Below are positions 1 through 64,000 of a DNA stretch of 64,000 nucleotides, one piece after another. Position 1 is the stretch's first letter. Each line of letters starts with the position of its first letter. The notes beneath the pieces are model-generated. The model made no database searches and had not been told where the DNA came from. It was given only the letters and a program-made list of their open reading frames with translations. The stretch is from Candidatus Poriferisocius sp. Lineage in GTDB: Bacteria > Actinomycetota > Acidimicrobiia > Acidimicrobiales > Bin134. A program made the position numbers and the translations under genes. The stretch is taken from positions 1,360,349 through 1,424,348 of the forward strand of contig NZ_OZ241836.1 of assembly GCF_965202595.1 (NCBI RefSeq). Reading direction: 5' to 3'.

Positions 1-244
1 TTGATCCGGCGGAGCCCATCGGCGAGCGAGCGGGGAGCTGAGGGCTTCTCTCCCCCACCCTGCTCGATATCGAAAGGACGGTTCTCGCCGGGTGGTGTCT
101 TCTCATCGGATGGAGGCACGGAACCACATTACCGGCCTCGCCCTCCAAGCTGCTGCTCCAGCAGAAACCGTTAGGCCCGAACGGATAAACGGCAATAGCA
201 GGATTGCCCGCATCGAACCTTCCCCCCGACCGTAAAATGGGCCA

Positions 245-1141
245 ATGCGAGTGGTAGTTGCCGGAGCATCGGGATTGATCGGAACCGCGCTGGTGAACCA
301 TCTCAATGCCGCCGGCCACGAGGTCATCCGGTTGGGGCGCGATCCAGCCGCCCGAGCCGACGACACCCGTTACTGGAACCCGGCCACCGGGGCCATCGAC
401 GACGATGCCTTCGACGGGGTCGAAGGAGTGGTAAATCTGGCCGGTGCGGGGATCGCAGACCGGCGCTGGACAAAAAACCGCCGCCGGGAGTTGCGGCGGA
501 GCCGGGTTGGGGCCACCGAACTTTTGGTTGAAGCCATGATGGCCAACCCCAACCCACCGGGAGTGCTGGTGGCCGGATCGGCAGTCGGCTTCTACGGGGA
601 CCGGGGTGATGAGGTGCTGGATGAGGAATCCGGCCCCGGAACCGGTTTTTTGGCCACCCTGGTTGCCGATTGGGAGGCGGCCGCCACCAGCGCCACCGCG
701 GCCGGTATTAGGGTGGCTCTGGCTCGCACCGGGCTGGTCATGGCCGAGAACGCGCCCTTCCTCACCCGGATGCTGCCCCTGTTCAAGCTGGGTTTGGGGG
801 GACCGCTGGGTCGAGGCCGGCAATGGTGGCCGTGGATTACCCTGGAGGACGAGGTCCGGGCGCTGACCCACCTTCTGGAATCCGACATTGCCGGGCCGGT
901 GAACTTGTGCGCCCCCAATCCGGTAACCAACCAGGAGTTCACCCGGACTCTGGCATCGGTGCTGCGCCGGCCCGCCTTCCTGGCTATCCCCCGGTTCGGT
1001 CCTCAACTCCTGCTGGGTCGCGAATTGGCCGACGAACTGCTGTTCTCCAGCACCCGTGCCCACCCCACCGCCCTCACCACCGCCGGGTTCGAGTTCCACC
1101 ACCCCGACCTGGAAGCCACCCTGAGAGCTCTGCTCCAGTGA
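245..1141 (+). CDS. NAD-dependent epimerase family protein (YfcH/TIGR01777-like, SDR fold)
   Basis: 298-aa ORF with N-terminal Rossmann motif VVAGASGLIGTAL. Length and C-terminal region are typical of YfcH-like epimerases. GC-rich third codon positions. Confidence 0.8.
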   Translation: MRVVVAGASGLIGTALVNHLNAAGHEVIRLGRDPAARADDTRYWNPATGAIDDDAFDGVEGVVNLAGAGIADRRWTKNRRRELRRSRVGATELLVEAMMANPNPPGVLVAGSAVGFYGDRGDEVLDEESGPGTGFLATLVADWEAAATSATAAGIRVALARTGLVMAENAPFLTRMLPLFKLGLGGPLGRGRQWWPWITLEDEVRALTHLLESDIAGPVNLCAPNPVTNQEFTRTLASVLRRPAFLAIPRFGPQLLLGRELADELLFSSTRAHPTALTTAGFEFHHPDLEATLRALLQ

Positions 1142-1436
1142 GCAACCGCCCCCCACTCAGAACAAGCTCTGCTCCCAAGCTCTGCTCCAGTGAGCAACCG
1201 CCCCCCACTCAGAACAAGCTCTGCTCCCAAGCTCTGCTCCAGTGAGCAACCGCCCCCCACTCAGAACAAGCTCTGCTCCCAAGCTCTGCTCCAGTGAGCA
1301 ACCGCCCCCCACTCAGAACAAGCTCTGCTCCCAAGCTCTGCTCCAGTGAGCAACCGCCCCCCACTCAGAACAAGCTCTGCTCCCAAGCTCTGCTCCAGTG
1401 AGCAACCGCCCCCCACTCAGAACAAGCTCTGCTCCT
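1127..1436. repeat. 52-bp tandem repeat x6 spanning the convergent stop codons of the epimerase gene and rnhA
   Basis: Unit gctctgctccagtgagcaaccgccccccactcagaacaagctctgctcccaa starts at 1127, 1179, 1231, 1283, 1335 and 1387. Each unit contains ...ctccagTGA (epimerase end) and TCAgaacaagctctgctcc (reverse complement of the rnhA end). Confidence 0.92.
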
Positions 1437-1875
1437 CCACCTGGTACTGCTGATCGGCGGCTTCGGTGGCCAGACGGTCGGCCTCTTCGTTCCAGTAATC
1501 CCCGGAATGGCCCTTAACCTTGTGAAAAACAATGGATCGAGTTTGAAACTGCTCAATGATCTGCATCCACAGATCGCGATTGGCCACCGGCTTCTTGTCA
1601 GCCGTTCGCCAACCCCGGCGGAGCCACCCCTGCCACCACTCATCGCGAAAGCAGTTGACCACATAGGTCGAGTCGCTGTACACCTCCAGTGGCCCATCCA
1701 ACGCCAGCAGCGCCTCCCGCACGCCCATCAGCTCCATCCGGTTGCTGGTGGTCTGTGGGGCACCGCCCGACCCGGACCGCCCATCGGGAACCACCCAGGC
1801 CCACCCTCCGGGACCGGGATTGCCCCGGCAAGCCCCATCGGTGTACACCACCGTGGGTTTCTCTGATTCGGTCAT
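1417..1875 (-). CDS. rnhA: ribonuclease HI
   Basis: 152-aa ORF with RNase H motifs: VYTDGACRGNPGPGGWA, NRMEL, VYSDSTYV, KVKGHSG...NEEADRLA. Confidence 0.9.
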   Translation of the reverse strand: MTESEKPTVVYTDGACRGNPGPGGWAWVVPDGRSGSGGAPQTTSNRMELMGVREALLALDGPLEVYSDSTYVVNCFRDEWWQGWLRRGWRTADKKPVANRDLWMQIIEQFQTRSIVFHKVKGHSGDYWNEEADRLATEAADQQYQVEEQSLF

Positions 1876-1971
1876 CTTCCTATGCTATAAGTATTGGTGC
1901 TTGGACTGGGTAATGGTCGGTGAATTTTTTTGACTCCGGCATCTTTCTGTGCTGGCAAAACAAACCCCGGA

Positions 1972-2053
1972 ATTGAAACCATTGCGCCGTGACCATGAAT
2001 TTTTCCCACCAAATTGAAAGCATTGTGCCGTGACCATGAATTTTTCCCACCAA
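1972..2053. repeat. 41-bp tandem duplication (x2) of the aceE start region
   Basis: attgaaa(c/g)cattg(c/t)gccgtgaccatgaatttttcccaccaa occurs at 1972-2012 and 2013-2053. The second copy holds the aceE GTG at 2030. Confidence 0.88.
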
Positions 2054-4726
2054 CTACCGGACACCGATCCGGATGAGACCCGGGAATGGCTCGACAGCCT
2101 CGACGCCGTGGTCAATGCTTTTGGCCGCCAGCGGGGACGGTACCTGCTGCGCCGCCTCCTGGACCGGGCCGACGAGTTGGACATGGGCTTGCCGGGCACG
2201 GTGCAGACACCGTATGTGAACACCATCCCCACCGCCCAGCAACCGTTCTTCCCCGGCGATGAGTTCATCGAGCGCCGCATCCGGGCCTTCATCCGATGGA
2301 ACGCCGCGGTCATGGTGGTCAAGGCCAATAAGAAGGCCGACGGCATCGGTGGGCACCTGTCCACCTTCGCTTCCTCGGCCGCCCTTTACGACGTGGGGTT
2401 CAACCATTTCTTCCGGGGCAAGGAGGACGGGCGGCCCGGCGATGCCGTATACATCCAGGGCCACGCCGCGCCCGGCATCTATGCCCGAGCGTACCTGGAG
2501 GGTCGCCTGAGCGAATCGCAGCTCGACAACTTCAGGATGGAGATCGACGGCGACGGGCTGTCCAGCTACCCCCACCCTCGACTCATGCCCGACTTCTGGG
2601 AGTACCCCACCGTGTCGATGGGGTTGGGGCCCATCAACTCCATCTACCACGCCCGCTTCTACCGCTACCTGCACCACCGCCACATCGAGGACACCAGCGG
2701 GTCCCAGGTTTGGTGCTTCGTGGGTGACGGCGAGTGCGACGAACCCGAAACGTTGGGATCCATCTCGCTGGCGGGCCGGGCCAAGCTCGGCAACCTCATC
2801 TGGGTGGTGAATTGCAACCTCCAGCGCCTGGATGGACCGGTGCGGGGCAATAACAAGATCATCCAGGAGCTGGAGGGCAACTTCCGGGGTTCGGGCTGGA
2901 ACGTGATCAAGGTGATCTGGGGGTCGCGCTGGGACGAGCTTCTGGTCAACGACGTCAACGGCGTGCTGCTGGAAAAGATGATGTCCACGGTGGACGGCGA
3001 GTACCAGCGCTACGCCACCGAATCGGGAGCCTACATCAGGGAGAACTTTTTCGGCCCCGACCCCCGCCTGCGCCAGATGGTGGCCCACCTGAGCGACCGG
3101 GAACTCCAGGACCTGCCCCGGGGCGGCCATGACTACCTCAAGCTGTACGCCGCTTACAAGGCCGCGGTGGAGACCACCGACCGGCCCACGGTGATACTGG
3201 CCAAGACCATCAAGGGCTGGACGCTGGGCGAGGGCCTGGAAGCCCGCAACGCCACCCACCAGATCAAGAAGATGACCACAGCCCAGCTCATGGAGCTGCG
3301 TTCCCGGCTCCGCCTGGAGGAGGAGATCCCCGCCGAGGCCCTCCAGGACGATGCCAACCCCCCTTACTACAAACCCCCGCCCGACTCCCCCGAGCACCAG
3401 TACCTGATGGCCCGCCGCCGGGAGCTGGACGGACCCCTGCCCACCCGGGTGGTGAACATCCGGCGGCCCCTCGAGCTGCCCGACGACAAGCTGTTCGCCG
3501 ACTACGACGAGGGGTCCGGGGGCCGGCAGGTGTCCACCACCATGGTGTTCACCCAGATGCTGCGCAACATGATGCGCGACGAGGACTTCGGGGCCCGAGT
3601 GGTACCCATCGTGCCCGACGAGGCCCGTACCTTCGGCATGGACTCCCTGTTCCGGGAGTTCAAGATCTACGCATCCGAGGGTCAGCTCTATGAGCCGGTG
3701 GATCACGACCTGATGCTGTCCTACGCCGAGGGGCAGGACGGCCAACTCCTTCAGGAGGGCATCACCGAGGCCGGAGCGCTGGCTTCTTGGACGGCGGCGG
3801 CCACCAGCTACGCCACCACGGGCGTGCCCATGGTCCCGTTCTACTCCTTCTACTCCATGTTCGGGTTCCAGCGGGTGGGCGATCTGATCTGGTCGGCAGC
3901 CGATTCCCGGGCCCGGGGCTTTTTGATGGGAGCGACCGCGGGGCGCACCACCCTCATGGGCGAGGGATTACAACATCAGGACGGGCACAGCCACCTGATA
4001 GCCTCCACCGTACCGGCCTGTTGCGCCTACGATCCCGCGTTCGCCTACGAGCTGGGGGCCATCGTGCGGTCGGGGTTGGCTCGGATGTACGGCAACGGGG
4101 GTGGCGAGGACCTCTTCTACTACATAACCATCTACAACGAGAACTACCGCCAGCCCCGCCGGGCCGACTTCATCAGCGACGAGCAGATCCTGTCAGGCCT
4201 CTACCAGTGGAACCACCCGCTGAACGGCACTGACCAGCAGGCCACCGTCATTTTCTCCGGAACCGCCCACCAGGCGGCCCGGGATGCCCAGGCCGAGCTG
4301 GCCGAGCACTACCGGATAGGAGTGGATCTGCTGAGCGCCCCCTCGTTCAAGGCAGCCCGGGAGGAAGCTCTGGCCGTGGAGCGGTGGAACCGCCTCCATC
4401 CCGGGGAGGAACCCAGAGTGCCGATGGTCACCCAACGGCTCGGCGGGGGCCGGGGGCCGGTGGTGGCGGTAACCGACTTCATGACCCTGGTACCCGACCA
4501 GATCTCCCGTTGGGTTCCCCGCCCTTTCATCCCGCTGGGCACCGACGGTTTCGGTCGCTCCGGCACCCGGGAGTCGTTGCGCCGCTTCTTCGAGATCGAC
4601 GCCCCCAGCGTGATCGTCGCCGTTTTGAGTGGCCTGGTCGCGTGCGGCGACCTCGATCCCGCAATCGCGACCGATGCCATCACCCGCTACGACCTCCGCC
4701 GCCCTCACCGCGACCCCACCGGTTAG
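2030..4726 (+). CDS. aceE: pyruvate dehydrogenase E1 component, homodimeric type
   Basis: 898-aa ORF. The size and conserved blocks (GGHLSTFASSAALYDVGFNHFF, VGDGECDEPE, TTMVFTQMLRNMM, GTDGFGRS) are characteristic of AceE. Confidence 0.93.
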   Translation: MTMNFSHQLPDTDPDETREWLDSLDAVVNAFGRQRGRYLLRRLLDRADELDMGLPGTVQTPYVNTIPTAQQPFFPGDEFIERRIRAFIRWNAAVMVVKANKKADGIGGHLSTFASSAALYDVGFNHFFRGKEDGRPGDAVYIQGHAAPGIYARAYLEGRLSESQLDNFRMEIDGDGLSSYPHPRLMPDFWEYPTVSMGLGPINSIYHARFYRYLHHRHIEDTSGSQVWCFVGDGECDEPETLGSISLAGRAKLGNLIWVVNCNLQRLDGPVRGNNKIIQELEGNFRGSGWNVIKVIWGSRWDELLVNDVNGVLLEKMMSTVDGEYQRYATESGAYIRENFFGPDPRLRQMVAHLSDRELQDLPRGGHDYLKLYAAYKAAVETTDRPTVILAKTIKGWTLGEGLEARNATHQIKKMTTAQLMELRSRLRLEEEIPAEALQDDANPPYYKPPPDSPEHQYLMARRRELDGPLPTRVVNIRRPLELPDDKLFADYDEGSGGRQVSTTMVFTQMLRNMMRDEDFGARVVPIVPDEARTFGMDSLFREFKIYASEGQLYEPVDHDLMLSYAEGQDGQLLQEGITEAGALASWTAAATSYATTGVPMVPFYSFYSMFGFQRVGDLIWSAADSRARGFLMGATAGRTTLMGEGLQHQDGHSHLIASTVPACCAYDPAFAYELGAIVRSGLARMYGNGGGEDLFYYITIYNENYRQPRRADFISDEQILSGLYQWNHPLNGTDQQATVIFSGTAHQAARDAQAELAEHYRIGVDLLSAPSFKAAREEALAVERWNRLHPGEEPRVPMVTQRLGGGRGPVVAVTDFMTLVPDQISRWVPRPFIPLGTDGFGRSGTRESLRRFFEIDAPSVIVAVLSGLVACGDLDPAIATDAITRYDLRRPHRDPTG

Positions 4727-4811
4727 AAACCCGCTACGACCTCCACCGCCCCCACCGCGACCCCACCGGTTAGAAACCCATTACGACCTCCGCCGCCTCA
4801 CCGGTTAGAAA
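4683..4811. repeat. 47-bp tandem repeat (about 2.7 copies) of the aceE 3' end including its TAG stop
   Basis: cccgctacgacctccgccgccctcaccgcgaccccaccggttagaaa starts at 4683, 4730 and 4777. The third copy has an internal deletion. Confidence 0.88.
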
Positions 4812-4843
4812 CCGGGCCCTGGGTGGGTTTTCCACCAGGGGTG

Positions 4844-6049
4844 TCAGGCCGGTTGGAGCCGGTTCAGCTCGGTGACGTTGTCCAGCAGGATCTTCTGCTT
4901 GGTGGGGTCGTCGAAGCCCTTGTCCTTCAGCTCCACCAGGTAGTCCAGCGGTTGGGGCATGCCCTCAATGTGGGGCCAGTCACTGCCGAAGATCACCCTA
5001 TCGGGACCCATGTACTGAACCACTTCGGCCACGTCGTCCTCCCAGAAGGGGTTGATCCACACGTGGCGACGGAACAGCTCGGAGGGATCCTCTTTGAACC
5101 ACCCGACGTTCTTCTTGGTGGCCTGGCCCAGCTTGCGGAACATGTCGCCCAAGAACTGAGAGCCGTTCTCGACCGAGGCAACCCTCAGGTTGGTGAACCG
5201 CTCGAACAGTTTCTCCAGCGCCAGGGTGATCAGGTAGTCGTAGGCGGCCCGCTCGATGTTGTAGGCCTTGATGCTGGGCTTGTACTTGCGCTGTTTGGCC
5301 ATGCCGGCCGAGCCGAAGCCGTCCACGTCGTAGCCCTGGGTGGTGTAGCCGCTGTCGCCGGCGTGGACCACCGCACAGATGCCGGCCTCGTTGATCCGGG
5401 CCCAGAACGGGTCGAAGTGCTCGTCGGCCGGTGACTTGAATCCGTCCGCGGTCCACACCGCCGCCGGCCGCATCACGATGGTGCGGGCACCGCGGTCCAG
5501 GCACCATTCCAGCTCCTCACAGGCCCACTCGACATCGCCCAGCGCAATGTAGGGGGAAGCGTAGAGGGTGTCCCGGTAGGAGAAACCCCACTGCTCGTCC
5601 AACCAGCGGTTGAAGCCCCGGAACAAGGCGCACACAGCGGCGATGTCGGTCTTGATCAGCTCCTCGTAGAGCACTCCCAGCGTGGGGAACAACCACACCG
5701 ACCGCAGCCCCTGCTCAGCCACCTTGTCCGCCCGGGCATCCCGGTCATCCACGTAGTAGCGGGGCAACTGCTCCCGCCTGCTCAACATGTCGGCGGGGTT
5801 CCGACCCTCGGGATTGCCCCTGAAGTAGTCGTGCATCGCTCCGGGCAGCGCGATTGGATCCCAGGTGGGGTTGACCACCGCATGGCTGATCTTTCCCCCC
5901 ACCAGGTGGTAGCGGCGACCGTTCACCTCAGCCCACTGCACGCAACGGGGTTGCATGGCCGGTTCGACATGGCGGGTGAAGGCATCCACCGCCTCGTAGT
6001 AGTGGTTATCGCAGTCGAAGGGGGTATAACCGAGCTCATCCACGGTCAC
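4844..6049 (-). CDS. amidohydrolase family protein (PF04909/amidohydrolase_2-like)
   Basis: The C-terminal 400 aa of the 804-aa ORF look like a metal-dependent hydrolase (DCDNHYYE..., VIFGSDWPHIEG). I set the start at the in-frame GTG at 6049 (alternative GTG at 6043). The upstream 400 aa are low-complexity read-through of the intergenic region and antisense of the SDR gene. Confidence 0.75.
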   Translation of the reverse strand: MTVDELGYTPFDCDNHYYEAVDAFTRHVEPAMQPRCVQWAEVNGRRYHLVGGKISHAVVNPTWDPIALPGAMHDYFRGNPEGRNPADMLSRREQLPRYYVDDRDARADKVAEQGLRSVWLFPTLGVLYEELIKTDIAAVCALFRGFNRWLDEQWGFSYRDTLYASPYIALGDVEWACEELEWCLDRGARTIVMRPAAVWTADGFKSPADEHFDPFWARINEAGICAVVHAGDSGYTTQGYDVDGFGSAGMAKQRKYKPSIKAYNIERAAYDYLITLALEKLFERFTNLRVASVENGSQFLGDMFRKLGQATKKNVGWFKEDPSELFRRHVWINPFWEDDVAEVVQYMGPDRVIFGSDWPHIEGMPQPLDYLVELKDKGFDDPTKQKILLDNVTELNRLQPA

Positions 6050-6083
6050 CAGGCTACCGCGTGCACGGGCGGCATTGCTGATA

Positions 6084-6192
6084 GATGAGGGTTCCAACTT
6101 TGGAAGCACCGCCGCTGAAGGCAGAGATGGGGCGAGCACCGGACACGCGGTGATGGATGAAGGTTCCAACTTTGAAAGCACCGCAGCCGGTA
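6084..6192. repeat. direct repeat pair, 72-bp offset, in a divergent intergenic region
   Basis: gatga(g/a)ggttccaactttg(g/a)aagcaccgc occurs at about 6084 and 6156. A weaker third echo lies at the SDR start (6198). Confidence 0.65.
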
Positions 6193-6202
6193 ACGTCGAT
6201 GA

Positions 6203-6964
6203 ATGGATAGGTTCGATCTGGATGGGCGAGTGGCCATCGTCACCGGTGCCTCCCGGGGAATCGGTTGCGCGCTGGCGCTGGGGTTGGCCGAGGCGGGGGC
6301 GAAGGTGGTGGCGGCCAGCCGCACGCTGGAGGCTTGCCAAGACCTGGCCGATCGAATAGTCGCGGCCGGCGGGGAGGCTCTGGCCGTCCAGGTGGATGTT
6401 GGCTGCCTCGACCAGCATCAACCGCTGCTGGAGGCCACCATCGGCCACTTCGGCCGCCTCGACATCCTGGTTAACAACGCCGGGATCCTGCGCCCCCACC
6501 TCACCACCCGGGTCACCCCCGAGGAGCTGGACGACATACTGGCGGTAAACCTCAAGGGGCCTCTCTTTTTGTCGCAGGCGGCGCTGGATCACCTGGCAGC
6601 CGGCGGGACCGGGTCCATCATCAACATCGGGGCACTGGGGGCCTTCCAGCCGATGGAGGGCATCGGGGCCTACTGCGCCGCGAAGGCAGCCATGGCCAAC
6701 TGGACCACCACCATGTCCCGGGAGTGGGCCGCCCGGGGAGTGCGGGTGAACCTGCTGGTGCCCGGCCCCGTGGCCACCGACATGATCCTGCCCCGGGATC
6801 CCCAGGCCCGAGCCCGCTTCGAGGACGAGGTGGCGGCCGAAACCATCTTCGGCCGCCTCGGCATCCCCGATGATCTGGTGGGAGCCGCGGTGTTCCTGGC
6901 TAGCGATGCCTCTGCGTTCATGAGCGGCCGCCCGGTGTTCGTGGACGGCGGAATGCTGCGCTGA
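6203..6964 (+). CDS. SDR family oxidoreductase (FabG-like)
   Basis: 253-aa ORF with TGASRGIG cofactor motif, NNAG, and the YxxxK region (YCAAKAA). Confidence 0.9.
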   Translation: MDRFDLDGRVAIVTGASRGIGCALALGLAEAGAKVVAASRTLEACQDLADRIVAAGGEALAVQVDVGCLDQHQPLLEATIGHFGRLDILVNNAGILRPHLTTRVTPEELDDILAVNLKGPLFLSQAALDHLAAGGTGSIINIGALGAFQPMEGIGAYCAAKAAMANWTTTMSREWAARGVRVNLLVPGPVATDMILPRDPQARARFEDEVAAETIFGRLGIPDDLVGAAVFLASDASAFMSGRPVFVDGGMLR

Positions 6965-6995
6965 ATCGCCTCGGCAGGACGAAGACACCGGAGCA

Positions 6996-7103
6996 GGATG
7001 AAAGGTGCGCGTTCGCAAACCCGACACCGGGCGTGTCGAACCCATCGGATGATCCAGCAACTCGCGGGGATGAAAGGTGCGCGTTCGCAAACCCGACACC
7101 GGG
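6996..7103. repeat. 36-nt direct repeat pair, 72-bp offset, between the SDR gene and rpe
   Basis: ggatgaaaggtgcgcgttcgcaaacccgacaccggg occurs at 6996-7031 and 7068-7103 with an unrelated 36-nt filler. Confidence 0.88.
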
Positions 7104-7115
7104 TAGGGTCGGATC

Positions 7116-7787
7116 ATGGCCTTTGAGGTGCTGATCGCCCCCTCGGTGCTACCTGCCGATTTTGCCCGCTTGGGCGAGGAGTGCACCGGTTTGGAGAAGG
7201 CCGGGGCCGACCGGATCCACTGGGACGTGATGGATGGGCGGTTCGTGCCCAACCTCACCTTCGGCCCCGACGTGATCGCCTCCGTCCGACCCCTGGTATC
7301 GCTACCGTTCGAGGCTCACCTGATGGTCGAGGCTCCCCATGAGCTGGCCCACCGTTACGCGGCGGCGGGCTGCGACCTGCTCACCGTACATGTCGAGGCC
7401 TGCCCCCACCTGCACCGCACGCTGGGAGCTGTTCGAGAATTGGGGATGGACGCCGGTGTAGCCCTGAACCCAGCCACCCCGGCATCGGCGGTGGCCCATG
7501 TACTGGATCTGTGTCAACTGGTGCTGGTGATGACCGTCAACCCCGGCTGGGGTGGCCAGTCCTACATCGCCGCCATGGAATCCAAAGTGGCCGAAGTCCG
7601 GGCGATGATCGACGAGGGTGGCCACGATGTGAAAGTAGAGGTGGACGGTGGCATCGGCCCGGTCACCATCACCGCCGCCGCCCGGGCCGGGGCCGAGGTG
7701 TTCGTGGCCGGAAGCGCGGTGTTCTCCGACAACCTGGGGTTCGACCACGCGATCACCGAGTTGCGGAGAGCAGCCACCGGCCACTGA
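7116..7787 (+). CDS. rpe: ribulose-phosphate 3-epimerase
   Basis: 223-aa ORF with IAPSVLPADFARLGEE...HWDVMDGRFVPNLTFG and VMTVNPGWGGQ motifs. Confidence 0.93.
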   Translation: MAFEVLIAPSVLPADFARLGEECTGLEKAGADRIHWDVMDGRFVPNLTFGPDVIASVRPLVSLPFEAHLMVEAPHELAHRYAAAGCDLLTVHVEACPHLHRTLGAVRELGMDAGVALNPATPASAVAHVLDLCQLVLVMTVNPGWGGQSYIAAMESKVAEVRAMIDEGGHDVKVEVDGGIGPVTITAAARAGAEVFVAGSAVFSDNLGFDHAITELRRAATGH

Positions 7788-7840
7788 CCATGCAAAACCG
7801 GCAGGAATGCGATCACCGAGTTGCGGAGAGCAGCCACCGG
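7749..7840. repeat. 32-nt direct repeat pair, 60-bp offset, of the rpe 3' end
   Basis: gcgatcaccgagttgcggagagcagccaccgg occurs at 7749-7780 (true rpe end) and 7809-7840. Confidence 0.9.
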
Positions 7841-8317
7841 AAACCGGTTGCGACCTCGCTAGTAACACTGCTGGCCGCCGCCGCGGTTTTATCGGCAATG
7901 GGGGCATGTGGTGGGGATCAGCCCGACCTGGCTGCTTTCTGCCAGAAGCTCGGTGCTGCCTCCGGGCCCGAGGGAGCGCTGGCCTCGCTCGCCCCCAACG
8001 ACCCGAATGCTGCCGAGGTGGCCGCCAAGGAGTTGGAAGACCTGCGCAGGATCGCACCTTTGGAGATCAGACCATCGCTGACCACTATCAATGCCACCAT
8101 GGGCCTGGTTCTCGCGGCGTTTGAGGATCCCGATGGCAACAGCCGCCAGAGCTTGCAGAGGATGGAGAACGAGATGGCCGCCTACACCGAGGCAGCCAGC
8201 AAGTTGGACGGTTTTGCCGCCGACCACTGCGGATTGGAACTGAACCCCGCGATTCCAGCCCCCACCATCAACCCCGACCGGATCACCGAGGAGGTGGAAT
8301 TGAACGTGAAGGGCTAA
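7790..8317 (+). CDS. putative lipoprotein, function unknown
   Basis: The in-frame ATG at 7790 lies 3 nt after the rpe stop. Hydrophobic segment LVTLLAAAAVLSAMGACGG has a lipobox-like Cys. The N-terminal 17 codons run through the duplicated rpe-end copy, so the start is uncertain. Confidence 0.5.
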   Translation: MQNRQECDHRVAESSHRKPVATSLVTLLAAAAVLSAMGACGGDQPDLAAFCQKLGAASGPEGALASLAPNDPNAAEVAAKELEDLRRIAPLEIRPSLTTINATMGLVLAAFEDPDGNSRQSLQRMENEMAAYTEAASKLDGFAADHCGLELNPAIPAPTINPDRITEEVELNVKG

Positions 8318-8319
8318 TC

Positions 8320-8414
8320 ACGATGACGTGGTCAATAATGCCGGGCCCGCAGACACCACCACACCGAATCAGATCATCTCACCGCGCTTGACGATGACGT
8401 GGTCAATAATGCCG
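8320..8414. repeat. 24-nt direct repeat pair, 71-bp offset, of a clpP 3'-proximal segment
   Basis: acgatgacgtggtcaataatgccg occurs at 8320-8343 (intergenic) and 8391-8414 (inside clpP, codons for IIDHVIV). Confidence 0.85.
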
Positions 8415-8959
8415 TACTGCTTGGCCTGTTCGGCGGTGAACCAGCGGTCCCGGTCGGAGTCGATCTCGACCTGTTCCATCGACTGGCCGGTGTGGTGAGC
8501 TATGCGCTCGGCCAGAAGCGCCTTCACATAGGCGTGCTGCTCGGCCTGGATGGCGATGTCGGAGGCCTGCCCCCGAACCCCACCGAGGGGCTGGTGCATC
8601 ATGATCCGGGCATGGGGCAGGGCGTAACGTTTGCCGGGCGCGCCGGCGCACAGCAGGAACTGGCCCATCGAGGCCCCGAGGCCCATGCAGATGGTTCCCA
8701 CATCCGGGGCGATGAACTGCATGGTGTCGTAGATCGCCATGCCCGAGGTGACCGATCCGCCCGGGGAGTTGATGTACAGCCAGATGTCCTTCTCGGGATC
8801 CTCGCCCTCCAAGTACAGGAGCTGGGCGGTTATGTAGTTGGCGATGTCGTCATCCACATCGGTTCCCAGGAAAACGATGCGGTTCTTCAACAACCGGTTG
8901 TAGATCTCGAATGCGCCGCGGTCGGGGCTGCCCGGCTCGAACATGGCGGGGGTGGTCAT
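8369..8959 (-). CDS. clpP: ATP-dependent Clp protease proteolytic subunit
   Basis: 197 aa from Met-51 of the 246-aa ORF. Contains the catalytic Ser context GLGASMG and [19 protein letters not shown]. The upstream 50 codons are read-through of the tRNA region. Confidence 0.92.
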
Positions 8960-8993
8960 GGCCCAAGCGTACCGGCCCACCACCATTGCCCAG

Positions 8994-9082
8994 CCATCCA
9001 ACCCCGACCCCACCCCAAAAGTGCGCCAGGTGGGACACCCCCATCCAACCCCGACCTCACCCCAAAAGTGCGCCAGGTGGGA
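8994..9082. repeat. 42-nt direct repeat pair, 47-bp offset, duplicating the 3' 14 nt of tRNA-Leu plus 28 nt downstream
   Basis: ccatccaaccccgacc(c/t)caccccaaaagtgcgccaggtggga occurs at 8994-9035 and 9041-9082. Confidence 0.88.
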
Positions 9083-9153
9083 CTCGAACCCACACGGGCT
9101 TTCGCCCACAGGGACCTAAACCCTGCACGTCTGCCGAATTCCGCCACTGGCGC
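9069..9153 (-). tRNA. tRNA-Leu (anticodon UAG), type II with long variable arm
   Basis: Manual cloverleaf: acceptor GCGCCAG/CTGGCGC; 3-bp D stem; anticodon stem CAGGG/CCCTG with loop TT-TAG-GT; variable arm TGGGCGAAAGCCCGT; T arm GTGGG-TTCGAGT-CCCAC; discriminator A. CCA is not encoded. Confidence 0.87.
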
Positions 9154-9167
9154 GCGGTGGGGCCAGG

Positions 9168-9830
9168 TTATAGGCCGAGTCGGGTGGCAAGGGCGCGGAA
9201 TGCTCGGCCTCGATGGGACAGGGCGTTCTTCTCCCCAGCCGGCATTTCGGCAAAGGTTCGCCCCCCTCCCCCTTCGGGAACGAAAATCGGGTCGTAACCG
9301 AACCCCCGATCACCCCTCGGGACCGTGGCGATGCTGCCGGCGACAACCCCCTCGGCCATCACCTCGGTGCCATCGGGGAAGATCACCACCGCCACCGTGC
9401 GAAAGCGGGCCGACCGGTTGGACACTCCCTCCATGGCGGCCAACAACCGGGCTCTGTTGGCAGCATCGTCAGCGTGGTCGCCGGCGTAGCGGGCCGACCG
9501 CACTCCTGGATCACCCCCCAGAGCGGTCACTTCCAAGCCAGTGTCGTCGGCCACTGCGGCCTGGCCGGTGTGCCGGCACACCGCGGCCGCTTTCAGCCGG
9601 GCGTTGGCCTCGAGGGTGTCGCCGTCCTCAACCACCTCTCCCAAATCACCGGGCCGAGCCAACAGTTCCACGACTGGTCCTGAAACGGTCGATCCCGAAG
9701 GCCTCGCCACTGACCCCGAAACAGTTGATTCCAAAACCGCTGACTCCAGGATGGTGGCGATTTCAGCCAGTTTGTGGGGATTGGCAGTGGCCGATACCAA
9801 CCGCAGCCGAGGCGGGTCGGCCAACCGCAT
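9168..9830 (-). CDS. rdgB: non-canonical purine NTP pyrophosphatase (RdgB/HAM1 family)
   Basis: Motifs SATANPHKLAEI, EDGDTLEANARLKA, ADDTGLEV, FGYDPIF and SHRGRA. I set the start at Met-59 of the ORF (9830), just after the rph stop. Confidence 0.88.
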   Translation of the reverse strand: MRLADPPRLRLVSATANPHKLAEIATILESAVLESTVSGSVARPSGSTVSGPVVELLARPGDLGEVVEDGDTLEANARLKAAAVCRHTGQAAVADDTGLEVTALGGDPGVRSARYAGDHADDAANRARLLAAMEGVSNRSARFRTVAVVIFPDGTEVMAEGVVAGSIATVPRGDRGFGYDPIFVPEGGGGRTFAEMPAGEKNALSHRGRAFRALATRLGL

Positions 9831-9856
9831 AGTGGTGCAGGGCGGCCAACCGGACA

Positions 9857-10597
9857 TCACCGCAGCCGGAGCGGGTCGGCCAGAAGCTGGTTCTGCTGAG
9901 CGATGATCTGCTCGATCCCCGAGCGGGCCAAGTCCAGGAGCGTGTCCAACCGGTCCCGGCGGAACGGTTGCCCCTCGGCGGTGCCCTGAACCTCCACAAA
10001 GCAACCCGATTCGGTCATGACCACGTTCATGTCCACCTCGGCGGCCGCATCCTCCTCATAGGGCAAATCAAGCGACGGCGTACCGTTGACGATCCCCACC
10101 GACACCGCAGCACACGCCTCTGTGATGGGGTGCTGGTCGATCTCGCCCCGGGCCAGCAACCGGGTGAAGGCATCGTGCAGGGCGATGTAGGCCCCGCTGA
10201 TGGCGGCGGTGCGGGTACCGCCATCGGCCTGCAACACATCGCAGTCGCAGACCACTTGACGTTCCCCCAACCTGGTGGCATCGGTCACCGCCCGCAGGGA
10301 GCGTCCGATCAGCCGCTGTATCTCCTGGGTGCGACCTGATTGGCGGCCCCGAGCCGCTTCCCGGTTGACCCGCTCGGATGACGAGCCCGGAAGCATGGAG
10401 TACTCGGCGGTGACCCAGCCTCTGCCCTGTCCTCTCATCCAGCGGGGAACCGAACGATCAACCGATGCCGTGCACAACACCCGGGTACGCCCGAACGAGA
10501 CCAGCACCGATCCATCGGCCATCTCGGTGAAGTCCCGCTCAAAGCCGATGGGCCGCAACTCATCAAAGGCCCGACCATCACCTCTCATACTGCTCAT
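9857..10597 (-). CDS. rph: ribonuclease PH
   Basis: 246-aa ORF with [42 protein letters not shown] and [14 protein letters not shown]. Confidence 0.93.
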
Positions 10598-10638
10598 TTC
10601 TCATACCGACACCCCTTTTGGCTGCTCATTTCTCGCCC

Positions 10639-11379
10639 TCATACCTGGTAAATCCAATCCTGTTTCGCCACGTCCACCGGTTGGCCGAACGACTCCGAAG
10701 CCTCGCGCGCCATGGCACCGGCATCAGAGCCGGGGATCAGATGAGTCAGTAGCAGTTTCTCAACCCCGGCCGCCGCGGCCATCGCCCCGGCCTGCCGGGC
10801 GCTGAGATGGGGGGCATCCGGGTGGCGGTCGGCCTCGGTGAAGGTGGCCTCGCACAGGGCCAGATGGATGCCTCGGCCCAGTTGCTCGAATGACCAACCC
10901 GGGGCGGTGTCGGCCGAGAAGGCGAAGCTGCGGCCCCCGCAGTCCACCCTCGGGGCCAACGTCTCCACCGGGTGATCGGTGCGGGAGAAGCGCCACTGCT
11001 GGTCGGCAATACTCATCCGATCCTCCGAGGAGATCCGGCGCCAATCGAAGATGGGGGCCAGGTCGTCCTTACCCAGCAGGGCACAGGCCATCGACCGCGT
11101 ACCGGCGGTTCCGTACACCGGTAATCGCTTGTCTCCCACGTAGTGGCGAAAGGCAGTGAACGCCAGGGCCAGGTCGGTCCAATGATCGGCGTGCTGATGG
11201 GTGATGACCACGGCGTCGAGGTCGGCCAGATCGCAGTGCCGCTGAAGGTTGGCCATGGTACCGGGCCCGGTGTCCAGCCAAACCCGGGCCCCCGGGGAGG
11301 TCACCAGATACCCGGTACAAGCCATACCGGGACCGCTGTAAGAACCCGAACACCCCAAGACGGTGATGCTCAGCGCCAT
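10639..11379 (-). CDS. MBL-fold metallo-hydrolase
   Basis: 246-aa ORF with ITVLGCSGS and the HQHADHWTDL (HxHxDH) motif. Confidence 0.82.
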   Translation of the reverse strand: MALSITVLGCSGSYSGPGMACTGYLVTSPGARVWLDTGPGTMANLQRHCDLADLDAVVITHQHADHWTDLALAFTAFRHYVGDKRLPVYGTAGTRSMACALLGKDDLAPIFDWRRISSEDRMSIADQQWRFSRTDHPVETLAPRVDCGGRSFAFSADTAPGWSFEQLGRGIHLALCEATFTEADRHPDAPHLSARQAGAMAAAAGVEKLLLTHLIPGSDAGAMAREASESFGQPVDVAKQDWIYQV

Positions 11380-11411
11380 GGGGGGATGCTCAGTTCCATA
11401 GGGGGGCAGGC

Positions 11412-11479
11412 ACTAAAATGAACGGCCCCGACTCTGGCGGGTGTGAGTCGGGGCCGTTCCGCTGGAGCTGTGCTCCAGC
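11412..11479 (-). terminator. two consecutive GC-rich hairpins, candidate intrinsic terminator downstream of cysM
   Basis: The first hairpin on the minus strand is 8 bp: gctggagc-tgt-gctccagc (11461-11479). It is followed by a 14-bp perfect stem, aacggccccgactc (11421-11434) paired with gagtcggggccgtt (11445-11458). On the minus strand this is followed by cattttag. Confidence 0.45.
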
Positions 11480-11608
11480 GTTGGTGGTGTGGTTTGGGAG
11501 ACCTAACCTTAGCCGAACAACCAACGTGTTGCACATCATGGAGCAAAAAAACTGCTCGGAATTATGAATATCCGGATAATAATTCTTGTCGAGGTCGAAA
11601 CACACCGT

Positions 11609-12559
11609 TCAGAAGTAGATGATCCCCCCGGCCCGGGCCGCTACCTGGTCCAAGGGGTCGGTCCACGCTCCGGTTGACAGGTATTTCCAACCTCCGTCGG
11701 CCGACACCACCACCACCGTCGCCTGGTCGATCCGTTCAGCCACCCGAGCCGCCCCGGCCAGCGCCGCACCGGTGGAGATGCCGGCGAAAATGCCCGCCTC
11801 CTCGGACAAGCGCCGGGTCCACTGGATCGACTCCCGGGGTCGGACGATGCGCTTGCCGTCGAGCAACTCATCACCGCCCCACTTTTCGTAGACCGGGGGG
11901 ATGAACCCGTCGTCCAGGCTGCGGAGGCCGTCAACCGTCTCGCCCGCGGGAGGTTCCACGGCCAGCACCTGAACCGAGGGATTGCGCTCCTTGAGATAAG
12001 CCCCGACCCCCATGAGAGTACCGCTGGTACCCAGGCCCGACACGAAATGGGTGACCCCGGGGCAGTCGGCATAGATCTCCGGGCCGGTGGTGCCGTAGTG
12101 GGCCCGGGGGTTGGCTTCGTTGCCGTACTGGTAGAGGAAGGCCCACTCCGGGTTGTCGTCGGCCAGCTTCAGAGCCAGGCGCACGGCCCCGTTGGAGCCC
12201 TCAGCGCCGGGCGACCAGATGATCTCGGCCCCGAACACCTCGAGAAGCTGCCGGCGCTCGGGCGAGACATTCTCGGGCATGACGATCTTGATGGGGTAAC
12301 CCCGGATGCGAGCGATCATGGCCAGCGCGATGCCGGTGTTGCCCGACGACGGTTCGATGATGGTGCGACCGGGCACCAGCGTGCCGTCGGCCTCGGCCTC
12401 GAGGATCATCTGGCGGGCCACCCGATCCTTGACCGACCCGGCCGGGTTCATTCCCTCCAGCTTGATGTGGATGGACACCGCCGGGTTGGGGGACAGTGCG
12501 GTGACATCCACCATCGGGGTGTTCCCGATGAGGTCGATGACCGATTCGTGCAATGCCAC
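11609..12559 (-). CDS. cysM: cysteine synthase, CysM type (O-phosphoserine/CysO-thiocarboxylate-dependent family)
   Basis: 316-aa PLP enzyme with motifs GSVKDR, PSSGNTG and GLGTSGTLMG. It lies next to a JAMM protease (mec), as in the mycobacterial mec-cysO-cysM cluster. GTG start. Confidence 0.85.
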   Translation of the reverse strand: MALHESVIDLIGNTPMVDVTALSPNPAVSIHIKLEGMNPAGSVKDRVARQMILEAEADGTLVPGRTIIEPSSGNTGIALAMIARIRGYPIKIVMPENVSPERRQLLEVFGAEIIWSPGAEGSNGAVRLALKLADDNPEWAFLYQYGNEANPRAHYGTTGPEIYADCPGVTHFVSGLGTSGTLMGVGAYLKERNPSVQVLAVEPPAGETVDGLRSLDDGFIPPVYEKWGGDELLDGKRIVRPRESIQWTRRLSEEAGIFAGISTGAALAGAARVAERIDQATVVVVSADGGWKYLSTGAWTDPLDQVAARAGGIIYF

Positions 12560-12564
12560 CGGCC

Positions 12565-12667
12565 TCAGGCTACTCCCCCACCGCCACCGGCTCCTCCATG
12601 GTGCGACATATCGTCCATTTCGGAGGGGTCACGCTTCAGGCTACTCCCCCACCGCCACCGGCTCCTC
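12565..12667. repeat. 32-nt direct repeat pair, 71-bp offset, of the mec 3' end including its stop
   Basis: tcaggctactcccccaccgccaccggctcctc occurs at 12565-12596 and 12636-12667. The second copy carries the mec TAG (12641-12643). Confidence 0.9.
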
Positions 12668-13057
12668 GGCTATGGCACCGTTGAGGATGCGGTAGCAGCG
12701 CAACGCCGGCTCGGGATCCTTGAGCGACACGATCACGTAGAGCAGAGCTCCGAACGGGTCGAAAGCCGAGGCATCGTGCACATCGGTGGGTGACGGGTAG
12801 GCGGTGGTATGGGTGTGGGAGTGCATCACCGCCACCAGCGCGAGACCCTCGGCATCGGCGGTGCGCTCTGCCCGAAGGTGCTCGACCTCGTCGAAGCGGT
12901 AGATGCGGCTGGACCGTGCCGCGTTTCGCATCGGGAAGAACCGGGTAACCTGCTCCGCCCCCACCGGCGCGGCCAGCAGCCCGCAGGCCTCGTGCGGCAA
13001 CCCCGACAGCGCGTGGGCCACCACCTCTGCGTAAACCTCCGCAGTCAACCGCAACAC
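12641..13057 (-). CDS. mec: JAMM/MPN+ metalloprotease (Mec-like)
   Basis: 138-aa ORF with E..CG and the HSHTHTTAYPSPTD (HxHx7Sx2D) JAMM motif, immediately upstream of cysM. Confidence 0.85.
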   Translation of the reverse strand: MLRLTAEVYAEVVAHALSGLPHEACGLLAAPVGAEQVTRFFPMRNAARSSRIYRFDEVEHLRAERTADAEGLALVAVMHSHTHTTAYPSPTDVHDASAFDPFGALLYVIVSLKDPEPALRCYRILNGAIAEEPVAVGE

Positions 13058-13089
13058 CCACCCACGCTACCCGCCGCCGGTGGGGTGGC

Positions 13090-13182
13090 GGCCACGCAGG
13101 AAAGGGACGGACTGGGTCGGAACTTCCTTCACAACCTGGTCGCCGTTGACGGCCACGTCCGAAAGGGACGGACTAGCGGTGG
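13090..13182. repeat. imperfect direct repeat pair, about 61-bp offset
   Basis: ggccacg....aaagggacggact occurs at about 13090 and about 13151. Confidence 0.6.
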
Positions 13183-13589
13183 GATGGTCCCGCCACGGGA
13201 TAGGCGATGGTTTGCTCGAACACGGCGCGCAGGGCCTCGGCATCGCGGGTGAAGTCCTCACCCGCGCGGACATCCGCGTTCCAGGGCGGTGCCGGGGCCC
13301 ACCATGGCGGCATCTCCGAACCGCCATCGGGAGTCTCCTCGGGGATGAAGGCCAGGCACCACTGCCACGAACCCTTCTGACCTCCCTCCTGCTCCCCGGG
13401 ATAGCCACCGGGAGGAACCAAGGCATAGGTGAAACCCGGTCCGGGACCCGATTTGTCGATGGCTCGAGACGAGACCCGGCGGGAGTACGGAAGCCGGGCG
13501 GCTACGAACGGCAGGATCAGCAGCAGCAGGACGATGACGGCGGTCACCACCGTGGTCAGGCTCATGTCAGGCATGTCAAGTGTCTCCAT
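13173..13589 (-). CDS. hypothetical membrane-anchored protein
   Basis: 138-aa ORF with one N-terminal TM helix (VVTAVIVLLLLILPFVAA) and GC3 bias. I recognise no family. Confidence 0.45.
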   Translation of the reverse strand: METLDMPDMSLTTVVTAVIVLLLLILPFVAARLPYSRRVSSRAIDKSGPGPGFTYALVPPGGYPGEQEGGQKGSWQWCLAFIPEETPDGGSEMPPWWAPAPPWNADVRAGEDFTRDAEALRAVFEQTIAYPVAGPSHR

Positions 13590-13722
13590 CCAGAGCAGGC
13601 CGAATACCTACTCGAGCAACACAGGCCCCATTAGCCCCACCCGCAACGAGATACAGGGTATAACGATGCCTCCCGAGCGTCAACCCGTATCCGGATTTAA
13701 CCGGGAACCCAGCCGGGGGGCC

Positions 13723-14805
13723 TCAGATCGCCACCACCGAGCGAAGCACCTCTCCCCGCTCCATGCGGTGGAACGCCTCCTCCACGTCCTCCAACGAGAT
13801 GGTTTCCGATACGAACCGCTCCAGGTTCAACCGCCCCTGAAGGTACAGATCGATCAGCATGGGGAAGTCCCGCGACGGTAGGCAGTCGCCGTACCACGAC
13901 GACTTGAGCGCACCACCCCGGCCGAACACCTCGATCATCGGTAGCTCGATGCGCATCTCCGGGTTGGGAACCCCCACCAGTACCACCACTCCGGCCAGAT
14001 CCCGAGCGAAGAAGGCCTGCTCGTAGGTCTGGGGCAGCCCGACGGCATCAATGGCCACATCCACCCCGTTCCCGCCGGTCAGAGCCCGGATGCGCTCCAC
14101 CGGGTCCTGCTTGGTGGAGTTGATCGTATGGGTGGCGCCGAACTCCCGGGCCCATTCCAGCTTGGTGTCGTCGATGTCCACCCCGATGATGGTGTGGGCC
14201 CCGGCCAGCCTCGCCCCCTCGATGGCCGCGTCACCCACGCCGCCGCAGCCGAATACAGCCACCGAATCGCCCCGACCCACCCCACCGGTGTTCATGGCCG
14301 CACCCAAACCGGCCATCACCCCGCAACCGATGAGTCCGGCAACCTCGGGGCTGGCCTGCGGATCGACCTTGGTGGCCTGGCCCGCGGCCACCAGTGTCTT
14401 CTCGGCGAAAGCCCCGATCCCCAGAGCCGGTGACAGCTCCCGGCCGTCGAGCGTCATCTTCCGGGTGGCGTTGTGGGTGGCGAAGCAGTACCACGGGCGG
14501 CCCCGCATGCACGACCGGCATTGACCGCACACCGCTCGCCAGTTGAGTATCACGAAGTCGCCGGGAGCCACGTTGATCACCCCCTCACCCACCGACTCCA
14601 CCACCCCGGCCGCCTCATGGCCCAAAAGGAACGGAAACTCATCGTTGATGGCCCCCTCCCGGTAGTGCAGATCGGTATGGCACACGCCGCACGCCTGCAC
14701 GGCTACCACGGCCTCACCCGGGCCGGGGTCGGGCACCACTATGGTCTCGATGCTGACCGGCTCCCCCCTGGCCCTGGCGATAACGGCTCGAACCTGCTGT
14801 GCCAC
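13723..14805 (-). CDS. Zn-dependent alcohol dehydrogenase, class III / S-(hydroxymethyl)mycothiol dehydrogenase-like
   Basis: 360-aa ORF with [19 protein letters not shown] and GCGGVG motifs. Typical actinobacterial class III ADH architecture. Confidence 0.88.
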
Positions 14806-14856
14806 CTGCTGCTCCCTTCTCGCGCCCTCCGAAACCTACTACGCCCGGGCTACCCG

Positions 14857-14954
14857 CAGGCGCTCAGGTGTCCAGGAACCGCTAGGGGCGGTGCTGGTGG
14901 GTCTCCATGGCCGCGTCGGGGGCAACCACCAGGCACTCAGGTGTCCAGGAACCG
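14857..14954. repeat. 25-nt direct repeat pair, 73-bp offset, of the ftsX 3' end including its stop
   Basis: caggc(g/a)ctcaggtgtccaggaaccg occurs at 14857-14881 and 14930-14954. The second copy carries the ftsX stop (14937-14939). Confidence 0.85.
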
Positions 14955-15830
14955 GCTGACCGCGATACCCGAGCCCACCGTGCCCACAACCGCACCCAGG
15001 CCCACCATCTGGAAGCCCAGCGTCCATACCCGGGAGGGATCGACGGTGAAACCCCGCAAGAGCTCCAGCGAAACGTCGTCGTTGATCACCCTGAAGAAGT
15101 TGTTGGTCAACCAGATCAGCGGTATGGCGATCACCCCGCCTATGAGCCCCTGAATGAGTCCCTCGAACATGAACGGCACCCGGATGAACCAGTTGGTGGC
15201 CCCCACCAGCTTCATCACCTCTATGTCCCGCCGGCGGGAGAACAGGGCCATGCGGATGGTGTTCAGAATCAGCACCGCCGCGACCACCAGCAAGATGATG
15301 GCGATGATGATCACCCTCTGGCGCAGCCCGCTGGACAGGTCCTCGATGGCCCGTATGGTCTCGCTGGCCGTGACCACCTTGGCCACCCCGGGTTGGGTCC
15401 GAAAGGCACCGGCCAGCTCGTCCACCCGCTCCGGCAGGGTATCGGTGGGCCTGACCCTGAACGATGCCGGCAGCCGCTCGGGAGTGATCACGCTCACCAG
15501 CTCGGGGGAGTCCCCCAGCAGGTCCTGCACCTCGGCGTAGGCCTCGTCCTTGCCCACATGGGTGAACCCGCTGATCTCGGGGGAGTTCTCCAGTTGGCGG
15601 CGGATGTCGGCCTCCAGCTCGGGAGTGATGTCGGGGTCCATGAACACGATGAACTCCACCCCGTCCTTCCAGCGGACGGTGGCGTTGTCCACCGCGTCGC
15701 CAAACAGCAGGGCCGCGCCCAGAAGCGTCAGCGAAACCGTGACGGTGATTACGGTGGCCAGGGTTAGGGTTATGTTGCGACGGAAGTTGCCGACCGTCTC
15801 CCGCAGGACGTAGTCCAACCTGAGGTTCAT
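14937..15830 (-). CDS. ftsX: cell division permease-like protein FtsX
   Basis: 297-aa ORF with four predicted TM segments and a large first extracellular loop, directly downstream of ftsE. Confidence 0.92.
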   Translation of the reverse strand: MNLRLDYVLRETVGNFRRNITLTLATVITVTVSLTLLGAALLFGDAVDNATVRWKDGVEFIVFMDPDITPELEADIRRQLENSPEISGFTHVGKDEAYAEVQDLLGDSPELVSVITPERLPASFRVRPTDTLPERVDELAGAFRTQPGVAKVVTASETIRAIEDLSSGLRQRVIIIAIILLVVAAVLILNTIRMALFSRRRDIEVMKLVGATNWFIRVPFMFEGLIQGLIGGVIAIPLIWLTNNFFRVINDDVSLELLRGFTVDPSRVWTLGFQMVGLGAVVGTVGSGIAVSRFLDT

Positions 15831-15883
15831 CGACCCTTGCCCGCCGATCCACCCCCGTAAGTGGAACCCCTCTGGACCATCGG

Positions 15884-16561
15884 CTATTCGTACACACCCC
15901 GGGACTGATCCCGGACGATCTGGCCCCGGTCCAGCTCCACAACCCGGCGGCGCATCTTGTCCACGATGCTCCGGTCGTGGGTGGCCATGACCACCGTGGT
16001 GCCGGTGCGGTTTATGCGATCCAGCAGCGTCATGATGCCCATTGAGGTGTTGGGATCGAGATTCCCGGTGGGCTCATCGGCCAGCAGGATAAGGGGCCGG
16101 TTCACGAAGGCCCGGGCGATGGACACCCGCTGCTGCTCCCCACCCGAGAGCTCGTCGGGATAGTTGTTCATCTTCCTCGACAACCCCACCAACTCCAAGA
16201 TGGCCGGTACCTTGTCCTTGATCACGCTCCGGGGGTGCCCGATCACCTCCAGGGCAAAGGCCACGTTCTGGACCACCGTCTTGTTGGGCAGGAGCTTGAA
16301 ATCCTGGAACACGCAGCCGATGCGGCGGCGCAGAAACGGCACCTTCCAACTCGGCAACCGGCCGATGTCCCGGCCGGCCACCAGCACCCGGCCCCGGCTG
16401 GGGGTCTCCTCCTTGTTGAGCAGGCGCATCAGCGTGGATTTGCCCGACCCCGACGGGCCGACCAGAAAGACGAACTCCCCCCGCTGCACCTCACAGGTCG
16501 CGTTCTGGAGGGCGAGCACCTCGCCCTTGTAAACCTTGGTGACGTTCTCCAGCTTGATCAT
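15884..16561 (-). CDS. ftsE: cell division ATP-binding protein FtsE
   Basis: 225-aa ABC ATPase with Walker [10 protein letters not shown], signature LSGGEQQR and Walker B LLADEPTG. Confidence 0.93.
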
Positions 16562-16682
16562 GGAATGCGAACTCCGAACCCCGATCCCGGCGCACCCCCA
16601 CGCCGCAGACCTCTAGGACTCAAGCAAAGCTACCATCAGGCCGGTTACCGCAAGTGCATCCCCAGGCCAAACCGGAACATCC

Positions 16683-16857
16683 ATCACGATAGCCGCTTCC
16701 ACCGCAAATAGGCCTCGATCACGATAGCCGCTTCCACCGCAAATAGGCCTCGATCACGATAGCCGCTTCCACCGCAAATAGGCCTCGATCACGATAGCCG
16801 CTTCCACCGCAAATAGGCCTCGATCACGATAGCCGCTTCCACCGCAAGTAGGCCTCG
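16683..16857. repeat. 35-bp tandem repeat x5 of the prfB 3' end including its stop codon
   Basis: atcacgatagccgcttccaccgcaa(a/g)taggcctcg starts at 16683, 16718, 16753, 16788 and 16823. The fifth copy is the real gene end (stop 16824-16826). Confidence 0.93.
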
Positions 16858-17924
16858 ATCAACTGGTCGAGATCGCCGGCCAGCACCCCGTCCACGTTGC
16901 CGATCGATACTCCGGTGCGATCGTCCTTGACCTGCTGGTAGGGATGCAGCACGTATGAACGGATCTGACTACCCCATTCCGCCTTCATGTAGTCGCCGGC
17001 CAGACCGGCCAGCTCGGCCTCCCGCTCGGCTCGAATCCGGTCGGCCAGGCGGGCGGCCAGTATCTGCATGGCTCGGTCCTTGTTCTGGTGCTGGCTGCGC
17101 TCATTCTGGCACGACACCACTATGCCGGTGGGCAAGTGGGTTATCCGCACCGCCGAATCGGTCACGTTGACGTGCTGGCCGCCCGCTCCCGACGACCTGA
17201 ACGTGTCGATCCGCAGGTCCTTGTCGTCGATGTCCACCTCGTCCGACACCTCGTCGAAGAACGGCACCACCTTGAACTGGGCGAACGCGGTGTGGCGGCG
17301 GGCATCCGAGTCGAACGGCGAGATACGAACCAGCCGATGAACCCCCCGCTCCGATTGCAGCAGCCCGTAGGCGTTGCGTCCCGAGATGGTGAACTCGGCC
17401 GAGGATATACCCGCCCCCTGCCCCTCGGATACCGAGTCAACCTTGAATTTGAAGCCCCGTCGGTCGGACCACCCCCGGTACATGGCCAGCAGCATCTCGG
17501 CCCAGTCCTGGGCGTCGGTGCCCCCCGCACCGCTGTGAATCTCGCACACCGCGTCGGATCCGTCATGCTCGCCCCCCAGCAGCGACCGCAGCTCCAACTC
17601 GTCCACCTTGGCAGCCAGGGTGGCCAGCATCTGGGAGATCTCCGGGACCAGTGATTCGTCACCCTCCTCGGTTGCCAGCAGGTGCAGCGTGTCGGCATCC
17701 TCCAGCGCCGCTTCCAGCTCGGCAAACAGCTCCAGATCCTCAACCAGCTCCGACAGCTCCCTGGTGACCCTGCGAGCCCGGTCGGGGTCGTCCCATAATC
17801 CGGGAGCAGCGGCCGCGGCCTCCAGCTCGGGGCGGCGGAGGGTCAAGTCGCCGATGCGCAGGTAGTGGCGGGCCCCGTCCAATTTGGTGCGAAGCAAGGC
17901 GATATCGTCGAAGAAATCAGGCAC
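16824..17924 (-). CDS. prfB: peptide chain release factor 2
   Basis: 366-aa ORF with an SPF-region and the GGQ motif (SGAGGQHVNVTDSAVRITHLPTG). The frame is uninterrupted. Confidence 0.93.
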   Translation of the reverse strand: MPDFFDDIALLRTKLDGARHYLRIGDLTLRRPELEAAAAAPGLWDDPDRARRVTRELSELVEDLELFAELEAALEDADTLHLLATEEGDESLVPEISQMLATLAAKVDELELRSLLGGEHDGSDAVCEIHSGAGGTDAQDWAEMLLAMYRGWSDRRGFKFKVDSVSEGQGAGISSAEFTISGRNAYGLLQSERGVHRLVRISPFDSDARRHTAFAQFKVVPFFDEVSDEVDIDDKDLRIDTFRSSGAGGQHVNVTDSAVRITHLPTGIVVSCQNERSQHQNKDRAMQILAARLADRIRAEREAELAGLAGDYMKAEWGSQIRSYVLHPYQQVKDDRTGVSIGNVDGVLAGDLDQLIEAYLRWKRLS

Positions 17925-17946
17925 GGGGATTCCCGGACAGAAGCGG

Positions 17947-20664
<2,718 letters not shown>

Positions 20665-20710
20665 GTCGAACCCACTCTACCGCCGCGGCCCCAGCACTCG
20701 GTCACAAGGG

Positions 20711-20778
20711 GCCGGGCTCAGGCAGGTAAAGGCAGACCCCGCAGCCGGGCTCAGGCAGGCAAGGGTAGACCCCCGCGG
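20711..20778. repeat. 33-bp tandem duplication (x2) between secA and hpf
   Basis: gccgggctcaggcagg(t/c)aa(a/g)gg(c/t)agacccc occurs at about 20711 and about 20744. Confidence 0.7.
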
Positions 20779-20823
20779 CCGACCCCGAGCAGGCGAGAGC
20801 CACCCCCGCCACCCGCGGTCGGC

Positions 20824-21156
20824 TCAACCGGCCCGGCGCTCCCCGGCGTTGTGCTGGCGGTTTACCCGGCGGGTCTTCTCCTTGCGCAACTGCCGCTCCA
20901 GCTTGTCGATGGCACCATCCAGGGCCGCTTGTGCAGTAACGCCATGGCCACCGCCGCGGATGTGGTAACCGTGACCCTCGAGGGTCACCTCGCAGTTGAG
21001 GGGCTCCGCGATCCGAGGATTCCTCTCCTCGCTGAACCTCACCTCGGCACGGTCGATGCCCGACAGGTAGCGGTCCAGCTTGGCCACCTTGGTACGGGTC
21101 ACCTCCTCCAGCTTCTGCGACACCTCGACCCCACTGCTGCTTATGGCGATATCCAT
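20824..21156 (-). CDS. hpf: ribosome hibernation promoting factor / S30AE family, short form
   Basis: 111 aa from Met-18 of the ORF, preceded by an AAGGAG RBS. S30AE pattern: VEVSQKL..KVAKLDRY...AALDGAIDKLERQLRK. Confidence 0.85.
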   Translation of the reverse strand: MDIAISSSGVEVSQKLEEVTRTKVAKLDRYLSGIDRAEVRFSEERNPRIAEPLNCEVTLEGHGYHIRGGGHGVTAQAALDGAIDKLERQLRKEKTRRVNRQHNAGERRAG

Positions 21157-21246
21157 AGCGGCTCCTTTCTTTATGAGACCTGATAAAATACAATATCGTA
21201 GCACCATTTTACTGCTGTAGCACGAAAGGCGTTTGAACTGTGCCTC

Positions 21247-22503
21247 CTATAGCCCCCTCAATGCTTGGATTGGCTGAATTCTCGCGGCTTTCAACGAAGG
21301 GTATATGCCCGCAGCAAGTCCAATAATGACCCCAGACATTGGCGCAAGAATGGGCAACCAAGTTTGAAGTACAGCATCCCAGCCTCTTATTGCAGAAACT
21401 ACTGATATTATAATGAGACCAAAAGAAGTTCCCATCAAACCTCCGTGAGCACCCAATACCATAGACTCAATAAGAAATTGATGAGCTATCTGTATCCTTG
21501 TAGCGCCAACAGCCCGGCGAAGCCCAATTTCTGCGCGACGCTCCAATACAGAGGCTAGTGTCACATCAGCTATACCAATTCCCCCAATTATTAAAGTAAT
21601 GATACCCAGCAAAATAAACAGCATATTGATATCACTCCTGACCTTATCTTTCAGACCAGTAAGGTCTGAAGAAACTGTTATACTAACTAGATTAGGGTCA
21701 TTAGGGCTAAGAGCAACAGGAGCTTGCTGAGCAAGTAGGTTGGCAGCACCTATTTCCGTACGGATGTACACAAGACTAGGTGCTTCTATACCATATACTT
21801 GTCTAGCAGTTCCGTTTGGTATGATGATCTGTGACAATAACTCAACATGACGTTCCACACCAAAGTCAGCAATCACTCCTATTACAGCAAAACGTTCTTC
21901 GCCCACAAATATAACAGGCTGATTATCAACCCTTCCTATATTCAATCGTTGCGCAGCCACTGGTCCAAGAATAGCAACTTTATCACCCATCTTATCGTGA
22001 CCTACATCGAAAAAACGGCCAAACTTCAAACTAGTATTTACAGCGTCAAAAAGGCCAGGTGAAGCTGCAACTACTTCAATTGAAAACTCCGTAGCAGCGG
22101 CAGGGTCTGTGACAGGAACACTAGTAGTTACTGCTCCACCGATATTTATCAGAGTAAGTGTACCCACCGCTTCTACACCATTCAACCGAGAAATTCTTGA
22201 TTCAGAATCCCATGGCAAAAAGTAATTATGCTGGTTACTCACCAAAACATTATTGTCTGCAACTTCAGCAGTAACTTCTGTAGCAGATAGCTTATCGAAA
22301 TGCCCTACTATCTGACTACCGGCGGTTTCTGTAAGCCCCACGGTTGCCACCAGCATGCAAACTCCCATCACCGTACCGAGAATTGTCAATACTGCCCTAG
22401 AAGGCCAGTTAACCAAACCAGATGTAGCTTCAATAAGCAGATCAATAATAGAAATTCTAGGCTTACTTAAAGCTATTTTAGGTTTATTCATGGGGTCAAT
22501 CAA
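21247..22503 (-). CDS. ABC transporter permease, MacB/FtsX family
   Basis: 418-aa ORF with an N-terminal TM, a large periplasmic domain and a C-terminal FtsX-type 3-TM bundle. TTG start overlaps the stop of the upstream ATPase by 4 nt. Confidence 0.85.
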   Translation of the reverse strand: MIDPMNKPKIALSKPRISIIDLLIEATSGLVNWPSRAVLTILGTVMGVCMLVATVGLTETAGSQIVGHFDKLSATEVTAEVADNNVLVSNQHNYFLPWDSESRISRLNGVEAVGTLTLINIGGAVTTSVPVTDPAAATEFSIEVVAASPGLFDAVNTSLKFGRFFDVGHDKMGDKVAILGPVAAQRLNIGRVDNQPVIFVGEERFAVIGVIADFGVERHVELLSQIIIPNGTARQVYGIEAPSLVYIRTEIGAANLLAQQAPVALSPNDPNLVSITVSSDLTGLKDKVRSDINMLFILLGIITLIIGGIGIADVTLASVLERRAEIGLRRAVGATRIQIAHQFLIESMVLGAHGGLMGTSFGLIIISVVSAIRGWDAVLQTWLPILAPMSGVIIGLAAGIYPSLKAARIQPIQALRGL

Positions 22504-23180
22504 TTATAATCTTGGACTATACCATCATTCACCTGGAGAATTCTATCAGCCCGTTTAGCTATATCGAGATCGTGGGTGACAAGCAAGATAGTGAGTCCTC
22601 TATCACGAAGATTCTCAAAAATATCTAGGACATCTTTACCGGTACTTTGATCCAAGTTCCCGGTTGGCTCATCTGCTAATAACAAACTAGGGTTACCCAC
22701 AATAGCTCGAGCAATAGCTACGCGTTGTTGCTCACCTCCTGACAAAGTATTTGGTCTAACTTTAGCATGTTTCTCTAGTCCAACTTCTTTCAAAGCTATT
22801 TTCGCTGCTTGTACCCGAGAGGCACGGCTCTGCTTCCTATACAATAATGGTAAAATAACATTATCAAGAACTGTGCGGTGCTCAAGTAAATAAAAATGCT
22901 GAAATATAAATCCAATCTTTTGACTTCTCAAAGTAGTCAACTCAACATCATCAAGGTCATCAATATTTAAGCCATCTAAAAAATATGTGCCCTGTGAAGC
23001 GCTCTCTAGTAAACCGACTATATACAATAATGTGCTCTTTCCTGATCCTGATGGGCCTATAAGCGAAACATACTCCTTATGACAAATCGTGATATCCACA
23101 CCTCGCAAAACCTGAACAGGGGTGTCACCGGAAAAAGTACGCTGTAAATTGCGAATCTTAACAATTGGAGTATCTTCCAT
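22500..23180 (-). CDS. ABC transporter ATP-binding protein (MacB/LolD-like)
   Basis: Walker [10 protein letters not shown], signature [14 protein letters not shown], Walker [14 protein letters not shown] set the start at Met-15 (23180), 13 nt after the upstream stop. An alternative TTG start lies at 23222. Confidence 0.9.
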   Translation of the reverse strand: MEDTPIVKIRNLQRTFSGDTPVQVLRGVDITICHKEYVSLIGPSGSGKSTLLYIVGLLESASQGTYFLDGLNIDDLDDVELTTLRSQKIGFIFQHFYLLEHRTVLDNVILPLLYRKQSRASRVQAAKIALKEVGLEKHAKVRPNTLSGGEQQRVAIARAIVGNPSLLLADEPTGNLDQSTGKDVLDIFENLRDRGLTILLVTHDLDIAKRADRILQVNDGIVQDYN

Positions 23181-23193
23181 AACCTGCCTAGAG

Positions 23194-24528
23194 CTAATAA
23201 GTAGTGGGATCCAACATGCCAACTACTACCTGAGTCCCTTCCACGATAGAGACATCATCTAGAGGACGTATTTCAACCTCCCCAAAAGCACGCAGGCCTG
23301 TCTCAACCTTTACTGTAATGATTTCTCCTTCAGGACTTTCAATTTGAACTTGGGGTATATTATCTATACTGATTGATAGTGCAGAAAATGGAACTGTAAG
23401 AACTTTGCCATTTGTAGATGTTATAGGAATCACAACTCTCACATTACCAGACAGGGCTCCTGCATCTTCTCCCAGGATACTAATCTCCATATAATATCTA
23501 TTATCTGGTAGGTCATTTGTGCCTGGCACATCCTCAAGAAAAGTGATCTGACCTTCGTAGGTACTATTATCTGACTGATTGTCTAGCATAACACTCATGC
23601 CAGTTTCTATTAAAGATATGTCCGTACTGGAGATCGAAGACTCAACAATATGTTCAACTCCTGACAAAGCAACATATACTTCAGAGATAATATCCCCACG
23701 ATTTACAAATACTTGGGCTACTTGCCTCGGTAACTCTGATACAAATATAATTTCTTCTTTGGGCACTCTTGATCCATAAATACTCGTGTTCCTTGTCAAC
23801 ATCAATTCTGCTATTTCCAGGTTCCGCTCAAACTGAGCAATCCTAGATGAAACTCCTAATTCCTCCAGGTTTGATGTTGAAGAAGTAATACTTTTTGCTT
23901 GTCTTAGTTGCTCTCGGGCAGCATCTACCTGATTTTGGCTACGAACAATTTGCTCTCTATCCTCTAATGAAGGCTCATACATACTATATCCAGCATCGCT
24001 ATAAAATACCTCTACTGCTTCTTCCATAGATAAATCATAAACACCATCAATAGCTCCTACATCATAACCTATACGGGTTAAGGCCTCTTCTAATTGCCGG
24101 ATATCCTCTCCCTCCAAACCTAGATGAAAGTCTCGGAACATTGGTAGTTCACCTTGAAAAACGAATACAGGCCTAAATGTTACCTCAGCTACAACATTGC
24201 CTTCTACTACTCTTGACCCAACATTGAGTATATCTTTTGTAAGGATAGAGGCTCCTGCTCCTTGTACTAAGTTGATATTCTTTGCACCCTTTGTGCGGAC
24301 ATTCCCTCGCACAGCTACTCTTGATTCCAACTCTTGATATTTAACTGGTACGGTTATAATACTAGGTTGAAGGTCCCCTGAAGCAAAACTAGATTCATCT
24401 GATGAGCCTAATGTTCTGCCAGCTAGCCACCCACCAACGCCAGCTAAAACAGTAACCACAGTCACAATAGATATTACCTTATGTGGGCGCATAACCCTTC
24501 CAATGATCTTTTGACTTAATGCTCGCAA
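23194..24528 (-). CDS. HlyD-like periplasmic adaptor with peptidoglycan-binding domain
   Basis: 444-aa ORF with an N-terminal TM anchor, a PG_binding_1-like segment (LEEALTRIGYDVGAIDGVYDLSMEEAV), a coiled-coil region and a beta-barrel-like C-terminus. It lies upstream of the ABC pair. Confidence 0.72.
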   Translation of the reverse strand: MRALSQKIIGRVMRPHKVISIVTVVTVLAGVGGWLAGRTLGSSDESSFASGDLQPSIITVPVKYQELESRVAVRGNVRTKGAKNINLVQGAGASILTKDILNVGSRVVEGNVVAEVTFRPVFVFQGELPMFRDFHLGLEGEDIRQLEEALTRIGYDVGAIDGVYDLSMEEAVEVFYSDAGYSMYEPSLEDREQIVRSQNQVDAAREQLRQAKSITSSTSNLEELGVSSRIAQFERNLEIAELMLTRNTSIYGSRVPKEEIIFVSELPRQVAQVFVNRGDIISEVYVALSGVEHIVESSISSTDISLIETGMSVMLDNQSDNSTYEGQITFLEDVPGTNDLPDNRYYMEISILGEDAGALSGNVRVVIPITSTNGKVLTVPFSALSISIDNIPQVQIESPEGEIITVKVETGLRAFGEVEIRPLDDVSIVEGTQVVVGMLDPTTY

Positions 24529-24555
24529 CAGTAAGGAGAAAATTAAAGCAATTTA

Positions 24556-25410
24556 TCAATTTGATACTTGTTGATTAGCAATATCTTTGATGATTATATT
24601 GATATAACTTTGAAGAGAACTATCAATCAGTTCTTGCTGTAGTTGAACCTTAGTTACTTCAAGATTTGCAGAACATTCATCATTAGCTGTATTTATAGAT
24701 CGCTCAAACATGCGTGCGTTTGTGAGATCTGAAGCAGCATCTGCTGTAATTTCATCTTGAATCATTTGAGTGATGTCAGCAAATTTTTGTATGGAATAAC
24801 CATTGTCAGACATACAGTTGAGCCACTTTTCTTCTTCAAACAGGTAATCAGGGTGGGACTCAATTTGCTTATCAAAATCTAGTGAAGCATTTAGCACCTT
24901 TAAGCGAGCTTCTACAGCTCTTCGACCATATAGTTCAACCCACGCTGCATTATAACATCCAAATCTACTTTCATCACCGCTGGGCGAGTCCCCTTCAACC
25001 ATATCTTCTTTGCCCCACAATCTCTCATAATATGCAGTTTTTTCCTGCCTTGATAATCTACCATAAATCTCAGCATTAGGATCTTCATCATTTTCGGAGC
25101 TAGATAAACTATGCTCATAAGCATCAACAACTGGAGTATCCGATTTAGAATAATCATAAATATGAGCATCCTCCACCCAGGGTATATACTCAAATCCAGC
25201 TTTGTGCATACAATCTGCTACCCAATCTTGTACCTCACCTTCACGTATTACTAGGTACTGATTATCAGCATCTAGAAGACCTTCTAGAGTAGAATACTCA
25301 CGAAGAGATACACCATCATTGTCGCCTGAGGAACAGGATAACAGGCCGCAAAGACCAACAACGTATATTACTAGTAACATATTTTTCATGTTTGATAACA
25401 TAACTTCCAA
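24556..25410 (-). CDS. hypothetical lipoprotein
   Basis: 284-aa ORF with a signal peptide and lipobox (GLLSC). An internal CM..xG(F/Y) motif occurs twice (DCMHKAGFEY, NCMSDNGYSI). Confidence 0.6.
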   Translation of the reverse strand: MEVMLSNMKNMLLVIYVVGLCGLLSCSSGDNDGVSLREYSTLEGLLDADNQYLVIREGEVQDWVADCMHKAGFEYIPWVEDAHIYDYSKSDTPVVDAYEHSLSSSENDEDPNAEIYGRLSRQEKTAYYERLWGKEDMVEGDSPSGDESRFGCYNAAWVELYGRRAVEARLKVLNASLDFDKQIESHPDYLFEEEKWLNCMSDNGYSIQKFADITQMIQDEITADAASDLTNARMFERSINTANDECSANLEVTKVQLQQELIDSSLQSYINIIIKDIANQQVSN

Positions 25411-25428
25411 ATAAAATCTTGGTATAAA

Positions 25429-26043
25429 CTATTCATCAATAAAACCATGAAGCTCAAGAACTAGAGGTCTGCCTTCAGCTATATCAATTGCGGTGGACAA
25501 CACGTTCATCGGGTCTGGACTATAGTGTCCCCCCCTTGCTTCAAGAAGATCATTTGCCTTTTGAGCTATTGGTCCAAGTTCCGGAATTGTTTGAGCCATA
25601 GAAGTGTCACGTATGTCATCATTCCGAGGACATAATGTAGGATTTTCTTTCAACACTTCTATCATAACATCTTGCAAAGTACCTGATACAAGAGGAATCA
25701 CTTGACTACCTGTGTGAGTACTTATATCCTGCTCAACCATCTGGACAAGTTCTCCCGTAAAGATTATTTCTAACCCATCTGCATACCAAGTTGCTAAATC
25801 AACACAACCACTAGTTTTTGGTGGTTCAGTGTACCTTTTAATAGCTTGATTCACAGCAGCTACTATTTCTGGATCATTTGATACTTTCCCCCCGTGTTCT
25901 ATCTCAAACTCCCCACTTTTAAAGACTATTGATGAGGAGTTAGAGCCATCATCTCCACACCCAGCAAGTAATATAGCTATAATAAGGGAAATCAAAAATA
26001 AAAAAAAATTTCGCTTCAAAAAGTGTGTATTCCTTCTGGTCAC
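25429..26043 (-). CDS. hypothetical lipoprotein
   Basis: 204-aa ORF with a signal peptide and lipobox (ILLAGC). Confidence 0.6.
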   Translation of the reverse strand: MTRRNTHFLKRNFFLFLISLIIAILLAGCGDDGSNSSSIVFKSGEFEIEHGGKVSNDPEIVAAVNQAIKRYTEPPKTSGCVDLATWYADGLEIIFTGELVQMVEQDISTHTGSQVIPLVSGTLQDVMIEVLKENPTLCPRNDDIRDTSMAQTIPELGPIAQKANDLLEARGGHYSPDPMNVLSTAIDIAEGRPLVLELHGFIDE

Positions 26044-26080
26044 GGATCAACCTGTAACTACAGTACCAAAATGAAACCAG

Positions 26081-26572
26081 TTAGCATCTAAGGCCAGTTG
26101 TATGAGGGCTAGAACTCCTAATCCACTTTGTTGCTAGCCCATCTATTGTAATTGAGCCTCCCAGGCTTCCTATACCTAAGGAAATAGAAGTAGTAGATTG
26201 ATTTACTAGTTTTAGATCCAACCGACCTCGGTATGTACCCGGTGACTTATTACAAGTTGCATATGCTCCTGTATAGGAAATTTGGTTAAAAGGAACTATT
26301 ATCTCAGAGTTGCCAGATGTGTGCCATCCCCAAAAGCTATATTGAATTTTATATCTAGCTTCGCAGTACACTACACCGCAACTACCACTTAGCAAGATCC
26401 AACTGCGCGGATGGCCGTTGTCATTGTACGGAGGGGCCATCCCATCGTTTGTGATTTGCGCACTGGCCGACTGTTGAAAGGTCACTAGCGTGGCCAGAAG
26501 CACGATTACACTCAAAAAAGCCAAAAGGGGCCTGGAGGCTAGCCCTCTCGTCCGGATCGGTAGTGCACTCAT
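26081..26572 (-). CDS. small secreted Cys-containing protein, function unknown
   Basis: 163-aa ORF with an AGGAG RBS and a signal peptide ending SASA-Q. The mature part is about 125 aa, beta-rich, with 4 Cys. Confidence 0.62.
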   Translation of the reverse strand: MSALPIRTRGLASRPLLAFLSVIVLLATLVTFQQSASAQITNDGMAPPYNDNGHPRSWILLSGSCGVVYCEARYKIQYSFWGWHTSGNSEIIVPFNQISYTGAYATCNKSPGTYRGRLDLKLVNQSTTSISLGIGSLGGSITIDGLATKWIRSSSPHTTGLRC

Positions 26573-26662
26573 TTCTCTCCTACCTCTTCAATAGTGCCTG
26601 GATAGGCCTCAAGCTTGGTCTTTCCTCACTTGCTAATGCAGCTCTTACCAAAGCTCGCTCCC

Positions 26663-26771
26663 CTTGTCAAGTCTTTCCAATTTTTTGAGCCCTCGCCTCG
26701 GAGCATTGGGCCGAAAACCATCCCACCCAAATCCTCTTGTCAAGTCTTTCCAATTTTTTGAGCCCTCGCCT
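26663..26771. repeat. 36-nt direct repeat pair, 73-bp offset, of the comF 3' end including its stop
   Basis: cttgtcaagtctttccaattttttgagccctcgcct occurs at 26663-26698 and 26736-26771. The second copy carries the comF stop (26740-26742). Confidence 0.9.
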
Positions 26772-27375
26772 GCTGTGGAGCGCTCGCAAGCGGAGGAGCA
26801 GGCGTGGTTCCGGCCACCACCGCGAACACCTGTTGGGCACCGGCCCCGATCAAGGCTCGGGCGGCTGCTTGTAGGGTGGCTCCGGTGGTGATCACATCGT
26901 CCACGACCAGAATCGTACCAGGGGGGCGGCGGCGGGGATCGAAATTCGGGGAACCGTACCGCTGGCTGCGACTTCGTCCGGTCTGGCCCGCGGCATCCAT
27001 CCTCCGCAGCAGGGGAACCAGGGGCAGGCCGATCTCGCGGGCCAACCTCCGGGCAAGCAGTTCGGCCTGGTCAAAGCCCCTGTGCCGGCGGCGGTGAGGA
27101 GAAGTCGGAGCCCAGGTTACCGCGTCCACGGCCGCCCCAGCCGGCAACGCCTGGGCCATGGCCGACACCACCCACCTCACGCAGGACCGCTGGTTGCGGT
27201 ACTTGAGCTGGGCCAGCAACTCCCGCCCCGCCCCCTCGTAGGAGAAGGCCGCCCACAACCCGGACAGCGGTTCGAGCGCCACCATCTCCCCGATGGACCG
27301 CATCCCAGCCGCACACCGCCGGCACGGCGACGGCCCCGGCCCCCGGCAACCCGCACATGCTCTCGACAGCAGCAC
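26740..27375 (-). CDS. comF: ComF family phosphoribosyltransferase-like protein
   Basis: 211-aa ORF with an N-terminal Cys cluster (CAGCRG...CRRC) and the PRTase motif ILVVDDVITTGATL. Confidence 0.85.
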   Translation of the reverse strand: MLLSRACAGCRGPGPSPCRRCAAGMRSIGEMVALEPLSGLWAAFSYEGAGRELLAQLKYRNQRSCVRWVVSAMAQALPAGAAVDAVTWAPTSPHRRRHRGFDQAELLARRLAREIGLPLVPLLRRMDAAGQTGRSRSQRYGSPNFDPRRRPPGTILVVDDVITTGATLQAAARALIGAGAQQVFAVVAGTTPAPPLASAPQQARAQKIGKT

Positions 27376-27385
27376 GGGTACACCC

Positions 27386-27549
27386 TAGAAACGCCCGGTG
27401 ACAGCCAAGCAGAACAGCCGGACGAAAGGAGGACTCCAACCAGCATCTGGAAACGACCGGTGACAGCTATGGTGCTCGACAGCACCGGGGTTGCCAGCAA
27501 CGACCGCAACGAAGCATCTGGAAACGACCGGTGACAGCTATGGTGCTCC
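27386..27549. repeat. 36-nt direct repeat pair, 71-bp offset, plus a weaker third copy, between comF and ahcY
   Basis: agcatctggaaacgaccggtgacagctatggtgctc occurs at about 27442 and about 27513. There is a partial copy, gaaacgcccggtgacagcc, at about 27388. Confidence 0.82.
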
Positions 27550-27564
27550 AGCAAGCTCGAGCAA

Positions 27565-29037
27565 TCAGTACCGGTAGTGATCGGGTTTGTAGGGTCCGCC
27601 CGTCGGTACGCCCATGTAGTCGGCCTGCGCGGGGGTCAGCTCGGTGAGGCGCACCCCTAGGGCATCCAGGTGCAACCGGGCCACCATCTCGTCCAGTTCC
27701 TTGGGCAGTGTGGTCACCTCGGTGCCGTAAGCCTCGGCGTTGGCGTGCAACTCCATCTGGGCCAGCACCTGGTTGGTGAAGCTGCACGACATCACGAAAC
27801 TGGGATGACCGGTGGCGTTGCCCAGGTTCAGCAGGCGGCCCTCCGAGAGGATGATGACCGAGTGGCCGTCGGGAAAGACGTACTCGTCCACCTGGGGCTT
27901 GATGTTGATGCGCCGGACATCGGACAGCGCGTTGAGCCCGGCCATGTCGATCTCGTTGTCGAAATGGCCGATGTTGCCCACCACGGCCTGGTGCTTCATC
28001 CGTCCCAGGTGCTCGGCGCTGATCACGTCACGGCATCCGGTGGCGGTTATGAACAGGTCGGCGGTACCCAGCACGTCCTCCAGGCGCTTCACCTCGAAAC
28101 CCTCCATGGCCGCTTGCAGCGCGCAGATGGGGTCCACCTCCGTGATCACCACCCTTGCCCCCTGGCCTCGCAACGACTGGGCGCAGCCCTTGCCCACATC
28201 GCCATAACCGCACACCACGGCCAGCTTCCCGCCGATCATCATGTCGGTACCCCGGTTGATGCCGTCCACCAGCGAGTGCCGGCAACCGTAGAGATTGTCG
28301 AACTTCGACTTGGTCACCGAGTTGTTCACATCCACGGCCGGGAACCGCAGCGTACCTTCGGCCCTCATCCGGTAGAGCCGGTGGACTCCGGTTGTGGTCT
28401 CCTCCGACACGCCGCGTATGCCGGCAGCGATGGTGGTCCACAGCTCGAGGTCTTCGAGCAGCGTCCGCCCCAGCAGCCGGCGTATCTCGGCAAGATCCTC
28501 GGAGTCGGCCCCATCAGGGGGCCCAACCCGGCCCGCCGACTCGGCATCCGCACCCATGTGGACCAGCAGGGTGGCGTCGCCCCCGTCGTCCAGGATGAGG
28601 TTGGGACCTCCACCATCGGGCCAGCGCAACACCTGCTCGGTGCACCACCAGTACTCCTCTAGGGTCTCACCCTTCCAGGCATAGACGGGAACCCCCCGGG
28701 GCTCCTCCACCGTACCGGTGGGACCGACGGCCACCGCGGCTGCCGCGGCGTCCTGGGTCGAGAAGATGTTGCAGGATGCCCAGCGCACCCGGGCCCCCAG
28801 AGCGGTGAGGGTCTCGATGAGCACCGCTGTCTGCACGGTCATGTGCAGCGAGCCGGTGATGCGAGCCCCGGCCAGCGGCTGGTGGTCGAAGTGGCGGGCC
28901 CTCAGGGCCATGAGACCGGGCATCTCGTGCTCAGCCAGGCGGATCTCCTTGCGCCCGGCCTCGGCCAGGCCCAGATCGGCCACCTTGAAATCGTGTTCGG
29001 GGAAGTCCTGTTCGGGGAAATCGTGTTCGGGAACCAT
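27565..29037 (-). CDS. ahcY: adenosylhomocysteinase
   Basis: 490-aa ORF with hallmark blocks ([64 protein letters not shown]-type C-terminus). Confidence 0.96.
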
Positions 29038-29112
29038 CGCGACTATGCCTTTCCATTTTGCATCTGTATGGGGTCCGACTGTCAGGTTTGCAGGTGCAGG
29101 TTTGCGGGCGGG

Positions 29113-30183
29113 TTATCGAGGGTCGCCGATCAGCGTCTCCCGAGCCGTGACGATGGCCGGCACCGGGCCGGGATCGAGGCCAACCACGGCGGCCATCTCC
29201 AACGCGGTGACCGACCCCTGGTACATGAGATCGAATATCTGGGCCACCGGACCCTCCCCGGCCGCCTCCACCAAGTGGACGGACCCCACCACCTCTTCCA
29301 TCATCTCCTCCACGATCCCAAAGCCCCGCATCACCTCGGGGTGCTCGTGCTCATGGCGCAAAACCACCAGGCTGAACGCCTGGCGGGTCAAGTCGCCGTG
29401 CTGGCCCCAACCGGCGATCTCGTTGTGCAAAAGGTCGGGCACCCCGGCGCTGAACGCCGGTGACTTGGCGCTGGTGTTGATCATGTTCTTCCAGTGCCGG
29501 GCGGCCACCAACCCCAACCCCCCGCCGCCGTAGATCAGCGACACTGTGCCGGCCAGGCCCCGGGCCAGGGCTAAAGCCGTACCCCCGACCGTGTCCCGCC
29601 GTCTCCGGATCTGCTCCACCGCATGGCGCACCCATTGGGTGGCACCGGGGAACAATCCCATGCGCTCGAGGACGATCATCGGGGCCACGGTGAACACCCC
29701 CAACCCGGCCCGGGGCGGGTACAGCATCGGGTCCACCTCGATCAGCGGGGCCCCCCAGTCGGTGGCCAACCGAGCCAGTTGGCCGCCTCCGGTCACCGCC
29801 ACCACCCGCCCGCCGGCCTCGGCCGCCTGGGTTGCGGCCTGGAGGATCTCGGGCGTGTCGCCGCTGGCCGAGAGGGCGAAAACCAGAGTCTGCTCGTCCA
29901 CATACGACGGTGGCTGGTAGCTCTTGACCACCACGATGGGCAGGGGCATGAACGGCCCCGCGGCCACCGCCAGCAGGTCGCCGGCAAACCCGCACGGGCC
30001 CATACCCAGCACCAGCACGTTGGCTATACCCGACCGGTCGGGCAACCGAGCCAAGTCCTTGGCCCGATCCACGGCATCCAGCATCTGCTCGGGCAGCCGG
30101 TTGATGGCAGGCCACATGCCCAGGGTGTCCACCCGCTCGTTCATGCTGATCCGTTCACGATAATCCGTCGCCGGAACCGGCAA
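29113..30183 (-). CDS. SIS-domain bifunctional phosphoglucose/phosphomannose isomerase-like protein
   Basis: 356-aa ORF with two SIS-like halves (VLGMGPCGFAGD, ALSASGDTPE), next to manA. TTG start at 30183; the ATG at 30144 is an equally plausible start. Confidence 0.72.
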   Translation of the reverse strand: MPVPATDYRERISMNERVDTLGMWPAINRLPEQMLDAVDRAKDLARLPDRSGIANVLVLGMGPCGFAGDLLAVAAGPFMPLPIVVVKSYQPPSYVDEQTLVFALSASGDTPEILQAATQAAEAGGRVVAVTGGGQLARLATDWGAPLIEVDPMLYPPRAGLGVFTVAPMIVLERMGLFPGATQWVRHAVEQIRRRRDTVGGTALALARGLAGTVSLIYGGGGLGLVAARHWKNMINTSAKSPAFSAGVPDLLHNEIAGWGQHGDLTRQAFSLVVLRHEHEHPEVMRGFGIVEEMMEEVVGSVHLVEAAGEGPVAQIFDLMYQGSVTALEMAAVVGLDPGPVPAIVTARETLIGDPR

Positions 30184-30270
30184 GAGCGCCCACGGGCCGA
30201 AGGCAGACCGTGGGGTTCAGATGCTGACCCAGGACTGGAGTCGCCGGAACCGGCAAGAGCGCCCACGGGC
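30167..30270. repeat. 31-nt direct repeat pair, 73-bp offset, at the SIS-gene 5' end
   Basis: gtcgccggaaccggcaagagcgcccacgggc occurs at 30167-30197 and 30240-30270. Confidence 0.9.
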
Positions 30271-30274
30271 TGGC

Positions 30275-30511
30275 TCACGGGCTAAAGGTGAAGGGGATCG
30301 ACTCGGTCTCGACCACGGCCATCAACCGCTTGTGCTCGTGCTCGTCCACGGTCTCAGCCTCGTCGATGAGCATGTTGGGGATGTCGTCGTCCACCGAGTA
30401 GCGGCGGCGCCGGCGGGGGTTGTACAGCGTGCTCTCGCCGGCAAGGTACAGCAGCGGCCCCTTGTCATCGGGACAAGCCAGTATCTCGAGCAAGCGGGGG
30501 TCCAGTGCCAT
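30275..30511 (-). CDS. Trm112 family protein
   Basis: 78 aa from Met-8, with LDPRLLEILACPDDKGPL ... DDDIPNMLIDEA, typical of Trm112/UPF0434. Confidence 0.75.
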   Translation of the reverse strand: MALDPRLLEILACPDDKGPLLYLAGESTLYNPRRRRRYSVDDDIPNMLIDEAETVDEHEHKRLMAVVETESIPFTFSP

Positions 30512-30561
30512 GTCCCCCAGTCTTACCCACACACTGCTCCCGCCCCCAGTGATTCATGGGC

Positions 30562-30597
30562 AAAATTATGGAGATCATGAAAATTATGGAGATCATG
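30562..30597. repeat. 18-bp tandem duplication (x2)
   Basis: aaaattatggagatcatg occurs twice between the manA stop and the Trm112 gene start. Confidence 0.75.
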
Positions 30598-30613
30598 AAG
30601 GTGGCCCCATCCA

Positions 30614-31831
30614 TCAGTTCGTTCGGGCCCTGAACACCAGCCCGGTTCCGGCAACCTCGTACTCCCCGGTTCCCGCCGGCAACCAGATCGCGGCACCCCC
30701 GGCGACCTCGTGGCCCGCGGCCACCACCCGGCCCGATGCGCACAGCAGGATCTCCGGTCCCACCGGTTGGCACACCACCGTTTCGGTCACCTCCATCCGG
30801 GTCGTGATCGAGTTCGACGATGACCTCCCCGGTTGGCACACGACCGTTTCGGTCACCTCCATCCGGGTCAAGGAGAAGTCCCGGACCGGCGGCCTGAAGG
30901 TGTGAACCGGGCCCTCGGGAACCATAACCGGTGCCCGGTCGGGGTGGCAGTCCACCACCTCCATCAGGGCGGCGGTATCCACGTGCTTGACGGTGAGCCC
31001 GCCCCTCAGCACGTTGTCGCTGCTGGCCATGATCTCCACCGCCACACCGTGCAGGTAGATGTGCAGGCTGCCCGCCCCCAGGTAAAGGGCCTGCCCCGGG
31101 TCGAGATGCACTGGGTTCAGCATGAGGGCGATGGCCACGCCGATGTCCCCGGGGTGCTGCTCGCCAATGCGAACCGCCCACCGCCTCTCGCCGGGGAAAG
31201 AACCGGGCCGGGCGCAGGCCGCCACCACCCGGTGGGCAAGCTCGGAGCCGTCCCCCGGGGGCAACTCCAGCAACCATCGCAGCGCTGCCTGTATCTCCCC
31301 GGCGTTCAGCAGCTCGATCACCGGGCTCAGCCCGGGAACCTCCAGCGATTCGAGGAGAGCAGCGGTGGTGGTTGGCTGCCGGAACCCGCACAGGGCGGTG
31401 AACGGTTCGAGCGCGCAGATCAGCTCCGGCTTGTGGTTGCGGTCGCGGTACAACCGGTGGGGTGCGGTTAGCGGGATGCCTCGGGCGTCCTCGGTGGCGT
31501 GCCCCGCTTCCGCCCGGGAACGGGTGGGATGCGCCTGCAACGACAGCGGCTGGGCCACAGCCAGGATCTTGAGCAAAAAGGGCAGCTCACCGCCGAAGGT
31601 GCCGGCCGTGTCGGACCCCAGCTCCCCCACCGGGTCGGCGGCGATCACCCGGTCGAGCGGACGGTTCATCCCGTCCCGATGCAGTACCGATGGGGCTCGG
31701 GGGTGGGCCCCCAGCCAGAGCTCGGCCTGGGGATCCCCGGTGGGCGGGACACCCATGATTCGAGGCAGCGCCGTCACCGACCCCCAGGCATAGCGCTGCA
31801 CCACGCCGTGCAATCTCCCCGGCCCGTTCAC
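30614..31831 (-). CDS. manA: mannose-6-phosphate isomerase, class I
   Basis: 405-aa ORF with YAWGS, ELWLGAHP and QAHP motifs. It contains an in-frame 66-bp internal duplication (see findings). Confidence 0.9.
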   Translation of the reverse strand: MNGPGRLHGVVQRYAWGSVTALPRIMGVPPTGDPQAELWLGAHPRAPSVLHRDGMNRPLDRVIAADPVGELGSDTAGTFGGELPFLLKILAVAQPLSLQAHPTRSRAEAGHATEDARGIPLTAPHRLYRDRNHKPELICALEPFTALCGFRQPTTTAALLESLEVPGLSPVIELLNAGEIQAALRWLLELPPGDGSELAHRVVAACARPGSFPGERRWAVRIGEQHPGDIGVAIALMLNPVHLDPGQALYLGAGSLHIYLHGVAVEIMASSDNVLRGGLTVKHVDTAALMEVVDCHPDRAPVMVPEGPVHTFRPPVRDFSLTRMEVTETVVCQPGRSSSNSITTRMEVTETVVCQPVGPEILLCASGRVVAAGHEVAGGAAIWLPAGTGEYEVAGTGLVFRARTN

Positions 31832-31846
31832 GATCCCAGAGTAAAC

Positions 31847-32641
31847 TCATCGGATCAGCCAGATCAGGTTGACCACCGCAACCAGGTTGAAGCCGATGTG
31901 TGCCCAGATGGCCGGTCCCAGCCTTCCGTAGCGCCGCACAAGCATCGCGGCGATTATCGCGAAGGCCACGAGCGCGGGGAACTGGAGAAGCTGTAGGTGC
32001 ACGGCCCCGAACAGCACCGAGGAAGCCAAAACGCCCGCCACCGGCCCCCACCGCCGCTCGAACGCTCGCAGCGCCAGCCCCCGGAAGAACAGCTCCTCGA
32101 AAATGGGGGCCCCCACCACCACTCCCAGCATCACCAGAGCGATGTCGCCCGGGGTTGCGGCCCGATCGGTGATGGCTCGGGCCGCCTCGCTCACATCGAA
32201 GTCGAACACCAGTTGGAACGGCGCATATATCAACCACACCACCACCACCTGGGCGAACACCCCGAAGGCCAACCCGATGGGCACGTCCGACGCTCGCATC
32301 GACCACCCGAAATCGCGACGCAAACCGTTGCCTCGCCGGGTGGCGGCCACCACCGCGGTCACCGCCAGTCCCGCCCACAGTCCCAACTGACCCACGGGAA
32401 GGGTCCAAAGCGGCAACGCCGGATCGACCCGCTCGACCCCCAATGCATCGCCCACCCCGTAGCGCCCCACATACGAACCGGTACCGGTCTCACCCCCGGT
32501 TTCCTGCCCGCTCAGGGCCAGAATCGCAAGCAGCACCACCACCGCAGCGACCCAGGACACCACCACACCGATGAAAACATCGGGCAGACCCCACCGGACT
32601 TCCCTCTCTTCGCCCTGCCATGCTGGTGTCACAGCCCGCAC
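31847..32641 (-). CDS. CPBP family intramembrane glutamic endopeptidase (CAAX protease-like)
   Basis: Multi-TM protein with FEELFFRG and FGAVH motifs. I place the start at the in-frame GTG at 32641 (alternative 32632). The longer 420-aa ORF runs through the repeat-filled divergent intergenic region. Confidence 0.7.
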   Translation of the reverse strand: MRAVTPAWQGEEREVRWGLPDVFIGVVVSWVAAVVVLLAILALSGQETGGETGTGSYVGRYGVGDALGVERVDPALPLWTLPVGQLGLWAGLAVTAVVAATRRGNGLRRDFGWSMRASDVPIGLAFGVFAQVVVVWLIYAPFQLVFDFDVSEAARAITDRAATPGDIALVMLGVVVGAPIFEELFFRGLALRAFERRWGPVAGVLASSVLFGAVHLQLLQFPALVAFAIIAAMLVRRYGRLGPAIWAHIGFNLVAVVNLIWLIR

Positions 32642-32654
32642 AGTAGAACAGCAA

Positions 32655-32862
32655 AGCGGTGAATTCGTCCGTCGAATTGCCAAATCCACCTCCGACCGCC
32701 GGAGGTGCCACCGCCCTCTGCCCGCAGAATTGCCGAATGGCCTGGCCGTCGCCCTTGAGCACTTGAGCACTTGCTGCCCGTAGAATCGCCGAATGGCCTG
32801 GCCGTCGCCCGCCCGATGGTGAATTCGTCCCTCTGCCCCGTAGAATTGCCGAATGGCCTCAC
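32655..32862. repeat. cluster of 3-4 copies of a (c/t)agaat(t/c)gccgaatggcc module, offsets about 57-60 bp, upstream of ftsH
   Basis: Copies occur at about 32671 (degenerate), 32725, 32781 and 32841. There are also two copies of ggtgaattcgtcc (about 32658 and 32818). Confidence 0.75.
32841..32846 (+). promoter_or_regulatory. candidate -10 element (TAGAAT) for a leaderless ftsH transcript
   Basis: TAGAAT ends 6 nt before the ftsH ATG (32853), so the expected TSS falls at or next to the A of the ATG. Actinobacterial -10 consensus is TAnnnT. Confidence 0.4.
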
Positions 32863-34850
32863 CCCCTCCTCCCGAGCGGCGTGATTCCCAACGCGGACCG
32901 GGCCAGCAGACCACACCGAACCGGGTACCCCGCTGGCTGTGGGCAATCGCGTTGGGGATAATGCTCGCCCTGTTGTTTTCCGGGGTTTTCCGCAACAACG
33001 ACAACGGCGAGGAGATCTCCTTCAAGAAGTTCGTGACCTGGGCCGAGAACGAGCAGATCGAGAAGGCCGAGTACAACAACAACACCGGCAACATCAAGGG
33101 CACGACCACGGATGGGACCAGGTTTCACACCACCGGACCGATCCCGCTGAAGGAAACGGTCGAGGACAACCTTCGGAACAACATCGGGGAGGCTTTCAAG
33201 TACCACACCCCCAGCAGCAGCATCTGGAGTACCATCCTGCCGCTGCTCATCCCGGTGCTGCTGATCTTTTTCATCTTCTGGTGGTTCCAGCGCCGGGCCC
33301 AGGGCCAGATGAGCGGGATCATGTCCATCGGCCGATCCAAGGCCAAGACGTACACCACCGAGCGACCGGGAACCACCTTCAAGGACGTGGCCGGCTACGA
33401 GGGGGTCAAAAAGGAGATCGTCGAGATAGTCGACTTCCTCAAGCACCCCGACAAGTTCTCCCAGATCGGGGCCCGCATCCCCAAGGGAGTGCTGCTGGTG
33501 GGACCGCCGGGTACCGGCAAGACCCTCATCGCCCGGGCGGTGGCCGGAGAGGCCGGGGTTCCGTTCCTGTCGGTCACCGGGTCGGACTTCATGGAGATGT
33601 TCGTCGGGGTGGGGGCCAGCCGGGTGCGGGATCTGTTCCAGTCGGCCCGCAAGATGGGGCGGGCCATCATCTTCATCGATGAGATCGACTCCATCGGCCG
33701 CAAGCGGGGGGCCGGGTTGGGCGGCGGCCACGATGAGCGCGAGCAGACCCTCAACCAGATGCTGGCCGAGATGGACGGGTTCGAAGCCACCGAGGGCATC
33801 GTGATGATGGCGGCCACGAACCGGCCCGACATCCTCGATCCGGCTCTGCTGCGCCCCGGGCGGTTCGACCGTCAGGTGGTGGTTCCACTGCCCGAGGCCG
33901 ACGACCGGCTGCAAATCCTCAATGTCCATGTCCGCTCCAAGAAGATCGCCGCGGATGTGGATCTTCCGCTGATCGCCCGGGGCTCACCGGGCATGAGCGG
34001 TGCCGATCTCGCCAACCTGGTGAACGAGGCTGCGTTGTTCGCGGTGCGCAACGACTCGGATCAGATCCGCATGATCCACTTCGAGCATGCCCGGGACAGG
34101 GTGCTGATGGGCCAGCGCCGGGAGTCCATGGCCATGTCCGAGCAGGAACGCCAGATCACCGCCTACCACGAGGCCGGTCATGCCGTTTGCGCCGCGGTGC
34201 TCCCTCACGCCGACCCTCTGCACAAGGTGACGATCATCCCCCGGGGCATGGCCCTGGGAGTGACCATGACCCTTCCCGAGGAGGACCGTCACACCCTGCG
34301 GCGCGATTACCTGGAGGACATGCTGGTCATGCGCATGGGCGGGCGCATCGCCGAGGAGTTGGTGTTCGGCGTGTCGTCGAGCGGCGCGGCCGATGATCTG
34401 GCCGGTTCCACCGAGTTCGCCCGGCGCATGGTGCGGGAGTGGGGTATGAGCGACCGCATCGGACCCATGGCCTGGCGGAGCTCGGGGCAGGTGTTTTTGG
34501 GCGACGAGATGATGACCAGCCGGGAGTACAGCGACGAGACCGCCCGGGTCATCGACGAGGAAGTGGCGGATATCCTGTGCTCCCAGGAAAACCGGTGCCG
34601 GGAAGTGCTCTCCGAGCACCGCAACGGCCTCGATCTGGTGGCCCGGGCGCTGCTGGAACACGAGACCATTTCCGGCGAGGAGGTGGGCCGGCTGGTTGAG
34701 TTGGGGGCTGAGAATCCCGTCGGGGATCCCCGGGATGTGATCGGCGTTGCCCTGGCGGCCCGGGGCGCGGCGGCGACACTGGCATCCACGACCCCTGCTG
34801 CGTCCGACCCCGAGGAGGCGGACGCGCCGGAGACGTGGCCCGCACCCTGA
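32853..34850 (+). CDS. ftsH: ATP-dependent zinc metalloprotease FtsH
   Basis: 665-aa ORF with Walker A GPPGTGKT, an SRH region and the HEAGH zinc motif. Confidence 0.95.
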
Positions 34851-35269
34851 TCGCCCTGGGAATCGTTGCCGGGGCGCTGGTGGTGGCCGCCCTCGCCCGG
34901 CGCTCCCGCACCGCGGCCCCGGCGGCCCCGTCATACTCGGTACCCGTCCACCTGGAGCGGTGGGACTTCGCCCAACCCAGTTCCGATTGGTTGCTGGTGG
35001 TGTTCACATCCAAAACCTGCTCAACCTGTGGTGCGGTGATCGAGGCGGCCCGAGGCTTGGCCGACGATTCGCTGGCCGTGCAGGAGGTCGAGCATCGCCG
35101 TCACGGCGATCTTCACCGTCGCTACGGCATCGATGCCGTCCCCCTGGCCGTGCTGGTGGATCGCAGCGGTGCCGTCCATGCCTCTCTGGCCGGGCCCGCC
35201 ACCCCCGACGAACTATCCAACCTCATCGCCTCGGCCCGGAGTTCAGAAGGTGACAACCGGGATCGATAG
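34835..35269 (+). CDS. thioredoxin-fold protein with N-terminal membrane anchor
   Basis: 144-aa ORF with a TM helix [17 protein letters not shown] and a CxxC motif (KTCSTCG) in a Trx-like context. GTG start overlaps the ftsH end by 16 nt. Confidence 0.6.
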   Translation: MARTLIALGIVAGALVVAALARRSRTAAPAAPSYSVPVHLERWDFAQPSSDWLLVVFTSKTCSTCGAVIEAARGLADDSLAVQEVEHRRHGDLHRRYGIDAVPLAVLVDRSGAVHASLAGPATPDELSNLIASARSSEGDNRDR

Positions 35270-35279
35270 GGTCACCGAG

Positions 35280-35456
35280 GTGAACGAACCCTCAGTACTG
35301 GCGGAACTGGCGGGCACACCACGACCGCCCCGGACCCAACCACCGGCAACATGAACGAACCCTCGACACTGGCGGAACTGGCGGGCACACCACGACCGCC
35401 CCGGACCCAACCACCGGCAACATGAACGAACCCTCGACACTGGCGGAACTGGCGGG
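35280..35456. repeat. 71-bp tandem repeat (2.5 copies) of the acyl-CoA synthetase start region
   Basis: (g/a)tgaacgaaccctc..actggcggaactggcgggc starts at 35280, 35351 and 35422. Full 71-bp units are repeated twice and the third copy is the real gene start. Confidence 0.92.
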
Positions 35457-36927
35457 CCGGTCACCGGGTGATCTGGCCCTGGAGGATGACACCCACCGGG
35501 TGAGTTGGGCCGAACTCGATCGCCGCACCCATGCCATCGGGCAGGGGTTGCTGGCATCCGGAGCCACTCGTGGGGACCATGTCGGGCTGGTGTGCTCCAA
35601 CCGCACCGAGTTCGTGGAGGTCATGCTGGCCTGCTTCCGGGCCGGCCTGAGGATGACCCCGATCAAGACCAACTGGACAGCCACCGAGATCGCCTACGTG
35701 CTGGACGACGCCGGGTCGGCTCTGGTGGTAACGGATGTGCCCGCAGCCCTGGATGCCGCCGGCGACCGGCCAGTGCTTCGGATGGACGACGGTTTCGATG
35801 CCTGGGTGAATGCCCAGGATCCCCGACCCTTCCCGGCAGGTGGCACCGGCTACCGCATCCCCTACACCTCGGGCACCACCGGGCGGCCCAAGGGAGTGGA
35901 GCGCACCCTGGACTCGGAGTCCACCTTCGAGCAGTGGTGGCAATTCTCATCTTTGGGAGCCCAGGGTTTGGGTCTGCCCCGTGACGGCAAGCACCTGATG
36001 GTGGCCCAGCTCTTCCACGGCGCTCCCCTGGCTTTTGCCCTGGGGGCGCTGGCCAATGGTGCTCCCATGCGGATCATGGGCCGCTGGGACGCCCACCGCT
36101 CGGTGGACATCCTCAACGACGGGGTGACCTCCACCATCATGGTGCCCACCATGTTCCGCCAGCTCCTGGGCCTGACCACCGAACGCCGGGCTGAGCTGGA
36201 TCATTCCCGGCTGGTCACCGTCCTGCACGGCGGCGAACCCTGCCCGGTACCGCTCAAGCGGCGCATGATCGATTGGTGGGGCCCGATCTTCACCGAGTAC
36301 TACGGGTTCACCGAGGGAGGCATGACCATGTGCAGCTCGACCGAGTGGCTGGCTCGGCCGGGCACGGTGGGCACCCCCATAGGGGAGCTGGCCATCCAGA
36401 TCGTGGGCGAAAACGGCGAGCTCATGGGGCCGGGAGAGCCCGGCACGGTTTACTTCCGCCGGCCCGAGGGACGCTACTTCCGCTATATCAACGCTGACAC
36501 CAAGACCGATGAGGCCTACAACGATGCCGGCTTCTTCTCGGTGGGTGACATCGGGTATCTCGATGAGGACGGCTACCTGTACCTGTCGGGTCGCAGCTCC
36601 GAAGTGATCGTGGCCGCGGGCGTGAACATCTACCCAGCGGAGATCGAGGACGTGGTGTTCGGGGTGGAGGGGGTGGCCGATGCCTGCGCGGTGGGTGGTC
36701 CCGACCCCGATCGGGGCGAGCAGGTGGTGGTTTACCTGGCAGTGGCCGAGGGTTTCGAACCCGACGATGTGACCACGGCCATAGATGCTGCCTGCGCCCA
36801 GCACCTGGCCGGTTACAAGCGCCCCCGCCGATACATAATTGGCCCAACCGTGGACCGCGACCCCACCGGTAAAGTTTTGCGCACCAAACTACGCGACCAA
36901 CTCTGGGATGCTGCCGACCCGCAATGA
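35422..36927 (+). CDS. AMP-dependent acyl-CoA synthetase/ligase (FadD-like)
   Basis: 501-aa ORF with the AMP-binding motif YTSGTTGRPKGV, GEPC and GD.GY.DEDGYLY.GR. Confidence 0.9.
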   Translation: MNEPSTLAELAGRSPGDLALEDDTHRVSWAELDRRTHAIGQGLLASGATRGDHVGLVCSNRTEFVEVMLACFRAGLRMTPIKTNWTATEIAYVLDDAGSALVVTDVPAALDAAGDRPVLRMDDGFDAWVNAQDPRPFPAGGTGYRIPYTSGTTGRPKGVERTLDSESTFEQWWQFSSLGAQGLGLPRDGKHLMVAQLFHGAPLAFALGALANGAPMRIMGRWDAHRSVDILNDGVTSTIMVPTMFRQLLGLTTERRAELDHSRLVTVLHGGEPCPVPLKRRMIDWWGPIFTEYYGFTEGGMTMCSSTEWLARPGTVGTPIGELAIQIVGENGELMGPGEPGTVYFRRPEGRYFRYINADTKTDEAYNDAGFFSVGDIGYLDEDGYLYLSGRSSEVIVAAGVNIYPAEIEDVVFGVEGVADACAVGGPDPDRGEQVVVYLAVAEGFEPDDVTTAIDAACAQHLAGYKRPRRYIIGPTVDRDPTGKVLRTKLRDQLWDAADPQ

Positions 36928-36973
36928 CCATGAAATCGCAATGAACACAAAGCAGCAAACGGCCCAGGAGGAT

Positions 36974-37063
36974 GCCGGCTCGCAACGCCTACAAAGTGCT
37001 CCCGGTAAAACGCCGGCTCGCAACGCCTACGAAGTGCTCCCGGTAAAACGCCGGCTCGCAACC
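36974..37063. repeat. 38-bp tandem repeat (about 2.3 copies) of the 3' end (with stop) of the acetate--CoA ligase family gene
   Basis: gccggctcgcaacgcctac(a/g)aagtgctcccggtaaaac starts at 36974, 37012 and 37050. The second copy carries the stop (37027-37029). Confidence 0.88.
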
Positions 37064-39201
37064 ACCATGAGGTGGTCGAGGACGATTGCGCCCTGGCCGC
37101 GGTCGCGCACCACCACCGGGTTCAGATCCAGTTCGGCCAGGTGGTCACCCAAGGCGGTGGCCAGGGTGGCCGTGGCCATCACCACCTGGACGAGGGCCTC
37201 CACATCGCCGAGCGGGCGACCGCGGGCTCCGTCCAGCAAGGGGAACCCCCTGAGCGATCGGATCATCTCGTAGGCATCAGCCTCGTCCATCGGCAGCGGG
37301 CGCACCGCTGTGTCAGCCAGAATCTCGGCGAACAAACCGCCGGTGCCCACCATCACCGCCGGACCGAGGGTGGGATCGCGGGTCACCCCCACGATCATCT
37401 CGGTACCCCCCACCACCATCGGTTGCACTTCCACTCCATCGATGGCTGCTCCCGGAGCCAGGGCCCGGGCCCGATCCAGCACCGCACGGGCTGACTGCTC
37501 CACACCGTCCAGCGAGTCCACACCCAACACCACCAGGCCGGAGTCGGTCTTGTGAGGGAAGTCCACCGAGGCAATCTTCACCACCACCGGCAGGCCGATG
37601 TCCTGCGCAACCCGGCGGGCATCAGCGGACGAACCGGCAATCCCGCCGGCAACCAGCGGCAACCCAAAGGCCCGCAACACCGCCGCCGCATCTGCAGAAT
37701 CCAACCCCAAACCAGCCGCTGCCCCAGCATCGGCAGAAGCAAACCCCAAACCAGCCGCTGCCCCATCCGGCAGAGCATCGGGTAGCGGCGGGCGGTATCG
37801 AAAGTTCTTTCTCCGGCGCTGGTAACGGTGATAGGCGGCCAGAGCGCCGAAGCACCCCCGGAAGGAGCGGAACAGCGGCACCCCGGATTCCACCAGGCGA
37901 TTGAATCCGGCTTCATCCACCTTGAAGGAGTTCCAAGTGGCGATGATCGGTTTGTCCAACTCGCCGGCCAGTGCCCCGATGTCGTCGCCCAGCAGATCGG
38001 TCATGGGGGGAACCGCCCCAGTAACCCCCACCACCGTGTAGCCCACCGACGGGTCGTCGCTCAGATCCCTGATCACCTGCCGGCGGATCTCGGCCGGCTG
38101 AGAGGTGATGAAGGCACCACCGTTGTCCACCGGGTTGGACACCGTCAGGTAGCCGGGGATGTGGCGGTGAAGTTTCTCCCGGGTCGTCCCGGCCAGTCGG
38201 GGAACGGCAACTCCAGCCAGTTCGGCGGTCTCGGCCATCAGCGTGCCCGAACCCCCGGAAATGGAGTACAAACCGGCCCCCTCGGCCACATCGGGACCCA
38301 GCTTGGCGAACAGGGCGGCCGTCTCCAGCAACTCGTCGAGGTCACGCACTCGCACCACCCCGTACTGCTCGAACAACCCGTCGATCACCGCGTCCGACCC
38401 GGTGAGATGGCCGGTGTGCGACGACGCCATCCGGGACCCGGCATCGGTGGCACCCATCTTGAGCAGCACCACCGGCTTGTTCTGTGCGTTGGCCGCCGCC
38501 AGGGCGACACGCAACTTGCCGGCGGAGCGAAAACCCTCCACGTAGCCGGCAATCACTGCGGTGTCGTCGTCGTAGGCGAAGTACTCGATGAAATCGCTCA
38601 CCTCGAGGTCCACCTCGTTGCCGCACGGAATCTGGCGGCTGAACCCGATGCCGAAGTGGACCCCCTGCATGATGGGACGGCCGTTGTGGCCCGACTGGGT
38701 GACCAACCCGATCTTGCCTCCCCGCTGCTGGGGCACCTCGGGCACCGGCTCAAAGGCGTTGGTGTTGGTGTTGGGGCCGAATATCCGAATGTTGTGACGA
38801 CGACCGGCCTCCCCCAGCGCGGCCTCCAGCGCGGCCCCATCGGGACCGATCTCGCTGAAACCCGATGAAAACACCAGGGCGTAACGGACCCCGGCCTCGG
38901 CGCACTGTTCAACCACCGAGGCACACACCGCCGGTGGGGTGGAAATGACCGCCAGCGTCACCGGTTCGGGCAGATCGGCCACCGAGCGGTGGACGGGGAC
39001 CGACCCGATAGAGCCGCCCCCAGGGTTGACCAGATACCAGTTCCCCACCCCCCAGCGATTATCCATGGCCGCCCGCAGAGCCACCTCCGTCCGGGTCCGG
39101 TCCACCCCACCGATCACCGCCACCCCGTCAGGATGAAAGAACTCCTCCAGATCACCTCGCCGCTGAACCATGGGATCTCCATGGTAGTTGGACAAGGCCA
39201 A
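37027..39201 (-). CDS. acetate--CoA ligase family protein (ADP-forming acyl-CoA synthetase, CoA-binding plus ATP-grasp domains)
   Basis: 724-aa ORF with an N-terminal CoA-binding/succinyl-CoA-synthetase-like region (VAVIGG, GPNT) and a C-terminal ATP-grasp. Alternative start at Met-11 (39171). Confidence 0.83.
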   Translation of the reverse strand: MALSNYHGDPMVQRRGDLEEFFHPDGVAVIGGVDRTRTEVALRAAMDNRWGVGNWYLVNPGGGSIGSVPVHRSVADLPEPVTLAVISTPPAVCASVVEQCAEAGVRYALVFSSGFSEIGPDGAALEAALGEAGRRHNIRIFGPNTNTNAFEPVPEVPQQRGGKIGLVTQSGHNGRPIMQGVHFGIGFSRQIPCGNEVDLEVSDFIEYFAYDDDTAVIAGYVEGFRSAGKLRVALAAANAQNKPVVLLKMGATDAGSRMASSHTGHLTGSDAVIDGLFEQYGVVRVRDLDELLETAALFAKLGPDVAEGAGLYSISGGSGTLMAETAELAGVAVPRLAGTTREKLHRHIPGYLTVSNPVDNGGAFITSQPAEIRRQVIRDLSDDPSVGYTVVGVTGAVPPMTDLLGDDIGALAGELDKPIIATWNSFKVDEAGFNRLVESGVPLFRSFRGCFGALAAYHRYQRRRKNFRYRPPLPDALPDGAAAGLGFASADAGAAAGLGLDSADAAAVLRAFGLPLVAGGIAGSSADARRVAQDIGLPVVVKIASVDFPHKTDSGLVVLGVDSLDGVEQSARAVLDRARALAPGAAIDGVEVQPMVVGGTEMIVGVTRDPTLGPAVMVGTGGLFAEILADTAVRPLPMDEADAYEMIRSLRGFPLLDGARGRPLGDVEALVQVVMATATLATALGDHLAELDLNPVVVRDRGQGAIVLDHLMVVASRRFTGSTS

Positions 39202-39307
39202 GAGATTGGTAGCAGCGTGCTTCGATTAACCTGCTGTGTAAGTGTGGTTGAAATGTTCGCCGAAACGGGCGAGTAGCGCTTGGGGGTACGACAACACCGT
39301 GGTGTAT

Positions 39308-40057
39308 CTAGAGATGTATTCGGCCACCAGGCTCAGGATCGACGGGCGGCCGCACGAGCCGGAGCACCGACTCGTCGTCAAGCAAGAGCTCAACCGAGAG
39401 CGAGCCACTCGTGTCAACGTTCACGTCCACAATCGACCTGCCAACCGCAGCTTCAATGAGCTCCGCAACTTCGATAGTACGAAATGAATCAAAACGCGCG
39501 ATGGCATAGCGAAGGCGGTCTCGAGCAAACGGAGTGAGACACCATCGGCGTTCCGAGATCGCCTTGCGATCGATGGTGCACCGGTAAGTGAGATCGACGA
39601 GGCACTCTGGGAATGAGCTATCCGGAGGTGAGGGCAGCGGGTAATAGCCAACAACTCGGCCCGCCCGGTAGTTGCCGCGGCTTCCAGGATTGAAATCCTC
39701 AAGGGGGATCAAAGGGCTTGCCTGAAAGGTTCGGTCGAGATCATCGTCCTTGTCTACGATCCGTGATGCCTCTTTAGGGTCCACGCCGGCTCGGATGAGG
39801 CGTTTTCGTTCCGCGTTCCATTCCTTGTCGTGATGGTAATCATGGGAGGTGACCATGACAAGCGCCCAGCCCACAACGGTGTGTATGGCGGGTTCACCGA
39901 ATTCCGACCGGTCAATTTGCTGCTCGATTTGGTCCAGCCGGTCCCAACGGTCCGGCACGAAGCGGTCCGATGCAATCACTCGCGTCATCGGAGCGATCAA
40001 AATGTCCCCCTGATTCAGTGGGCCATCTGCGTCCTCGTAGCAGTCCTTCGATTGCAT
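39308..40057 (-). CDS. hypothetical protein, third gene of the TIGR04255-HTH operon
   Basis: 249-aa ORF. Its ATG directly abuts the upstream TAG (tagATG). I recognise no family. Confidence 0.6.
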   Translation of the reverse strand: MQSKDCYEDADGPLNQGDILIAPMTRVIASDRFVPDRWDRLDQIEQQIDRSEFGEPAIHTVVGWALVMVTSHDYHHDKEWNAERKRLIRAGVDPKEASRIVDKDDDLDRTFQASPLIPLEDFNPGSRGNYRAGRVVGYYPLPSPPDSSFPECLVDLTYRCTIDRKAISERRWCLTPFARDRLRYAIARFDSFRTIEVAELIEAAVGRSIVDVNVDTSGSLSVELLLDDESVLRLVRPPVDPEPGGRIHL

Positions 40058-40780
40058 CTAGATTCCCTTACGTCTGGGCGTTGCCGGAGAAGCGACTGAG
40101 GGTACGGCCTTCGACAGGTCCTGTTCGTGCTCGGCATCGGATCGGGGTACTCCCGCTCGGGTGGGCAGGCTCCCCTTCCCCTGCCACACACCGGATGCCT
40201 TGAGGTAAAGCGGCACCTTTTCGGTCTCTCGAACATGAGTCTGGATCCTTGTCTGGGGAACGATGCCGAAGCGCTCCGCAATGGCGAGGAGCTCCCGGCG
40301 TATATCAGTAGCGCCCTTTGCTATCAATAAGAGCGGTGATCTGTCTGGGTCGAGACCCCGCAGAATTCCGCGCGCGTGCTCACCGAACTCATTCGCTGAC
40401 CAGTCAGCGGTGTCGGCCAATACCCGAAGAGCCCGCAAGCGTTCCTCAGTTGGGCGGATCTCTCCCTTAACGAATCCTGACAGTGAACGCCGGTCAACCC
40501 CCATAGCTCGAGCGATCTCCTGTCGTGTGAGACCCGAGCGCAAGACAACCAGGTCACGAAGCTGCTCTACTTCGGCTGCGACTGCTCGCCACATCGTCCG
40601 AGCTGTCGGGAATCGAGTCGAGCTCACTAGATCGGGGACGACTCGGCATCTAGCTGCGAAACCGATATGGTCGCTCGTTCCAAAGGTGTCTTCATTGAAG
40701 AAAGCTGGCACGAGGAGTGTGAACTCACTTGTTTCGTCAACCATGTCGACAGAAGCAGTCAATGGAGAGGTAGTAACCAT
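40058..40780 (-). CDS. XRE-family helix-turn-helix domain protein
   Basis: HTH segment LTRQEIARAMGVDRRSLSGFVKGE. I set the start at Met-17, which overlaps the upstream stop as TGATG. Confidence 0.7.
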   Translation of the reverse strand: MVTTSPLTASVDMVDETSEFTLLVPAFFNEDTFGTSDHIGFAARCRVVPDLVSSTRFPTARTMWRAVAAEVEQLRDLVVLRSGLTRQEIARAMGVDRRSLSGFVKGEIRPTEERLRALRVLADTADWSANEFGEHARGILRGLDPDRSPLLLIAKGATDIRRELLAIAERFGIVPQTRIQTHVRETEKVPLYLKASGVWQGKGSLPTRAGVPRSDAEHEQDLSKAVPSVASPATPRRKGI

Positions 40781-41586
40781 CACGACTTGGCTCCAAAAGT
40801 TGCGATGAACTGGTCGGTCGTGGCCCACCGGAAGTAGCGGTATATGCGATCCGAAAAGAGTTGAACCTGGCCCTGGATGGCAATGGGGTCGAATGGTCGT
40901 TCACCGTGTGAAACATCGAGATCGAGAATCCACGAACTGCTCTCGATCGGATCAATCGCGGGATCAAACGTCGCCTTCGGCGGTAGGAACCCCCATCGGG
41001 CACGCATCGCCGTCTCGTCTGAGAACTGGTAATGGCAATCAGTCAAGCTGTGCTGAAGTCGTACACCGGAAGGGTCGGACACCGTCATGGGTCCGAGCAC
41101 CTCTGGCCGTACCAGTTGCCCAATCGAATCGATGTGCTCTTCGCCCACGCGATCGATATACCGAACGCCAAGCCGCCGAACCTTGCGGGGGTTGATCCAA
41201 GCGCCCAGCGCCTCCAGCAGAAACCCGAGACGGTCAAGAAAGTCAGCTCGGCCCGTATAGCTGTTCGTGGCCAGGGCAAGAAACTCAGGGGCAAGCGCAA
41301 CCTCCCAGTTATCCTCATCGGTGAATCTCCAGACGATGCCTGGTTGCTGGGTTTGGATGCCGGTGGGCCCAATTTCCACTTGGAGCTCTTCCTCTCGACG
41401 CAGGTCGGAGTACAGATTCCGGATCCTCTCCTGGAAGGGACCGACGAACGCGTGATCAGCAATCGAAGCGACCACCGGGAACCGAATTTGAGCCACCACC
41501 AAGCTAAGGGGCGAATTCGGCAATGGGACGGAAGGTACCGCCGGGCCGAAAGGATCATCTACCATGGTTCTCATTATACTGCCCAT
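40780..41586 (-). CDS. TIGR04255 family protein (uncharacterised)
   Basis: 268-aa ORF. The N-terminal PLPNSPLSLVVAQIRFP resembles the family's conserved start, and the length fits. Alternative start at Met-8 (41565). Confidence 0.6.
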   Translation of the reverse strand: MGSIMRTMVDDPFGPAVPSVPLPNSPLSLVVAQIRFPVVASIADHAFVGPFQERIRNLYSDLRREEELQVEIGPTGIQTQQPGIVWRFTDEDNWEVALAPEFLALATNSYTGRADFLDRLGFLLEALGAWINPRKVRRLGVRYIDRVGEEHIDSIGQLVRPEVLGPMTVSDPSGVRLQHSLTDCHYQFSDETAMRARWGFLPPKATFDPAIDPIESSSWILDLDVSHGERPFDPIAIQGQVQLFSDRIYRYFRWATTDQFIATFGAKS

Positions 41587-41767
41587 TCAGGCAAATGGGA
41601 AGTATAATGAGAAGTAGTCTCACAGTTGGTCTGCTGAGCAATGGTCTGCTGGCAAAGTCGGTGCCTTCCGAGCCTCCGCCACAGATGTAGGGTACGCTCG
41701 GTGGCATCACCCGGGACGAGGACGAATCACCATCTACAAGCTGCCATGCAGAGGGCGACCAAGAACG

Positions 41768-42019
41768 ATGACGACACCGAGAAGGGGTCTGCTGTTCCAC
41801 CTCACGCACATCGACTCGATGGTCGATTGGCAGCTCATGGAGGACCAGTGGTGGTTCAACAACACATCTGCCGACCCCGACAGGAAGGAGCGGCGGATGG
41901 CTGAACTCCTTGTTCACCAGCGCGTTCCCTGGAGCACGATGCTTGGCATCGCTACCAGGTCGGAAGCTCGATCCCGACAGGTGTCACTGGCGTTCCAAGT
42001 CATACGTGTCCGACATTGA
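41768..42019 (+). pseudogene. darT: darT remnant (DUF4433 ssDNA ADP-ribosyltransferase toxin) with internal deletion
   Basis: The 83-aa ORF keeps the N-terminal LFHLTHIDSM (DarT HxTHxxN-type start) and the C-terminal RRMAELLVHQRVPW...IATRS (catalytic AEFLV-type block). It lacks about 120 central residues. Confidence 0.5.
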
Positions 42020-42862
42020 TCGGGGACTCGACGATCTCGCACACGTCATTGAGGACCGGGGCATCACCTCTATCGCCATTCCTCGCCTTGGCTGTGACAA
42101 CGGAGGTCTCGACTGGACAGAAATCGAGCCGCTCATTCGCAAGAAACTCAATGACCTGCCAGCGATGGTCCATTTGTTCGTCCCCGAAGGGCCGCTGCCG
42201 CTATGACAACTGCGCCGTTTGTAGGTCCTCCAGGGGATCATAATCTACCGAATCCTGCTGCTATGACCCTTGCGACGAAGCGTCCGCCGCTGACCGAAGG
42301 CAAAGCCGCGTTGATCGTGTTGCTCGACCGCTACTCGCAGTTGGCATTTGGTGCCACCGTCATCGAAGTGCAGAAGTTGATGTACTTCCTTCAGGAAACA
42401 GGGCAGGAGCTGCGGCTCAACTTCGTCAAGGAGCGGTACGGCCCTTACGCCGACAACCTTCGACATGTCCTCATCCGGCTCGAAGGCCACTACCTTCAGG
42501 GTTACGGAGATGGCAGCAAGCCAGTACAGGACGCGGAACCGATCCAGCTCCTGGGCGATGCCGCCCACGAGGCGCAAGCAGCGATTGAGGGTCTCGATGA
42601 CCAGTCGGTGCTTGAACGCATTGATCGCACGTTTGAGCTCGTTGAGGGTTTCGAATCGGCATACGGCTTGGAGCTGCTCGCGACCATCCACTGGTGCGCG
42701 AAGCACAACGATGATGTCGGCTCCGCGGTTGACGCAGCCAAATCTGTGCCTGCATGGAGAAAGCGCAAGGAGCGCATGTTTACCGACGAACACGTTGAGG
42801 TCGCCTGGGACCATCTCCGGCACCTCGGTTGGATTGGTGCCCGCGAACCAAAACCCGCCTGA
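41910..42862 (+). pseudogene. darG: darG remnant (macrodomain antitoxin): N-terminally truncated macrodomain, frameshift at about 42203, intact C-terminal DarT-binding domain
   Basis: Macrodomain C-half: HWRSKSYVSDIDRGLDDLAHVIEDRGITSIAIPRLGCDNGGLDWTEIEPLI. An ATGA junction follows, then a 219-aa ORF with IEVQKLMYF...RYGPYADNLRHVL...VEGFESAYGLELLATIHW...WRKRKERMF, matching the DarG C-terminal domain as I remember it. Confidence 0.62.
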
Positions 42863-43046
42863 TACCAACTATGCAGGAACGTCGACGAACTCCGAGACGA
42901 CACACAACGCAACTTCTTTCACACCCAACACATCCACGTGGCGAAACGGACGGGCAGAAGAGCGGCAACCTACCCTGATCTGATGAAGCTGTCAGCCCCC
43001 TCCCGTACAATCGGTCTACATGGAGAGGCTGCGGAAGTATCAGGTT

Positions 43047-43793
43047 ATGGCTGATCGGTCGGGCATCGAGTGGACGGAGGTTACGTGGAACCCAACCACG
43101 GGCTGCGACAAGACCTCCCCGGGCTGCGACAACTGCTATGCCCTCACGTTGGCAAAACGTTTGCAAGCCATGGGTCAGACGAAGTACCAGAATGATGGCG
43201 ACCCGAGGACCAGTGGCCTAGGCTTTGCACTGACAGTCCATGAGGACACCCTGGCTGCCCCTCATAAATGGAAGTCGCCACGGCTCATCTTCGTCAACTC
43301 AATGAGTGACCTGTTCCACCCGGAGGTGCCGTTCGACTTCATTAAGCGGGTGTTCACCGTCATGGCTGAAACGCCACAGCACACGTACCAGGTGCTTACC
43401 AAGCGCTCCAAGCGTCTCGCGACGCTAGCTGAGCGTCTCGACTGGCCGCCCAACGTATGGATGGGTGTCAGCGTCGAGACCTGTCGCTATGCCTTCAGGC
43501 TCGATCATCTCCGATCGGTCAACGCAGCCGTGCGCTTCGTCAGCGCTGAGCCGCTACTTGGACCTCTGCCGAATCTCGACCTGTCCTCGATTGACTGGCT
43601 AATTGCCGGCGGGGAGAGCGGACCCGGCGCTCGCCCCATGGACGAAGCATGGGTCCGCGATCTGCGTGATCAGTGTGGTACTGCGGGTGTCGCCTTTTTC
43701 TTCCAACAGTGGGGCGGTAGGACTCCCAAAGCGGGTGGCCGAGAACTTGAGGGCGCACTCCACAATGAGATGCCAACCTCAGTAAGGACTTGA
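43047..43793 (+). CDS. DUF5131 (phage Gp37/Gp68) family three-Cys-motif protein
   Basis: IEWTEVTWNPTTGCDKTSPGCDNCYA (C-x6-C-x2-C), FVNSMSDLFH, VSAEPLLGP and AGGESGPGARP are typical of PF07505. The longer ORF begins at 43020. Confidence 0.8.
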   Translation: MADRSGIEWTEVTWNPTTGCDKTSPGCDNCYALTLAKRLQAMGQTKYQNDGDPRTSGLGFALTVHEDTLAAPHKWKSPRLIFVNSMSDLFHPEVPFDFIKRVFTVMAETPQHTYQVLTKRSKRLATLAERLDWPPNVWMGVSVETCRYAFRLDHLRSVNAAVRFVSAEPLLGPLPNLDLSSIDWLIAGGESGPGARPMDEAWVRDLRDQCGTAGVAFFFQQWGGRTPKAGGRELEGALHNEMPTSVRT

Positions 43794-43796
43794 CCA

Positions 43797-44780
43797 GTGG
43801 CACGCATGTGGAGTTTCTGGACAAAGGGCAAACTTGATGTGTTGCGTAGATATCTCGACGCGTACACGACAGCCACCAAGAGCGTGAGCGAGCGCATATA
43901 TTTGGATGCCTTCGCTGGTGAACTTGATAACGAGGAACGCTTGACCGGTGAACAGATTGAGAGCTCTGCATCAATAGCTCTATTGATTGGTAACCCACCC
44001 TTCACACGGGTCAGACTATTCGAGAGAGAAGGGAAGGCCAAACAGTTGGCTTCATCGCTTCACGCTCAATTCCCAGGACGAGACCTAAAGGTCTACGGCG
44101 GCGACTGCAACGAGAGAATCCCAGAGGCACTAGCAGAGTTAAAGGAAGTGAGGTGGGCACCCACATTCGCGTTCATCGATCCGAACGGAACTGAAGCTGA
44201 GTGGAAATCGCTCGTTTCGCTTGCCGGGTTTCGAGAGGCACACCGAACGAAGACAGAGCTGTTCATCCTCTTCTCAGCGCCAATGTTCACGCGCCTGCTC
44301 CCTGTCGACGGCAACAAGGTCCGCCCCCAGGACTTAGCCCGCATCACGGCGATCTTTGGCTGCGACGATTGGCAACACATCTATGCGGCACGCCTCGACA
44401 ACGCAATCACTCCTGGCCAGGCACGCGATGAGTATCTCAATCTCATGCGGTGGAGACTTGAGAAAGAACTCGGATACCGGTGGACGCAGCCTTTGGAAGT
44501 CCGAAATGAACGCGGCATAATGATTTATCACATGGTCTTCGCTACCGACCACGATGCAGGGTACCGGATCATGAAAAGCGTGTACGCACGGGCCGCCGCC
44601 GAGTTCCCCTCAATGGCGGAGCAAGCGCGGCGGCTTCGCAAGAAGAAGGAAGACGAAGAACGGGGCGTGCAAAGTCTGTTCGGCGAGGACGATGCCTTAC
44701 TGCACGCGCCGATTCAACCCGGCGAGCGCTTATACATCCACGATCCGCCTACACGGCCGTGGTTCATGGAGGAGTTATAG
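43797..44780 (+). CDS. tcmP: three-Cys-motif partner protein TcmP (TIGR04474-like)
   Basis: 327-aa ORF 3 nt after the DUF5131 stop. The N-terminal W..K.K.DVLRRYLDAY...YLDAFAG pattern and the obligate adjacency to DUF5131 fit TcmP. Confidence 0.72.
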   Translation: MARMWSFWTKGKLDVLRRYLDAYTTATKSVSERIYLDAFAGELDNEERLTGEQIESSASIALLIGNPPFTRVRLFEREGKAKQLASSLHAQFPGRDLKVYGGDCNERIPEALAELKEVRWAPTFAFIDPNGTEAEWKSLVSLAGFREAHRTKTELFILFSAPMFTRLLPVDGNKVRPQDLARITAIFGCDDWQHIYAARLDNAITPGQARDEYLNLMRWRLEKELGYRWTQPLEVRNERGIMIYHMVFATDHDAGYRIMKSVYARAAAEFPSMAEQARRLRKKKEDEERGVQSLFGEDDALLHAPIQPGERLYIHDPPTRPWFMEEL

Positions 44781-44824
44781 CGGTCCCCTCCGGCGGGGTC
44801 AGCCAAACGGCTACGCTGGTGGTC

Positions 44825-45343
44825 ATGGAGATTGGTCACGTTTATGACATGCCCCCCATGCGGCCCGATGAAGCCAACACCACCTACTTCCCAGCCGGAG
44901 CGATCAAGATCGGGGTGGAATACCGTGATCTCACCCCCGAGGCACTCACCGAGTATTACGGGGGCGACGAGGCCTACGTGGAGGAGTTGCGCCGAACCGC
45001 ACCCCTGGGCATCGAGGATCGGGGAGTGTCGCTGCACGTGTTCGATGCCGACGGCCGGTGGGAGTACCTGCGCTTCGACCTGTTCGAGGATGCCCCCCAC
45101 TACCACTACAACCACCTGGGGGGCGGGCGGAACCACATCGTTCCCTTCGACGAGACCGCCCACGGTCCCATCACCGAGTGGGCAGTGAACAAGATCCGAT
45201 CCGGCGAGCTGGCTCCCATGCTGGTCCAGGCCGGAGGGTCAGAACTGGCCGACGCGCTGGACCCCGATGTGCTGGCCAGAACAGCCGACCAGGTAGCCGC
45301 TTACACAGCCGAACTCCGCAACCGCCTTACCACCAAGACCTAA
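44825..45343 (+). CDS. hypothetical protein
   Basis: 172 aa from Met-23 of the ORF. High GC3 returns to native-like composition. I recognise no family. Confidence 0.5.
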   Translation: MEIGHVYDMPPMRPDEANTTYFPAGAIKIGVEYRDLTPEALTEYYGGDEAYVEELRRTAPLGIEDRGVSLHVFDADGRWEYLRFDLFEDAPHYHYNHLGGGRNHIVPFDETAHGPITEWAVNKIRSGELAPMLVQAGGSELADALDPDVLARTADQVAAYTAELRNRLTTKT

Positions 45344-45370
45344 CCGCTTCGCTTACCCAAACAATCTCCA

Positions 45371-45448
45371 AGCCCGCTTGAGCAGCCCCCTTGAGCAACC
45401 CGCTTGAACAGCTCCCTTGAACAGCCCGCATGAACAGCCCGCTTGAGC
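45371..45448. repeat. 13-bp tandem repeat x6 between convergent genes
   Basis: agcccgcttgagc / agcccccttgagc / aacccgcttgaac / agctcccttgaac / agcccgcatgaac / agcccgcttgagc. Confidence 0.88.
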
Positions 45449-45456
45449 GCGGTGTC

Positions 45457-46272
45457 CTAGCCGGCGAGTTCCCCGAAGTCCACCTGGCCGGTGATCACCG
45501 AACCCTGGAAGGCGTTGTCGATATTGACATTCACCCCCGACACGAACGAGGCGGCGTCGGATCCCAAATAGGCCAGCAGGTTGGCCACTTCCGACGCGGT
45601 CACGTAGCGACCCCCGGAGTTGGCAGCCGTCCAGTCGATCATCTGCTCACCCATGGTCTTCTTGAAATCGGGAAGCAGTGGGGTGTCGATGGGAGCCGGG
45701 CAGGCGCTGGCAATCCGCACACCGTTGGCCAGCATCCCCCTGGCGGCCTGCATGGTGAAGATCTGCACGCACTCCTTGGAGAACATGTAGCCGTCGGCCA
45801 CCACCTCGGGGTGTTCCTCCACCCAGGCCACCGCCTTGTCCCAGTCGTCGATGGACAGCAACTCGGTGATCTCGGCCTGATGCGCCGGCCAGTTCATACC
45901 GGCAATCGAGGCGGTGTTGACCACCGCACCCCCAGCGGGGATCTTGGGCAACAGGGCATCGGTGAGCCGCATCAACCCCAAGGTGTTTACCCTCATCACG
46001 TCAGCGGGTGAGAAAGTGGCCGCGATGCCGGCATTGTTGAACAGGGCATGCACCGGGGCATCAATGGCAGCCGCCGCCTCGTCGATGGCCACCGGGTCGC
46101 CCATGTTGGTGGGGATGTAGCGGGTGATCGGCCCGGTGGGTTCCTTGATGTCCAGCGCAGTGATGGATGCGGCCCCGAGGTCGGCCAGCAGCCCCACCAG
46201 CGCGGCACCGACACCGGAGTAGGCACCGGTGACCACCACATTGCGGCCTTCGTAACTCATGGGGTTGGACAT
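45457..46272 (-). CDS. SDR family oxidoreductase
   Basis: 271 aa from Met-12, with VVVTGAYSGVGAA, NNAG, and a Y/K catalytic region. Confidence 0.85.
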   Translation of the reverse strand: MSNPMSYEGRNVVVTGAYSGVGAALVGLLADLGAASITALDIKEPTGPITRYIPTNMGDPVAIDEAAAAIDAPVHALFNNAGIAATFSPADVMRVNTLGLMRLTDALLPKIPAGGAVVNTASIAGMNWPAHQAEITELLSIDDWDKAVAWVEEHPEVVADGYMFSKECVQIFTMQAARGMLANGVRIASACPAPIDTPLLPDFKKTMGEQMIDWTAANSGGRYVTASEVANLLAYLGSDAASFVSGVNVNIDNAFQGSVITGQVDFGELAG

Positions 46273-46306
46273 GGGGAACCTCCCGCGTTCCTGATTCGCC
46301 AGCACA

Positions 46307-46416
46307 GAATAATACCAACGTGACCCCTCTCCGCCAGCAGCCGGAGTTCGTCTCGCTCGAACTCGGCCAGGTTGTGCCAGGATAATACCGGCGTTGCCCC
46401 TCTCCGCCAGCAGAGT
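46307..46416. repeat. imperfect direct repeat pair of about 36 nt, 73-bp offset, upstream of the SDR gene
   Basis: ataatacc(aa/gg)cgt(ga/tg)cccctctccgccagcag occurs at about 46309 and about 46382. Confidence 0.65.
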
Positions 46417-46475
46417 GCACCGCGGCGAGTATTCTAGGTTGAGCCCTGAGTAGTTCGGATGCTTCGGAGGTCAAA

Positions 46476-47762
46476 ATGGATTTGAACGAGATGATCCTGG
46501 TGAGCGTCGACGACCACCTGTGCGAACCCCCCGACATGTTCGACAACCATCTTCCGGCCCGATGGCGAGATGAGGCCCCCAAAGTGGTCCGCACCGACTC
46601 GGGCGACGACGTGTGGACGTTCAACGGCGCGGTCATCCCCAACGTGGGCCTGAACGCGGTGGCCGGGCGCCCCAAGGAGGAATACGGCATCGAACCCACC
46701 GCCTTCGACGAGATGCGCCCCGGCTGCTACGACGTCCATGCCCGAGTCAAGGACATGGATGCCGCCGGGGTGCTGGGATCGATGTGCTTCCCCTCCTTTC
46801 CCGGCTTCGCCGGCCGGCTCTTCGCCAACCATCCCGACAAGTCGTTCGCCGCCGACCTGATCCGGGCCTACAACGACTGGCACATCCACGAGTGGGTCGG
46901 TTCCTACCCGGGCCGGTTCATTCCCATGGCCCTGCCCATGATCTGGAGCGCCCCGGAGTGCGCCGCCGAGGTTCGCCGGGTGGCCGAATTGGGCTGTCAC
47001 TCCATGACCTTCACCGAGAACCCGGCCAAGCTGGGGCAACCCAGCTTCCACGACGACTACTGGAACCCGCTGTGGGAGGCATTCAGCGATACCGGCACGG
47101 TCTGCTCCATCCATCTGGGCTCGTCGGGAGAGATGGTCATCACCGCGCCCGACGCTCCCATGGACGTGATGATCCAGCTCCAGCCCATGAACATCAGCCA
47201 GGCGGCTGCCGACCTGTTGTGGTCACCCATCCCCCGCCGCTATCCCGACATCAGGATTGCCCTGTCGGAGGGGGGCACGGGCTGGATCCCCTACTTCATG
47301 GACAGGGCCGACCGCACCTACGACATGCATCACCTCTGGACCGGGCAGGACTTCGAGAACCTGCTGCCCAGCGAGGTGTTCCGGCGCAACTTCTTGACCT
47401 GCTTCATCAACGATCCGGTGGGGGTCATCATGCGTCACGAAATCGGCATCGACAACATCTGCTGGGAGATGGACTACCCCCACAGCGACTCCACCTGGCC
47501 CAACGCCCCCGAACTGCTGGCCGAAACGCTGGTTGGGGTGCCCGATGAGGAGGTGAACAAGATAACCCACCTGAACGCCATGGCCTGGTACCAGTACGAC
47601 CCGTTCTCCCACCGGAACCGCCGCGACTGCACCGTGGGGGCGTTGCGGGCCTCGGCCGGCGATCACGACATCTCGATAAGGTCGATGGACAAGGGCCGCC
47701 ACCAGGGCAAGGATCGCAACCTGGCCCGGTTCACCACCCGCAACGCAGGTGTCAACCGCTGA
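46476..47762 (+). CDS. amidohydrolase family protein (PF04909-like)
   Basis: 428-aa ORF with VSVDDHLCEP, WHIHEW and CWEMDYPHSDSTWP, a metal-dependent hydrolase pattern. Paralogous in type to 4844-6049. Confidence 0.83.
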   Translation: MDLNEMILVSVDDHLCEPPDMFDNHLPARWRDEAPKVVRTDSGDDVWTFNGAVIPNVGLNAVAGRPKEEYGIEPTAFDEMRPGCYDVHARVKDMDAAGVLGSMCFPSFPGFAGRLFANHPDKSFAADLIRAYNDWHIHEWVGSYPGRFIPMALPMIWSAPECAAEVRRVAELGCHSMTFTENPAKLGQPSFHDDYWNPLWEAFSDTGTVCSIHLGSSGEMVITAPDAPMDVMIQLQPMNISQAAADLLWSPIPRRYPDIRIALSEGGTGWIPYFMDRADRTYDMHHLWTGQDFENLLPSEVFRRNFLTCFINDPVGVIMRHEIGIDNICWEMDYPHSDSTWPNAPELLAETLVGVPDEEVNKITHLNAMAWYQYDPFSHRNRRDCTVGALRASAGDHDISIRSMDKGRHQGKDRNLARFTTRNAGVNR

Positions 47763-47841
47763 GCCCCAGCCCCACCTCTCAACACCAATTGCCCTCTCAC
47801 CACCTGTAGCCCCCTCACCAACGATTGGAGAAGATGCCACC

Positions 47842-49146
47842 ATGGGTTGGGATTTCGAGACCGAATCCGATTACCAGGAGAAGCTGGACTGGGTCCGGGC
47901 CTTCGTGGACGAGAACATCCTGCCCCTGGAGACCATAGAGCTGGATGTGACCGACGAGCAGTGGACCGCACTCACCGCCCCGCTCCGCCGGCAGGTCAAG
48001 GATCGGGGGTTGTGGGCCTGCCACCTGGATCCCGAACTGGGGGGCCAGGGCTACGGTCAGATGAAGCTGGCGCTGCTGCACGAAATCCTGGGACGATCCA
48101 CCATCGCTCCGGGCATATTCGGCAATCAGGCCCCCGACTCGGGCAACGCCGAACTTCTGGCCATCGGGGGCGATGAGCACCAGAAACAACGGTGGATGGT
48201 GCCGCTTTTGGCGGGTGAGCTGCGTTCGGGATTCTCGATGACCGAACCCGACGTGGCCGGTTCCGACCCCACCCTGTTGCAGACCTCTGCGGTGCGAGAC
48301 GGTGACACCTGGGTGATCAACGGCCACAAGTGGTTCACCTCCGGGGGGTCGGCGGCCGACTTCTTGATCGCCATGGTGGTGACCAACCCCGATGTCCACC
48401 CCTATCAGGGGTCATCCATGTTCGTGGTGCCCACCGACACCCCCGGCCTGGAGATCGTGAGGGACGTGCCCAACATGCACCACCCCTATCCCGGCCGGTT
48501 CGCCCGGCGGCCCGGCGGCCACTCCGAGGTGATCTACCGGGATGTGCGGGTGCCCGCCGACCACCTCATCGGCAACCCCGGAGACGGATTCGTGCTCGCC
48601 CAAAAGCGCCTCGGCCCCGGCCGTATCCACCACGCCATGCGCTGGATCGGCCAGTCCCGCCGCGCCCTGGACATGATGTGCGAGCGGGCCCTGTCCCGGT
48701 TCTCCCATGGCAGCTTGCTGGCCGACAAGCAGATGGTGCAGGACTTCATCGCCGAGACCCGCATCGACATCGAATCGGCCCGGCTGCTGTGCCTTCATGC
48801 CGCCTGGCACATGGACAAGCACGGATCCTCGGCATCTCGTACCGAGATCGCCATGATAAAGGTGTACGGCACCAGGATGCTCTACAACGCCATCGACCGG
48901 TCGATCCAGGTTCACGGTGCCCTGGGCTACTCGGCCGACATGCCCCTGGAGGAGATGTACCGCAACGCCCGGGCCTCCCGCCTGGTGGACGGAGCCGACG
49001 AGGTGCACAAGGTGACCATCGCCCGCCGAACCCTCAAGGAGTACTCACCGGCGGACGGTAACCCCACCGAGCACATCCCCACCCGCCGGGCCGCCGCCCT
49101 GGAACGCTTCGGCAAGTTGATCGACATCGAGGTGCTGAACAGCTAG
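47842..49146 (+). CDS. acyl-CoA dehydrogenase
   Basis: 434 aa from Met-32, with a GGAGAAG RBS 8 nt upstream. ACAD blocks: FSMTEPDVAGSDPT, TWVINGHKWFTSG, QVHGALGYS. Confidence 0.9.
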   Translation: MGWDFETESDYQEKLDWVRAFVDENILPLETIELDVTDEQWTALTAPLRRQVKDRGLWACHLDPELGGQGYGQMKLALLHEILGRSTIAPGIFGNQAPDSGNAELLAIGGDEHQKQRWMVPLLAGELRSGFSMTEPDVAGSDPTLLQTSAVRDGDTWVINGHKWFTSGGSAADFLIAMVVTNPDVHPYQGSSMFVVPTDTPGLEIVRDVPNMHHPYPGRFARRPGGHSEVIYRDVRVPADHLIGNPGDGFVLAQKRLGPGRIHHAMRWIGQSRRALDMMCERALSRFSHGSLLADKQMVQDFIAETRIDIESARLLCLHAAWHMDKHGSSASRTEIAMIKVYGTRMLYNAIDRSIQVHGALGYSADMPLEEMYRNARASRLVDGADEVHKVTIARRTLKEYSPADGNPTEHIPTRRAAALERFGKLIDIEVLNS

Positions 49147-49751
49147 TCAAACCCACCACAATTTGAAAATTCTATGATCCAAGAAACGCGAGCAACAAGG
49201 GGAAACTGGCTTGCTGATGGGGGTGCCATCCATTCAAATTGGACCACCATGATGCCTGTGCCATCAGTAGATGGAAGAGGAAATTCTATTGCATCCCTAT
49301 ACACTTGTCTAACACATTCATTTTCCGATTGAATACAGAAATCATTAGCCAAAGGTGGTCCTATAGGCATCCTGCTTTGCGAATCACGATCCTTATATAT
49401 CCAATACTCGGTTGATATAGGTGTAGCAAAGGTTGGAATCCTGAGGGTTAAGCCATCGGACCAAGGGGTTGGGTCCGGCCAATGGATGCCAGCATCTGCG
49501 TACCAAAAATTAACATCATCATAATCCTGATTCGGCCATTCATATGCAACTGCTTCCGCTACTCCTACTTGTACCTCGTTGGCGAATACCTGTGCATGCA
49601 GTGGAGGATCTTCTGGTAGGTCAACCTTATTCAATAATTGCGATGAGAGATCAGCCGTGTTTTTATCTGAAAATGGAGTGCAGGCAAGGGACGCTCCCAT
49701 AAGAATTAGGAGGGTTGCCAGCAAATAAAGCCAGAAGGTCGTGTCTCGCAC
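49143..49751 (-). CDS. hypothetical lipoprotein
   Basis: 202-aa ORF with a signal peptide and lipobox (GASLAC). Confidence 0.55.
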   Translation of the reverse strand: MRDTTFWLYLLATLLILMGASLACTPFSDKNTADLSSQLLNKVDLPEDPPLHAQVFANEVQVGVAEAVAYEWPNQDYDDVNFWYADAGIHWPDPTPWSDGLTLRIPTFATPISTEYWIYKDRDSQSRMPIGPPLANDFCIQSENECVRQVYRDAIEFPLPSTDGTGIMVVQFEWMAPPSASQFPLVARVSWIIEFSNCGGFD

Positions 49752-50304
49752 TTTATTCTGATTTCAATTCCATAAAGGTTGGCAGCATATCTTGTGCCAT
49801 TTTCGATGCTATATACCTTGGCACGAGTTCGATAGTGGTGCGAACCTTGATCTCCTATCTTATGTTGTGACTCGCGGAAAGCACGTCTATTGTTCACTTT
49901 ACTTTTAACATGATTGTTAGTATGCTCTTTCCATGCAGAAAACCAACCCCACTTATGCTTTCTGTCACCCCATACCTCAATACCTATCTCACCAACAGTA
50001 ACAAGACAAACAACGGTTGCCCGATAACCTATATTCCCCTCATTATAACGAGAAGCGTGGGCATGATCTGCACTACCTACACACCTAGCAGGACTGGTCT
50101 CTCAGTATTTATATGACTGCTGCTGTACCCGAACAACGACATATTCCGAATCAAACTGCTAGAAACAGAACCAACAGGCTCATCAATTTCTTGTGCATTG
50201 GCACTGGAAGGAAGGGCCGCAATAAAGCAGATCAAGACTGATGTGCCTAATGCTTTGAAAATTTTATTTACTTTTCCCTTTTTTGATTTCATAGTAACTT
50301 CCAA
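49706..50304 (-). pseudogene. secreted protein gene split by a frameshift near 50077
   Basis: A 75-aa ORF (50077-50304) encodes a signal peptide (…ALPSSANA-Q) and then stops. A second frame is open from about 50075 to 49706 (…RYNEGNIGYRATVVC…KWGWFSAW…) without an internal start until 49897. Confidence 0.45.
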
Positions 50305-50342
50305 TGTCTAGTATTTTTTGGAACCGAACCTAAAGTGACATT

Positions 50343-51173
50343 TTAGCAGGTCTTGAGTGGCGATGCAAGTTTCGTGGGGGAAAACATAGGCCTCAACCAC
50401 ATGGTTCCTTCATGATCCCAATACGATAATGGTATTATTCCTTGCTCGCTTGCTTTATCATAATTGTCATGAGCAAGAATAAAACCAGCCCAAGAGAGAT
50501 GTACAGCATCATATTTTTCCGCTATTGAAGCCCAACTTGGCGATATACCTTTAGAAGTACTATTACCTGGATTGCTATCGATCAAATAAAACCAATCCTC
50601 AAACTCATGAATCTCATAAATGTGAGCATTGTCGGGTACTGTGACTCTTAATCCTCGTTTTATTGCGCCGTACTCTACTAGCTCTTCTGTGTATCTTGGA
50701 TCTGTAGACCAAAGAGCAGCCCAGGTTAACTGTCCATCTGCATAAACATCTTCATAAACAAAAGAGGGTTCTTCCAGATCAACCAAGCCATCGAAGCTGA
50801 CTGACATCTTCCACGCACCTCTTTCCAACACTTCTTGCGAGTTGCGTTTAATATCATCTACTAGGTGGTCGGCAAATTTGTTGCAAATCACTTTTGCGAT
50901 TTCTATTCGCTCGCATGCTTGAGCAAGAAAACTGGAAATGTTGGTTTTCTGATCTGGATTGAACGGGCCAACCATATCAGCAGCACTCAAGATTGTTTCC
51001 AGTAATTCCCCATATGACATTTCTCGCGCATTTTCTGTAGCCCGTTCTACTGATGCTGGATCAAGGGGGGCTTGATGGGTTATAAGCTCGGGGTTACCCG
51101 CCCGCCACTCCATAATTGTGACAACTCCAGCCCCTACTGGACTGGCAACAAAATCTTCGATTGCTCTACTCAT
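50343..51173 (-). CDS. hypothetical cytoplasmic protein
   Basis: 276-aa ORF with no signal peptide and AT-rich codon usage matching the island. Confidence 0.55.
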   Translation of the reverse strand: MSRAIEDFVASPVGAGVVTIMEWRAGNPELITHQAPLDPASVERATENAREMSYGELLETILSAADMVGPFNPDQKTNISSFLAQACERIEIAKVICNKFADHLVDDIKRNSQEVLERGAWKMSVSFDGLVDLEEPSFVYEDVYADGQLTWAALWSTDPRYTEELVEYGAIKRGLRVTVPDNAHIYEIHEFEDWFYLIDSNPGNSTSKGISPSWASIAEKYDAVHLSWAGFILAHDNYDKASEQGIIPLSYWDHEGTMWLRPMFSPTKLASPLKTC

Positions 51174-51216
51174 CCGCTTACACTATCTCATTGCCCGAGA
51201 GGTGAGACGGTAGCCT

Positions 51217-51864
51217 TTGGGTATGCCCAAACCGCTGGCCCTGCACTTTCTGCGGTCGGCCGGCGATGCCGGGCAGCTCCCGGAGTCCCGCTGCGAGGTG
51301 GCGCTGGTGGGCCGTTCCAATGTGGGCAAGTCCTCGCTGTTGAACGCGGTGGCCAATCGCAAGGGACTGGCCCGCACCTCCAAGGCACCGGGTGCCACCC
51401 GGCTGCTGAACGTGTACGAACTCGACGGTGAACCCGGCCGCTGGGTGGTGGATTTGCCCGGCTACGGCTTCGCCAGGGCCCCCAAGGCGCAGCGGGCCGG
51501 TTGGCAGCAGATGATGGACGGCTACCTGCTCGACCGCCCCACGCTGGCACAGGTGCTGCTGCTGGTGGATGGGCTCATCGGCCCCACCCCGCTCGACATC
51601 CGGACCGCCGAGTGGCTGGAGCACCACGATGTGGCCCTGCGCCCGGTGGCCACCAAGGCCGACAAGGTGAAACCCTCCCGCCGGGGTGCCCGCCGCACCG
51701 AGCTGGCCCATGGCCTCGGCCTCGCCCCCGCCGATGTCCTGTGGACCAGCGCCTCCAAGGGCCAGGGCATCCCCGAACTCCGCACCGAACTTGCCGTCAC
51801 CCTCCGCTCCGATCCTTACGCCCGCACCCGGCGAGGAGAAAGTAACAAGAAGTTAAAAAGTTAA
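51217..51864 (+). CDS. engB: ribosome biogenesis GTP-binding protein YsxC/EngB
   Basis: G1 GRSNVGKSS, DLPGYG and TKADK motifs. 215-aa ORF (an ATG alternative lies 6 nt downstream). Confidence 0.9.
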   Translation: MGMPKPLALHFLRSAGDAGQLPESRCEVALVGRSNVGKSSLLNAVANRKGLARTSKAPGATRLLNVYELDGEPGRWVVDLPGYGFARAPKAQRAGWQQMMDGYLLDRPTLAQVLLLVDGLIGPTPLDIRTAEWLEHHDVALRPVATKADKVKPSRRGARRTELAHGLGLAPADVLWTSASKGQGIPELRTELAVTLRSDPYARTRRGESNKKLKS

Positions 51865-51924
51865 AAGAAGTGATAAAGTGACAAGAAGTTAAAAGCAAGG
51901 AGTCGGGAAAAGCAAGGAGGCTCA

Positions 51925-53037
51925 GTGGCCGACAACAACCCGTTCCTGCCTACTTTCGGGACTTCACCACCGATGCTGGCCGGGCGAGACGGTGTGGTCG
52001 CCAGGTTCCATCGGGCATTCGAACGGGGACCGGCCCACCCCGACTACACGATGCTTATCTCCGGCGTGCGGGGCTCGGGCAAAACAGTGATGCTGAACGA
52101 GGCCGAGGATACGGCTCTAAACCTCGGATGGCGGGTTATCTCGGTGTCGGCATCGGCCCGCGATCTGTGCCGGCAAATCACCAACGCCGCTCTGGAACAC
52201 TTGCGAGAAACCGAAGCCGGCAAGCCGTCGAGACGCATCTCATCGATGAACGTGATGGGGTTAGGAGTGGCGTGGACGCAACAGTCAACCACCGGAACCG
52301 GGATAACCGTGGATCTGCGCTCATCGCTCACCTCGCTGGCTGAACTATTGGCCCGCAAAGATACCGGGCTTTTGCTCACGGTGGATGAGATGCAAGCCAC
52401 CGAGCGTGACGAAGCCACCGAGTTGGCAGTGGCAATACAGCACATAGCCCGCCGGGAGATGCTGCCCCTGGCTTTCGTCGGTGCCGCTCTGCCCGAGATC
52501 GACGAGACACTGCTGGCCGACCGGGGAATGACCTTCTTCCAGCGCTGTGCCCGAGCCCGACTGCTGCCCCTCAACCAGGACGAAACGCAGACTGCCCTGG
52601 CGCTTCCGGTGGAGCGCGCCAAAGGACGCATCGACCACGACGCTCTCCGGCTCAATGTCGAAGCATCCGGTGGGCACCCGTTCACGATCCAACTGCTCGG
52701 CTACCACAGTTGGGAGATGGCGGGACCCGACCGCCACATCACGCTGAAGCACGCCCGGGCTGGTGCACTCGAATCTGAACAGGCACTTCTTGACCAGATT
52801 GTCAAGCCAATCTGGAGCAGCCTATCAGCCATGGACCGAATGTTCCTGCAAGCCATGTCCATCGACGACACCGACTCCGAGATCCACCGGATCGCCGAAA
52901 GGCTCGGACGCTCCCCCAACTACGTCCAAAACTACCGGCGGCGCCTCATTGATGCCGGAGCCATAGAACCCGCTGGACGCGGCAAGCTCCGCTTCACCCA
53001 CCAATCCATGCGCCCATGGCTCCGCTCCCAGCAATGA
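51925..53037 (+). CDS. AAA-type ATP-binding protein with C-terminal winged-helix region
   Basis: 370-aa ORF with GTG start and AAGGAGG RBS. Walker A GVRGSGKT, Walker B LLLTVDEM. The C-terminal LuxR/wHTH-like segment is IHRIAERLGRSPNYVQNYRRRLIDAG. Confidence 0.7.
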   Translation: MADNNPFLPTFGTSPPMLAGRDGVVARFHRAFERGPAHPDYTMLISGVRGSGKTVMLNEAEDTALNLGWRVISVSASARDLCRQITNAALEHLRETEAGKPSRRISSMNVMGLGVAWTQQSTTGTGITVDLRSSLTSLAELLARKDTGLLLTVDEMQATERDEATELAVAIQHIARREMLPLAFVGAALPEIDETLLADRGMTFFQRCARARLLPLNQDETQTALALPVERAKGRIDHDALRLNVEASGGHPFTIQLLGYHSWEMAGPDRHITLKHARAGALESEQALLDQIVKPIWSSLSAMDRMFLQAMSIDDTDSEIHRIAERLGRSPNYVQNYRRRLIDAGAIEPAGRGKLRFTHQSMRPWLRSQQ

Positions 53038-53543
53038 CCGGCACCCTGGCGAGATTGTCCATGGTGTGGTGGACTGCTCGGACATAAGCCGCTCCCACGG
53101 CGATACGTTGCTTATGAACAGCCGCGACCGGCTGGCCAGGGCGGAGTTCACCAACCAAGTGATAGCCGAGTTGGAGGCGCGCCTGAACGAACACCAGGCG
53201 CTGCGAAAGTTGCGCAACGAGCGCATCCGGTACGCGGGTGTTGCCAATCCGACTTCGTCAACACCATCGAGCTGAATGTCAAACCCCCGCACCAGCCGGC
53301 CGGCAGCGACACCGACCAGAAGAAGCCCAAACGCAGGTTGCCCAGAGCGGATCTGCCGGAGCTCATACCGGTGGCCGAGCCCGAGTGGTTTGCCGCATCG
53401 GCACTGGCAGCGGCAGCCTCCGGGGACGGCGAATAAGCCCGACCGAACGAGACATACCTTTGGGGGAGGAGGCAATTTCCCATCTCCAAGTGTGTGAGCA
53501 TAGTGATGTGAGGTGTTGAGCATCATGATGCTAGGCTTACATC

Positions 53544-53768
53544 ATGCGAACCACGATCACGCTGGCGGCAGATGTAGCAGCAGCAGTCGAGGGCTTGAGA
53601 CGTTGCGAAGGAATCGGGGTCAGCGAGGCAGTGAATCGGCTGGCACGCGATGGTCTGGCCAAGCCAAATGTCGTTTCGCGCTACCAACACGCCTCCTATG
53701 AGATGGGTGAACGGATCGACATCTCCAACATCGGTGAGGTTCTGGGTCTGCTTGATGAGGAGAGCTAG
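53544..53768 (+). CDS. vapB: ribbon-helix-helix (CopG/VapB-type) antitoxin
   Basis: 74-aa ORF. MRTTITLAADVAAAVE...SEAVNRLAR is a typical RHH pattern. It lies immediately upstream of the PIN gene. Confidence 0.8.
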   Translation: MRTTITLAADVAAAVEGLRRCEGIGVSEAVNRLARDGLAKPNVVSRYQHASYEMGERIDISNIGEVLGLLDEES

Positions 53769-53770
53769 CA

Positions 53771-54199
53771 GTGCTGGTTGATGCCAACTTGCTGCTGTAC
53801 GCCACAGATCGCTCCTCTCCGCATTACGACCGGGCCTCTGAGTGGCTGAAGGCAGCGATGAGCGGCAATCGCCGGGTGGGTATCCCCTGGCAATCCCTGG
53901 GAGCGTTCTTGCGCATCGGCACCAACCCCCGGATATATGAAAAGCCTCTCACCGCCGAACAGGCGTGGGGTTGTGCTCGGGCCTGGCTGGATGCCGAACC
54001 GACTTGGATACCACCGGTGACCGAACGCACTTTTGCCATCCTCGGTGACCTCCTGACCAGCCATCAAGTGACCACGGGCTTGATGCCCGACGCCATGTTG
54101 GCGGCGATCGCTTTCGAGCACGGATTGGTGGTGATGAGCGCCGACAGCGACTTCGCTCGATTCCCTGAAATCGGCTGGGAGAACCTCCTGATCGGCTGA
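53771..54199 (+). CDS. vapC: PIN-domain toxin VapC
   Basis: 142-aa ORF with MLVDANLLLYA (first acidic residue) and C-terminal MSADSDFARF. GTG start 3 nt after the vapB stop. Confidence 0.85.
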   Translation: MLVDANLLLYATDRSSPHYDRASEWLKAAMSGNRRVGIPWQSLGAFLRIGTNPRIYEKPLTAEQAWGCARAWLDAEPTWIPPVTERTFAILGDLLTSHQVTTGLMPDAMLAAIAFEHGLVVMSADSDFARFPEIGWENLLIG

Positions 54200-54248
54200 C
54201 CGAACCCCGGAACAACCGCCTAACCGGGCACCCCAAGCCCCATATTTC

Positions 54249-55270
54249 TTGCCTGCCTTTTATTTTTTATTAGGTATACCTTATAATTGGCTTGTGGACA
54301 GCGGCCTCCCATTGTTGCGACATCACTTTGTGAGCCTGCCTCTCTGCGGCCTGCTGCTCGGTGGTATAGCCCTGCTCAGCCTGCGTTACGGCGTTTTTGG
54401 GATCGACATGGCCACGGTGTGGGGTGCCATCTCCAATTTGTGATCAATTCCCTACGAATGCCCCGAATAGTAGTGGCCGTGCTGGCCGGAATGAGCCTGG
54501 CCACATCTGGTGCGCTGTTTCAGGCGCTGATCAACAACCCGCTGGTGTCGCCCGACATTATCGGGATCGACACCGGCGCTACGGCATGCGCTATAGCCAT
54601 CCTCGCCATGGGGCTGGATATCCGCCTGCTACCCCTGATGGCCTTCGCGGGGGCGCTGGCGACTGCGGCCATGATCTTCCTGCTGGCCTGGCGTAGGGGC
54701 TTCAGCGGGGGCCGGCTCGTGCTGGTGGGTATCGGGGTCAACGCTTTGCTCAGCGCAGTCATCACCTACCTGCTGGTGCGGTATCCCATAGAAAGGGTCA
54801 GCGCGGCTGCCCGTTGGCAGGCCGGCACCCTGGCTTCTTCTTGGAGCGATGCCCGCATGCTTGCAGTCGGCCTGGTCATTCTGCTGCCGGTGGCCCTCCT
54901 GCTCACTCGCCGGTTGCAGGTCATGCAACTGGGTGATGGCAGCGCCATGTCCCTGGGGGTTGGCTTGGAGAAAAGCCGCCTGGCGGTGATCGCCACCGGC
55001 TGCGGCTTATCCGCAACTGTGGTTGCCGTGGTTGGCCCTCTAGGTTTTGTTGCACTGTTGGCTCCTCATGTGGCCCGTTTTTTGGCAGGTGCTCTCACGC
55101 GGGGGCTAGTGATGCTCACCGCCCTGCTGGGAGCGGTCATGCTGCTGTCCGCCGATCTGGTGGCCCAACGCCTGTTCGCCCCGACCGTGCTGCCCGCCGG
55201 GGTGGTAACCGCAGCGATGGGTGGTCCCTACCTGCTATTCGTTTTGAGGAGGTTCAACCGTGCCGGATGA
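54249..55270 (+). pseudogene. FecCD/BtuC-family iron-siderophore/heme ABC permease, interrupted by a 1-nt frameshift near 54438
   Basis: The N-terminal TM1 (…LLGGIALLSLRYGVFGIDMATVWGAISNL*) is in one frame. The rest (…VINSLRMPRIVVAVLAGMSLATSGALFQALINNPLVSPDIIG…) is in another. Adding one base at aatttg^tgatc restores a contiguous BtuC-like protein. Confidence 0.7.
54270..54287 (+). promoter_or_regulatory. 10-bp perfect palindrome AGGTATACCT overlapping a TATAAT hexamer, candidate operator/-10 of the ABC permease gene
   Basis: ttAGGTATACCTtATAAT. The palindrome is at 54272-54281 and TATAAT at 54282-54287, in an AT-rich patch just upstream of the permease TM1 coding region. Confidence 0.3.
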
Positions 55271-56276
55271 TCGACCATCCAGTCCCAATCTATGGGTGGA
55301 GCACCTCAGCACCGGCTACGGAGGTCCAAAGGTGCTCGAAAACCTCACCACTGCCATACCTCCCGGCGAGATCACCGCCATCGTGGGGGCCAATGCCTCG
55401 GGCAAGTCCACCTTCTTGCGAACTCTGGCCCGTCTGCTTCGACCTTCGGAGGGCGTTGTGCTGCTCGATGGGGACGACGTGTGCCGCCAACCCACCCGAT
55501 CGGTTGCAACCCGCCTCGGCCTGCTGCCCCAGTCTCCCCGGGAGCCCGAAGGTGTGGTTGTTGAAGACTTGGTACGTCTGGGGCGCTACCCCCACCAACG
55601 CCTGTTCAGCCAATGGTCCAAGTCCGATGAACAAGCGGTGAATCGGGCGTTGGAGTTGGCCGGGCTGGTCGAGATGCGCAAACGAGCGGTAGACGAACTG
55701 TCGGGAGGCCAACGCCAGCGGGTGTGGATTGCCATGGCCCTGGCTCAGGATGTGCCACTGATGCTGCTGGATGAGCCCACCACGTTCCTGGATATAGCCC
55801 ACCAGGTGGAGATGCTGGAACTGTTGGCCCGATTGAATCGGATGGAGAACCGCACGGTGGTGATGATCCTGCACGATCTCAACCAGGCGTGCCGTTACGC
55901 ATCCCACCTCATTGCCCTGGCCGGCGGGCGAATTGAAGCGGTGGGCCACCCCTCGGAGGTGGTGACGGCGGAGTTGATCCAGCGGATCTACGGACTCGAG
56001 GTGAAGGTGGTCTCCTGCCCGGTCAGCGGCACCCCATTGTGCATTCCATATTCGCACAACCACTCATCGCCTTGGGCATGGGAAGCAACGTGGTGGCAAC
56101 CGACATGTCGGCCACGTATCCACCCGAAGCTGATGCTTTGCCGGAGATCGGCTACCAGCGGGCACTGTCCGCCGAAACCGTGGCCTCTTTTGCTCCTACC
56201 GTCTTGCTGGCCACCGACATTGCCAGCCCGCCCGAGGCGCTGGACGATATGCGTCGACTCGGGTACCCCCTTGTGA
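55260..56276 (+). CDS. iron-siderophore/heme ABC transporter ATP-binding protein (FepC/HmuV-like) with aberrant C-terminal extension
   Basis: Walker A GANASGKST, signature LSGGQRQR, Walker B LLLDEPT. The family normally ends near ...GTPLCIPY (about 56040). Here the frame runs about 75 further codons, out of frame, into the binding-protein gene. Confidence 0.82.
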   Translation: MPDDRPSSPNLWVEHLSTGYGGPKVLENLTTAIPPGEITAIVGANASGKSTFLRTLARLLRPSEGVVLLDGDDVCRQPTRSVATRLGLLPQSPREPEGVVVEDLVRLGRYPHQRLFSQWSKSDEQAVNRALELAGLVEMRKRAVDELSGGQRQRVWIAMALAQDVPLMLLDEPTTFLDIAHQVEMLELLARLNRMENRTVVMILHDLNQACRYASHLIALAGGRIEAVGHPSEVVTAELIQRIYGLEVKVVSCPVSGTPLCIPYSHNHSSPWAWEATWWQPTCRPRIHPKLMLCRRSATSGHCPPKPWPLLLLPSCWPPTLPARPRRWTICVDSGTPL

Positions 56277-56824
56277 TCCTGCCCAACGAGGCCACCCATA
56301 CAGGTGCCGGCGAGAAGATCAGAGCTGTGGCTGCGGCTTTGGGGGTGTCCCAACGGGGGGAAGAACTGGCTGATGAGCTGGATGATGCCATGCTCAAAGC
56401 AATGGTCCCCTCCGGACATGAGGGGCACCACCCCCGGGTGGTGGCCCTCTATGTTCGAGGCACGGCGGCTCAACTCGTGCTGGGCCGGTCGTCCAATACC
56501 CACTGGCTGATCCATGCTGGCGGGGGTGTGGATGTCTCCCAGGAAATGGGGGTTGAAGGCACTGCACCAGTTTCTGCCGAAGCCATTCTGGCCACTGCTC
56601 CCGACGTTCTGCTGGTGACGAAGAATGGGCTCGAATCGGTGGGAGGTGTGGACGGGCTGCTGGCCATCGCCGGGCTCGGGCAAACCCCGGCGGGCCAGAA
56701 CCGGCAAGTTCTGGCCTATGACGATCAATTGCTGCTGGGCAACGGTCCCCGGACCGCCCAGATGCTCACCCAACTTAGCAAAGACTTGAGCGCCGTAACC
56801 GTCGCATCTTCAACCAAATCCTAG
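56039..56824 (+). pseudogene. HmuT-like periplasmic heme/siderophore-binding protein, 5'-truncated (no signal peptide or lipobox)
   Basis: 261-aa ORF with class III SBP patterns (LIALGMGSNVVATD...YPPEA..LPEIGY...SAETVASFAPTVLLA; PDVLLVT). It begins inside the mature domain. Confidence 0.6.
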
Positions 56825-56870
56825 AATTTTCAATCCGATCCAATTCCTACCAACCAAAGGAGAAAAACCA

Positions 56871-57182
56871 ATGAGCATCGTCCGGATCAACGCCATCACC
56901 GTGCCTGACGGAGCTGGCGACGAGCTACTGAGCCGTTTTGAGCGGCGGGTAGGCGAGGTGGAGACCATGGCCGGCTTCGAGGGTTTTGAACTGCTCAAAC
57001 CTTCGAAGGGGAACACCTGGTACGTCTATACCCGCTGGTCCAGCGAGGAGGATTTCCTGGCCTGGGTACGGTCACCGGAGTTCGCCCGAGGCCACGCCCA
57101 ACCCAGCAACCAGCCATTGGCCCATGGTGCCGAATTGCTCAGCTTCGACATCGTGTTGAAGGCCGCACCGCCAAGTAGCTGA
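56871..57182 (+). CDS. antibiotic-biosynthesis-monooxygenase fold protein, heme-degrading MhuD/IsdG-like
   Basis: 103-aa ORF with RINAITVP...F..R......GF.GFELLKP.....WYVYTRWSSEEDF.AW, an ABM pattern. It is adjacent to the heme-type ABC genes. GGAG RBS. Confidence 0.75.
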   Translation: MSIVRINAITVPDGAGDELLSRFERRVGEVETMAGFEGFELLKPSKGNTWYVYTRWSSEEDFLAWVRSPEFARGHAQPSNQPLAHGAELLSFDIVLKAAPPSS

Positions 57183-57289
57183 AATGTCTTAACCATCAAC
57201 CCCCCCCCCCTCCCCCCGCCACCAGAGCACTTCGACAACGGGGTGATGGCTGCTGCCGGGTGGTGGTGGCGAAGTAGGGTGTTGGGGCC

Positions 57290-59833
57290 ATGAGTGCTTT
57301 CCGTAACGTGCCCGACAAGCCGGCCCTGGAAGGGTTGGAGGCCAAGTGGGGCGAGGTCTGGGAAGCCGAGGGCACGTACCGCTTCGACCGTACCGCCACC
57401 CGGGAGCAGGTCTACTCCATCGACACCCCCCCACCCACCGTGAGCGGGTCGCTGCACGTGGGCCACATGTTCAGCTACACCCACTGCGACACCCTGGCCC
57501 GCTACCAGCGCATGCAGGGCAAGCAGGTGTACTACCCCATGGGCTGGGACGACAACGGCCTACCCACCGAACGCCGGGTACAGAACCACTTCGGAGTGCG
57601 CTGCGACCCATCCCTACCCTACGACCCCCACTTCAAACCCCCCGAGAACCCCGACAAGAACCAACTCCCCATCTCCCGGCGCAACTTCGTGGAGCTGTGC
57701 GAAAAACTCACCACCACCGACGAAAAAGCCTTCGAACAGCTCTGGCGCCACCTGGGACTATCCATCGACTGGTCACTCACCTACGCCACCATCGACCAAC
57801 GCAGCCGCCGAGCCTCCCAAAGAGCATTCCTGCGCAACCTGGCCCGAGGCGAGGCCTACCAGAACGAAGCCCCCAGCCTGTGGGACGTAACCTTTCGCAC
57901 CGCAGTCGCCCAAGCCGAACTCGAGGACCGGGACCGCCCCGGTGCCTACCATCGCCTGGCCTTCCGGCAACCCGGCGGCGAGGACCTGCTCATAGACACC
58001 ACCCGCCCCGAGCTGCTGGCCGCCTGCGTGGCCGTGGTGGCCCATCCCGACGACCCCCGCTACCAGCCCCTCTTCGGCCAAACCATCACCACCCCCCTGT
58101 TCAGAGCCGCAGTGCCCATGGTGGCCCACGAACTGGCCGACCCCGGCAAGGGCACCGGTGCCGCCATGATCTGCACCTTCGGCGACACCACCGATGTAAC
58201 CTGGTGGCGGGAACTGAACCTACCGGTACGAGCCATCATCGACCGGGACGGCCGCCTGGTGACCAGCCCCCCCGACGGGGTGAACCCGGCCCCCTACGCC
58301 GAGATCGCCGGGCGCACCGTCCACGGAGCCCAGCAAAGGGTGGTCGAACTCCTCAAGGAATCGGGAGAGCTGATCGGCGAACCCCGAGCCATCACCCACC
58401 CGGTGAAGTTCTTCGAGAAAGGCCAACGCCCCCTGGAAATCGTCACCTCCCGCCAGTGGTACATCCGCAACGGCGGGCGCGACGAGGCCCTGCGCGATGC
58501 CCTCATCGGCCGGGGCCGGGAGCTGAACTGGGTGCCCGAGCACATGCGGGTCCGCTACGAGAACTGGGTCGGGGGGCTGAACGGCGACTGGCTCATAAGC
58601 CGCCAGCGTTTCTTCGGTGTGCCCTTTCCCATCTGGTACCCGCTGGATGCCGGCGGCCGGATCGACTACCACCACCCCATCGCAGCCGAGGAAGCCTCCC
58701 TCCCGGTGGATCCCTCCTCCGACGTTCCCCCCGGCTACCGGGAGGATCAGCGGGACCGGCCCGGTGGTTTCACCGCCGACCCCGACGTGATGGATACCTG
58801 GGCCACCTCCTCGCTGACCCCCCAGATCGCCTGCTACTGGGAGGACGACCCCGACCTGTTCGAACGCACCTTCCCCATGGACCTGCGCCCCCAGGCCCAC
58901 GAGATCATCCGCACCTGGCTGTTCGCCACCGTGACCCGGGCCCACCTGGAGCACGGCGCAGTACCGTGGTCCACCGCGGCCATATCGGGATGGGTGCTCG
59001 ACCCCGACCGCAAGAAGATGTCCAAGTCGAAGGGCAACGTGGTCACCCCCATGGACACCCTGGAGGCGTTCGGGGCCGATGCCTTGCGCTACTGGGCTTC
59101 GTCGGGGCGGCCCGGCACCGACACCGCCTTCGAGGAGGGTCAGATGAAGGTGGGGCGCCGGCTGGCGGTGAAGATCCTCAACGCCAGCCGGTTCGTGCTC
59201 GGCCAAGCACCGACGGCGGCAACCGAACCCACCGAGACCCTCGATCGGGCGCTGCTCGCGAACCTGGCCCACCTGGTGGACGGTGCCACCACCGCCTTCG
59301 ACCGGTGCGACTACGCCCGGGCTCTGGAGTTGACCGAGACCTCCTTCTGGTCGTTCACCGATGACCACCTGGAGCTGGTCAAGAACCGGGCCTACGGCAG
59401 CCGGGGTGGCCCTGCGGGCGAATCGGGGCGCCGCACCCTGGAGTTGGCCCTGATCACCTACCTGAAGCTGTTCGCCCCCTTCCTACCCTTTGTGACCGAG
59501 GAGGTGTGGTCGTGGTGGCAGCCGGGCTCGATCCACCGCTCGACCTGGCCCGACACCGGAGGTCTGCGGGCCGCCGCCGGCGACGTGGACCCGCGGGCTG
59601 CCACGGTGGCCGCCGACACCCTGCGAGAGATTCGCCGCATCAAGAGCGATGCCAAGGTACGCCTGTCGATCCCGGTGACCTCCGCCACCGTTACCGACAC
59701 CGCCGAGCGCCTGGCCGTTCTGGATCAGGTGGCCCAGGACGTGGCCGATGCCGGCCGGTGCCGGGAACTGCTAACCGCGGTGGGACCGGAGCTGTTCGTA
59801 ACCGCGGAGCTGGAGACCGGAACCGCGACCTGA
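57290..59833 (+). CDS. valS: valine--tRNA ligase
   Basis: 847-aa ORF with a HIGH-type motif (SLHVGH) and KMSKS (KMSKSKGNVV), plus an editing-domain region. Confidence 0.95.
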   Translation: MSAFRNVPDKPALEGLEAKWGEVWEAEGTYRFDRTATREQVYSIDTPPPTVSGSLHVGHMFSYTHCDTLARYQRMQGKQVYYPMGWDDNGLPTERRVQNHFGVRCDPSLPYDPHFKPPENPDKNQLPISRRNFVELCEKLTTTDEKAFEQLWRHLGLSIDWSLTYATIDQRSRRASQRAFLRNLARGEAYQNEAPSLWDVTFRTAVAQAELEDRDRPGAYHRLAFRQPGGEDLLIDTTRPELLAACVAVVAHPDDPRYQPLFGQTITTPLFRAAVPMVAHELADPGKGTGAAMICTFGDTTDVTWWRELNLPVRAIIDRDGRLVTSPPDGVNPAPYAEIAGRTVHGAQQRVVELLKESGELIGEPRAITHPVKFFEKGQRPLEIVTSRQWYIRNGGRDEALRDALIGRGRELNWVPEHMRVRYENWVGGLNGDWLISRQRFFGVPFPIWYPLDAGGRIDYHHPIAAEEASLPVDPSSDVPPGYREDQRDRPGGFTADPDVMDTWATSSLTPQIACYWEDDPDLFERTFPMDLRPQAHEIIRTWLFATVTRAHLEHGAVPWSTAAISGWVLDPDRKKMSKSKGNVVTPMDTLEAFGADALRYWASSGRPGTDTAFEEGQMKVGRRLAVKILNASRFVLGQAPTAATEPTETLDRALLANLAHLVDGATTAFDRCDYARALELTETSFWSFTDDHLELVKNRAYGSRGGPAGESGRRTLELALITYLKLFAPFLPFVTEEVWSWWQPGSIHRSTWPDTGGLRAAAGDVDPRAATVAADTLREIRRIKSDAKVRLSIPVTSATVTDTAERLAVLDQVAQDVADAGRCRELLTAVGPELFVTAELETGTAT

Positions 59834-59894
59834 CATGCTCCCTTTTTCAAGTGGAGTATGCGGAGCTGGAGACCGGAACCGCGACCTGACATGC
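59803..59894. repeat. 36-nt direct repeat pair, 56-bp offset, of the valS 3' end including its stop
   Basis: (c/t)gcggagctggagaccggaaccgcgacctgacatgc occurs at 59803-59838 and 59859-59894. Confidence 0.9.
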
Positions 59895-59951
59895 ACGAAC
59901 CAGAACTGCCTCACAAAACCACCAACGGGCAACACCCAACCGCGGCCCTAC

Positions 59952-60692
59952 ATGCGCATATACATGTTGAGCCTTGGTTTGTTGGCCGGGGTTCTGGGTT
60001 GGGCATCGGTGGGTTGCGGTGGAGATGATGCCACCACCGTGACCGTGTATGCCGCCGCGTCGCTGTCCGGGGCATTCGAGGACATGGCCGGGGAGTACGA
60101 GGCCACCAACCCCAAAACGGCGGTGAGGCTCAGCTTCGCGGGCAGCGCCCGGCTGGCCACCCAGATAATTGCCGGGGCCCGAGCCGACGTGTTTGCGTCG
60201 GCCGATACCGCCAACATGAACCGGGTGGTGGCCGGCGGGCGCACCGCAAAATCTCCGGTGGTGTTCGCCCGCAACCACCTGGCCCTGGTGGTGCCGGCCG
60301 GCAACCCCGGCGACATTGCCGAGCTGGAGGACCTGGAAGAACCCGGGCTCGTCCTGGCAGTATGCGCCCCCGAGGTACCCTGCGGTGCCCTGGCCCGGGC
60401 AGTGCTGGCCGGCGCCGAGGTCGAGATCGATGCCGACACGGAGGAGACCAGCGTGCGAGCCGTGCTCACCAAGGTGATGCTGGGCGAGGCCGATGCCGGG
60501 CTGGTGTATGCCACCGATGTGGCCGCCGGGGGGGCAAAGGTGTTGGAGGTGCCCATCGGCCCCCAGGAACGGTTCACCGACTACCCGGTGGCCGCCGTCA
60601 GCAATCGGGCGGAGGCCGCCGACTTTGCTGCCTTCGTCACCGGCCCCGAGGGCCGGCGCATCCTCGCCTCCCACGGGTTCGAGACCCCATGA
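59952..60692 (+). CDS. modA: molybdate ABC transporter substrate-binding lipoprotein
   Basis: 246 aa from Met-40, with signal peptide and lipobox (ASVGC). VYAAASLSGAF and ADVFASAD motifs. Confidence 0.9.
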   Translation: MRIYMLSLGLLAGVLGWASVGCGGDDATTVTVYAAASLSGAFEDMAGEYEATNPKTAVRLSFAGSARLATQIIAGARADVFASADTANMNRVVAGGRTAKSPVVFARNHLALVVPAGNPGDIAELEDLEEPGLVLAVCAPEVPCGALARAVLAGAEVEIDADTEETSVRAVLTKVMLGEADAGLVYATDVAAGGAKVLEVPIGPQERFTDYPVAAVSNRAEAADFAAFVTGPEGRRILASHGFETP

Positions 60693-60768
60693 GCGATCCC
60701 CCCAATAGGTCTCCACACGATGCGGGATGTGGTGTCGCCTCCCACGGGTTCGAGACCCCATGAGCGCC
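60666..60768. repeat. 32-nt direct repeat pair, 71-bp offset, duplicating the modA-stop/modB-start ATGA junction
   Basis: tcgcctcccacgggttcgagaccccatgagcg occurs at about 60664-60695 and about 60735-60766, with a 39-nt unrelated filler. Confidence 0.92.
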
Positions 60769-61680
60769 ACCGAAGGGCCGCACAACCGACCTACTACTGC
60801 TGCGAACCCGGTTACCAACCGCCGGGAGGGTTCCACCCCCCGTGACCACCCGCCGCACAGCCGACCCCCCATCGCCGCCATAGTGATGGCCTTCATCGCC
60901 GTGGCCGTGCTGGGGCTACCCCTGGTGGGCCTGCTGCAACGCACACCGTGGTCGTCCCTGGCCACCACGCTGGGTGAGGCCGGCACCCTGGAGGCGCTGC
61001 GGGTGTCGGTGGTGGTGTCACTGGCGGCCGCGGTGGTGTCGGCGGTGCTGGGGCTACCCCTGGCCTGGGTGCTGGCCCGGATGCCGTTCCGGGGCCGGGC
61101 GCTGGTGCGGGCCTTGGTGCTGTTGCCCATGGTGCTGCCCCCGGTGGTGGGAGGCATCGCCCTGTTCTTCGCCCTGGGACGCCGGGGGCTCATCGGCCGG
61201 GCGCTCCACAACGGGTTCGGGGTGGACACCCTCATCGGCACCACCCCGGGCGCGGTGATTGCTGCCGCGTTCGTGTCCATGCCGTTCTTCGTGATCACCG
61301 CCGAGGCGGGGATGCGCCAGCTCGACCCCCGGCTGGAGTCGGCCGCCGCCACCCTGGGGGCCGGGCGCTGGACCGTTCTGCGCCGGATCACGGTGCCATT
61401 GCTGGCCCCCTCGCTGGCCGCGGGGATAACCCTGTCGTGGGCCCGGGCTCTGGGGGAGTTCGGGGCCACCATCACCTTCGCCGGCAACCACCCCGGGCGC
61501 ACCCGCACCCTGCCACTGGCCATCGCCCAGGCCAACGAGGCCGGCCGGCCCGAGGCGGCCATCGCCATGTCGGTGCTGCTCATCGGAGTGTCGCTGCTGG
61601 TGCTCATCGGGCTGCGCCACCGCTGGGTCGCCCCCCGCTCCCCACACCCGGCGGGCTTGGCGGAGACCCCCCGGCCATGA
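60760..61680 (+). CDS. modB: molybdate ABC transporter permease
   Basis: 306 aa from Met-12, a multi-TM protein with the EAA-loop region (ESAAATLGAGRW). Confidence 0.88.
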   Translation: MSATEGPHNRPTTAANPVTNRREGSTPRDHPPHSRPPIAAIVMAFIAVAVLGLPLVGLLQRTPWSSLATTLGEAGTLEALRVSVVVSLAAAVVSAVLGLPLAWVLARMPFRGRALVRALVLLPMVLPPVVGGIALFFALGRRGLIGRALHNGFGVDTLIGTTPGAVIAAAFVSMPFFVITAEAGMRQLDPRLESAAATLGAGRWTVLRRITVPLLAPSLAAGITLSWARALGEFGATITFAGNHPGRTRTLPLAIAQANEAGRPEAAIAMSVLLIGVSLLVLIGLRHRWVAPRSPHPAGLAETPRP

Positions 61681-62717
61681 GCGTCCGAGCCGGCATCCAA
61701 GCCACAACCGGAAACCTCACCATCCAAGCCGGGTTCCACGCACCGGCAGGAAGCTGCACCGTGGTGGTGGGGCCCAACGGGGCGGGCAAGACCACCTTGA
61801 TCCACGTGCTGGCCGGGCTGATCCCCCTGCAAGCCGGCAGGGTCGTGCTGGCCGGCCAGGTGGTCGAGGACACCGACCGGGGCATACGGGTACCCCCCGA
61901 CCGCCGACCCATGGCCCTGCACAGCCAGCACAACCTGCTGTTCCCCCACCTCAGCGTGGTGGACAACGTGGCGTTCGGTCCCCGGTGCTCGGGCCTGGCC
62001 ACCCGCCCCGCCCGCCGGCAGGCCGAGGCGTGGCTCGACCGGGTGGGGCTGGCCGAGGTGGCCGGGCTGCGCCCCTCCCAACTCTCCGGCGGCCAGGCCC
62101 AGCGGGTGGCGCTGGCCCGGGCCGCGGCCTGCCGGTCCGAGGTGCTGCTGCTCGACGAGTCCCTGGCCTCCCTGGATGCCGGAACCCGCACCGACGTGCG
62201 CCACCTGCTGGCCGGCATCGAAGCCACCCGCATCCTGATCACCCACGACCCGGTGGAGGCCCGGGTGCTGGCCGATCAGATCCTGGTGATGGAAAGGGGC
62301 CGGATAGTGCAGGCCGGGACCCCCGAGGCGGTGGCCGCCGACCCCCGAACCCCGTGGACCGCCGGCCTCATGGATGTAAACCTCCTCACCGGCCACGCGT
62401 CCGGCACCGAAGTGACCCTCGACTGCGGGCTCACCCTCACCACCGCCTCACCCATGACCGGGCCGGTGCTGGTCACCTTTTCGCCCGCGGCCGTAACCCT
62501 GTCGAACTCCCGACCCCACACCAGCGCCCGCAACACCTGGGAGACCGAGGTGGCCCGCGTCCAGCCCGAGGGCGACCGGGTCAAGGTTGTGCTCGGTGCC
62601 CCCGTGCCCTGCCACGTATGGGTCACCGCCGGGGCCGAGCGCGAGCTGGATCTGAGCTCCCAACCCCGGTGCTGGGCCGCCCTCAAGGCCACCGAACTGA
62701 CCGTCCGGGAAGCCTGA
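61677..62717 (+). CDS. modC: molybdate ABC transporter ATP-binding protein with C-terminal TOBE/Mop domain
   Basis: The ATG overlaps the modB stop (ATGA). Walker A GPNGAGKTT, signature LSGGQAQR, Walker B LLLDES, and a C-terminal TOBE-like beta domain. Confidence 0.87.
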   Translation: MSVRAGIQATTGNLTIQAGFHAPAGSCTVVVGPNGAGKTTLIHVLAGLIPLQAGRVVLAGQVVEDTDRGIRVPPDRRPMALHSQHNLLFPHLSVVDNVAFGPRCSGLATRPARRQAEAWLDRVGLAEVAGLRPSQLSGGQAQRVALARAAACRSEVLLLDESLASLDAGTRTDVRHLLAGIEATRILITHDPVEARVLADQILVMERGRIVQAGTPEAVAADPRTPWTAGLMDVNLLTGHASGTEVTLDCGLTLTTASPMTGPVLVTFSPAAVTLSNSRPHTSARNTWETEVARVQPEGDRVKVVLGAPVPCHVWVTAGAERELDLSSQPRCWAALKATELTVREA

Positions 62718-62800
62718 GAGCGCGCGCCGGTGCGCGCTCATGGAGATCCAGCAGCATCGACTCACCGCAAAATCCCTGCTCACAACGTGATCTTTTTTAT

Positions 62801-62834
62801 TTCCATTGATGGAATTACCGATTTGTAACTACAA
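62801..62834 (+). promoter_or_regulatory. two short palindromes 21 bp apart (centre to centre) in the AT-rich region upstream of the RNR gene; candidate repressor boxes
   Basis: TTCCAT-tg-ATGGAA (62801-62814) and TTGTA-ac-TACAA (62823-62834). Tandem palindromes at a whole number of helical turns recall NrdR boxes, but the sequences do not match the NrdR consensus I remember. Confidence 0.3.
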
Positions 62835-62878
62835 TTGAAAAACTTGACGCCAAGAGCCTCATCCGCAGGGGGGAACCG

Positions 62879-64000
62879 ATGACACTGGTACAGGAGCCGT
62901 TGGCCGCATTGAGCCGGGACCGGGCCGATAGCGACTCGAACCGTTCCCCCGCCACCGGAATGCGGGTGCGCAAACGCAGCGGCGAGCTGGAGCCGGTGGA
63001 CGTCAACAAGATCGTCAACGCCGTGGCCCGCTGCGCCGAGGGGCTGGTGGGGGTGGACCCCATGCGAGTGGCCACCCGGACCATCTCCGCGCTGGCCGAC
63101 GGGGCCACCACCCGGGAGCTGGACGAGCTGTCCATCCGCACCGCGGCCGGGCTCATCGTCACCGAACCCAACTACTCCAGGCTGGCCGCCCGGCTTTTAT
63201 CCACCTGCATCGACAAGGAGGTTCGCAACCAGAACATCCCGTGGTTCACCGAGTCGATCAGCACCGGTCGCAGCCTGGGCCTGATCGGTGACGAGACGGC
63301 CACGTTCGTCGAGACCCACGCCCCGGCGCTGAACGCATCCATCAGCTCGCTGCGGGATCGCAACTTCGAGTTCTTCGGGCTGCGCACGGTGTACGACCGC
63401 TACCTGCTGCGCCATCCCGACACCCGCTTGGTGATCGAGACCCCCCAGTACTTCTTCCTGCGGGTGGCCTGCGGCCTGTCGGTGGATGCCAACGAAGCCA
63501 TCGCCTTCTACGATCTGATGAGTTCGCTGGCCTACCTGCCGTCGAGCCCGACACTGTTCAATTCGGGTACCTCCCATCCGCAGATGTCCTCGTGCTACCT
63601 GCTCGACTCCCCCGAGGACAGCCTGGAGGGCATCTACCAGCGCTACACCGACATCGCTCGGCTGTCCAAGTTCGCCGGCGGCATCGGGGTGGCCTGGCAC
63701 CGCATCCGCTCCAAGGGATCGCTCATCCGGGGCACCAACGGCCTGTCCAACGGCATCGTGCCGTGGCTCAAGACCCTCGACAGCTCGGTGGCCGCGGTCA
63801 ACCAGGGAGGCCGGCGCAAGGGAGCGGCCTGCGTTTACCTGGAGAGCTGGCACGCCGACATCGAGGACTTTCTGGAGCTGAAGGAGAACACCGGCGATCA
63901 TTCCCGCCGGGCCCACAACCTCAACCTGGCCAACTGGGTTCCCGATCTGTTCATGCAGCGGGTGGAGAAGGACTGGCAATGGTCGCTGTTCGACCCCAAG
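62879..64000 (+). CDS. ribonucleotide reductase large subunit with N-terminal ATP-cone (class I-like), 3'-partial at the window end
   Basis: It is absent from the ORF track because no stop is reached. My own translation from the ATG at 62879 (AGGGGG RBS) is in frame to 64000. It includes VRKRSGELEPVDVNKIVNAV (ATP-cone), SSCYLLD, FAGGIGVAWHRIRSKGS, NQGGRRKGAACVYLESWHADIEDFLELKENTGD and NLANWVPDLFMQRV. Confidence 0.85.
   Translation, partial: MTLVQEPLAALSRDRADSDSNRSPATGMRVRKRSGELEPVDVNKIVNAVARCAEGLVGVDPMRVATRTISALADGATTRELDELSIRTAAGLIVTEPNYSRLAARLLSTCIDKEVRNQNIPWFTESISTGRSLGLIGDETATFVETHAPALNASISSLRDRNFEFFGLRTVYDRYLLRHPDTRLVIETPQYFFLRVACGLSVDANEAIAFYDLMSSLAYLPSSPTLFNSGTSHPQMSSCYLLDSPEDSLEGIYQRYTDIARLSKFAGGIGVAWHRIRSKGSLIRGTNGLSNGIVPWLKTLDSSVAAVNQGGRRKGAACVYLESWHADIEDFLELKENTGDHSRRAHNLNLANWVPDLFMQRVEKDWQWSLFDPK

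Follow-up and report, generated by a model that had tools for sequence, protein, structure and literature searches.

Direct duplications of gene ends around short unrelated inserts, with a preferred 71-73 bp spacing, in an Acidimicrobiia chromosome

The window, as the analyzed 64,000-nucleotide stretch of DNA is called here, contains 24 loci of near-exact direct repeats with a copy-to-copy distance of 18-73 bp, where about 0.5 would be expected by chance (Table 1). These loci are real insertion scars from a length-measuring process, and they are best read as target-site duplications around a spacer-sized insert. That each of them records one recurrent, lineage-specific small insertion mutation is a proposition that we hold to be evenly balanced. 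An earlier note on this DNA is partly confirmed as to its observation and partly supported as to its interpretation, which offered three resemblances and chose none.

Results

Order-3 Markov simulations gave a mean of 0.5 exact runs 14 nt or longer (offsets 14-400), against 46 found in the window. Loci occur at 3.1 per 10 kb; a 1.31-Mb set of sequences from other high-GC bacteria has 0.46 per 10 kb. The excess of close repeats concerns the direct orientation only, and inverted repeats are not in excess. All the repeat pairs listed in the earlier note were recovered with their positions and offsets; its count of about 30 loci was too high, and its wording that almost every gene boundary is affected was too strong, as roughly half of the native junctions carry a locus. 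The host chromosome is of the sponge-type Acidimicrobiia, with about half of its gene junctions duplicated.

The usual layout consists of two copies of a gene end (A) with unrelated DNA of 35-48 nt, here called the filler (B), between them. At the A-B-A loci of the window, A measures 23-41 nt and the filler 19-48 nt; overall, A spans 23-45 nt. Eight loci are gene-end duplications without filler, arranged as clean head-to-tail copies of 33-52 bp, and arrays of 52x6, 47x2.6, 47x1.9, 41x2, 39x2, 38x2.3, 35x5 and 33x2 are present. Older copies, diverged to 85-91% identity, also occur. Inspection of the repeat/filler junctions of A-B-A loci revealed no microhomology, and no sequence is shared between any two loci of the window.

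Table 1. Duplicated loci in the window, with copy length (A) and filler length (B) in nt and copy-to-copy offset in bp
Coordinates	Strand	Structure	Position	Further features
1126..1435		52-bp unit x6	Stop codons of convergent epimerase (+) and RNase H (-)	Junction independently duplicated in L082, 57 bp
1971..2052	+	41-bp tandem duplication	AceE start codon included	Single copy in L082, L085
4682..4813	+	47-bp unit x2.6	AceE last codons and stop codon	Single in L082, L085
6084..6184		A-B-A, A 29, B 43, offset 72	Divergent amidohydrolase/adh_short spacer	
6996..7103	+	A-B-A, A 36, B 36, offset 72	Between adh_short and rpe	B and one A gained; single A-like element without B in L085, L089
7749..7840	+	A 32, offset 60	rpe/lipoprotein junction	B ancestral, containing rpe stop codon and lipoprotein ATG
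8320..8414		A 24, offset 71	Lipoprotein/ClpP junction	B ancestral: spacer, the final 7 codons of ClpP and its stop
8994..9083	-	47-bp duplication, A 43, filler ACCC	tRNA-Leu 3' end	Copy comprises 3'-terminal 16 nt of tRNA-Leu and 27 nt downstream
12565..12667	-	A-B-A, A 32, B 39, offset 71	JAB stop codon and upstream of PALP start	71-nt insertion; single copy in three outgroups
14857..14954	-	A-B-A, A 25, B 48, offset 73	A contains FtsX stop codon	Filler resembles coding 3' end of a gene, terminating in TAG
16683..16861	-	35-bp unit x5	prfB last 11 codons and stop codon	
20711..20781		33-bp unit x2.1	SecA/HPF spacer	
26663..26771	-	A-B-A, A 36, B 37, offset 73	Phosphoribosyltransferase stop codon in A	Borders low-GC island
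27380..27548	-	A-B-A, A 36, B 35, offset 71	AdoHcyase/phosphoribosyltransferase spacer	Third copy, older and degenerate, at a distance of 62 bp (67% identity)
30167..30270	-	A-B-A, A 31, B 42, offset 73	Between Trm112 and SIS/PGI-like gene	Independent A-B-A in L086, 41+29
30562..30599		18-bp unit x2.1	Trm112-PMI spacer	29-nt repeat x7 in L086, two alternating fillers
30763..30869	-	A-B-A, A 41, B 25, offset 66	Inside PMI gene	22 codons inserted in frame; L086 single copy, without B
32718..32870		37-nt segment x3, spaced 56 and 60 bp	Divergent Rce1-like/FtsH spacer	19-nt filler at 32755-32773 is an 8-nt tandem repeat
35281..35457	+	71-bp unit x2.5, A 35, B 36	AMP-binding gene start	A holds start codon and first 11 codons
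36963..37076	-	38-bp unit x2.3	Last codons and stop codon, CoA-ligase/ATP-grasp gene	Independent 46-bp x4 array in L086
37682..37759	-	39-bp tandem duplication	Inside ATP-grasp gene	13 codons added in frame; not in L086
46305..46413		Older A-B-A, 86% identity, A 36, B 37, offset 73	Divergent spacer	Begins at start codon of gene 45457-46305 (-); filler coding-like
59804..59955	+	A-B1-A-B2-A'', A 35, B1 21, B2 43	ValRS/modA junction	A contains ValRS stop codon and old modA start (TGAcATG); third copy degenerate; L088 keeps tight single-copy junction
60664..60766	+	A-B-A, A 32, B 39, offset 71	modA/modB ATGA overlap in A	L087 single copy

The 71-73 bp size class noticed earlier is borne out: 11 of the 24 loci fall into this single 3-bp bin, where about 1.5 would be expected, by a rough estimate, were offsets spread evenly over 33-80 bp. 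The offset is 71 bp at 8320, 12565, 27442, 35281 (x2.5) and 60664, 72 bp at 6084 and 6996, and 73 bp at 14857, 26663, 30167 and 46305. Within this group A and B trade off exactly, as 36+35, 35+36, 36+36, 36+37 (twice) and 32+39 (twice), the remaining pairs being 31+42, 29+43, 25+48 and 24+47. Shorter offsets are 56 bp (32718, 59804), 60 bp (7749, 32777) and 66 bp (30763).

The low- and mid-GC islands at 21.2-26.6, 39.3-45.3 and 49.1-51.2 kb were said to be devoid of loci, and indeed hold none where about five would be expected; the native-looking stretch 46.4-59.8 kb is likewise without any locus. Among related genomes the density is 3.8 per 10 kb in L086, 1.9 in L087, 1.45 in L082, and 0-0.5 in L085, L088 and L089 (controls, 0.46). 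Two genomes are thus rich in scars (3-4 per 10 kb), namely those of the window's 3.04 Mb contig and of ERZ24894574 ctg6935l, while L082 is intermediate and three are nearly clean. Copy number also differs between relatives (3 in L082, 1 in L083), and prfB carries two diverged copies in L086 and five in the window. The genome-to-genome densities support the lineage-specific, time-dependent process that the earlier note had suggested.

Ancestral states were obtained by comparing orthologous junctions with five related genomes. At 12565, 6996, 60664, 59804 and 30763, relatives have a single A, both outer junctions conserved and no B, with three outgroups in support at 12565 and two at 6996. One A between ancestral outer junctions means that the window gained the filler together with a second A; at these five polarized loci the target is single and the insert novel. 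Plain tandem duplications at 1971, 4682, 8994 and 37682 are single-copy in relatives. At 8320 and 7749, only a copy of the nearby A was inserted, without flanking duplication: a ClpP coding copy lies 2 nt past the lipoprotein stop codon at 8320, and at 7749 the lipoprotein signal peptide gained, in frame, GAAT and a copy of A, about 36 nt together. The FtsX junction (14857) has its own 34-bp duplication in L085, so that its ancestral state is not clean. Signs of successive hits at one site are seen in L086, where two different fillers stand between identical 29-nt repeats, and in the window at 59804.

The fillers resemble neither their flanks nor one another and lack a counterpart elsewhere in the window and in the compared loci of relatives; this earlier claim holds for most of them and fails at 8320 and 7749, where the filler is ancestral native sequence. 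An origin of filler-bearing loci as old tandem duplications was rejected, since fillers are not diverged copies of adjacent sequence at most loci, a test that the earlier note had set for itself. With models trained on relatives' DNA, the k-mer likelihood of the fillers lies 4.6 SD over that of shuffled fillers, and several have, by inspection, the coding periodicity of the genome. In character the fillers resemble natural DNA, similar to that of the host and often to coding sequence. Their commonest size is 35-37 nt (five window loci), and those of the sister genome L086 measure 36/37, 35, 36 and 35 nt. Fillers were without a match among INPHARED phages, PLSDB plasmids and, for the two 26-mers tested, IMG/VR.

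Start codon, stop codon or tRNA 3' end is spanned at 16 of the 24 loci; six are intergenic, and two are intragenic and in frame (66 and 39 nt). The inclusion of a start or stop codon, claimed earlier in general, applies to most loci and not to the six purely intergenic ones, which contain neither. The reading frame is broken at none of the 24, and tight junctions preserve coupled mini-ORFs: each unit at 35281 is a 24-codon ORF closing in ATGA on the following start codon, the insert at 60664 is a 24-codon ORF coupled to both flanking genes, and the entire insert at 59804 is in frame with modA. This placement points to purifying selection; scars survive only where both neighboring genes remain intact.

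Discussion

In the proposed mechanism, the chromosome would be opened with its two strands cut far apart, at roughly 24-45 bp, and the stretch between the cuts copied on either side, giving the two A copies as a target-site duplication. Short unrelated DNA, most commonly of 35-37 nt, would usually be joined between them as filler, and filler-free events would yield plain tandem duplications of 33-53 bp. A scar spanning a gene boundary would be kept, copy 1 supplying the stop codon of the upstream gene and copy 2 the ribosome site and start codon of the downstream one; others would be kept in spacers, or where they lengthen a protein by whole codons at a place that tolerates it. Some scars could later grow into arrays by slippage or by unequal recombination of their copies.

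As the agent, an integrase of the Cas1-Cas2 (CRISPR adaptation) type acting outside its array has the best-fitting geometry and is tentatively suggested as a possibility. Cas1-Cas2 spacer integration at non-CRISPR sites is documented (PMC6698737, PMC11788318). The single target and flanked novel insert predicted by such integration were found at the five polarized loci, but not at 8320 and 7749. Several features argue against an integrase. First, A varies over 23-45 nt, although the ruler of an integrase should fix it. Second, the window holds A+B constant, not A or B alone, and we know of no integrase geometry that predicts this. Third, fillers of 4, 7, 16, 19, 21 and 25 nt fall below spacer size, and filler-free duplications of a like size class are equally common. 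Finally, the ancestral filler without flanking duplication at 8320 and 7749, and the 8-nt stutter at 32755-32773, which looks like polymerase work, also weigh against it. Within the 64-kb window, no cas, ku or ligD gene was found.

Error-prone repair of staggered double-strand breaks, arising from nearby opposite-strand nicks and needing no dedicated integrase, is compatible with the data, yet we consider it doubtful. A polymerase of the LigD or primase-polymerase type would fill the overhangs before ligation, and a fragment would be captured or the filler synthesized. Tandem duplications arising from paired nicks are described, as is bacterial end joining that captures heterologous DNA, and the resulting anatomy, a duplication with an optional insert, is identical to that seen here. 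Such repair accounts for the continuum of A lengths and of filler lengths (0, 4, 7, 16-29, 35-48 nt), for the stutter filler and, as templated copies of nearby sequence, for the inserts at 8320 and 7749. However, frequent nicks at distances of 24-45 bp have no known source, neither the 35-37 nt filler mode nor the 71-73 bp total is expected from random capture, and templated-filler pathways normally yield inverted copies and microhomology, neither of which is seen.

It is unlikely that the inserts were retained as useful, serving as intercistronic spacers between overlapping stop and start signals or, as has been suggested for mycobacterial MIRUs, as a small relay ORF for translational coupling; since this concerns retention and not origin, it can hold alongside any mechanism. 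The 71-nt unit at the ATGA junctions 35281 and 60664 corresponds exactly to one ORF of 24 codons with ATGA at both ends, and the 123 nt inserted at 59804 continue the modA frame without a stop; for MIRUs, insertion at start codons together with a -4 coupled ORF has been described (PMC12548453). Nevertheless, the frame and open-ORF conditions would arise together by chance with a roughly estimated probability of 0.01, usefulness of this kind is impossible at convergent or divergent junctions, spacers and the tRNA end, and relatives do well without the inserts.

Ordinary replication errors, in which slippage or ligation of an unprocessed Okazaki flap gives tandem duplications, seem very unlikely as the general source. 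Flap length would be set by single-strand-binding protein (SSB), and A-B-A loci would be old duplications whose second half has decayed. SSB binds about 35 nt in one mode and 65-70 nt in another, which the offsets near 35-41 and 71-73 bp recall, and flap-nuclease mutants are known to accumulate duplications of this sort. The eight clean head-to-tail loci fit this explanation, as do arrays that grow or shrink between relatives (prfB; L082 and L083), although the single copy in L083 comes from a short-read graph assembly, in which repeats are possibly collapsed. Against decay, A copies are 100% identical while B has only chance identity to its would-be template, and B is missing from the ancestral sequence at the five loci with outgroups. 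An artefact of long-read metagenome assembly or sequencing has a negligible probability: every scar-rich sequence is a long-read contig named in metaMDBG style and the short-read scaffold L085 is nearly scar-free, but a second assembly (another ENA record) is 99.99% identical along 21.5 kb and contains all the repeats there, L088 and L089, themselves long-read contigs, are clean, the 52-bp-spaced repeat of L082 was recovered in a short-read Logan contig, and the scars keep to reading frames and gene boundaries, with divergence in the older ones.

Among known systems, attL/attR elements likewise leave a copy of a gene 3' end beyond an insert with the gene intact, as at tRNA-Leu (8994-9083); the loci differ in having an insert of 0-48 nt without integrase and no att core common to them. 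MIRU and MIRU-VNTR loci share with ours units of 35-77 bp at gene junctions of an actinobacterial chromosome, variable copy number and, for MIRUs, small ORFs overlapping neighboring stop and start codons (ATGA, -4 coupling) (PMC12548453). The likeness to MIRU-type VNTRs proposed earlier therefore stands for copy number and coupled mini-ORFs. Membership fails, because MIRUs make up a dispersed family, regarded as mobile, whose members share a consensus, whereas the units here are locus-specific copies of native gene ends with unique fillers. End joining at paired nicks or staggered breaks also duplicates the inter-nick stretch with an optional junction insert, and some inserts here are templated nearby (8320, 7749) or stuttered (32755); it has no known length ruler, 35-37 nt mode or 71-73 total, and usually shows microhomology and some inverted inserts. 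From ectopic Cas1-Cas2 integration (neo-CRISPR) the loci differ in duplicated length (23-45 nt), in the total fixed at 71-73 bp in the window, in the many fillers that are sub-spacer or missing, and in two loci without flanking duplication. They share with it a direct target duplication around a novel spacer-sized insert (mode 35-37 nt), direct copies only without microhomology, repeat-filler1-repeat-filler2-repeat structures from successive hits, and lineage specificity.

Close direct duplications at gene junctions

Three scans (Tandem Repeats Finder, a repeat finder and our own offset scan) recovered, at matching coordinates, the repeat pairs that an earlier note had listed as duplications of gene ends. 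At offsets (copy-to-copy distances) of 14-400, the window holds 46 exact runs of 14 nt or more, against a mean of 0.5 in order-3 Markov simulations. After merging, 24 loci were retained, and these occupy about half of the native junctions; the duplications themselves are real, although the note had counted about 30 and placed them at nearly all gene boundaries. The offsets of the merged loci are 71 (five loci), 72 (two), 73 (four), 66, 60 (two), 56 (two), 52, 47 (two), 41, 39, 38, 35, 33 and 18 bp. The 71-73 bp bin, which is 3 bp wide, holds 11/24 loci, far beyond an even spread, and the quantised spacing described in the note is therefore upheld, as is its statement that the low-GC and mid-GC islands are free of such loci (none in the window-wide offset scan).

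In the loci with a copy-filler-copy layout (A-B-A, A being the copied gene-end segment and B the filler), each of which was printed with its upstream and downstream flanks, the A copies are exact or near-exact and 23-41 nt long, and B measures 19-48 nt. Within the 71-73 bp group the two lengths trade off exactly, from 36 + 35 down to 24 + 47, so that the total is the conserved quantity. Filler is present in 16 of the 24 loci, which thus lack the filler-free head-to-tail copies of a VNTR or minisatellite; the other eight are plain head-to-tail repeats without foreign filler.

The window carries ordinary chromosomal genes (AceE, rpe, ClpP, RNase PH, prfB, SecA, AdoHcyase, PMI, FtsH, ValRS and modABC), and its nearest named relatives are Acidimicrobiia, "Candidatus Poriferisocius" included. 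An assembly artefact is a very unlikely source of the loci for several reasons. First, a 36.5-kb contig from a separate ENA assembly matches window positions 17566-39037 at 99.99%, every repeat included. Second, two long-read relatives are without such repeats, and a short-read contig shows a relative's repeat again. Third, reading frames are respected, and some copies have diverged to 85-91% identity, as older copies would.

Polarity of the events

Syntenic DNA from five related genomes was used to polarise the events: L082 (with its Logan strains L083 and L084), L085, L086/L087 (two loci of one genome, the sister of the window genome), L088 and L089. The loci fall into three classes (table). 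In the first, gene ends are plainly duplicated in tandem. In the second, comprising five loci, the relatives have one A, conserved outer junctions and no B, and the window has gained B together with the second A. In the third, the filler is ancestral and the copy is the inserted part: at 8320, 24 nt copied from the coding sequence of ClpP sit right behind the stop codon of the neighbouring gene, and at 7749 GAAT and a copy of A that is 32 nt long, about 36 nt in all, lie in frame within a lipoprotein signal peptide. Six loci have no resolvable polarity; the spacers at 26663, 27442, 46305 and 6084 are too diverged from those of the relatives. The prfB array has five copies in the window and two in L086, a copy-number variation of the VNTR kind.

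Duplication loci and other repeats or islands (window coordinates unless a genome is named; loci are named by their start)
Feature	Position	Offset (bp)	Observation
Class 1, tandem	AceE start
Class 1, tandem	AceE end
Class 1, tandem	ATP-grasp gene end
Class 1, tandem	prfB		last 11 codons + stop codon
Class 1, tandem			in-frame 13-codon unit
Class 1, tandem	tRNA-Leu 3' end		4-nt filler
Class 2, insertion with duplicated target	12565	71	single copy in three outgroups
Class 2, insertion with duplicated target	6996	72	single copy in two outgroups
Class 2, insertion with duplicated target	60664	71	single copy in relatives
Class 2, insertion with duplicated target	59804	56	single copy in relatives
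Class 2, insertion with duplicated target	30763	66	+22 codons, in frame, within PMI
Class 3, ancestral filler	8320	71	B = native spacer + ClpP stop and the seven codons before it
Class 3, ancestral filler	7749	60	B contains conserved rpe stop codon and lipoprotein ATG
Loci without foreign filler	1126, 1971, 4682, 16683, 20711, 36963, 37682, 30562		plain head-to-tail
Duplicated element 5' of rpe	6996-7031 + 7068-7103; L085 ~9968-10000; L089 ~9945-9975		GAAAGGTGCGCG...CCCG.CACCGGGTAGGGTCGG
9-mer shared by two fillers	6113-6155 (filler of 6084); 30198-30239 (filler of 30167)		GAAGGCAGA, then TGGGG
Low-GC island	21247-26572		~40% GC; right edge adjoins A-B-A locus 26663
Mid-GC block	39308-45343		~58% GC
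Palindrome in mid-GC block	41568-41613		20 nt, 95% complementary, 6-nt loop
Coding repeat	28987-29031		15-nt unit x3, in frame
Spacer repeat	45371-45446		13-nt unit AGCCCGCTTGAAC x5.8
AT-rich repeat	51836-51894		18-nt unit AAAGTAACAAGAAGTTAA x3
Array in L082	15755-15877		41-bp unit x3
Array in Trm112-PMI spacer of L086	reverse strand 9553-9917 (L086 ~11284-11648)		29-nt repeat x7

The duplicated element upstream of rpe is kept across three genomes although the spacer is otherwise variable, and may be a promoter or leader of rpe. The L082 array occurs in a long-read genome and is single-copy in L083, a Logan short-read contig 99.6% identical to it, a difference which reflects either strain polymorphism or collapse of the repeat by a graph assembler.

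Composition and size of the fillers

Searches with the fillers gave chance matches only in the entire window on both strands, no significant match among 88 other fetched loci, and no match to INPHARED phages or PLSDB plasmids by sensitive BLAST; two filler 26-mers had no match in IMG/VR. Diverged copies of the flanks, which the note had named as an outcome that would undo its reading, were rejected as a source because identity to the flanks is at chance level. In k-mer models trained on DNA of the relatives, the fillers have a likelihood 4.6 SD higher than that of their shuffled versions and 1.9 SD lower than that of random genomic segments; by this measure they are natural, host-like DNA and not random sequence. 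By hand counts, several are as GC-rich at the third position as this genome's coding DNA, most clearly those of 14857, 27442 and 46305 and one of two in L086, and one filler is an 8-nt stutter.

The sister genome has fillers of 36/37, 35, 36 and 35 nt with A of 29, 38, 39 and 45 nt. Over the two genomes, about 10 events share a filler mode of 35-37 nt, and other fillers measure 39-48 nt or 4-29 nt. The quantity that recurs in both genomes is therefore the 35-37 nt filler; the 71-73 bp total belongs to the window genome only. No convincing motif is shared by the A ends or by the B ends. The 9-mer common to two fillers lies at nearly equal distances from the A/B junction and could be a chance match (about 0.04, as we estimate it) or hint that both fillers come from one source; like the GCAAC seen near the ends of several fillers, it was noticed post hoc and is distrusted.

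Lineage restriction and repeated hits

Locus density per 10 kb is 3.1 in the window, 3.8 in L086, 1.9 in L087, 1.45 in L082, 0.5 in L088 and about 0 in L085 and L089; 1.31 Mb of other high-GC bacteria gave 0.46, mostly from in-frame coding repeats. The contrast of the window and L086 with L085, L088 and L089 agrees with the lineage-specific process that the note had proposed. Several junctions have been hit independently in different genomes, which suggests either that tolerant sites are few or that they are targeted. Some sites were also hit more than once. The ValRS/modA junction reads A-B1-A-B2-A'' in the window, its oldest copy being degenerate, and has five copies in L087, including a 7-nt filler. 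The CRISPR-looking array of L086 has two alternating fillers (36 and 37 nt), is amplified as a 131-bp super-unit and has another direct repeat, of 24 nt, on its flanks.

Gene ends and selection

Start codons, stop codons or the tRNA end fall within 16/24 loci; six lie in spacers and two within genes, both of the latter adding whole codons, and no frame is broken. By our estimate the genome is about 90% coding, and in such a genome the distribution is the signature of purifying selection on frequent insertion. A duplication spanning a junction keeps a stop codon for the gene upstream of it and a start codon for the gene downstream, and in compact genomes survivors are limited to insertions which duplicate the whole junction. 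At both ATGA junctions (35281 and 60664) the 71-nt unit is a 24-codon ORF with ATGA at each end, and at ValRS/modA (59804) the 123 inserted nt are in frame with modA. At 12565 and 14857 ORFs are present and follow no consistent rule. Some insertions have turned an ATGA overlap into a string of coupled mini-ORFs, and MIRU-like intercistronic elements could have originated by such a route.

Neighbouring islands and other repeats

The low-GC island at 21247 encodes a MacB/FtsX-type ABC exporter with its ATPase, a peptidoglycan-binding-domain protein and three ORFs without family match; its position in L086 is taken by a single gene of 366 aa. Two scanned ORFs of the mid-GC block lack a Pfam match, and the block is missing from L086, where its flanks are adjacent. 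The strong palindrome inside it may be an operator. The repeat at 45371 is located in the spacer that borders this block on the right, just downstream of gene 45457-46305 (-), and the AT-rich repeat is intergenic, some 0.7 kb beyond the right end of the third low-GC island (49.1-51.2 kb). The 15-nt repeat, whose unit makes up five codons, lies close to the start of the S-adenosylhomocysteine hydrolase gene and is a coding repeat different in kind from the junction loci.

Candidate agents and known systems

The comparisons demonstrate an insertion process that recurs, is specific to the lineage, duplicates its target and has natural DNA as filler; selection filters the resulting scars, and slippage later amplifies them. 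The agent is inferred: the geometry fits best a Cas1-Cas2-type integrase working off-array, which taken by itself we hold to be less likely than not. Off-target integration by Cas1-Cas2 is on record (PMC6698737, PMC11788318), and an insert flanked by a direct duplication of a target which is single-copy in the empty site is found at 12565, 6996, 60664, 59804 and 30763. Five features fit such an agent: the duplication is long, the inserts are of spacer size, the copies are in direct orientation only, the junctions lack microhomology, and some arrays hold two fillers. It does not fit that A varies while the sum stays constant, that fillers can be short or missing, or that the class 3 loci exist: an integrase ruler would give repeats of fixed length, whereas A varies between 23 and 41 nt in the window and between 29 and 45 nt in the sister genome, with 35-36 nt in only five window loci. 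As the note had stated, cas domains are absent among the window genes scanned.

Break repair with capture of filler is a further candidate. It accounts for the continuum of sizes but leaves the size modes unaccounted for; among signs of end joining, the 4- and 7-nt fillers and the stutter filler are present, and junction microhomology was not seen in the loci as printed. Simple slippage was rejected for the filler-bearing loci, and a transposable element leaving a target-site duplication or excision footprint was rejected on fillers without common termini and A of variable length. The window shows no excess of inverted repeats at close range, so that the process yields direct copies only, and snap-back or inverted templated insertion was rejected.

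If a CRISPR adaptation integrase is the agent, this would be the first natural case of off-target spacer integration visibly shaping a chromosome (about one scar per 3 kb) and a direct view of the birth of repeat-spacer units; should another agent be responsible, the strict total of 71-73 bp would point to a step in the insertion or repair of DNA that measures length and is new to science. In practice, the scars mislead gene callers, in that start-codon calls vary among genomes and apparent gene overlaps arise, and their repeat-filler-repeat layout can be expected to cause false CRISPR-finder calls. They are also ready-made strain markers for these symbionts.

A literature search for an equivalent returned general work on gene overlaps only. 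MIRUs, whose ORF ends overlap the adjoining stop and start codons at co-directional gene junctions (PMC12548453), resemble 35281, 60664 and 59804 in this overlapping-ORF arrangement, which is inapplicable at convergent or divergent junctions, in spacers and at the tRNA locus. Unlike MIRUs, a dispersed family with a consensus, the window repeats are locus-specific and their fillers mutually unrelated. The loci behave like MIRU-VNTRs, and they look like neo-CRISPR units yet do not have the fixed repeat of these. A bolder reading, which we hold to be possible but rather doubtful, is that either a naturally active CRISPR adaptation integrase is still making off-array, spacer-sized insertions chromosome-wide ('neo-CRISPR' units born at dozens of junctions) or an undescribed machine measures about 72 bp (about seven helical turns), active in one sponge-type Acidimicrobiia clade and silent in its sisters. 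As a whole, the loci are rated as junctional minisatellites or insertion scars.

Follow-up and report, generated by a model that had tools for sequence, protein, structure and literature searches.

How did a block of AT-rich DNA come to lie between the conserved genes comF and hpf of a GC-rich bacterium, and what might it bring to its host? The host is a member of the Acidimicrobiia related to the sponge symbiont genus Candidatus Poriferisocius, and the block lies in the 64,000-nt stretch of DNA that we analysed (hereafter, the window). In the direction of transcription, the features on which the argument turns are the following.

26740 to 27303, minus strand: comF, encoding a ComF-family phosphoribosyltransferase-like protein (Pfam Pribosyltran, NCBIfam comF)
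26081 to 26572, minus strand: sec163, a 163-aa Sec-secreted protein (signal peptide ...SASA/Q; four invariant cysteines; predicted all-beta)
25429 to 26043, minus strand: lp204, a 204-aa predicted lipoprotein (lipobox LLAGC)
24556 to 25401, minus strand: lp284, a 281-aa predicted lipoprotein (lipobox LLSC) of an uncharacterised all-helical family with conserved cysteine pairs
23194 to 24492, minus strand: adaptor-like protein with an N-terminal membrane anchor, a PG_binding_1 domain, a middle stretch and a conserved C-terminal region (six homologues aligned)
22500 to 23180, minus strand: ABC ATPase, a LolD/MacB/FtsE-like nucleotide-binding subunit (Pfam ABC_tran PF00005, 6.6e-30)
21247 to 22491, minus strand: MacB-type (type VII ABC) permease (MacB_PCD PF12704, 4.4e-13; FtsX PF02687, 1.3e-15)
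21171 to 21246, minus strand: AT-rich spacer from the permease stop to the hpf RBS, the new upstream region of hpf
20824 to 21170, minus strand: hpf, the short ribosome hibernation-promoting factor, with its conserved RBS, in host DNA (Pfam Ribosomal_S30AE; NCBIfam yfiA above cut-off; RBS aligning with the two closest genomes)

The low-GC island that the original prediction placed between hpf and comF stands out both in 500-nt GC windows and in GC3. The block measures about 5.6 kb (21171-26771), with a GC content of about 41% from about 21.17 to about 26.77 kb. Its ten 500-nt windows average 0.407 (0.368-0.434), which is about 6 sd under the host value of 0.647 +/- 0.038 (n = 110, minimum 0.554, two low-GC stretches left aside). 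GC3 is 0.26-0.31 in five of the six genes and 0.41 in the first (26081-26572); it is 0.77-0.88 in the flanking comF, hpf, secA, prfB and sahH (0.77 in comF). The six AT-rich genes predicted between hpf (20824-21156) and the comF stop at 26740 are all found as tightly packed ORFs on one strand, with gaps of about 8-63 nt, and form one co-directional operon. A second islet of similar style, likewise devoid of mobility genes, lies elsewhere in the window (49143-51175).

A sharp drop in GC had been expected on both sides. This holds on the left, where about 50 nt near 21125-21150 suffice for GC to drop from 0.62 to 0.36, but not on the right, where it stays at 0.46-0.60 over 26300-26750 and then reaches 0.74 at 26775. 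The right boundary is bracketed loosely, between 26573 and 26771, and the limit of 26640 put forward earlier must be moved: similarity stops within comF itself, at about 26772.

The closest genomes were sought among 185,579 species representatives. The two best were a Candidatus Poriferisocius sp. and the sponge MAG IRC1_bin_38 (L007 and L008), with protein identities of 70-74% for comF and 88-89% for secA. Both have the gene order sahH-comF-hpf-secA-prfB-ftsE, and the six genes are missing from the site in both, as had been predicted. The comF-(hpf)-secA adjacency is also common among other Acidimicrobiia loci, in line with the conserved neighbourhood that had been claimed. About 78 nt separate the comF and hpf blastn blocks in the two relatives, compared with 5,632 nt here, and across 20 kb of either relative GC did not fall under 56% in any 500-nt window. 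The absence of the island from both genomes points to a lineage-specific insertion, whose time is only loosely bounded by relatives at the genus level. We thus consider it very likely that the island is a real insertion acquired horizontally in this lineage. As such, it is a fairly ordinary case of horizontal gene transfer.

The insertion was not the clean event, exactly in the hpf-comF junction, that had been proposed. In the relatives there is no such junction to enter, as the comF stop overlaps the hpf start (ATGGATGTGA), and this overlap is almost identical between L007 and L008 over the last ~50 nt. The alignment of the window comF with theirs ends after ...CCACAGCAG at about 26772. The comF tail beyond this point belongs to the insert, since similarity to the relatives is lost there: about 46 nt of the old tail were replaced, and the final ~10 codons and stop (26740-26771) are island-derived, giving a new AT-coded C-terminus, ARAQKIGKT*, with a GC3 of about 0.33. 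On the other side, only about 14 nt of host sequence are kept upstream of hpf. They include the RBS GAAAGGAGCCGC, which is host DNA because it is conserved with the relatives. The suggestion that the 5'-UTR and RBS of hpf now lie in AT-rich DNA is therefore right for the upstream part and wrong for the RBS. From the permease stop to the hpf start (21157-21246, host RBS included) the GC content is 0.43, and this spacer resembles the relatives' comF tail at chance level only. Neither a terminator-like site nor a stable fold was found in it. The insert runs in the same direction as comF-hpf-secA, and its last gene has no terminator-like site after it, so that transcription of hpf now probably comes by read-through from the island operon, or else from a promoter within the island.

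Such an extreme contrast in composition, in a window taken from a metagenome-derived 3.04-Mb contig, could in principle arise if a low-GC fragment of another organism had been misjoined between comF and hpf during assembly. We regard this as highly implausible. A 36.5-kb contig from a separate metagenome assembly (ENA ERZ26693861) spans both junctions, which are the same in it, and is 99.99% identical to the window, the only differences being one homopolymer indel and one SNP. Moreover, the insert has the orientation of the flanking genes, an in-frame stop coded by the island closes comF, and the RBS of hpf is preserved. Finally, a duplication of a kind specific to this host has formed on the island-type sequence fused to comF:

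26659 to 26771, no strand assigned: repeat-spacer-repeat, made of a 40-nt repeat at 26732-26771 (comF stop inside), a 33-nt unique spacer at 26699-26731 and a 40-nt repeat at 26659-26698

The two repeats, 73 nt apart, are identical at 39 of 40 positions and carry a TTGACA hexamer on the minus strand; the start of the repeat coincides exactly with the end of similarity to the relatives' comF. Repeat-spacer-repeat duplications (about 72 nt) are numerous at gene junctions in the host, and this is one of them. That a host duplication abuts the right edge had been noticed correctly; the island is not free of it, however, as the repeat is built from island-type DNA (GC3 of about 0.33 in the comF tail). 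It must then have formed after the insertion, such that the edge of the island has joined the duplication process of the host.

How the DNA entered is less clear-cut. As originally stated, the island lacks the usual marks of an integrative element: no integrase or transposase domain was found with Pfam or NCBIfam, the sole tRNA of the window (9068-9153) is not near it, and neither flanking inverted repeats nor direct repeats bracketing it were found. The best explanation overall, which we hold to be fairly likely, is that about 5.6 kb from a low-GC donor entered the 3' end of comF, removed the old tail and supplied a short C-terminus and a stop. The likeliest routes of entry would be illegitimate recombination and homologous exchange with a relative that already carried the island. 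One may also imagine an integrative element that has since lost its integrase, or a cassette acquired once in the species and then passed from strain to strain by homologous recombination in the conserved flanks, comF and hpf/secA. A precise, co-directional insertion at the 3' end of a conserved gene would fit such a history, as would the second islet mentioned above and the 7-nt ACAGCAG at the right junction (26772-26778), repeated at 21212-21218. Yet this 7-mer was noticed post hoc, the sequence from it to hpf resembles the relatives' comF tail no more than by chance, and the absence of bracketing direct repeats is matched by that of any integrase remnant among ORFs of at least 60 aa. We find this history unlikely.

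If the block entered comF from a low-GC donor, its genes should tell something of their origin. The best identities are 57-58% for the permease, 53% for the ATPase and 40-50% for the adaptor; the nearest homologues of all three are on contigs of 63-70% GC, and the named permease matches are nearly all from Actinomycetota, Acidimicrobiales or Actinomycetia. The GARP value of the permease is 0.295, compared with at least 0.335 in all 119 best homologues, and its FYMINK value is 0.225, compared with at most 0.169 in the same set. This shift in amino-acid make-up implies a long evolution in a low-GC lineage. The donor itself was not found, and no homologue is closer than 57-60%. In plasmid and phage collections, the ABC ATPase gene alone gave matches, 83-138 nt long (ABC signature motif), and there were no relatives of sec163 in IMG/VR viral contigs. 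An unsampled lineage of low GC, with genes of Actinomycetota type, was the donor.

The three genes at the end of the operon encode the recognisable part of the cargo. The ATPase has Walker A, signature and Walker B motifs visible in its translation (LLLADEPT among them) and scores about 200-220 bits on the NCBIfam models LolD, MacB, FtsE, DarD and L_ocin_972_ABC alike, always below the cut-offs. In the permease, an extracytoplasmic MacB_PCD domain lies between transmembrane helices and is followed by a C-terminal FtsX domain, which places it in the MacB/type VII ABC superfamily; with phmmer, its PDB matches are MacB (5lil, 5gko, 5nik) and the MacAB-like permease of S. pneumoniae (5xu1), at E of about 1e-17. 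The adaptor gene is always directly upstream of the ATPase and permease genes in the homologous loci examined. PG_binding_1 was found by Pfam in all seven adaptor homologues, where PG_binding_1/2 were the only domains detected. The adaptor has no sequence match to the MacA/HlyD families, and its profile gave weak matches to coiled-coil proteins (in the middle stretch) and a single weak biotin/lipoyl match (E 0.55).

The three secreted products are more elusive. Homologues of sec163 form only seven clusters, 51-57% identical; the protein has a mature size of about 125 aa and two probable disulfides, and matches no Pfam or NCBIfam family and no PDB fold. A word-index search found no homologue of lp204, which is nonetheless 34-43% identical to the product of the gene that follows the sec163 homologue in five genomes (L094, L096, L097, L099 and L101). 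As for lp284, it lacks Pfam and PDB sequence matches, and its AlphaFold model (pLDDT 86) resembles no fold in the PDB; its paralogues also sit in front of other MacB cassettes.

This trio recurs outside the window. L096, L097 and L101 carry genes for sec163, an lp204-like and an lp284-like protein in this order; in L094 and L099 sec163 is followed by the lp204-like gene, the lp284-like gene of L094 lying separately, next to the permease gene. In four of the five genomes (L094, L096, L097 and L099) the trio lies near a MacB cassette or, at a contig edge, the adaptor end of one. These cassettes adjoin genes for an ECF sigma factor and an anti-sigma-like protein, and usually one for an SLH-domain protein; the short contig of L101 extends just to the sigma genes. 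Because the trio recurs with a MacB cassette in other genomes, it is likely that trio and pump form a functional module.

The same five genomes raise the question of whether low GC betrays recent arrival at all. Their trios have a GC3 of 0.43-0.60 versus 0.64-0.84 in the neighbours, 0.2-0.3 lower, and were apparently co-inherited with them, as trio divergence tracks that of the ECF sigma and anti-sigma-like genes (r of about 0.8-0.9). With the trio AT-shifted in these genomes too, low GC alone is no clock for recent transfer. One could thus view the window version as an old resident whose position results from a rearrangement and whose low GC persists, for instance because AT-rich DNA is selected for or because selection on these fast-evolving genes is weak. 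We judge this very unlikely, because all six window genes, including the normally GC-rich ABC genes, have a GC3 of about 0.3, far under that of the trio elsewhere; because amino-acid usage is shifted as well; and because neither of the two nearest relatives carries the genes here and both retain the overlap of comF and hpf. A bolder scenario strikes us as rather improbable: GC would be kept low by selection, for instance through an AT-binding silencer that makes expression conditional, and the genes would be an undescribed toxin/self-protection or envelope-defence system, made of a disulfide-bonded secreted protein, two lipoproteins dedicated to it and a wall-anchored MacB pump, that spreads among Actinomycetota with widely differing GC although it carries no mobility genes.

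What could a horizontally acquired module of this kind do? From what is known of the family, a MacB-type pump would work by mechanotransmission, converting cytoplasmic ATP hydrolysis into movement of its extracytoplasmic domain. Pump and wall-anchored adaptor would jointly expel a substrate or hold it off at the outer face of the membrane, with the three secreted proteins as partners of the pump. Sec163 might be a secreted toxin, or bacteriocin-like, from which the lipoproteins and the pump protect the producer, as with SDP and YknWXYZ in Bacillus; or the whole set might shield the envelope from an external antimicrobial. This reading rests on gene neighbourhood and analogy, as sec163 and lp284 have no informative fold match, and we propose only tentatively that the cargo may serve in toxin protection or envelope defence. 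The complex could instead regulate an extracytoplasmic enzyme or lipoprotein in the manner of FtsEX, acting in wall remodelling or in the handling of lipoproteins or surface proteins, with the PG-binding protein and the lipoproteins as effectors. PG_binding_1 is typical of wall hydrolases, the adaptor gave no match to MacA/HlyD, the cargo includes two lipoproteins, the ATPase scores equally well on the LolD, FtsE and MacB models, and related loci encode SLH-domain wall proteins and an ECF sigma factor. But none of the six proteins showed a hydrolase domain, the permease is nearest to MacB proper and the pneumococcal MacAB-like pump rather than to FtsX or LolC, and the host retains its own ftsEX beside prfB. 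A regulatory role of this type therefore seems unlikely to us.

The island is a clean, well-bounded case in which a GC-rich sponge-associated actinobacterium received genes from a lineage that current databases have not sampled. It altered two conserved housekeeping genes by rewriting the end of comF and removing the comF-hpf overlap of the relatives. It also defines a small conserved module in which a MacB-type pump is joined by two lipoproteins and a secreted cysteine protein. The members of the module are unannotated, and one of them, lp284, has a confidently predicted fold and no solved relative. The module offers a concrete target for experiments on how members of symbiont communities defend their envelope or antagonise others in a bacteriocin-like way, and the AT shift of its trio in unrelated genomes cautions against dating a transfer by low GC.

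Compared with classical genomic islands, this one shares the deviation in GC and codon usage, the absence from close relatives, the accessory envelope-related cargo and the position at the 3' end of a conserved gene. It differs in lacking an integrase, a tRNA target, direct repeats and mobility genes, in being small and a single operon, and in an unusually large GC3 contrast (about 0.55). Its pump half resembles uncharacterised four-gene cassettes of Actinomycetota (L003-L006, L087-L092, L094, L096 and L099), which encode an lp284-like lipoprotein, a PG-binding adaptor-like protein, an ABC ATPase and a MacB-like permease. Gene order and families are the same, with identities of 47-57% (ATPase, permease) and 30-50% (adaptor), but the cassettes are native to DNA of 63-70% GC in other genomic contexts, whereas the window version has 38-43% GC. 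In the window the trio is fused with the cassette in one operon, while in the five other genomes it is separate and divergently transcribed.

Lactococcin 972-type clusters also encode a Sec-dependent, predicted all-beta protein with an ABC system of the FtsX/MacB class. A lactococcin 972 bacteriocin system was nevertheless rejected: sec163 has no family match at E <= 0.01, and the ATPase scores 203.6 bits on TIGR03608, under the cut-off of 254.85 and no better than on LolD, MacB or FtsE. Sec163 has two probable disulfides, whereas Lcn972 is not known to have any.

The MacAB-type (type VII ABC) systems YknWXYZ of B. subtilis and Spr0693-0695 of S. pneumoniae share with the island a separate ABC ATPase, a permease with a MacB periplasmic core and FtsX, and a membrane-anchored extracytoplasmic partner encoded just upstream. 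The island partner differs in having PG_binding_1 and no detectable MacA/HlyD similarity, and the island adds two lipoproteins from families without annotation and has no YknW-like gene. SDP is a 42-aa peptide, much smaller than mature sec163. Still, YknXYZ protects from outside the membrane against SDP, a Sec-exported disulfide-bonded toxin (PMC5985334), and the island operon also encodes a Sec-exported cysteine-containing protein alongside its pump.

We searched for relatives of the locus with comF in one genome per species (185,579 species) and obtained two close ones, a Candidatus Poriferisocius sp. chromosome (L007) and the MAG IRC1_bin_38 (L008); the genus Candidatus Poriferisocius belongs to the Acidimicrobiales, within the Acidimicrobiia. 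Their proteins are about 72-73% identical to the window's for comF (over 138 tblastn-aligned residues; 70-74% in the comF scan), 73% for hpf, 88-89% for secA, 87-88% for prfB and 90% for sahH. The gene order is sahH-comF-hpf-secA-prfB-ftsE in L008 and comF-hpf-secA-prfB-ftsE in L007, where sahH lies about 7.6 kb upstream of comF. Colinear blastn similarity to these loci runs from 27357 to 26801 in the window and then jumps to 21168, from where it continues to 20831. The gap between the two blocks is about 78 nt in the relatives and 5,632 nt in the window, and neither relative has a 500-nt window below 56% GC within 20 kb. Because comF and hpf adjoin in both relatives without an island and without low-GC windows, the block was inserted in the lineage of the window, as the original prediction held. 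Other Acidimicrobiia loci often have comF-(hpf)-secA as neighbours, and such extra genes as intervene have native composition. One Acidimicrobiaceae MAG (49.5% GC) has 5.7 kb of secreted-protein genes of native composition between hpf and secA (L029, 10880-16593), so this neighbourhood is not invariant in the class.

The whole insert (21171-26771) measures 5,601 nt with a GC of 0.413. Six minus-strand ORFs fill it, which agrees with the six AT-rich genes first read between hpf and comF; we refer to sec163, lp204 and lp284 as the trio.

Genes of the island (window positions, strand, product)
26081-26572, minus, sec163, GC3 0.41
25429-26043, minus, lp204, GC3 0.28
24556-25401, minus, lp284, GC3 0.26
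23194-24492, minus, adaptor-like protein (432 aa), GC3 0.29
22500-23180, minus, ABC ATPase, GC3 0.31
21247-22491, minus, MacB-type permease, GC3 0.31

The GC3 of comF, hpf, secA, prfB and sahH is 0.77-0.88, against 0.26-0.41 in the six island ORFs. Mean GC in the island is 0.407 (range 0.368-0.434, 10 windows of 500 nt inside 21171-26771), i.e., about 6 sd under the host value of 0.647 ± 0.038 (minimum 0.554; 110 windows of 500 nt, two low-GC stretches left out). The drop had been described as abrupt on both sides. This holds for the left edge, where GC falls from 0.62 to 0.36 over about 50 nt; at the right edge the change is gradual, GC being 0.46-0.60 over 26300-26750 and then 0.74 at 26775. 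The expected absence of mobility features was confirmed: Pfam and NCBIfam searches found no integrase or transposase domains in the island ORFs, no tRNA in the window is closer than that at 9068-9153, and no inverted or direct repeats bracket the island. Rfam gave nothing inside the island and only the tRNA in the whole window.

The boundaries can be placed by the limits of similarity to the relatives. On the comF side, similarity ends after …CCACAGCAG, at about 26772, and the next 32 nt of comF encode ARAQKIGKT-stop with AT-rich third positions; the original tail of about 22 codons was thus swapped for insert DNA. Since the relatives available are genus-level only, the right boundary may lie anywhere within 26573 to 26771. 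Towards hpf, the similarity picks up again at GAAAGGAGCCGC(T)ATG, about 14 nt ahead of the start, so that the hpf ribosome-binding site is preserved and does not lie in AT-rich DNA as had been thought. The insertion is indeed between hpf and comF, as predicted, but its right boundary falls inside comF, the tail of which was replaced. A MAFFT alignment hinted that the comF tail was retained upstream of hpf (21171-21250). This was rejected, because Smith-Waterman comparison with the relatives' comF tail was at chance (the score was reached by 65% of 2,000 shuffles for L007 and 4% for L008). The 7-nt motif ACAGCAG at the right junction occurs again at 21212-21218; the pair, spotted post hoc, may represent microhomology.

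The insertion changed the relation between the two host genes. In comF, the phosphoribosyltransferase domain is kept and the tail is new. In L007 and L008, the reading frame of comF extends into the hpf start (…CCGCCATGGATGTGA) and ends in ATGGATGTGA (10500-10600 in both loci), an overlap of stop and start that suggests translational coupling and is gone in the window. The last 50 nt or so of this junction are nearly identical between L007 and L008, despite about 72% overall comF identity, which suggests a constrained coupling or a regulatory element that would have been lost in the window's lineage. The permease stop now lies 90 nt ahead of hpf, and read-through from the island operon into hpf is likely because there is no terminator-like site and no stable hairpin between them (site scan and folding). 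The counts of promoter-like sites (14, against 10.3 ± 3.3 expected) and terminator-like sites (4, against 6.3 expected) are not informative, and none of these predicted sites lies between permease and hpf. The folds of the two junction regions were no better than those of shuffled sequences.

A chimeric assembly would also produce a sharp change of composition. The proteins sec163 and secA have exact matches in ENA assembly ERZ26693861, on a contig of 36.5 kb, and on contigs longer than 1 Mb. The 36.5-kb contig (L001) crosses both island junctions and matches the window at 99.99% identity over 20.5 and 22.7 kb. Only two differences separate the two assemblies over 20.5 kb, both in the island: an A-homopolymer indel (window 22769, L001 13804), which would frameshift the ATPase in this 2x-coverage contig, and a SNP (window 21887, L001 14687; Ala/Val in the permease). 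The two assemblies are likely independent of each other. The make-up of the junctions is a further argument against a chimera: the insert runs in the direction of its neighbouring genes, island-type codons close comF in frame, the hpf ribosome-binding site is kept, and a host-specific duplication formed on the fused comF-island sequence.

The cargo recurs in other genomes in a different arrangement. We compared the island with five other contigs carrying sec163 homologues (L094, L096, L097, L099 and L101). In all five, an lp204-like gene (34-43% identical) comes after the sec163 homologue, and an lp284-like gene (36-43%) is third in L096, L097 and L101; in L094 it is apart from this pair, next to the permease, and none is seen in L099. 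In every one of these contigs, the unit is divergent from an adjoining gene of 169-194 aa, an ECF sigma factor and an anti-sigma-like gene of about 260 aa. The rest of the cluster encodes, in order, an SLH-domain protein (in most), an lp284 paralogue, a PG-binding adaptor-like protein, the ABC ATPase and the MacB permease; it is complete in L094, L096 and L099, visible up to the adaptor in L097 and not reached by the short L101 contig. No conserved promoter was seen when the regions upstream of the sec163 homologues were aligned. The four-gene cassette (lp284-like, adaptor-like, ATPase, permease) is also widespread in high-GC contigs at varied genomic sites; few of the permease homologues are named, and most of those are labelled Actinomycetota or Acidimicrobiales. 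The closest cassette is of the type found in L087 (permease 57%, ATPase 53%, adaptor 40-50%), whereas the one beside the trio in other genomes is more distant (about 50%, 49% and 35%, respectively). The window's island fuses the trio with a four-gene cassette of this kind in one compact operon. Two further variants were seen. L097 has a second AT-shifted cassette (6535-8472; GC3 about 0.50, against 0.74-0.82 around it) encoding a different Cys-rich secreted protein (153 aa), a 205-aa protein and an lp284-family lipoprotein (276 aa), which suggests modular variants of a secreted protein, a protein of about 205 aa and an lp284-like protein. In L094, the lp204 homologue (10517-11569) has 350 aa with two tandem lp204-like domains.

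The permease has MacB_PCD and FtsX domains and matches MacB structures and the S. pneumoniae MacAB-like permease (about 1e-17). The ATPase is a standard LolD/MacB/FtsE-class ABC subunit, with every NCBIfam match under its cut-off. The adaptor-like protein has an N-terminal anchor, a PG_binding_1 domain (common to all seven adaptor-like homologues) and then a stretch weakly matching coiled-coil proteins; it has no MacA/HlyD match and one weak lipoyl match. Both lp204 and lp284 have a lipobox, as read from the translation. The lp284 family comprises 244 clusters at 50% identity with conserved Cys pairs and gave no match in Pfam or among PDB sequences; its predicted model is all-helical (pLDDT 86) and found no match in a PDB fold search. 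sec163 has a signal peptide and four invariant Cys, and its homologous clusters number only seven. Its all-beta model has low confidence (pLDDT 58), and a fold search with it had no match at E ≤ 0.001. A scan of IMG/VR found no relatives of sec163, and one of the JGI metagenomes a single additional locus.

The origin of the island must account for its composition. The best homologues of its genes all lie in 60-70% GC DNA, and the amino-acid composition of its permease is AT-shifted beyond each of the 119 best homologues; hence, the genes evolved for long in a low-GC lineage absent from the databases searched. When the island was compared by blastn with 72,556 plasmids and 50,697 phages, the only matches were of 83-138 nt, all in the ABC ATPase gene. 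In the five other genomes, the trio has a GC3 of 0.43-0.60, against 0.64-0.84 in adjacent genes, yet sec163 and lp204 diverge between genomes in step with the sigma and anti-sigma-like neighbours (pairwise identities, r 0.75-0.89, 10 non-independent pairs). The trio can therefore stay AT-shifted while co-inherited with its neighbours, and missing amelioration makes a weak clock in this case. All six genes of the window's island, however, are lower still by a wide margin, including the ABC genes, which elsewhere are GC-rich. Since the relatives' site is also empty, horizontal acquisition stays the best reading. The island is real, a horizontally acquired single operon inserted into the 3' end of comF, with a donor not in the databases searched, and its cargo is an uncharacterised but conserved module of secreted proteins and a MacB pump. 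The locus is notable for its extreme contrast of composition in the absence of mobility genes, for its unannotated module and for the AT-shift that recurs in the trio.

Two other stretches of the window were noted. A sharp-edged islet at 49143-51175 (GC 0.38-0.48, GC3 0.36-0.39), flanked by an acyl-CoA dehydrogenase-like gene and an EngB-like GTPase gene, has three minus-strand ORFs of 202 aa (signal/lipobox-like), 75 aa (signal peptide) and 276 aa, with no Pfam matches and no mobility gene among them. Kinship with the island was rejected, as these proteins are unrelated to those of the island, trio included. The stretch at about 39000-45400 (58% GC) does not correspond to an rRNA operon. Its products are an HTH protein, a DUF5131 (phage Gp37/Gp68-like)/GP88 protein and a DUF7700 protein, besides several ORFs that gave no matches, and the stretch may be a phage-derived or defence islet.

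The module joins a MacB-class pump, a wall-binding partner, a Sec-secreted cysteine protein and two lipoproteins in a conserved linkage that, in other genomes, includes an envelope-stress-type sigma factor. MacB-family pumps act by mechanotransmission on substrates at the outer face of the membrane. Those of Gram-positives give protection from peptides, one example being the Sec-exported, disulfide-bonded SDP (PMC5985334). By analogy, we propose a role in toxin protection or envelope defence; the main functional rival is FtsEX-like regulation of wall or lipoprotein processing. In toxin protection or envelope defence, sec163 would be a secreted toxin or an accessory binding protein.

The right edge of the island abuts a host duplication, as first noticed. 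The window has at least 13 repeat-spacer-repeat structures, and this 40-nt pair (26659/26732) is among them.

Repeat-spacer-repeat structures (window positions)
6079-6187
6996-7103
7749-7840
12562-12667
14847-14954
26659-26771, right island edge
27442-27548
30167-30270
30763-30869
32718-32870
46305-46413
59804-59894
60664-60766
35281-35457, tandem version of the structure

Each has its own direct repeat of 31-41 nt, in two copies 86-100% identical (at least 95% in 10 of the 13), enclosing a unique spacer of 19-42 nt that is unrelated to the other spacers and has no source in the window. In nine structures the two copies start 71-73 nt apart, and most of the structures sit at a gene boundary or straddle one. 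The island-edge repeat has island-type codons and the new comF stop inside it, so this duplication postdates the insertion; having formed on island-type sequence, it also contradicts the view that the island is free of host-type duplications. The 20-kb loci of L007 and L008 have no such structures, and most other loci checked lack them too. At three aligned sites, most clearly at 12562, the relatives appear to carry a single repeat copy without spacer, and in the sahH-comF spacer a motif occurs three times in the window against once in the relatives. The window also has near-perfect tandem arrays at gene junctions, at six sites.

Tandem arrays (window positions)
1126-1435, 52 nt x 6
4682-4803
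8994-9083
16683-16861, 35 nt x 5.1, at the prfB end
36974-37062
37688-37765

The prfB end with the 35-nt array takes 254 nt in the window against about 116 nt in the relatives, and no array of this kind occurs in the L007 or L008 loci.

Plain tandem duplication was rejected as the source of the repeat-spacer-repeat structures: it would give a 72-nt repeat, unlike those observed, and another process is thus at work. Four spacers searched as exact 27-30-mers had no match in IMG/VR, which is uninformative. The geometry of the structures resembles that of off-target CRISPR spacer integration (Nivala et al. 2018, as cited in PMC7054753), although the length of the window's repeats varies more than this process would lead one to expect.
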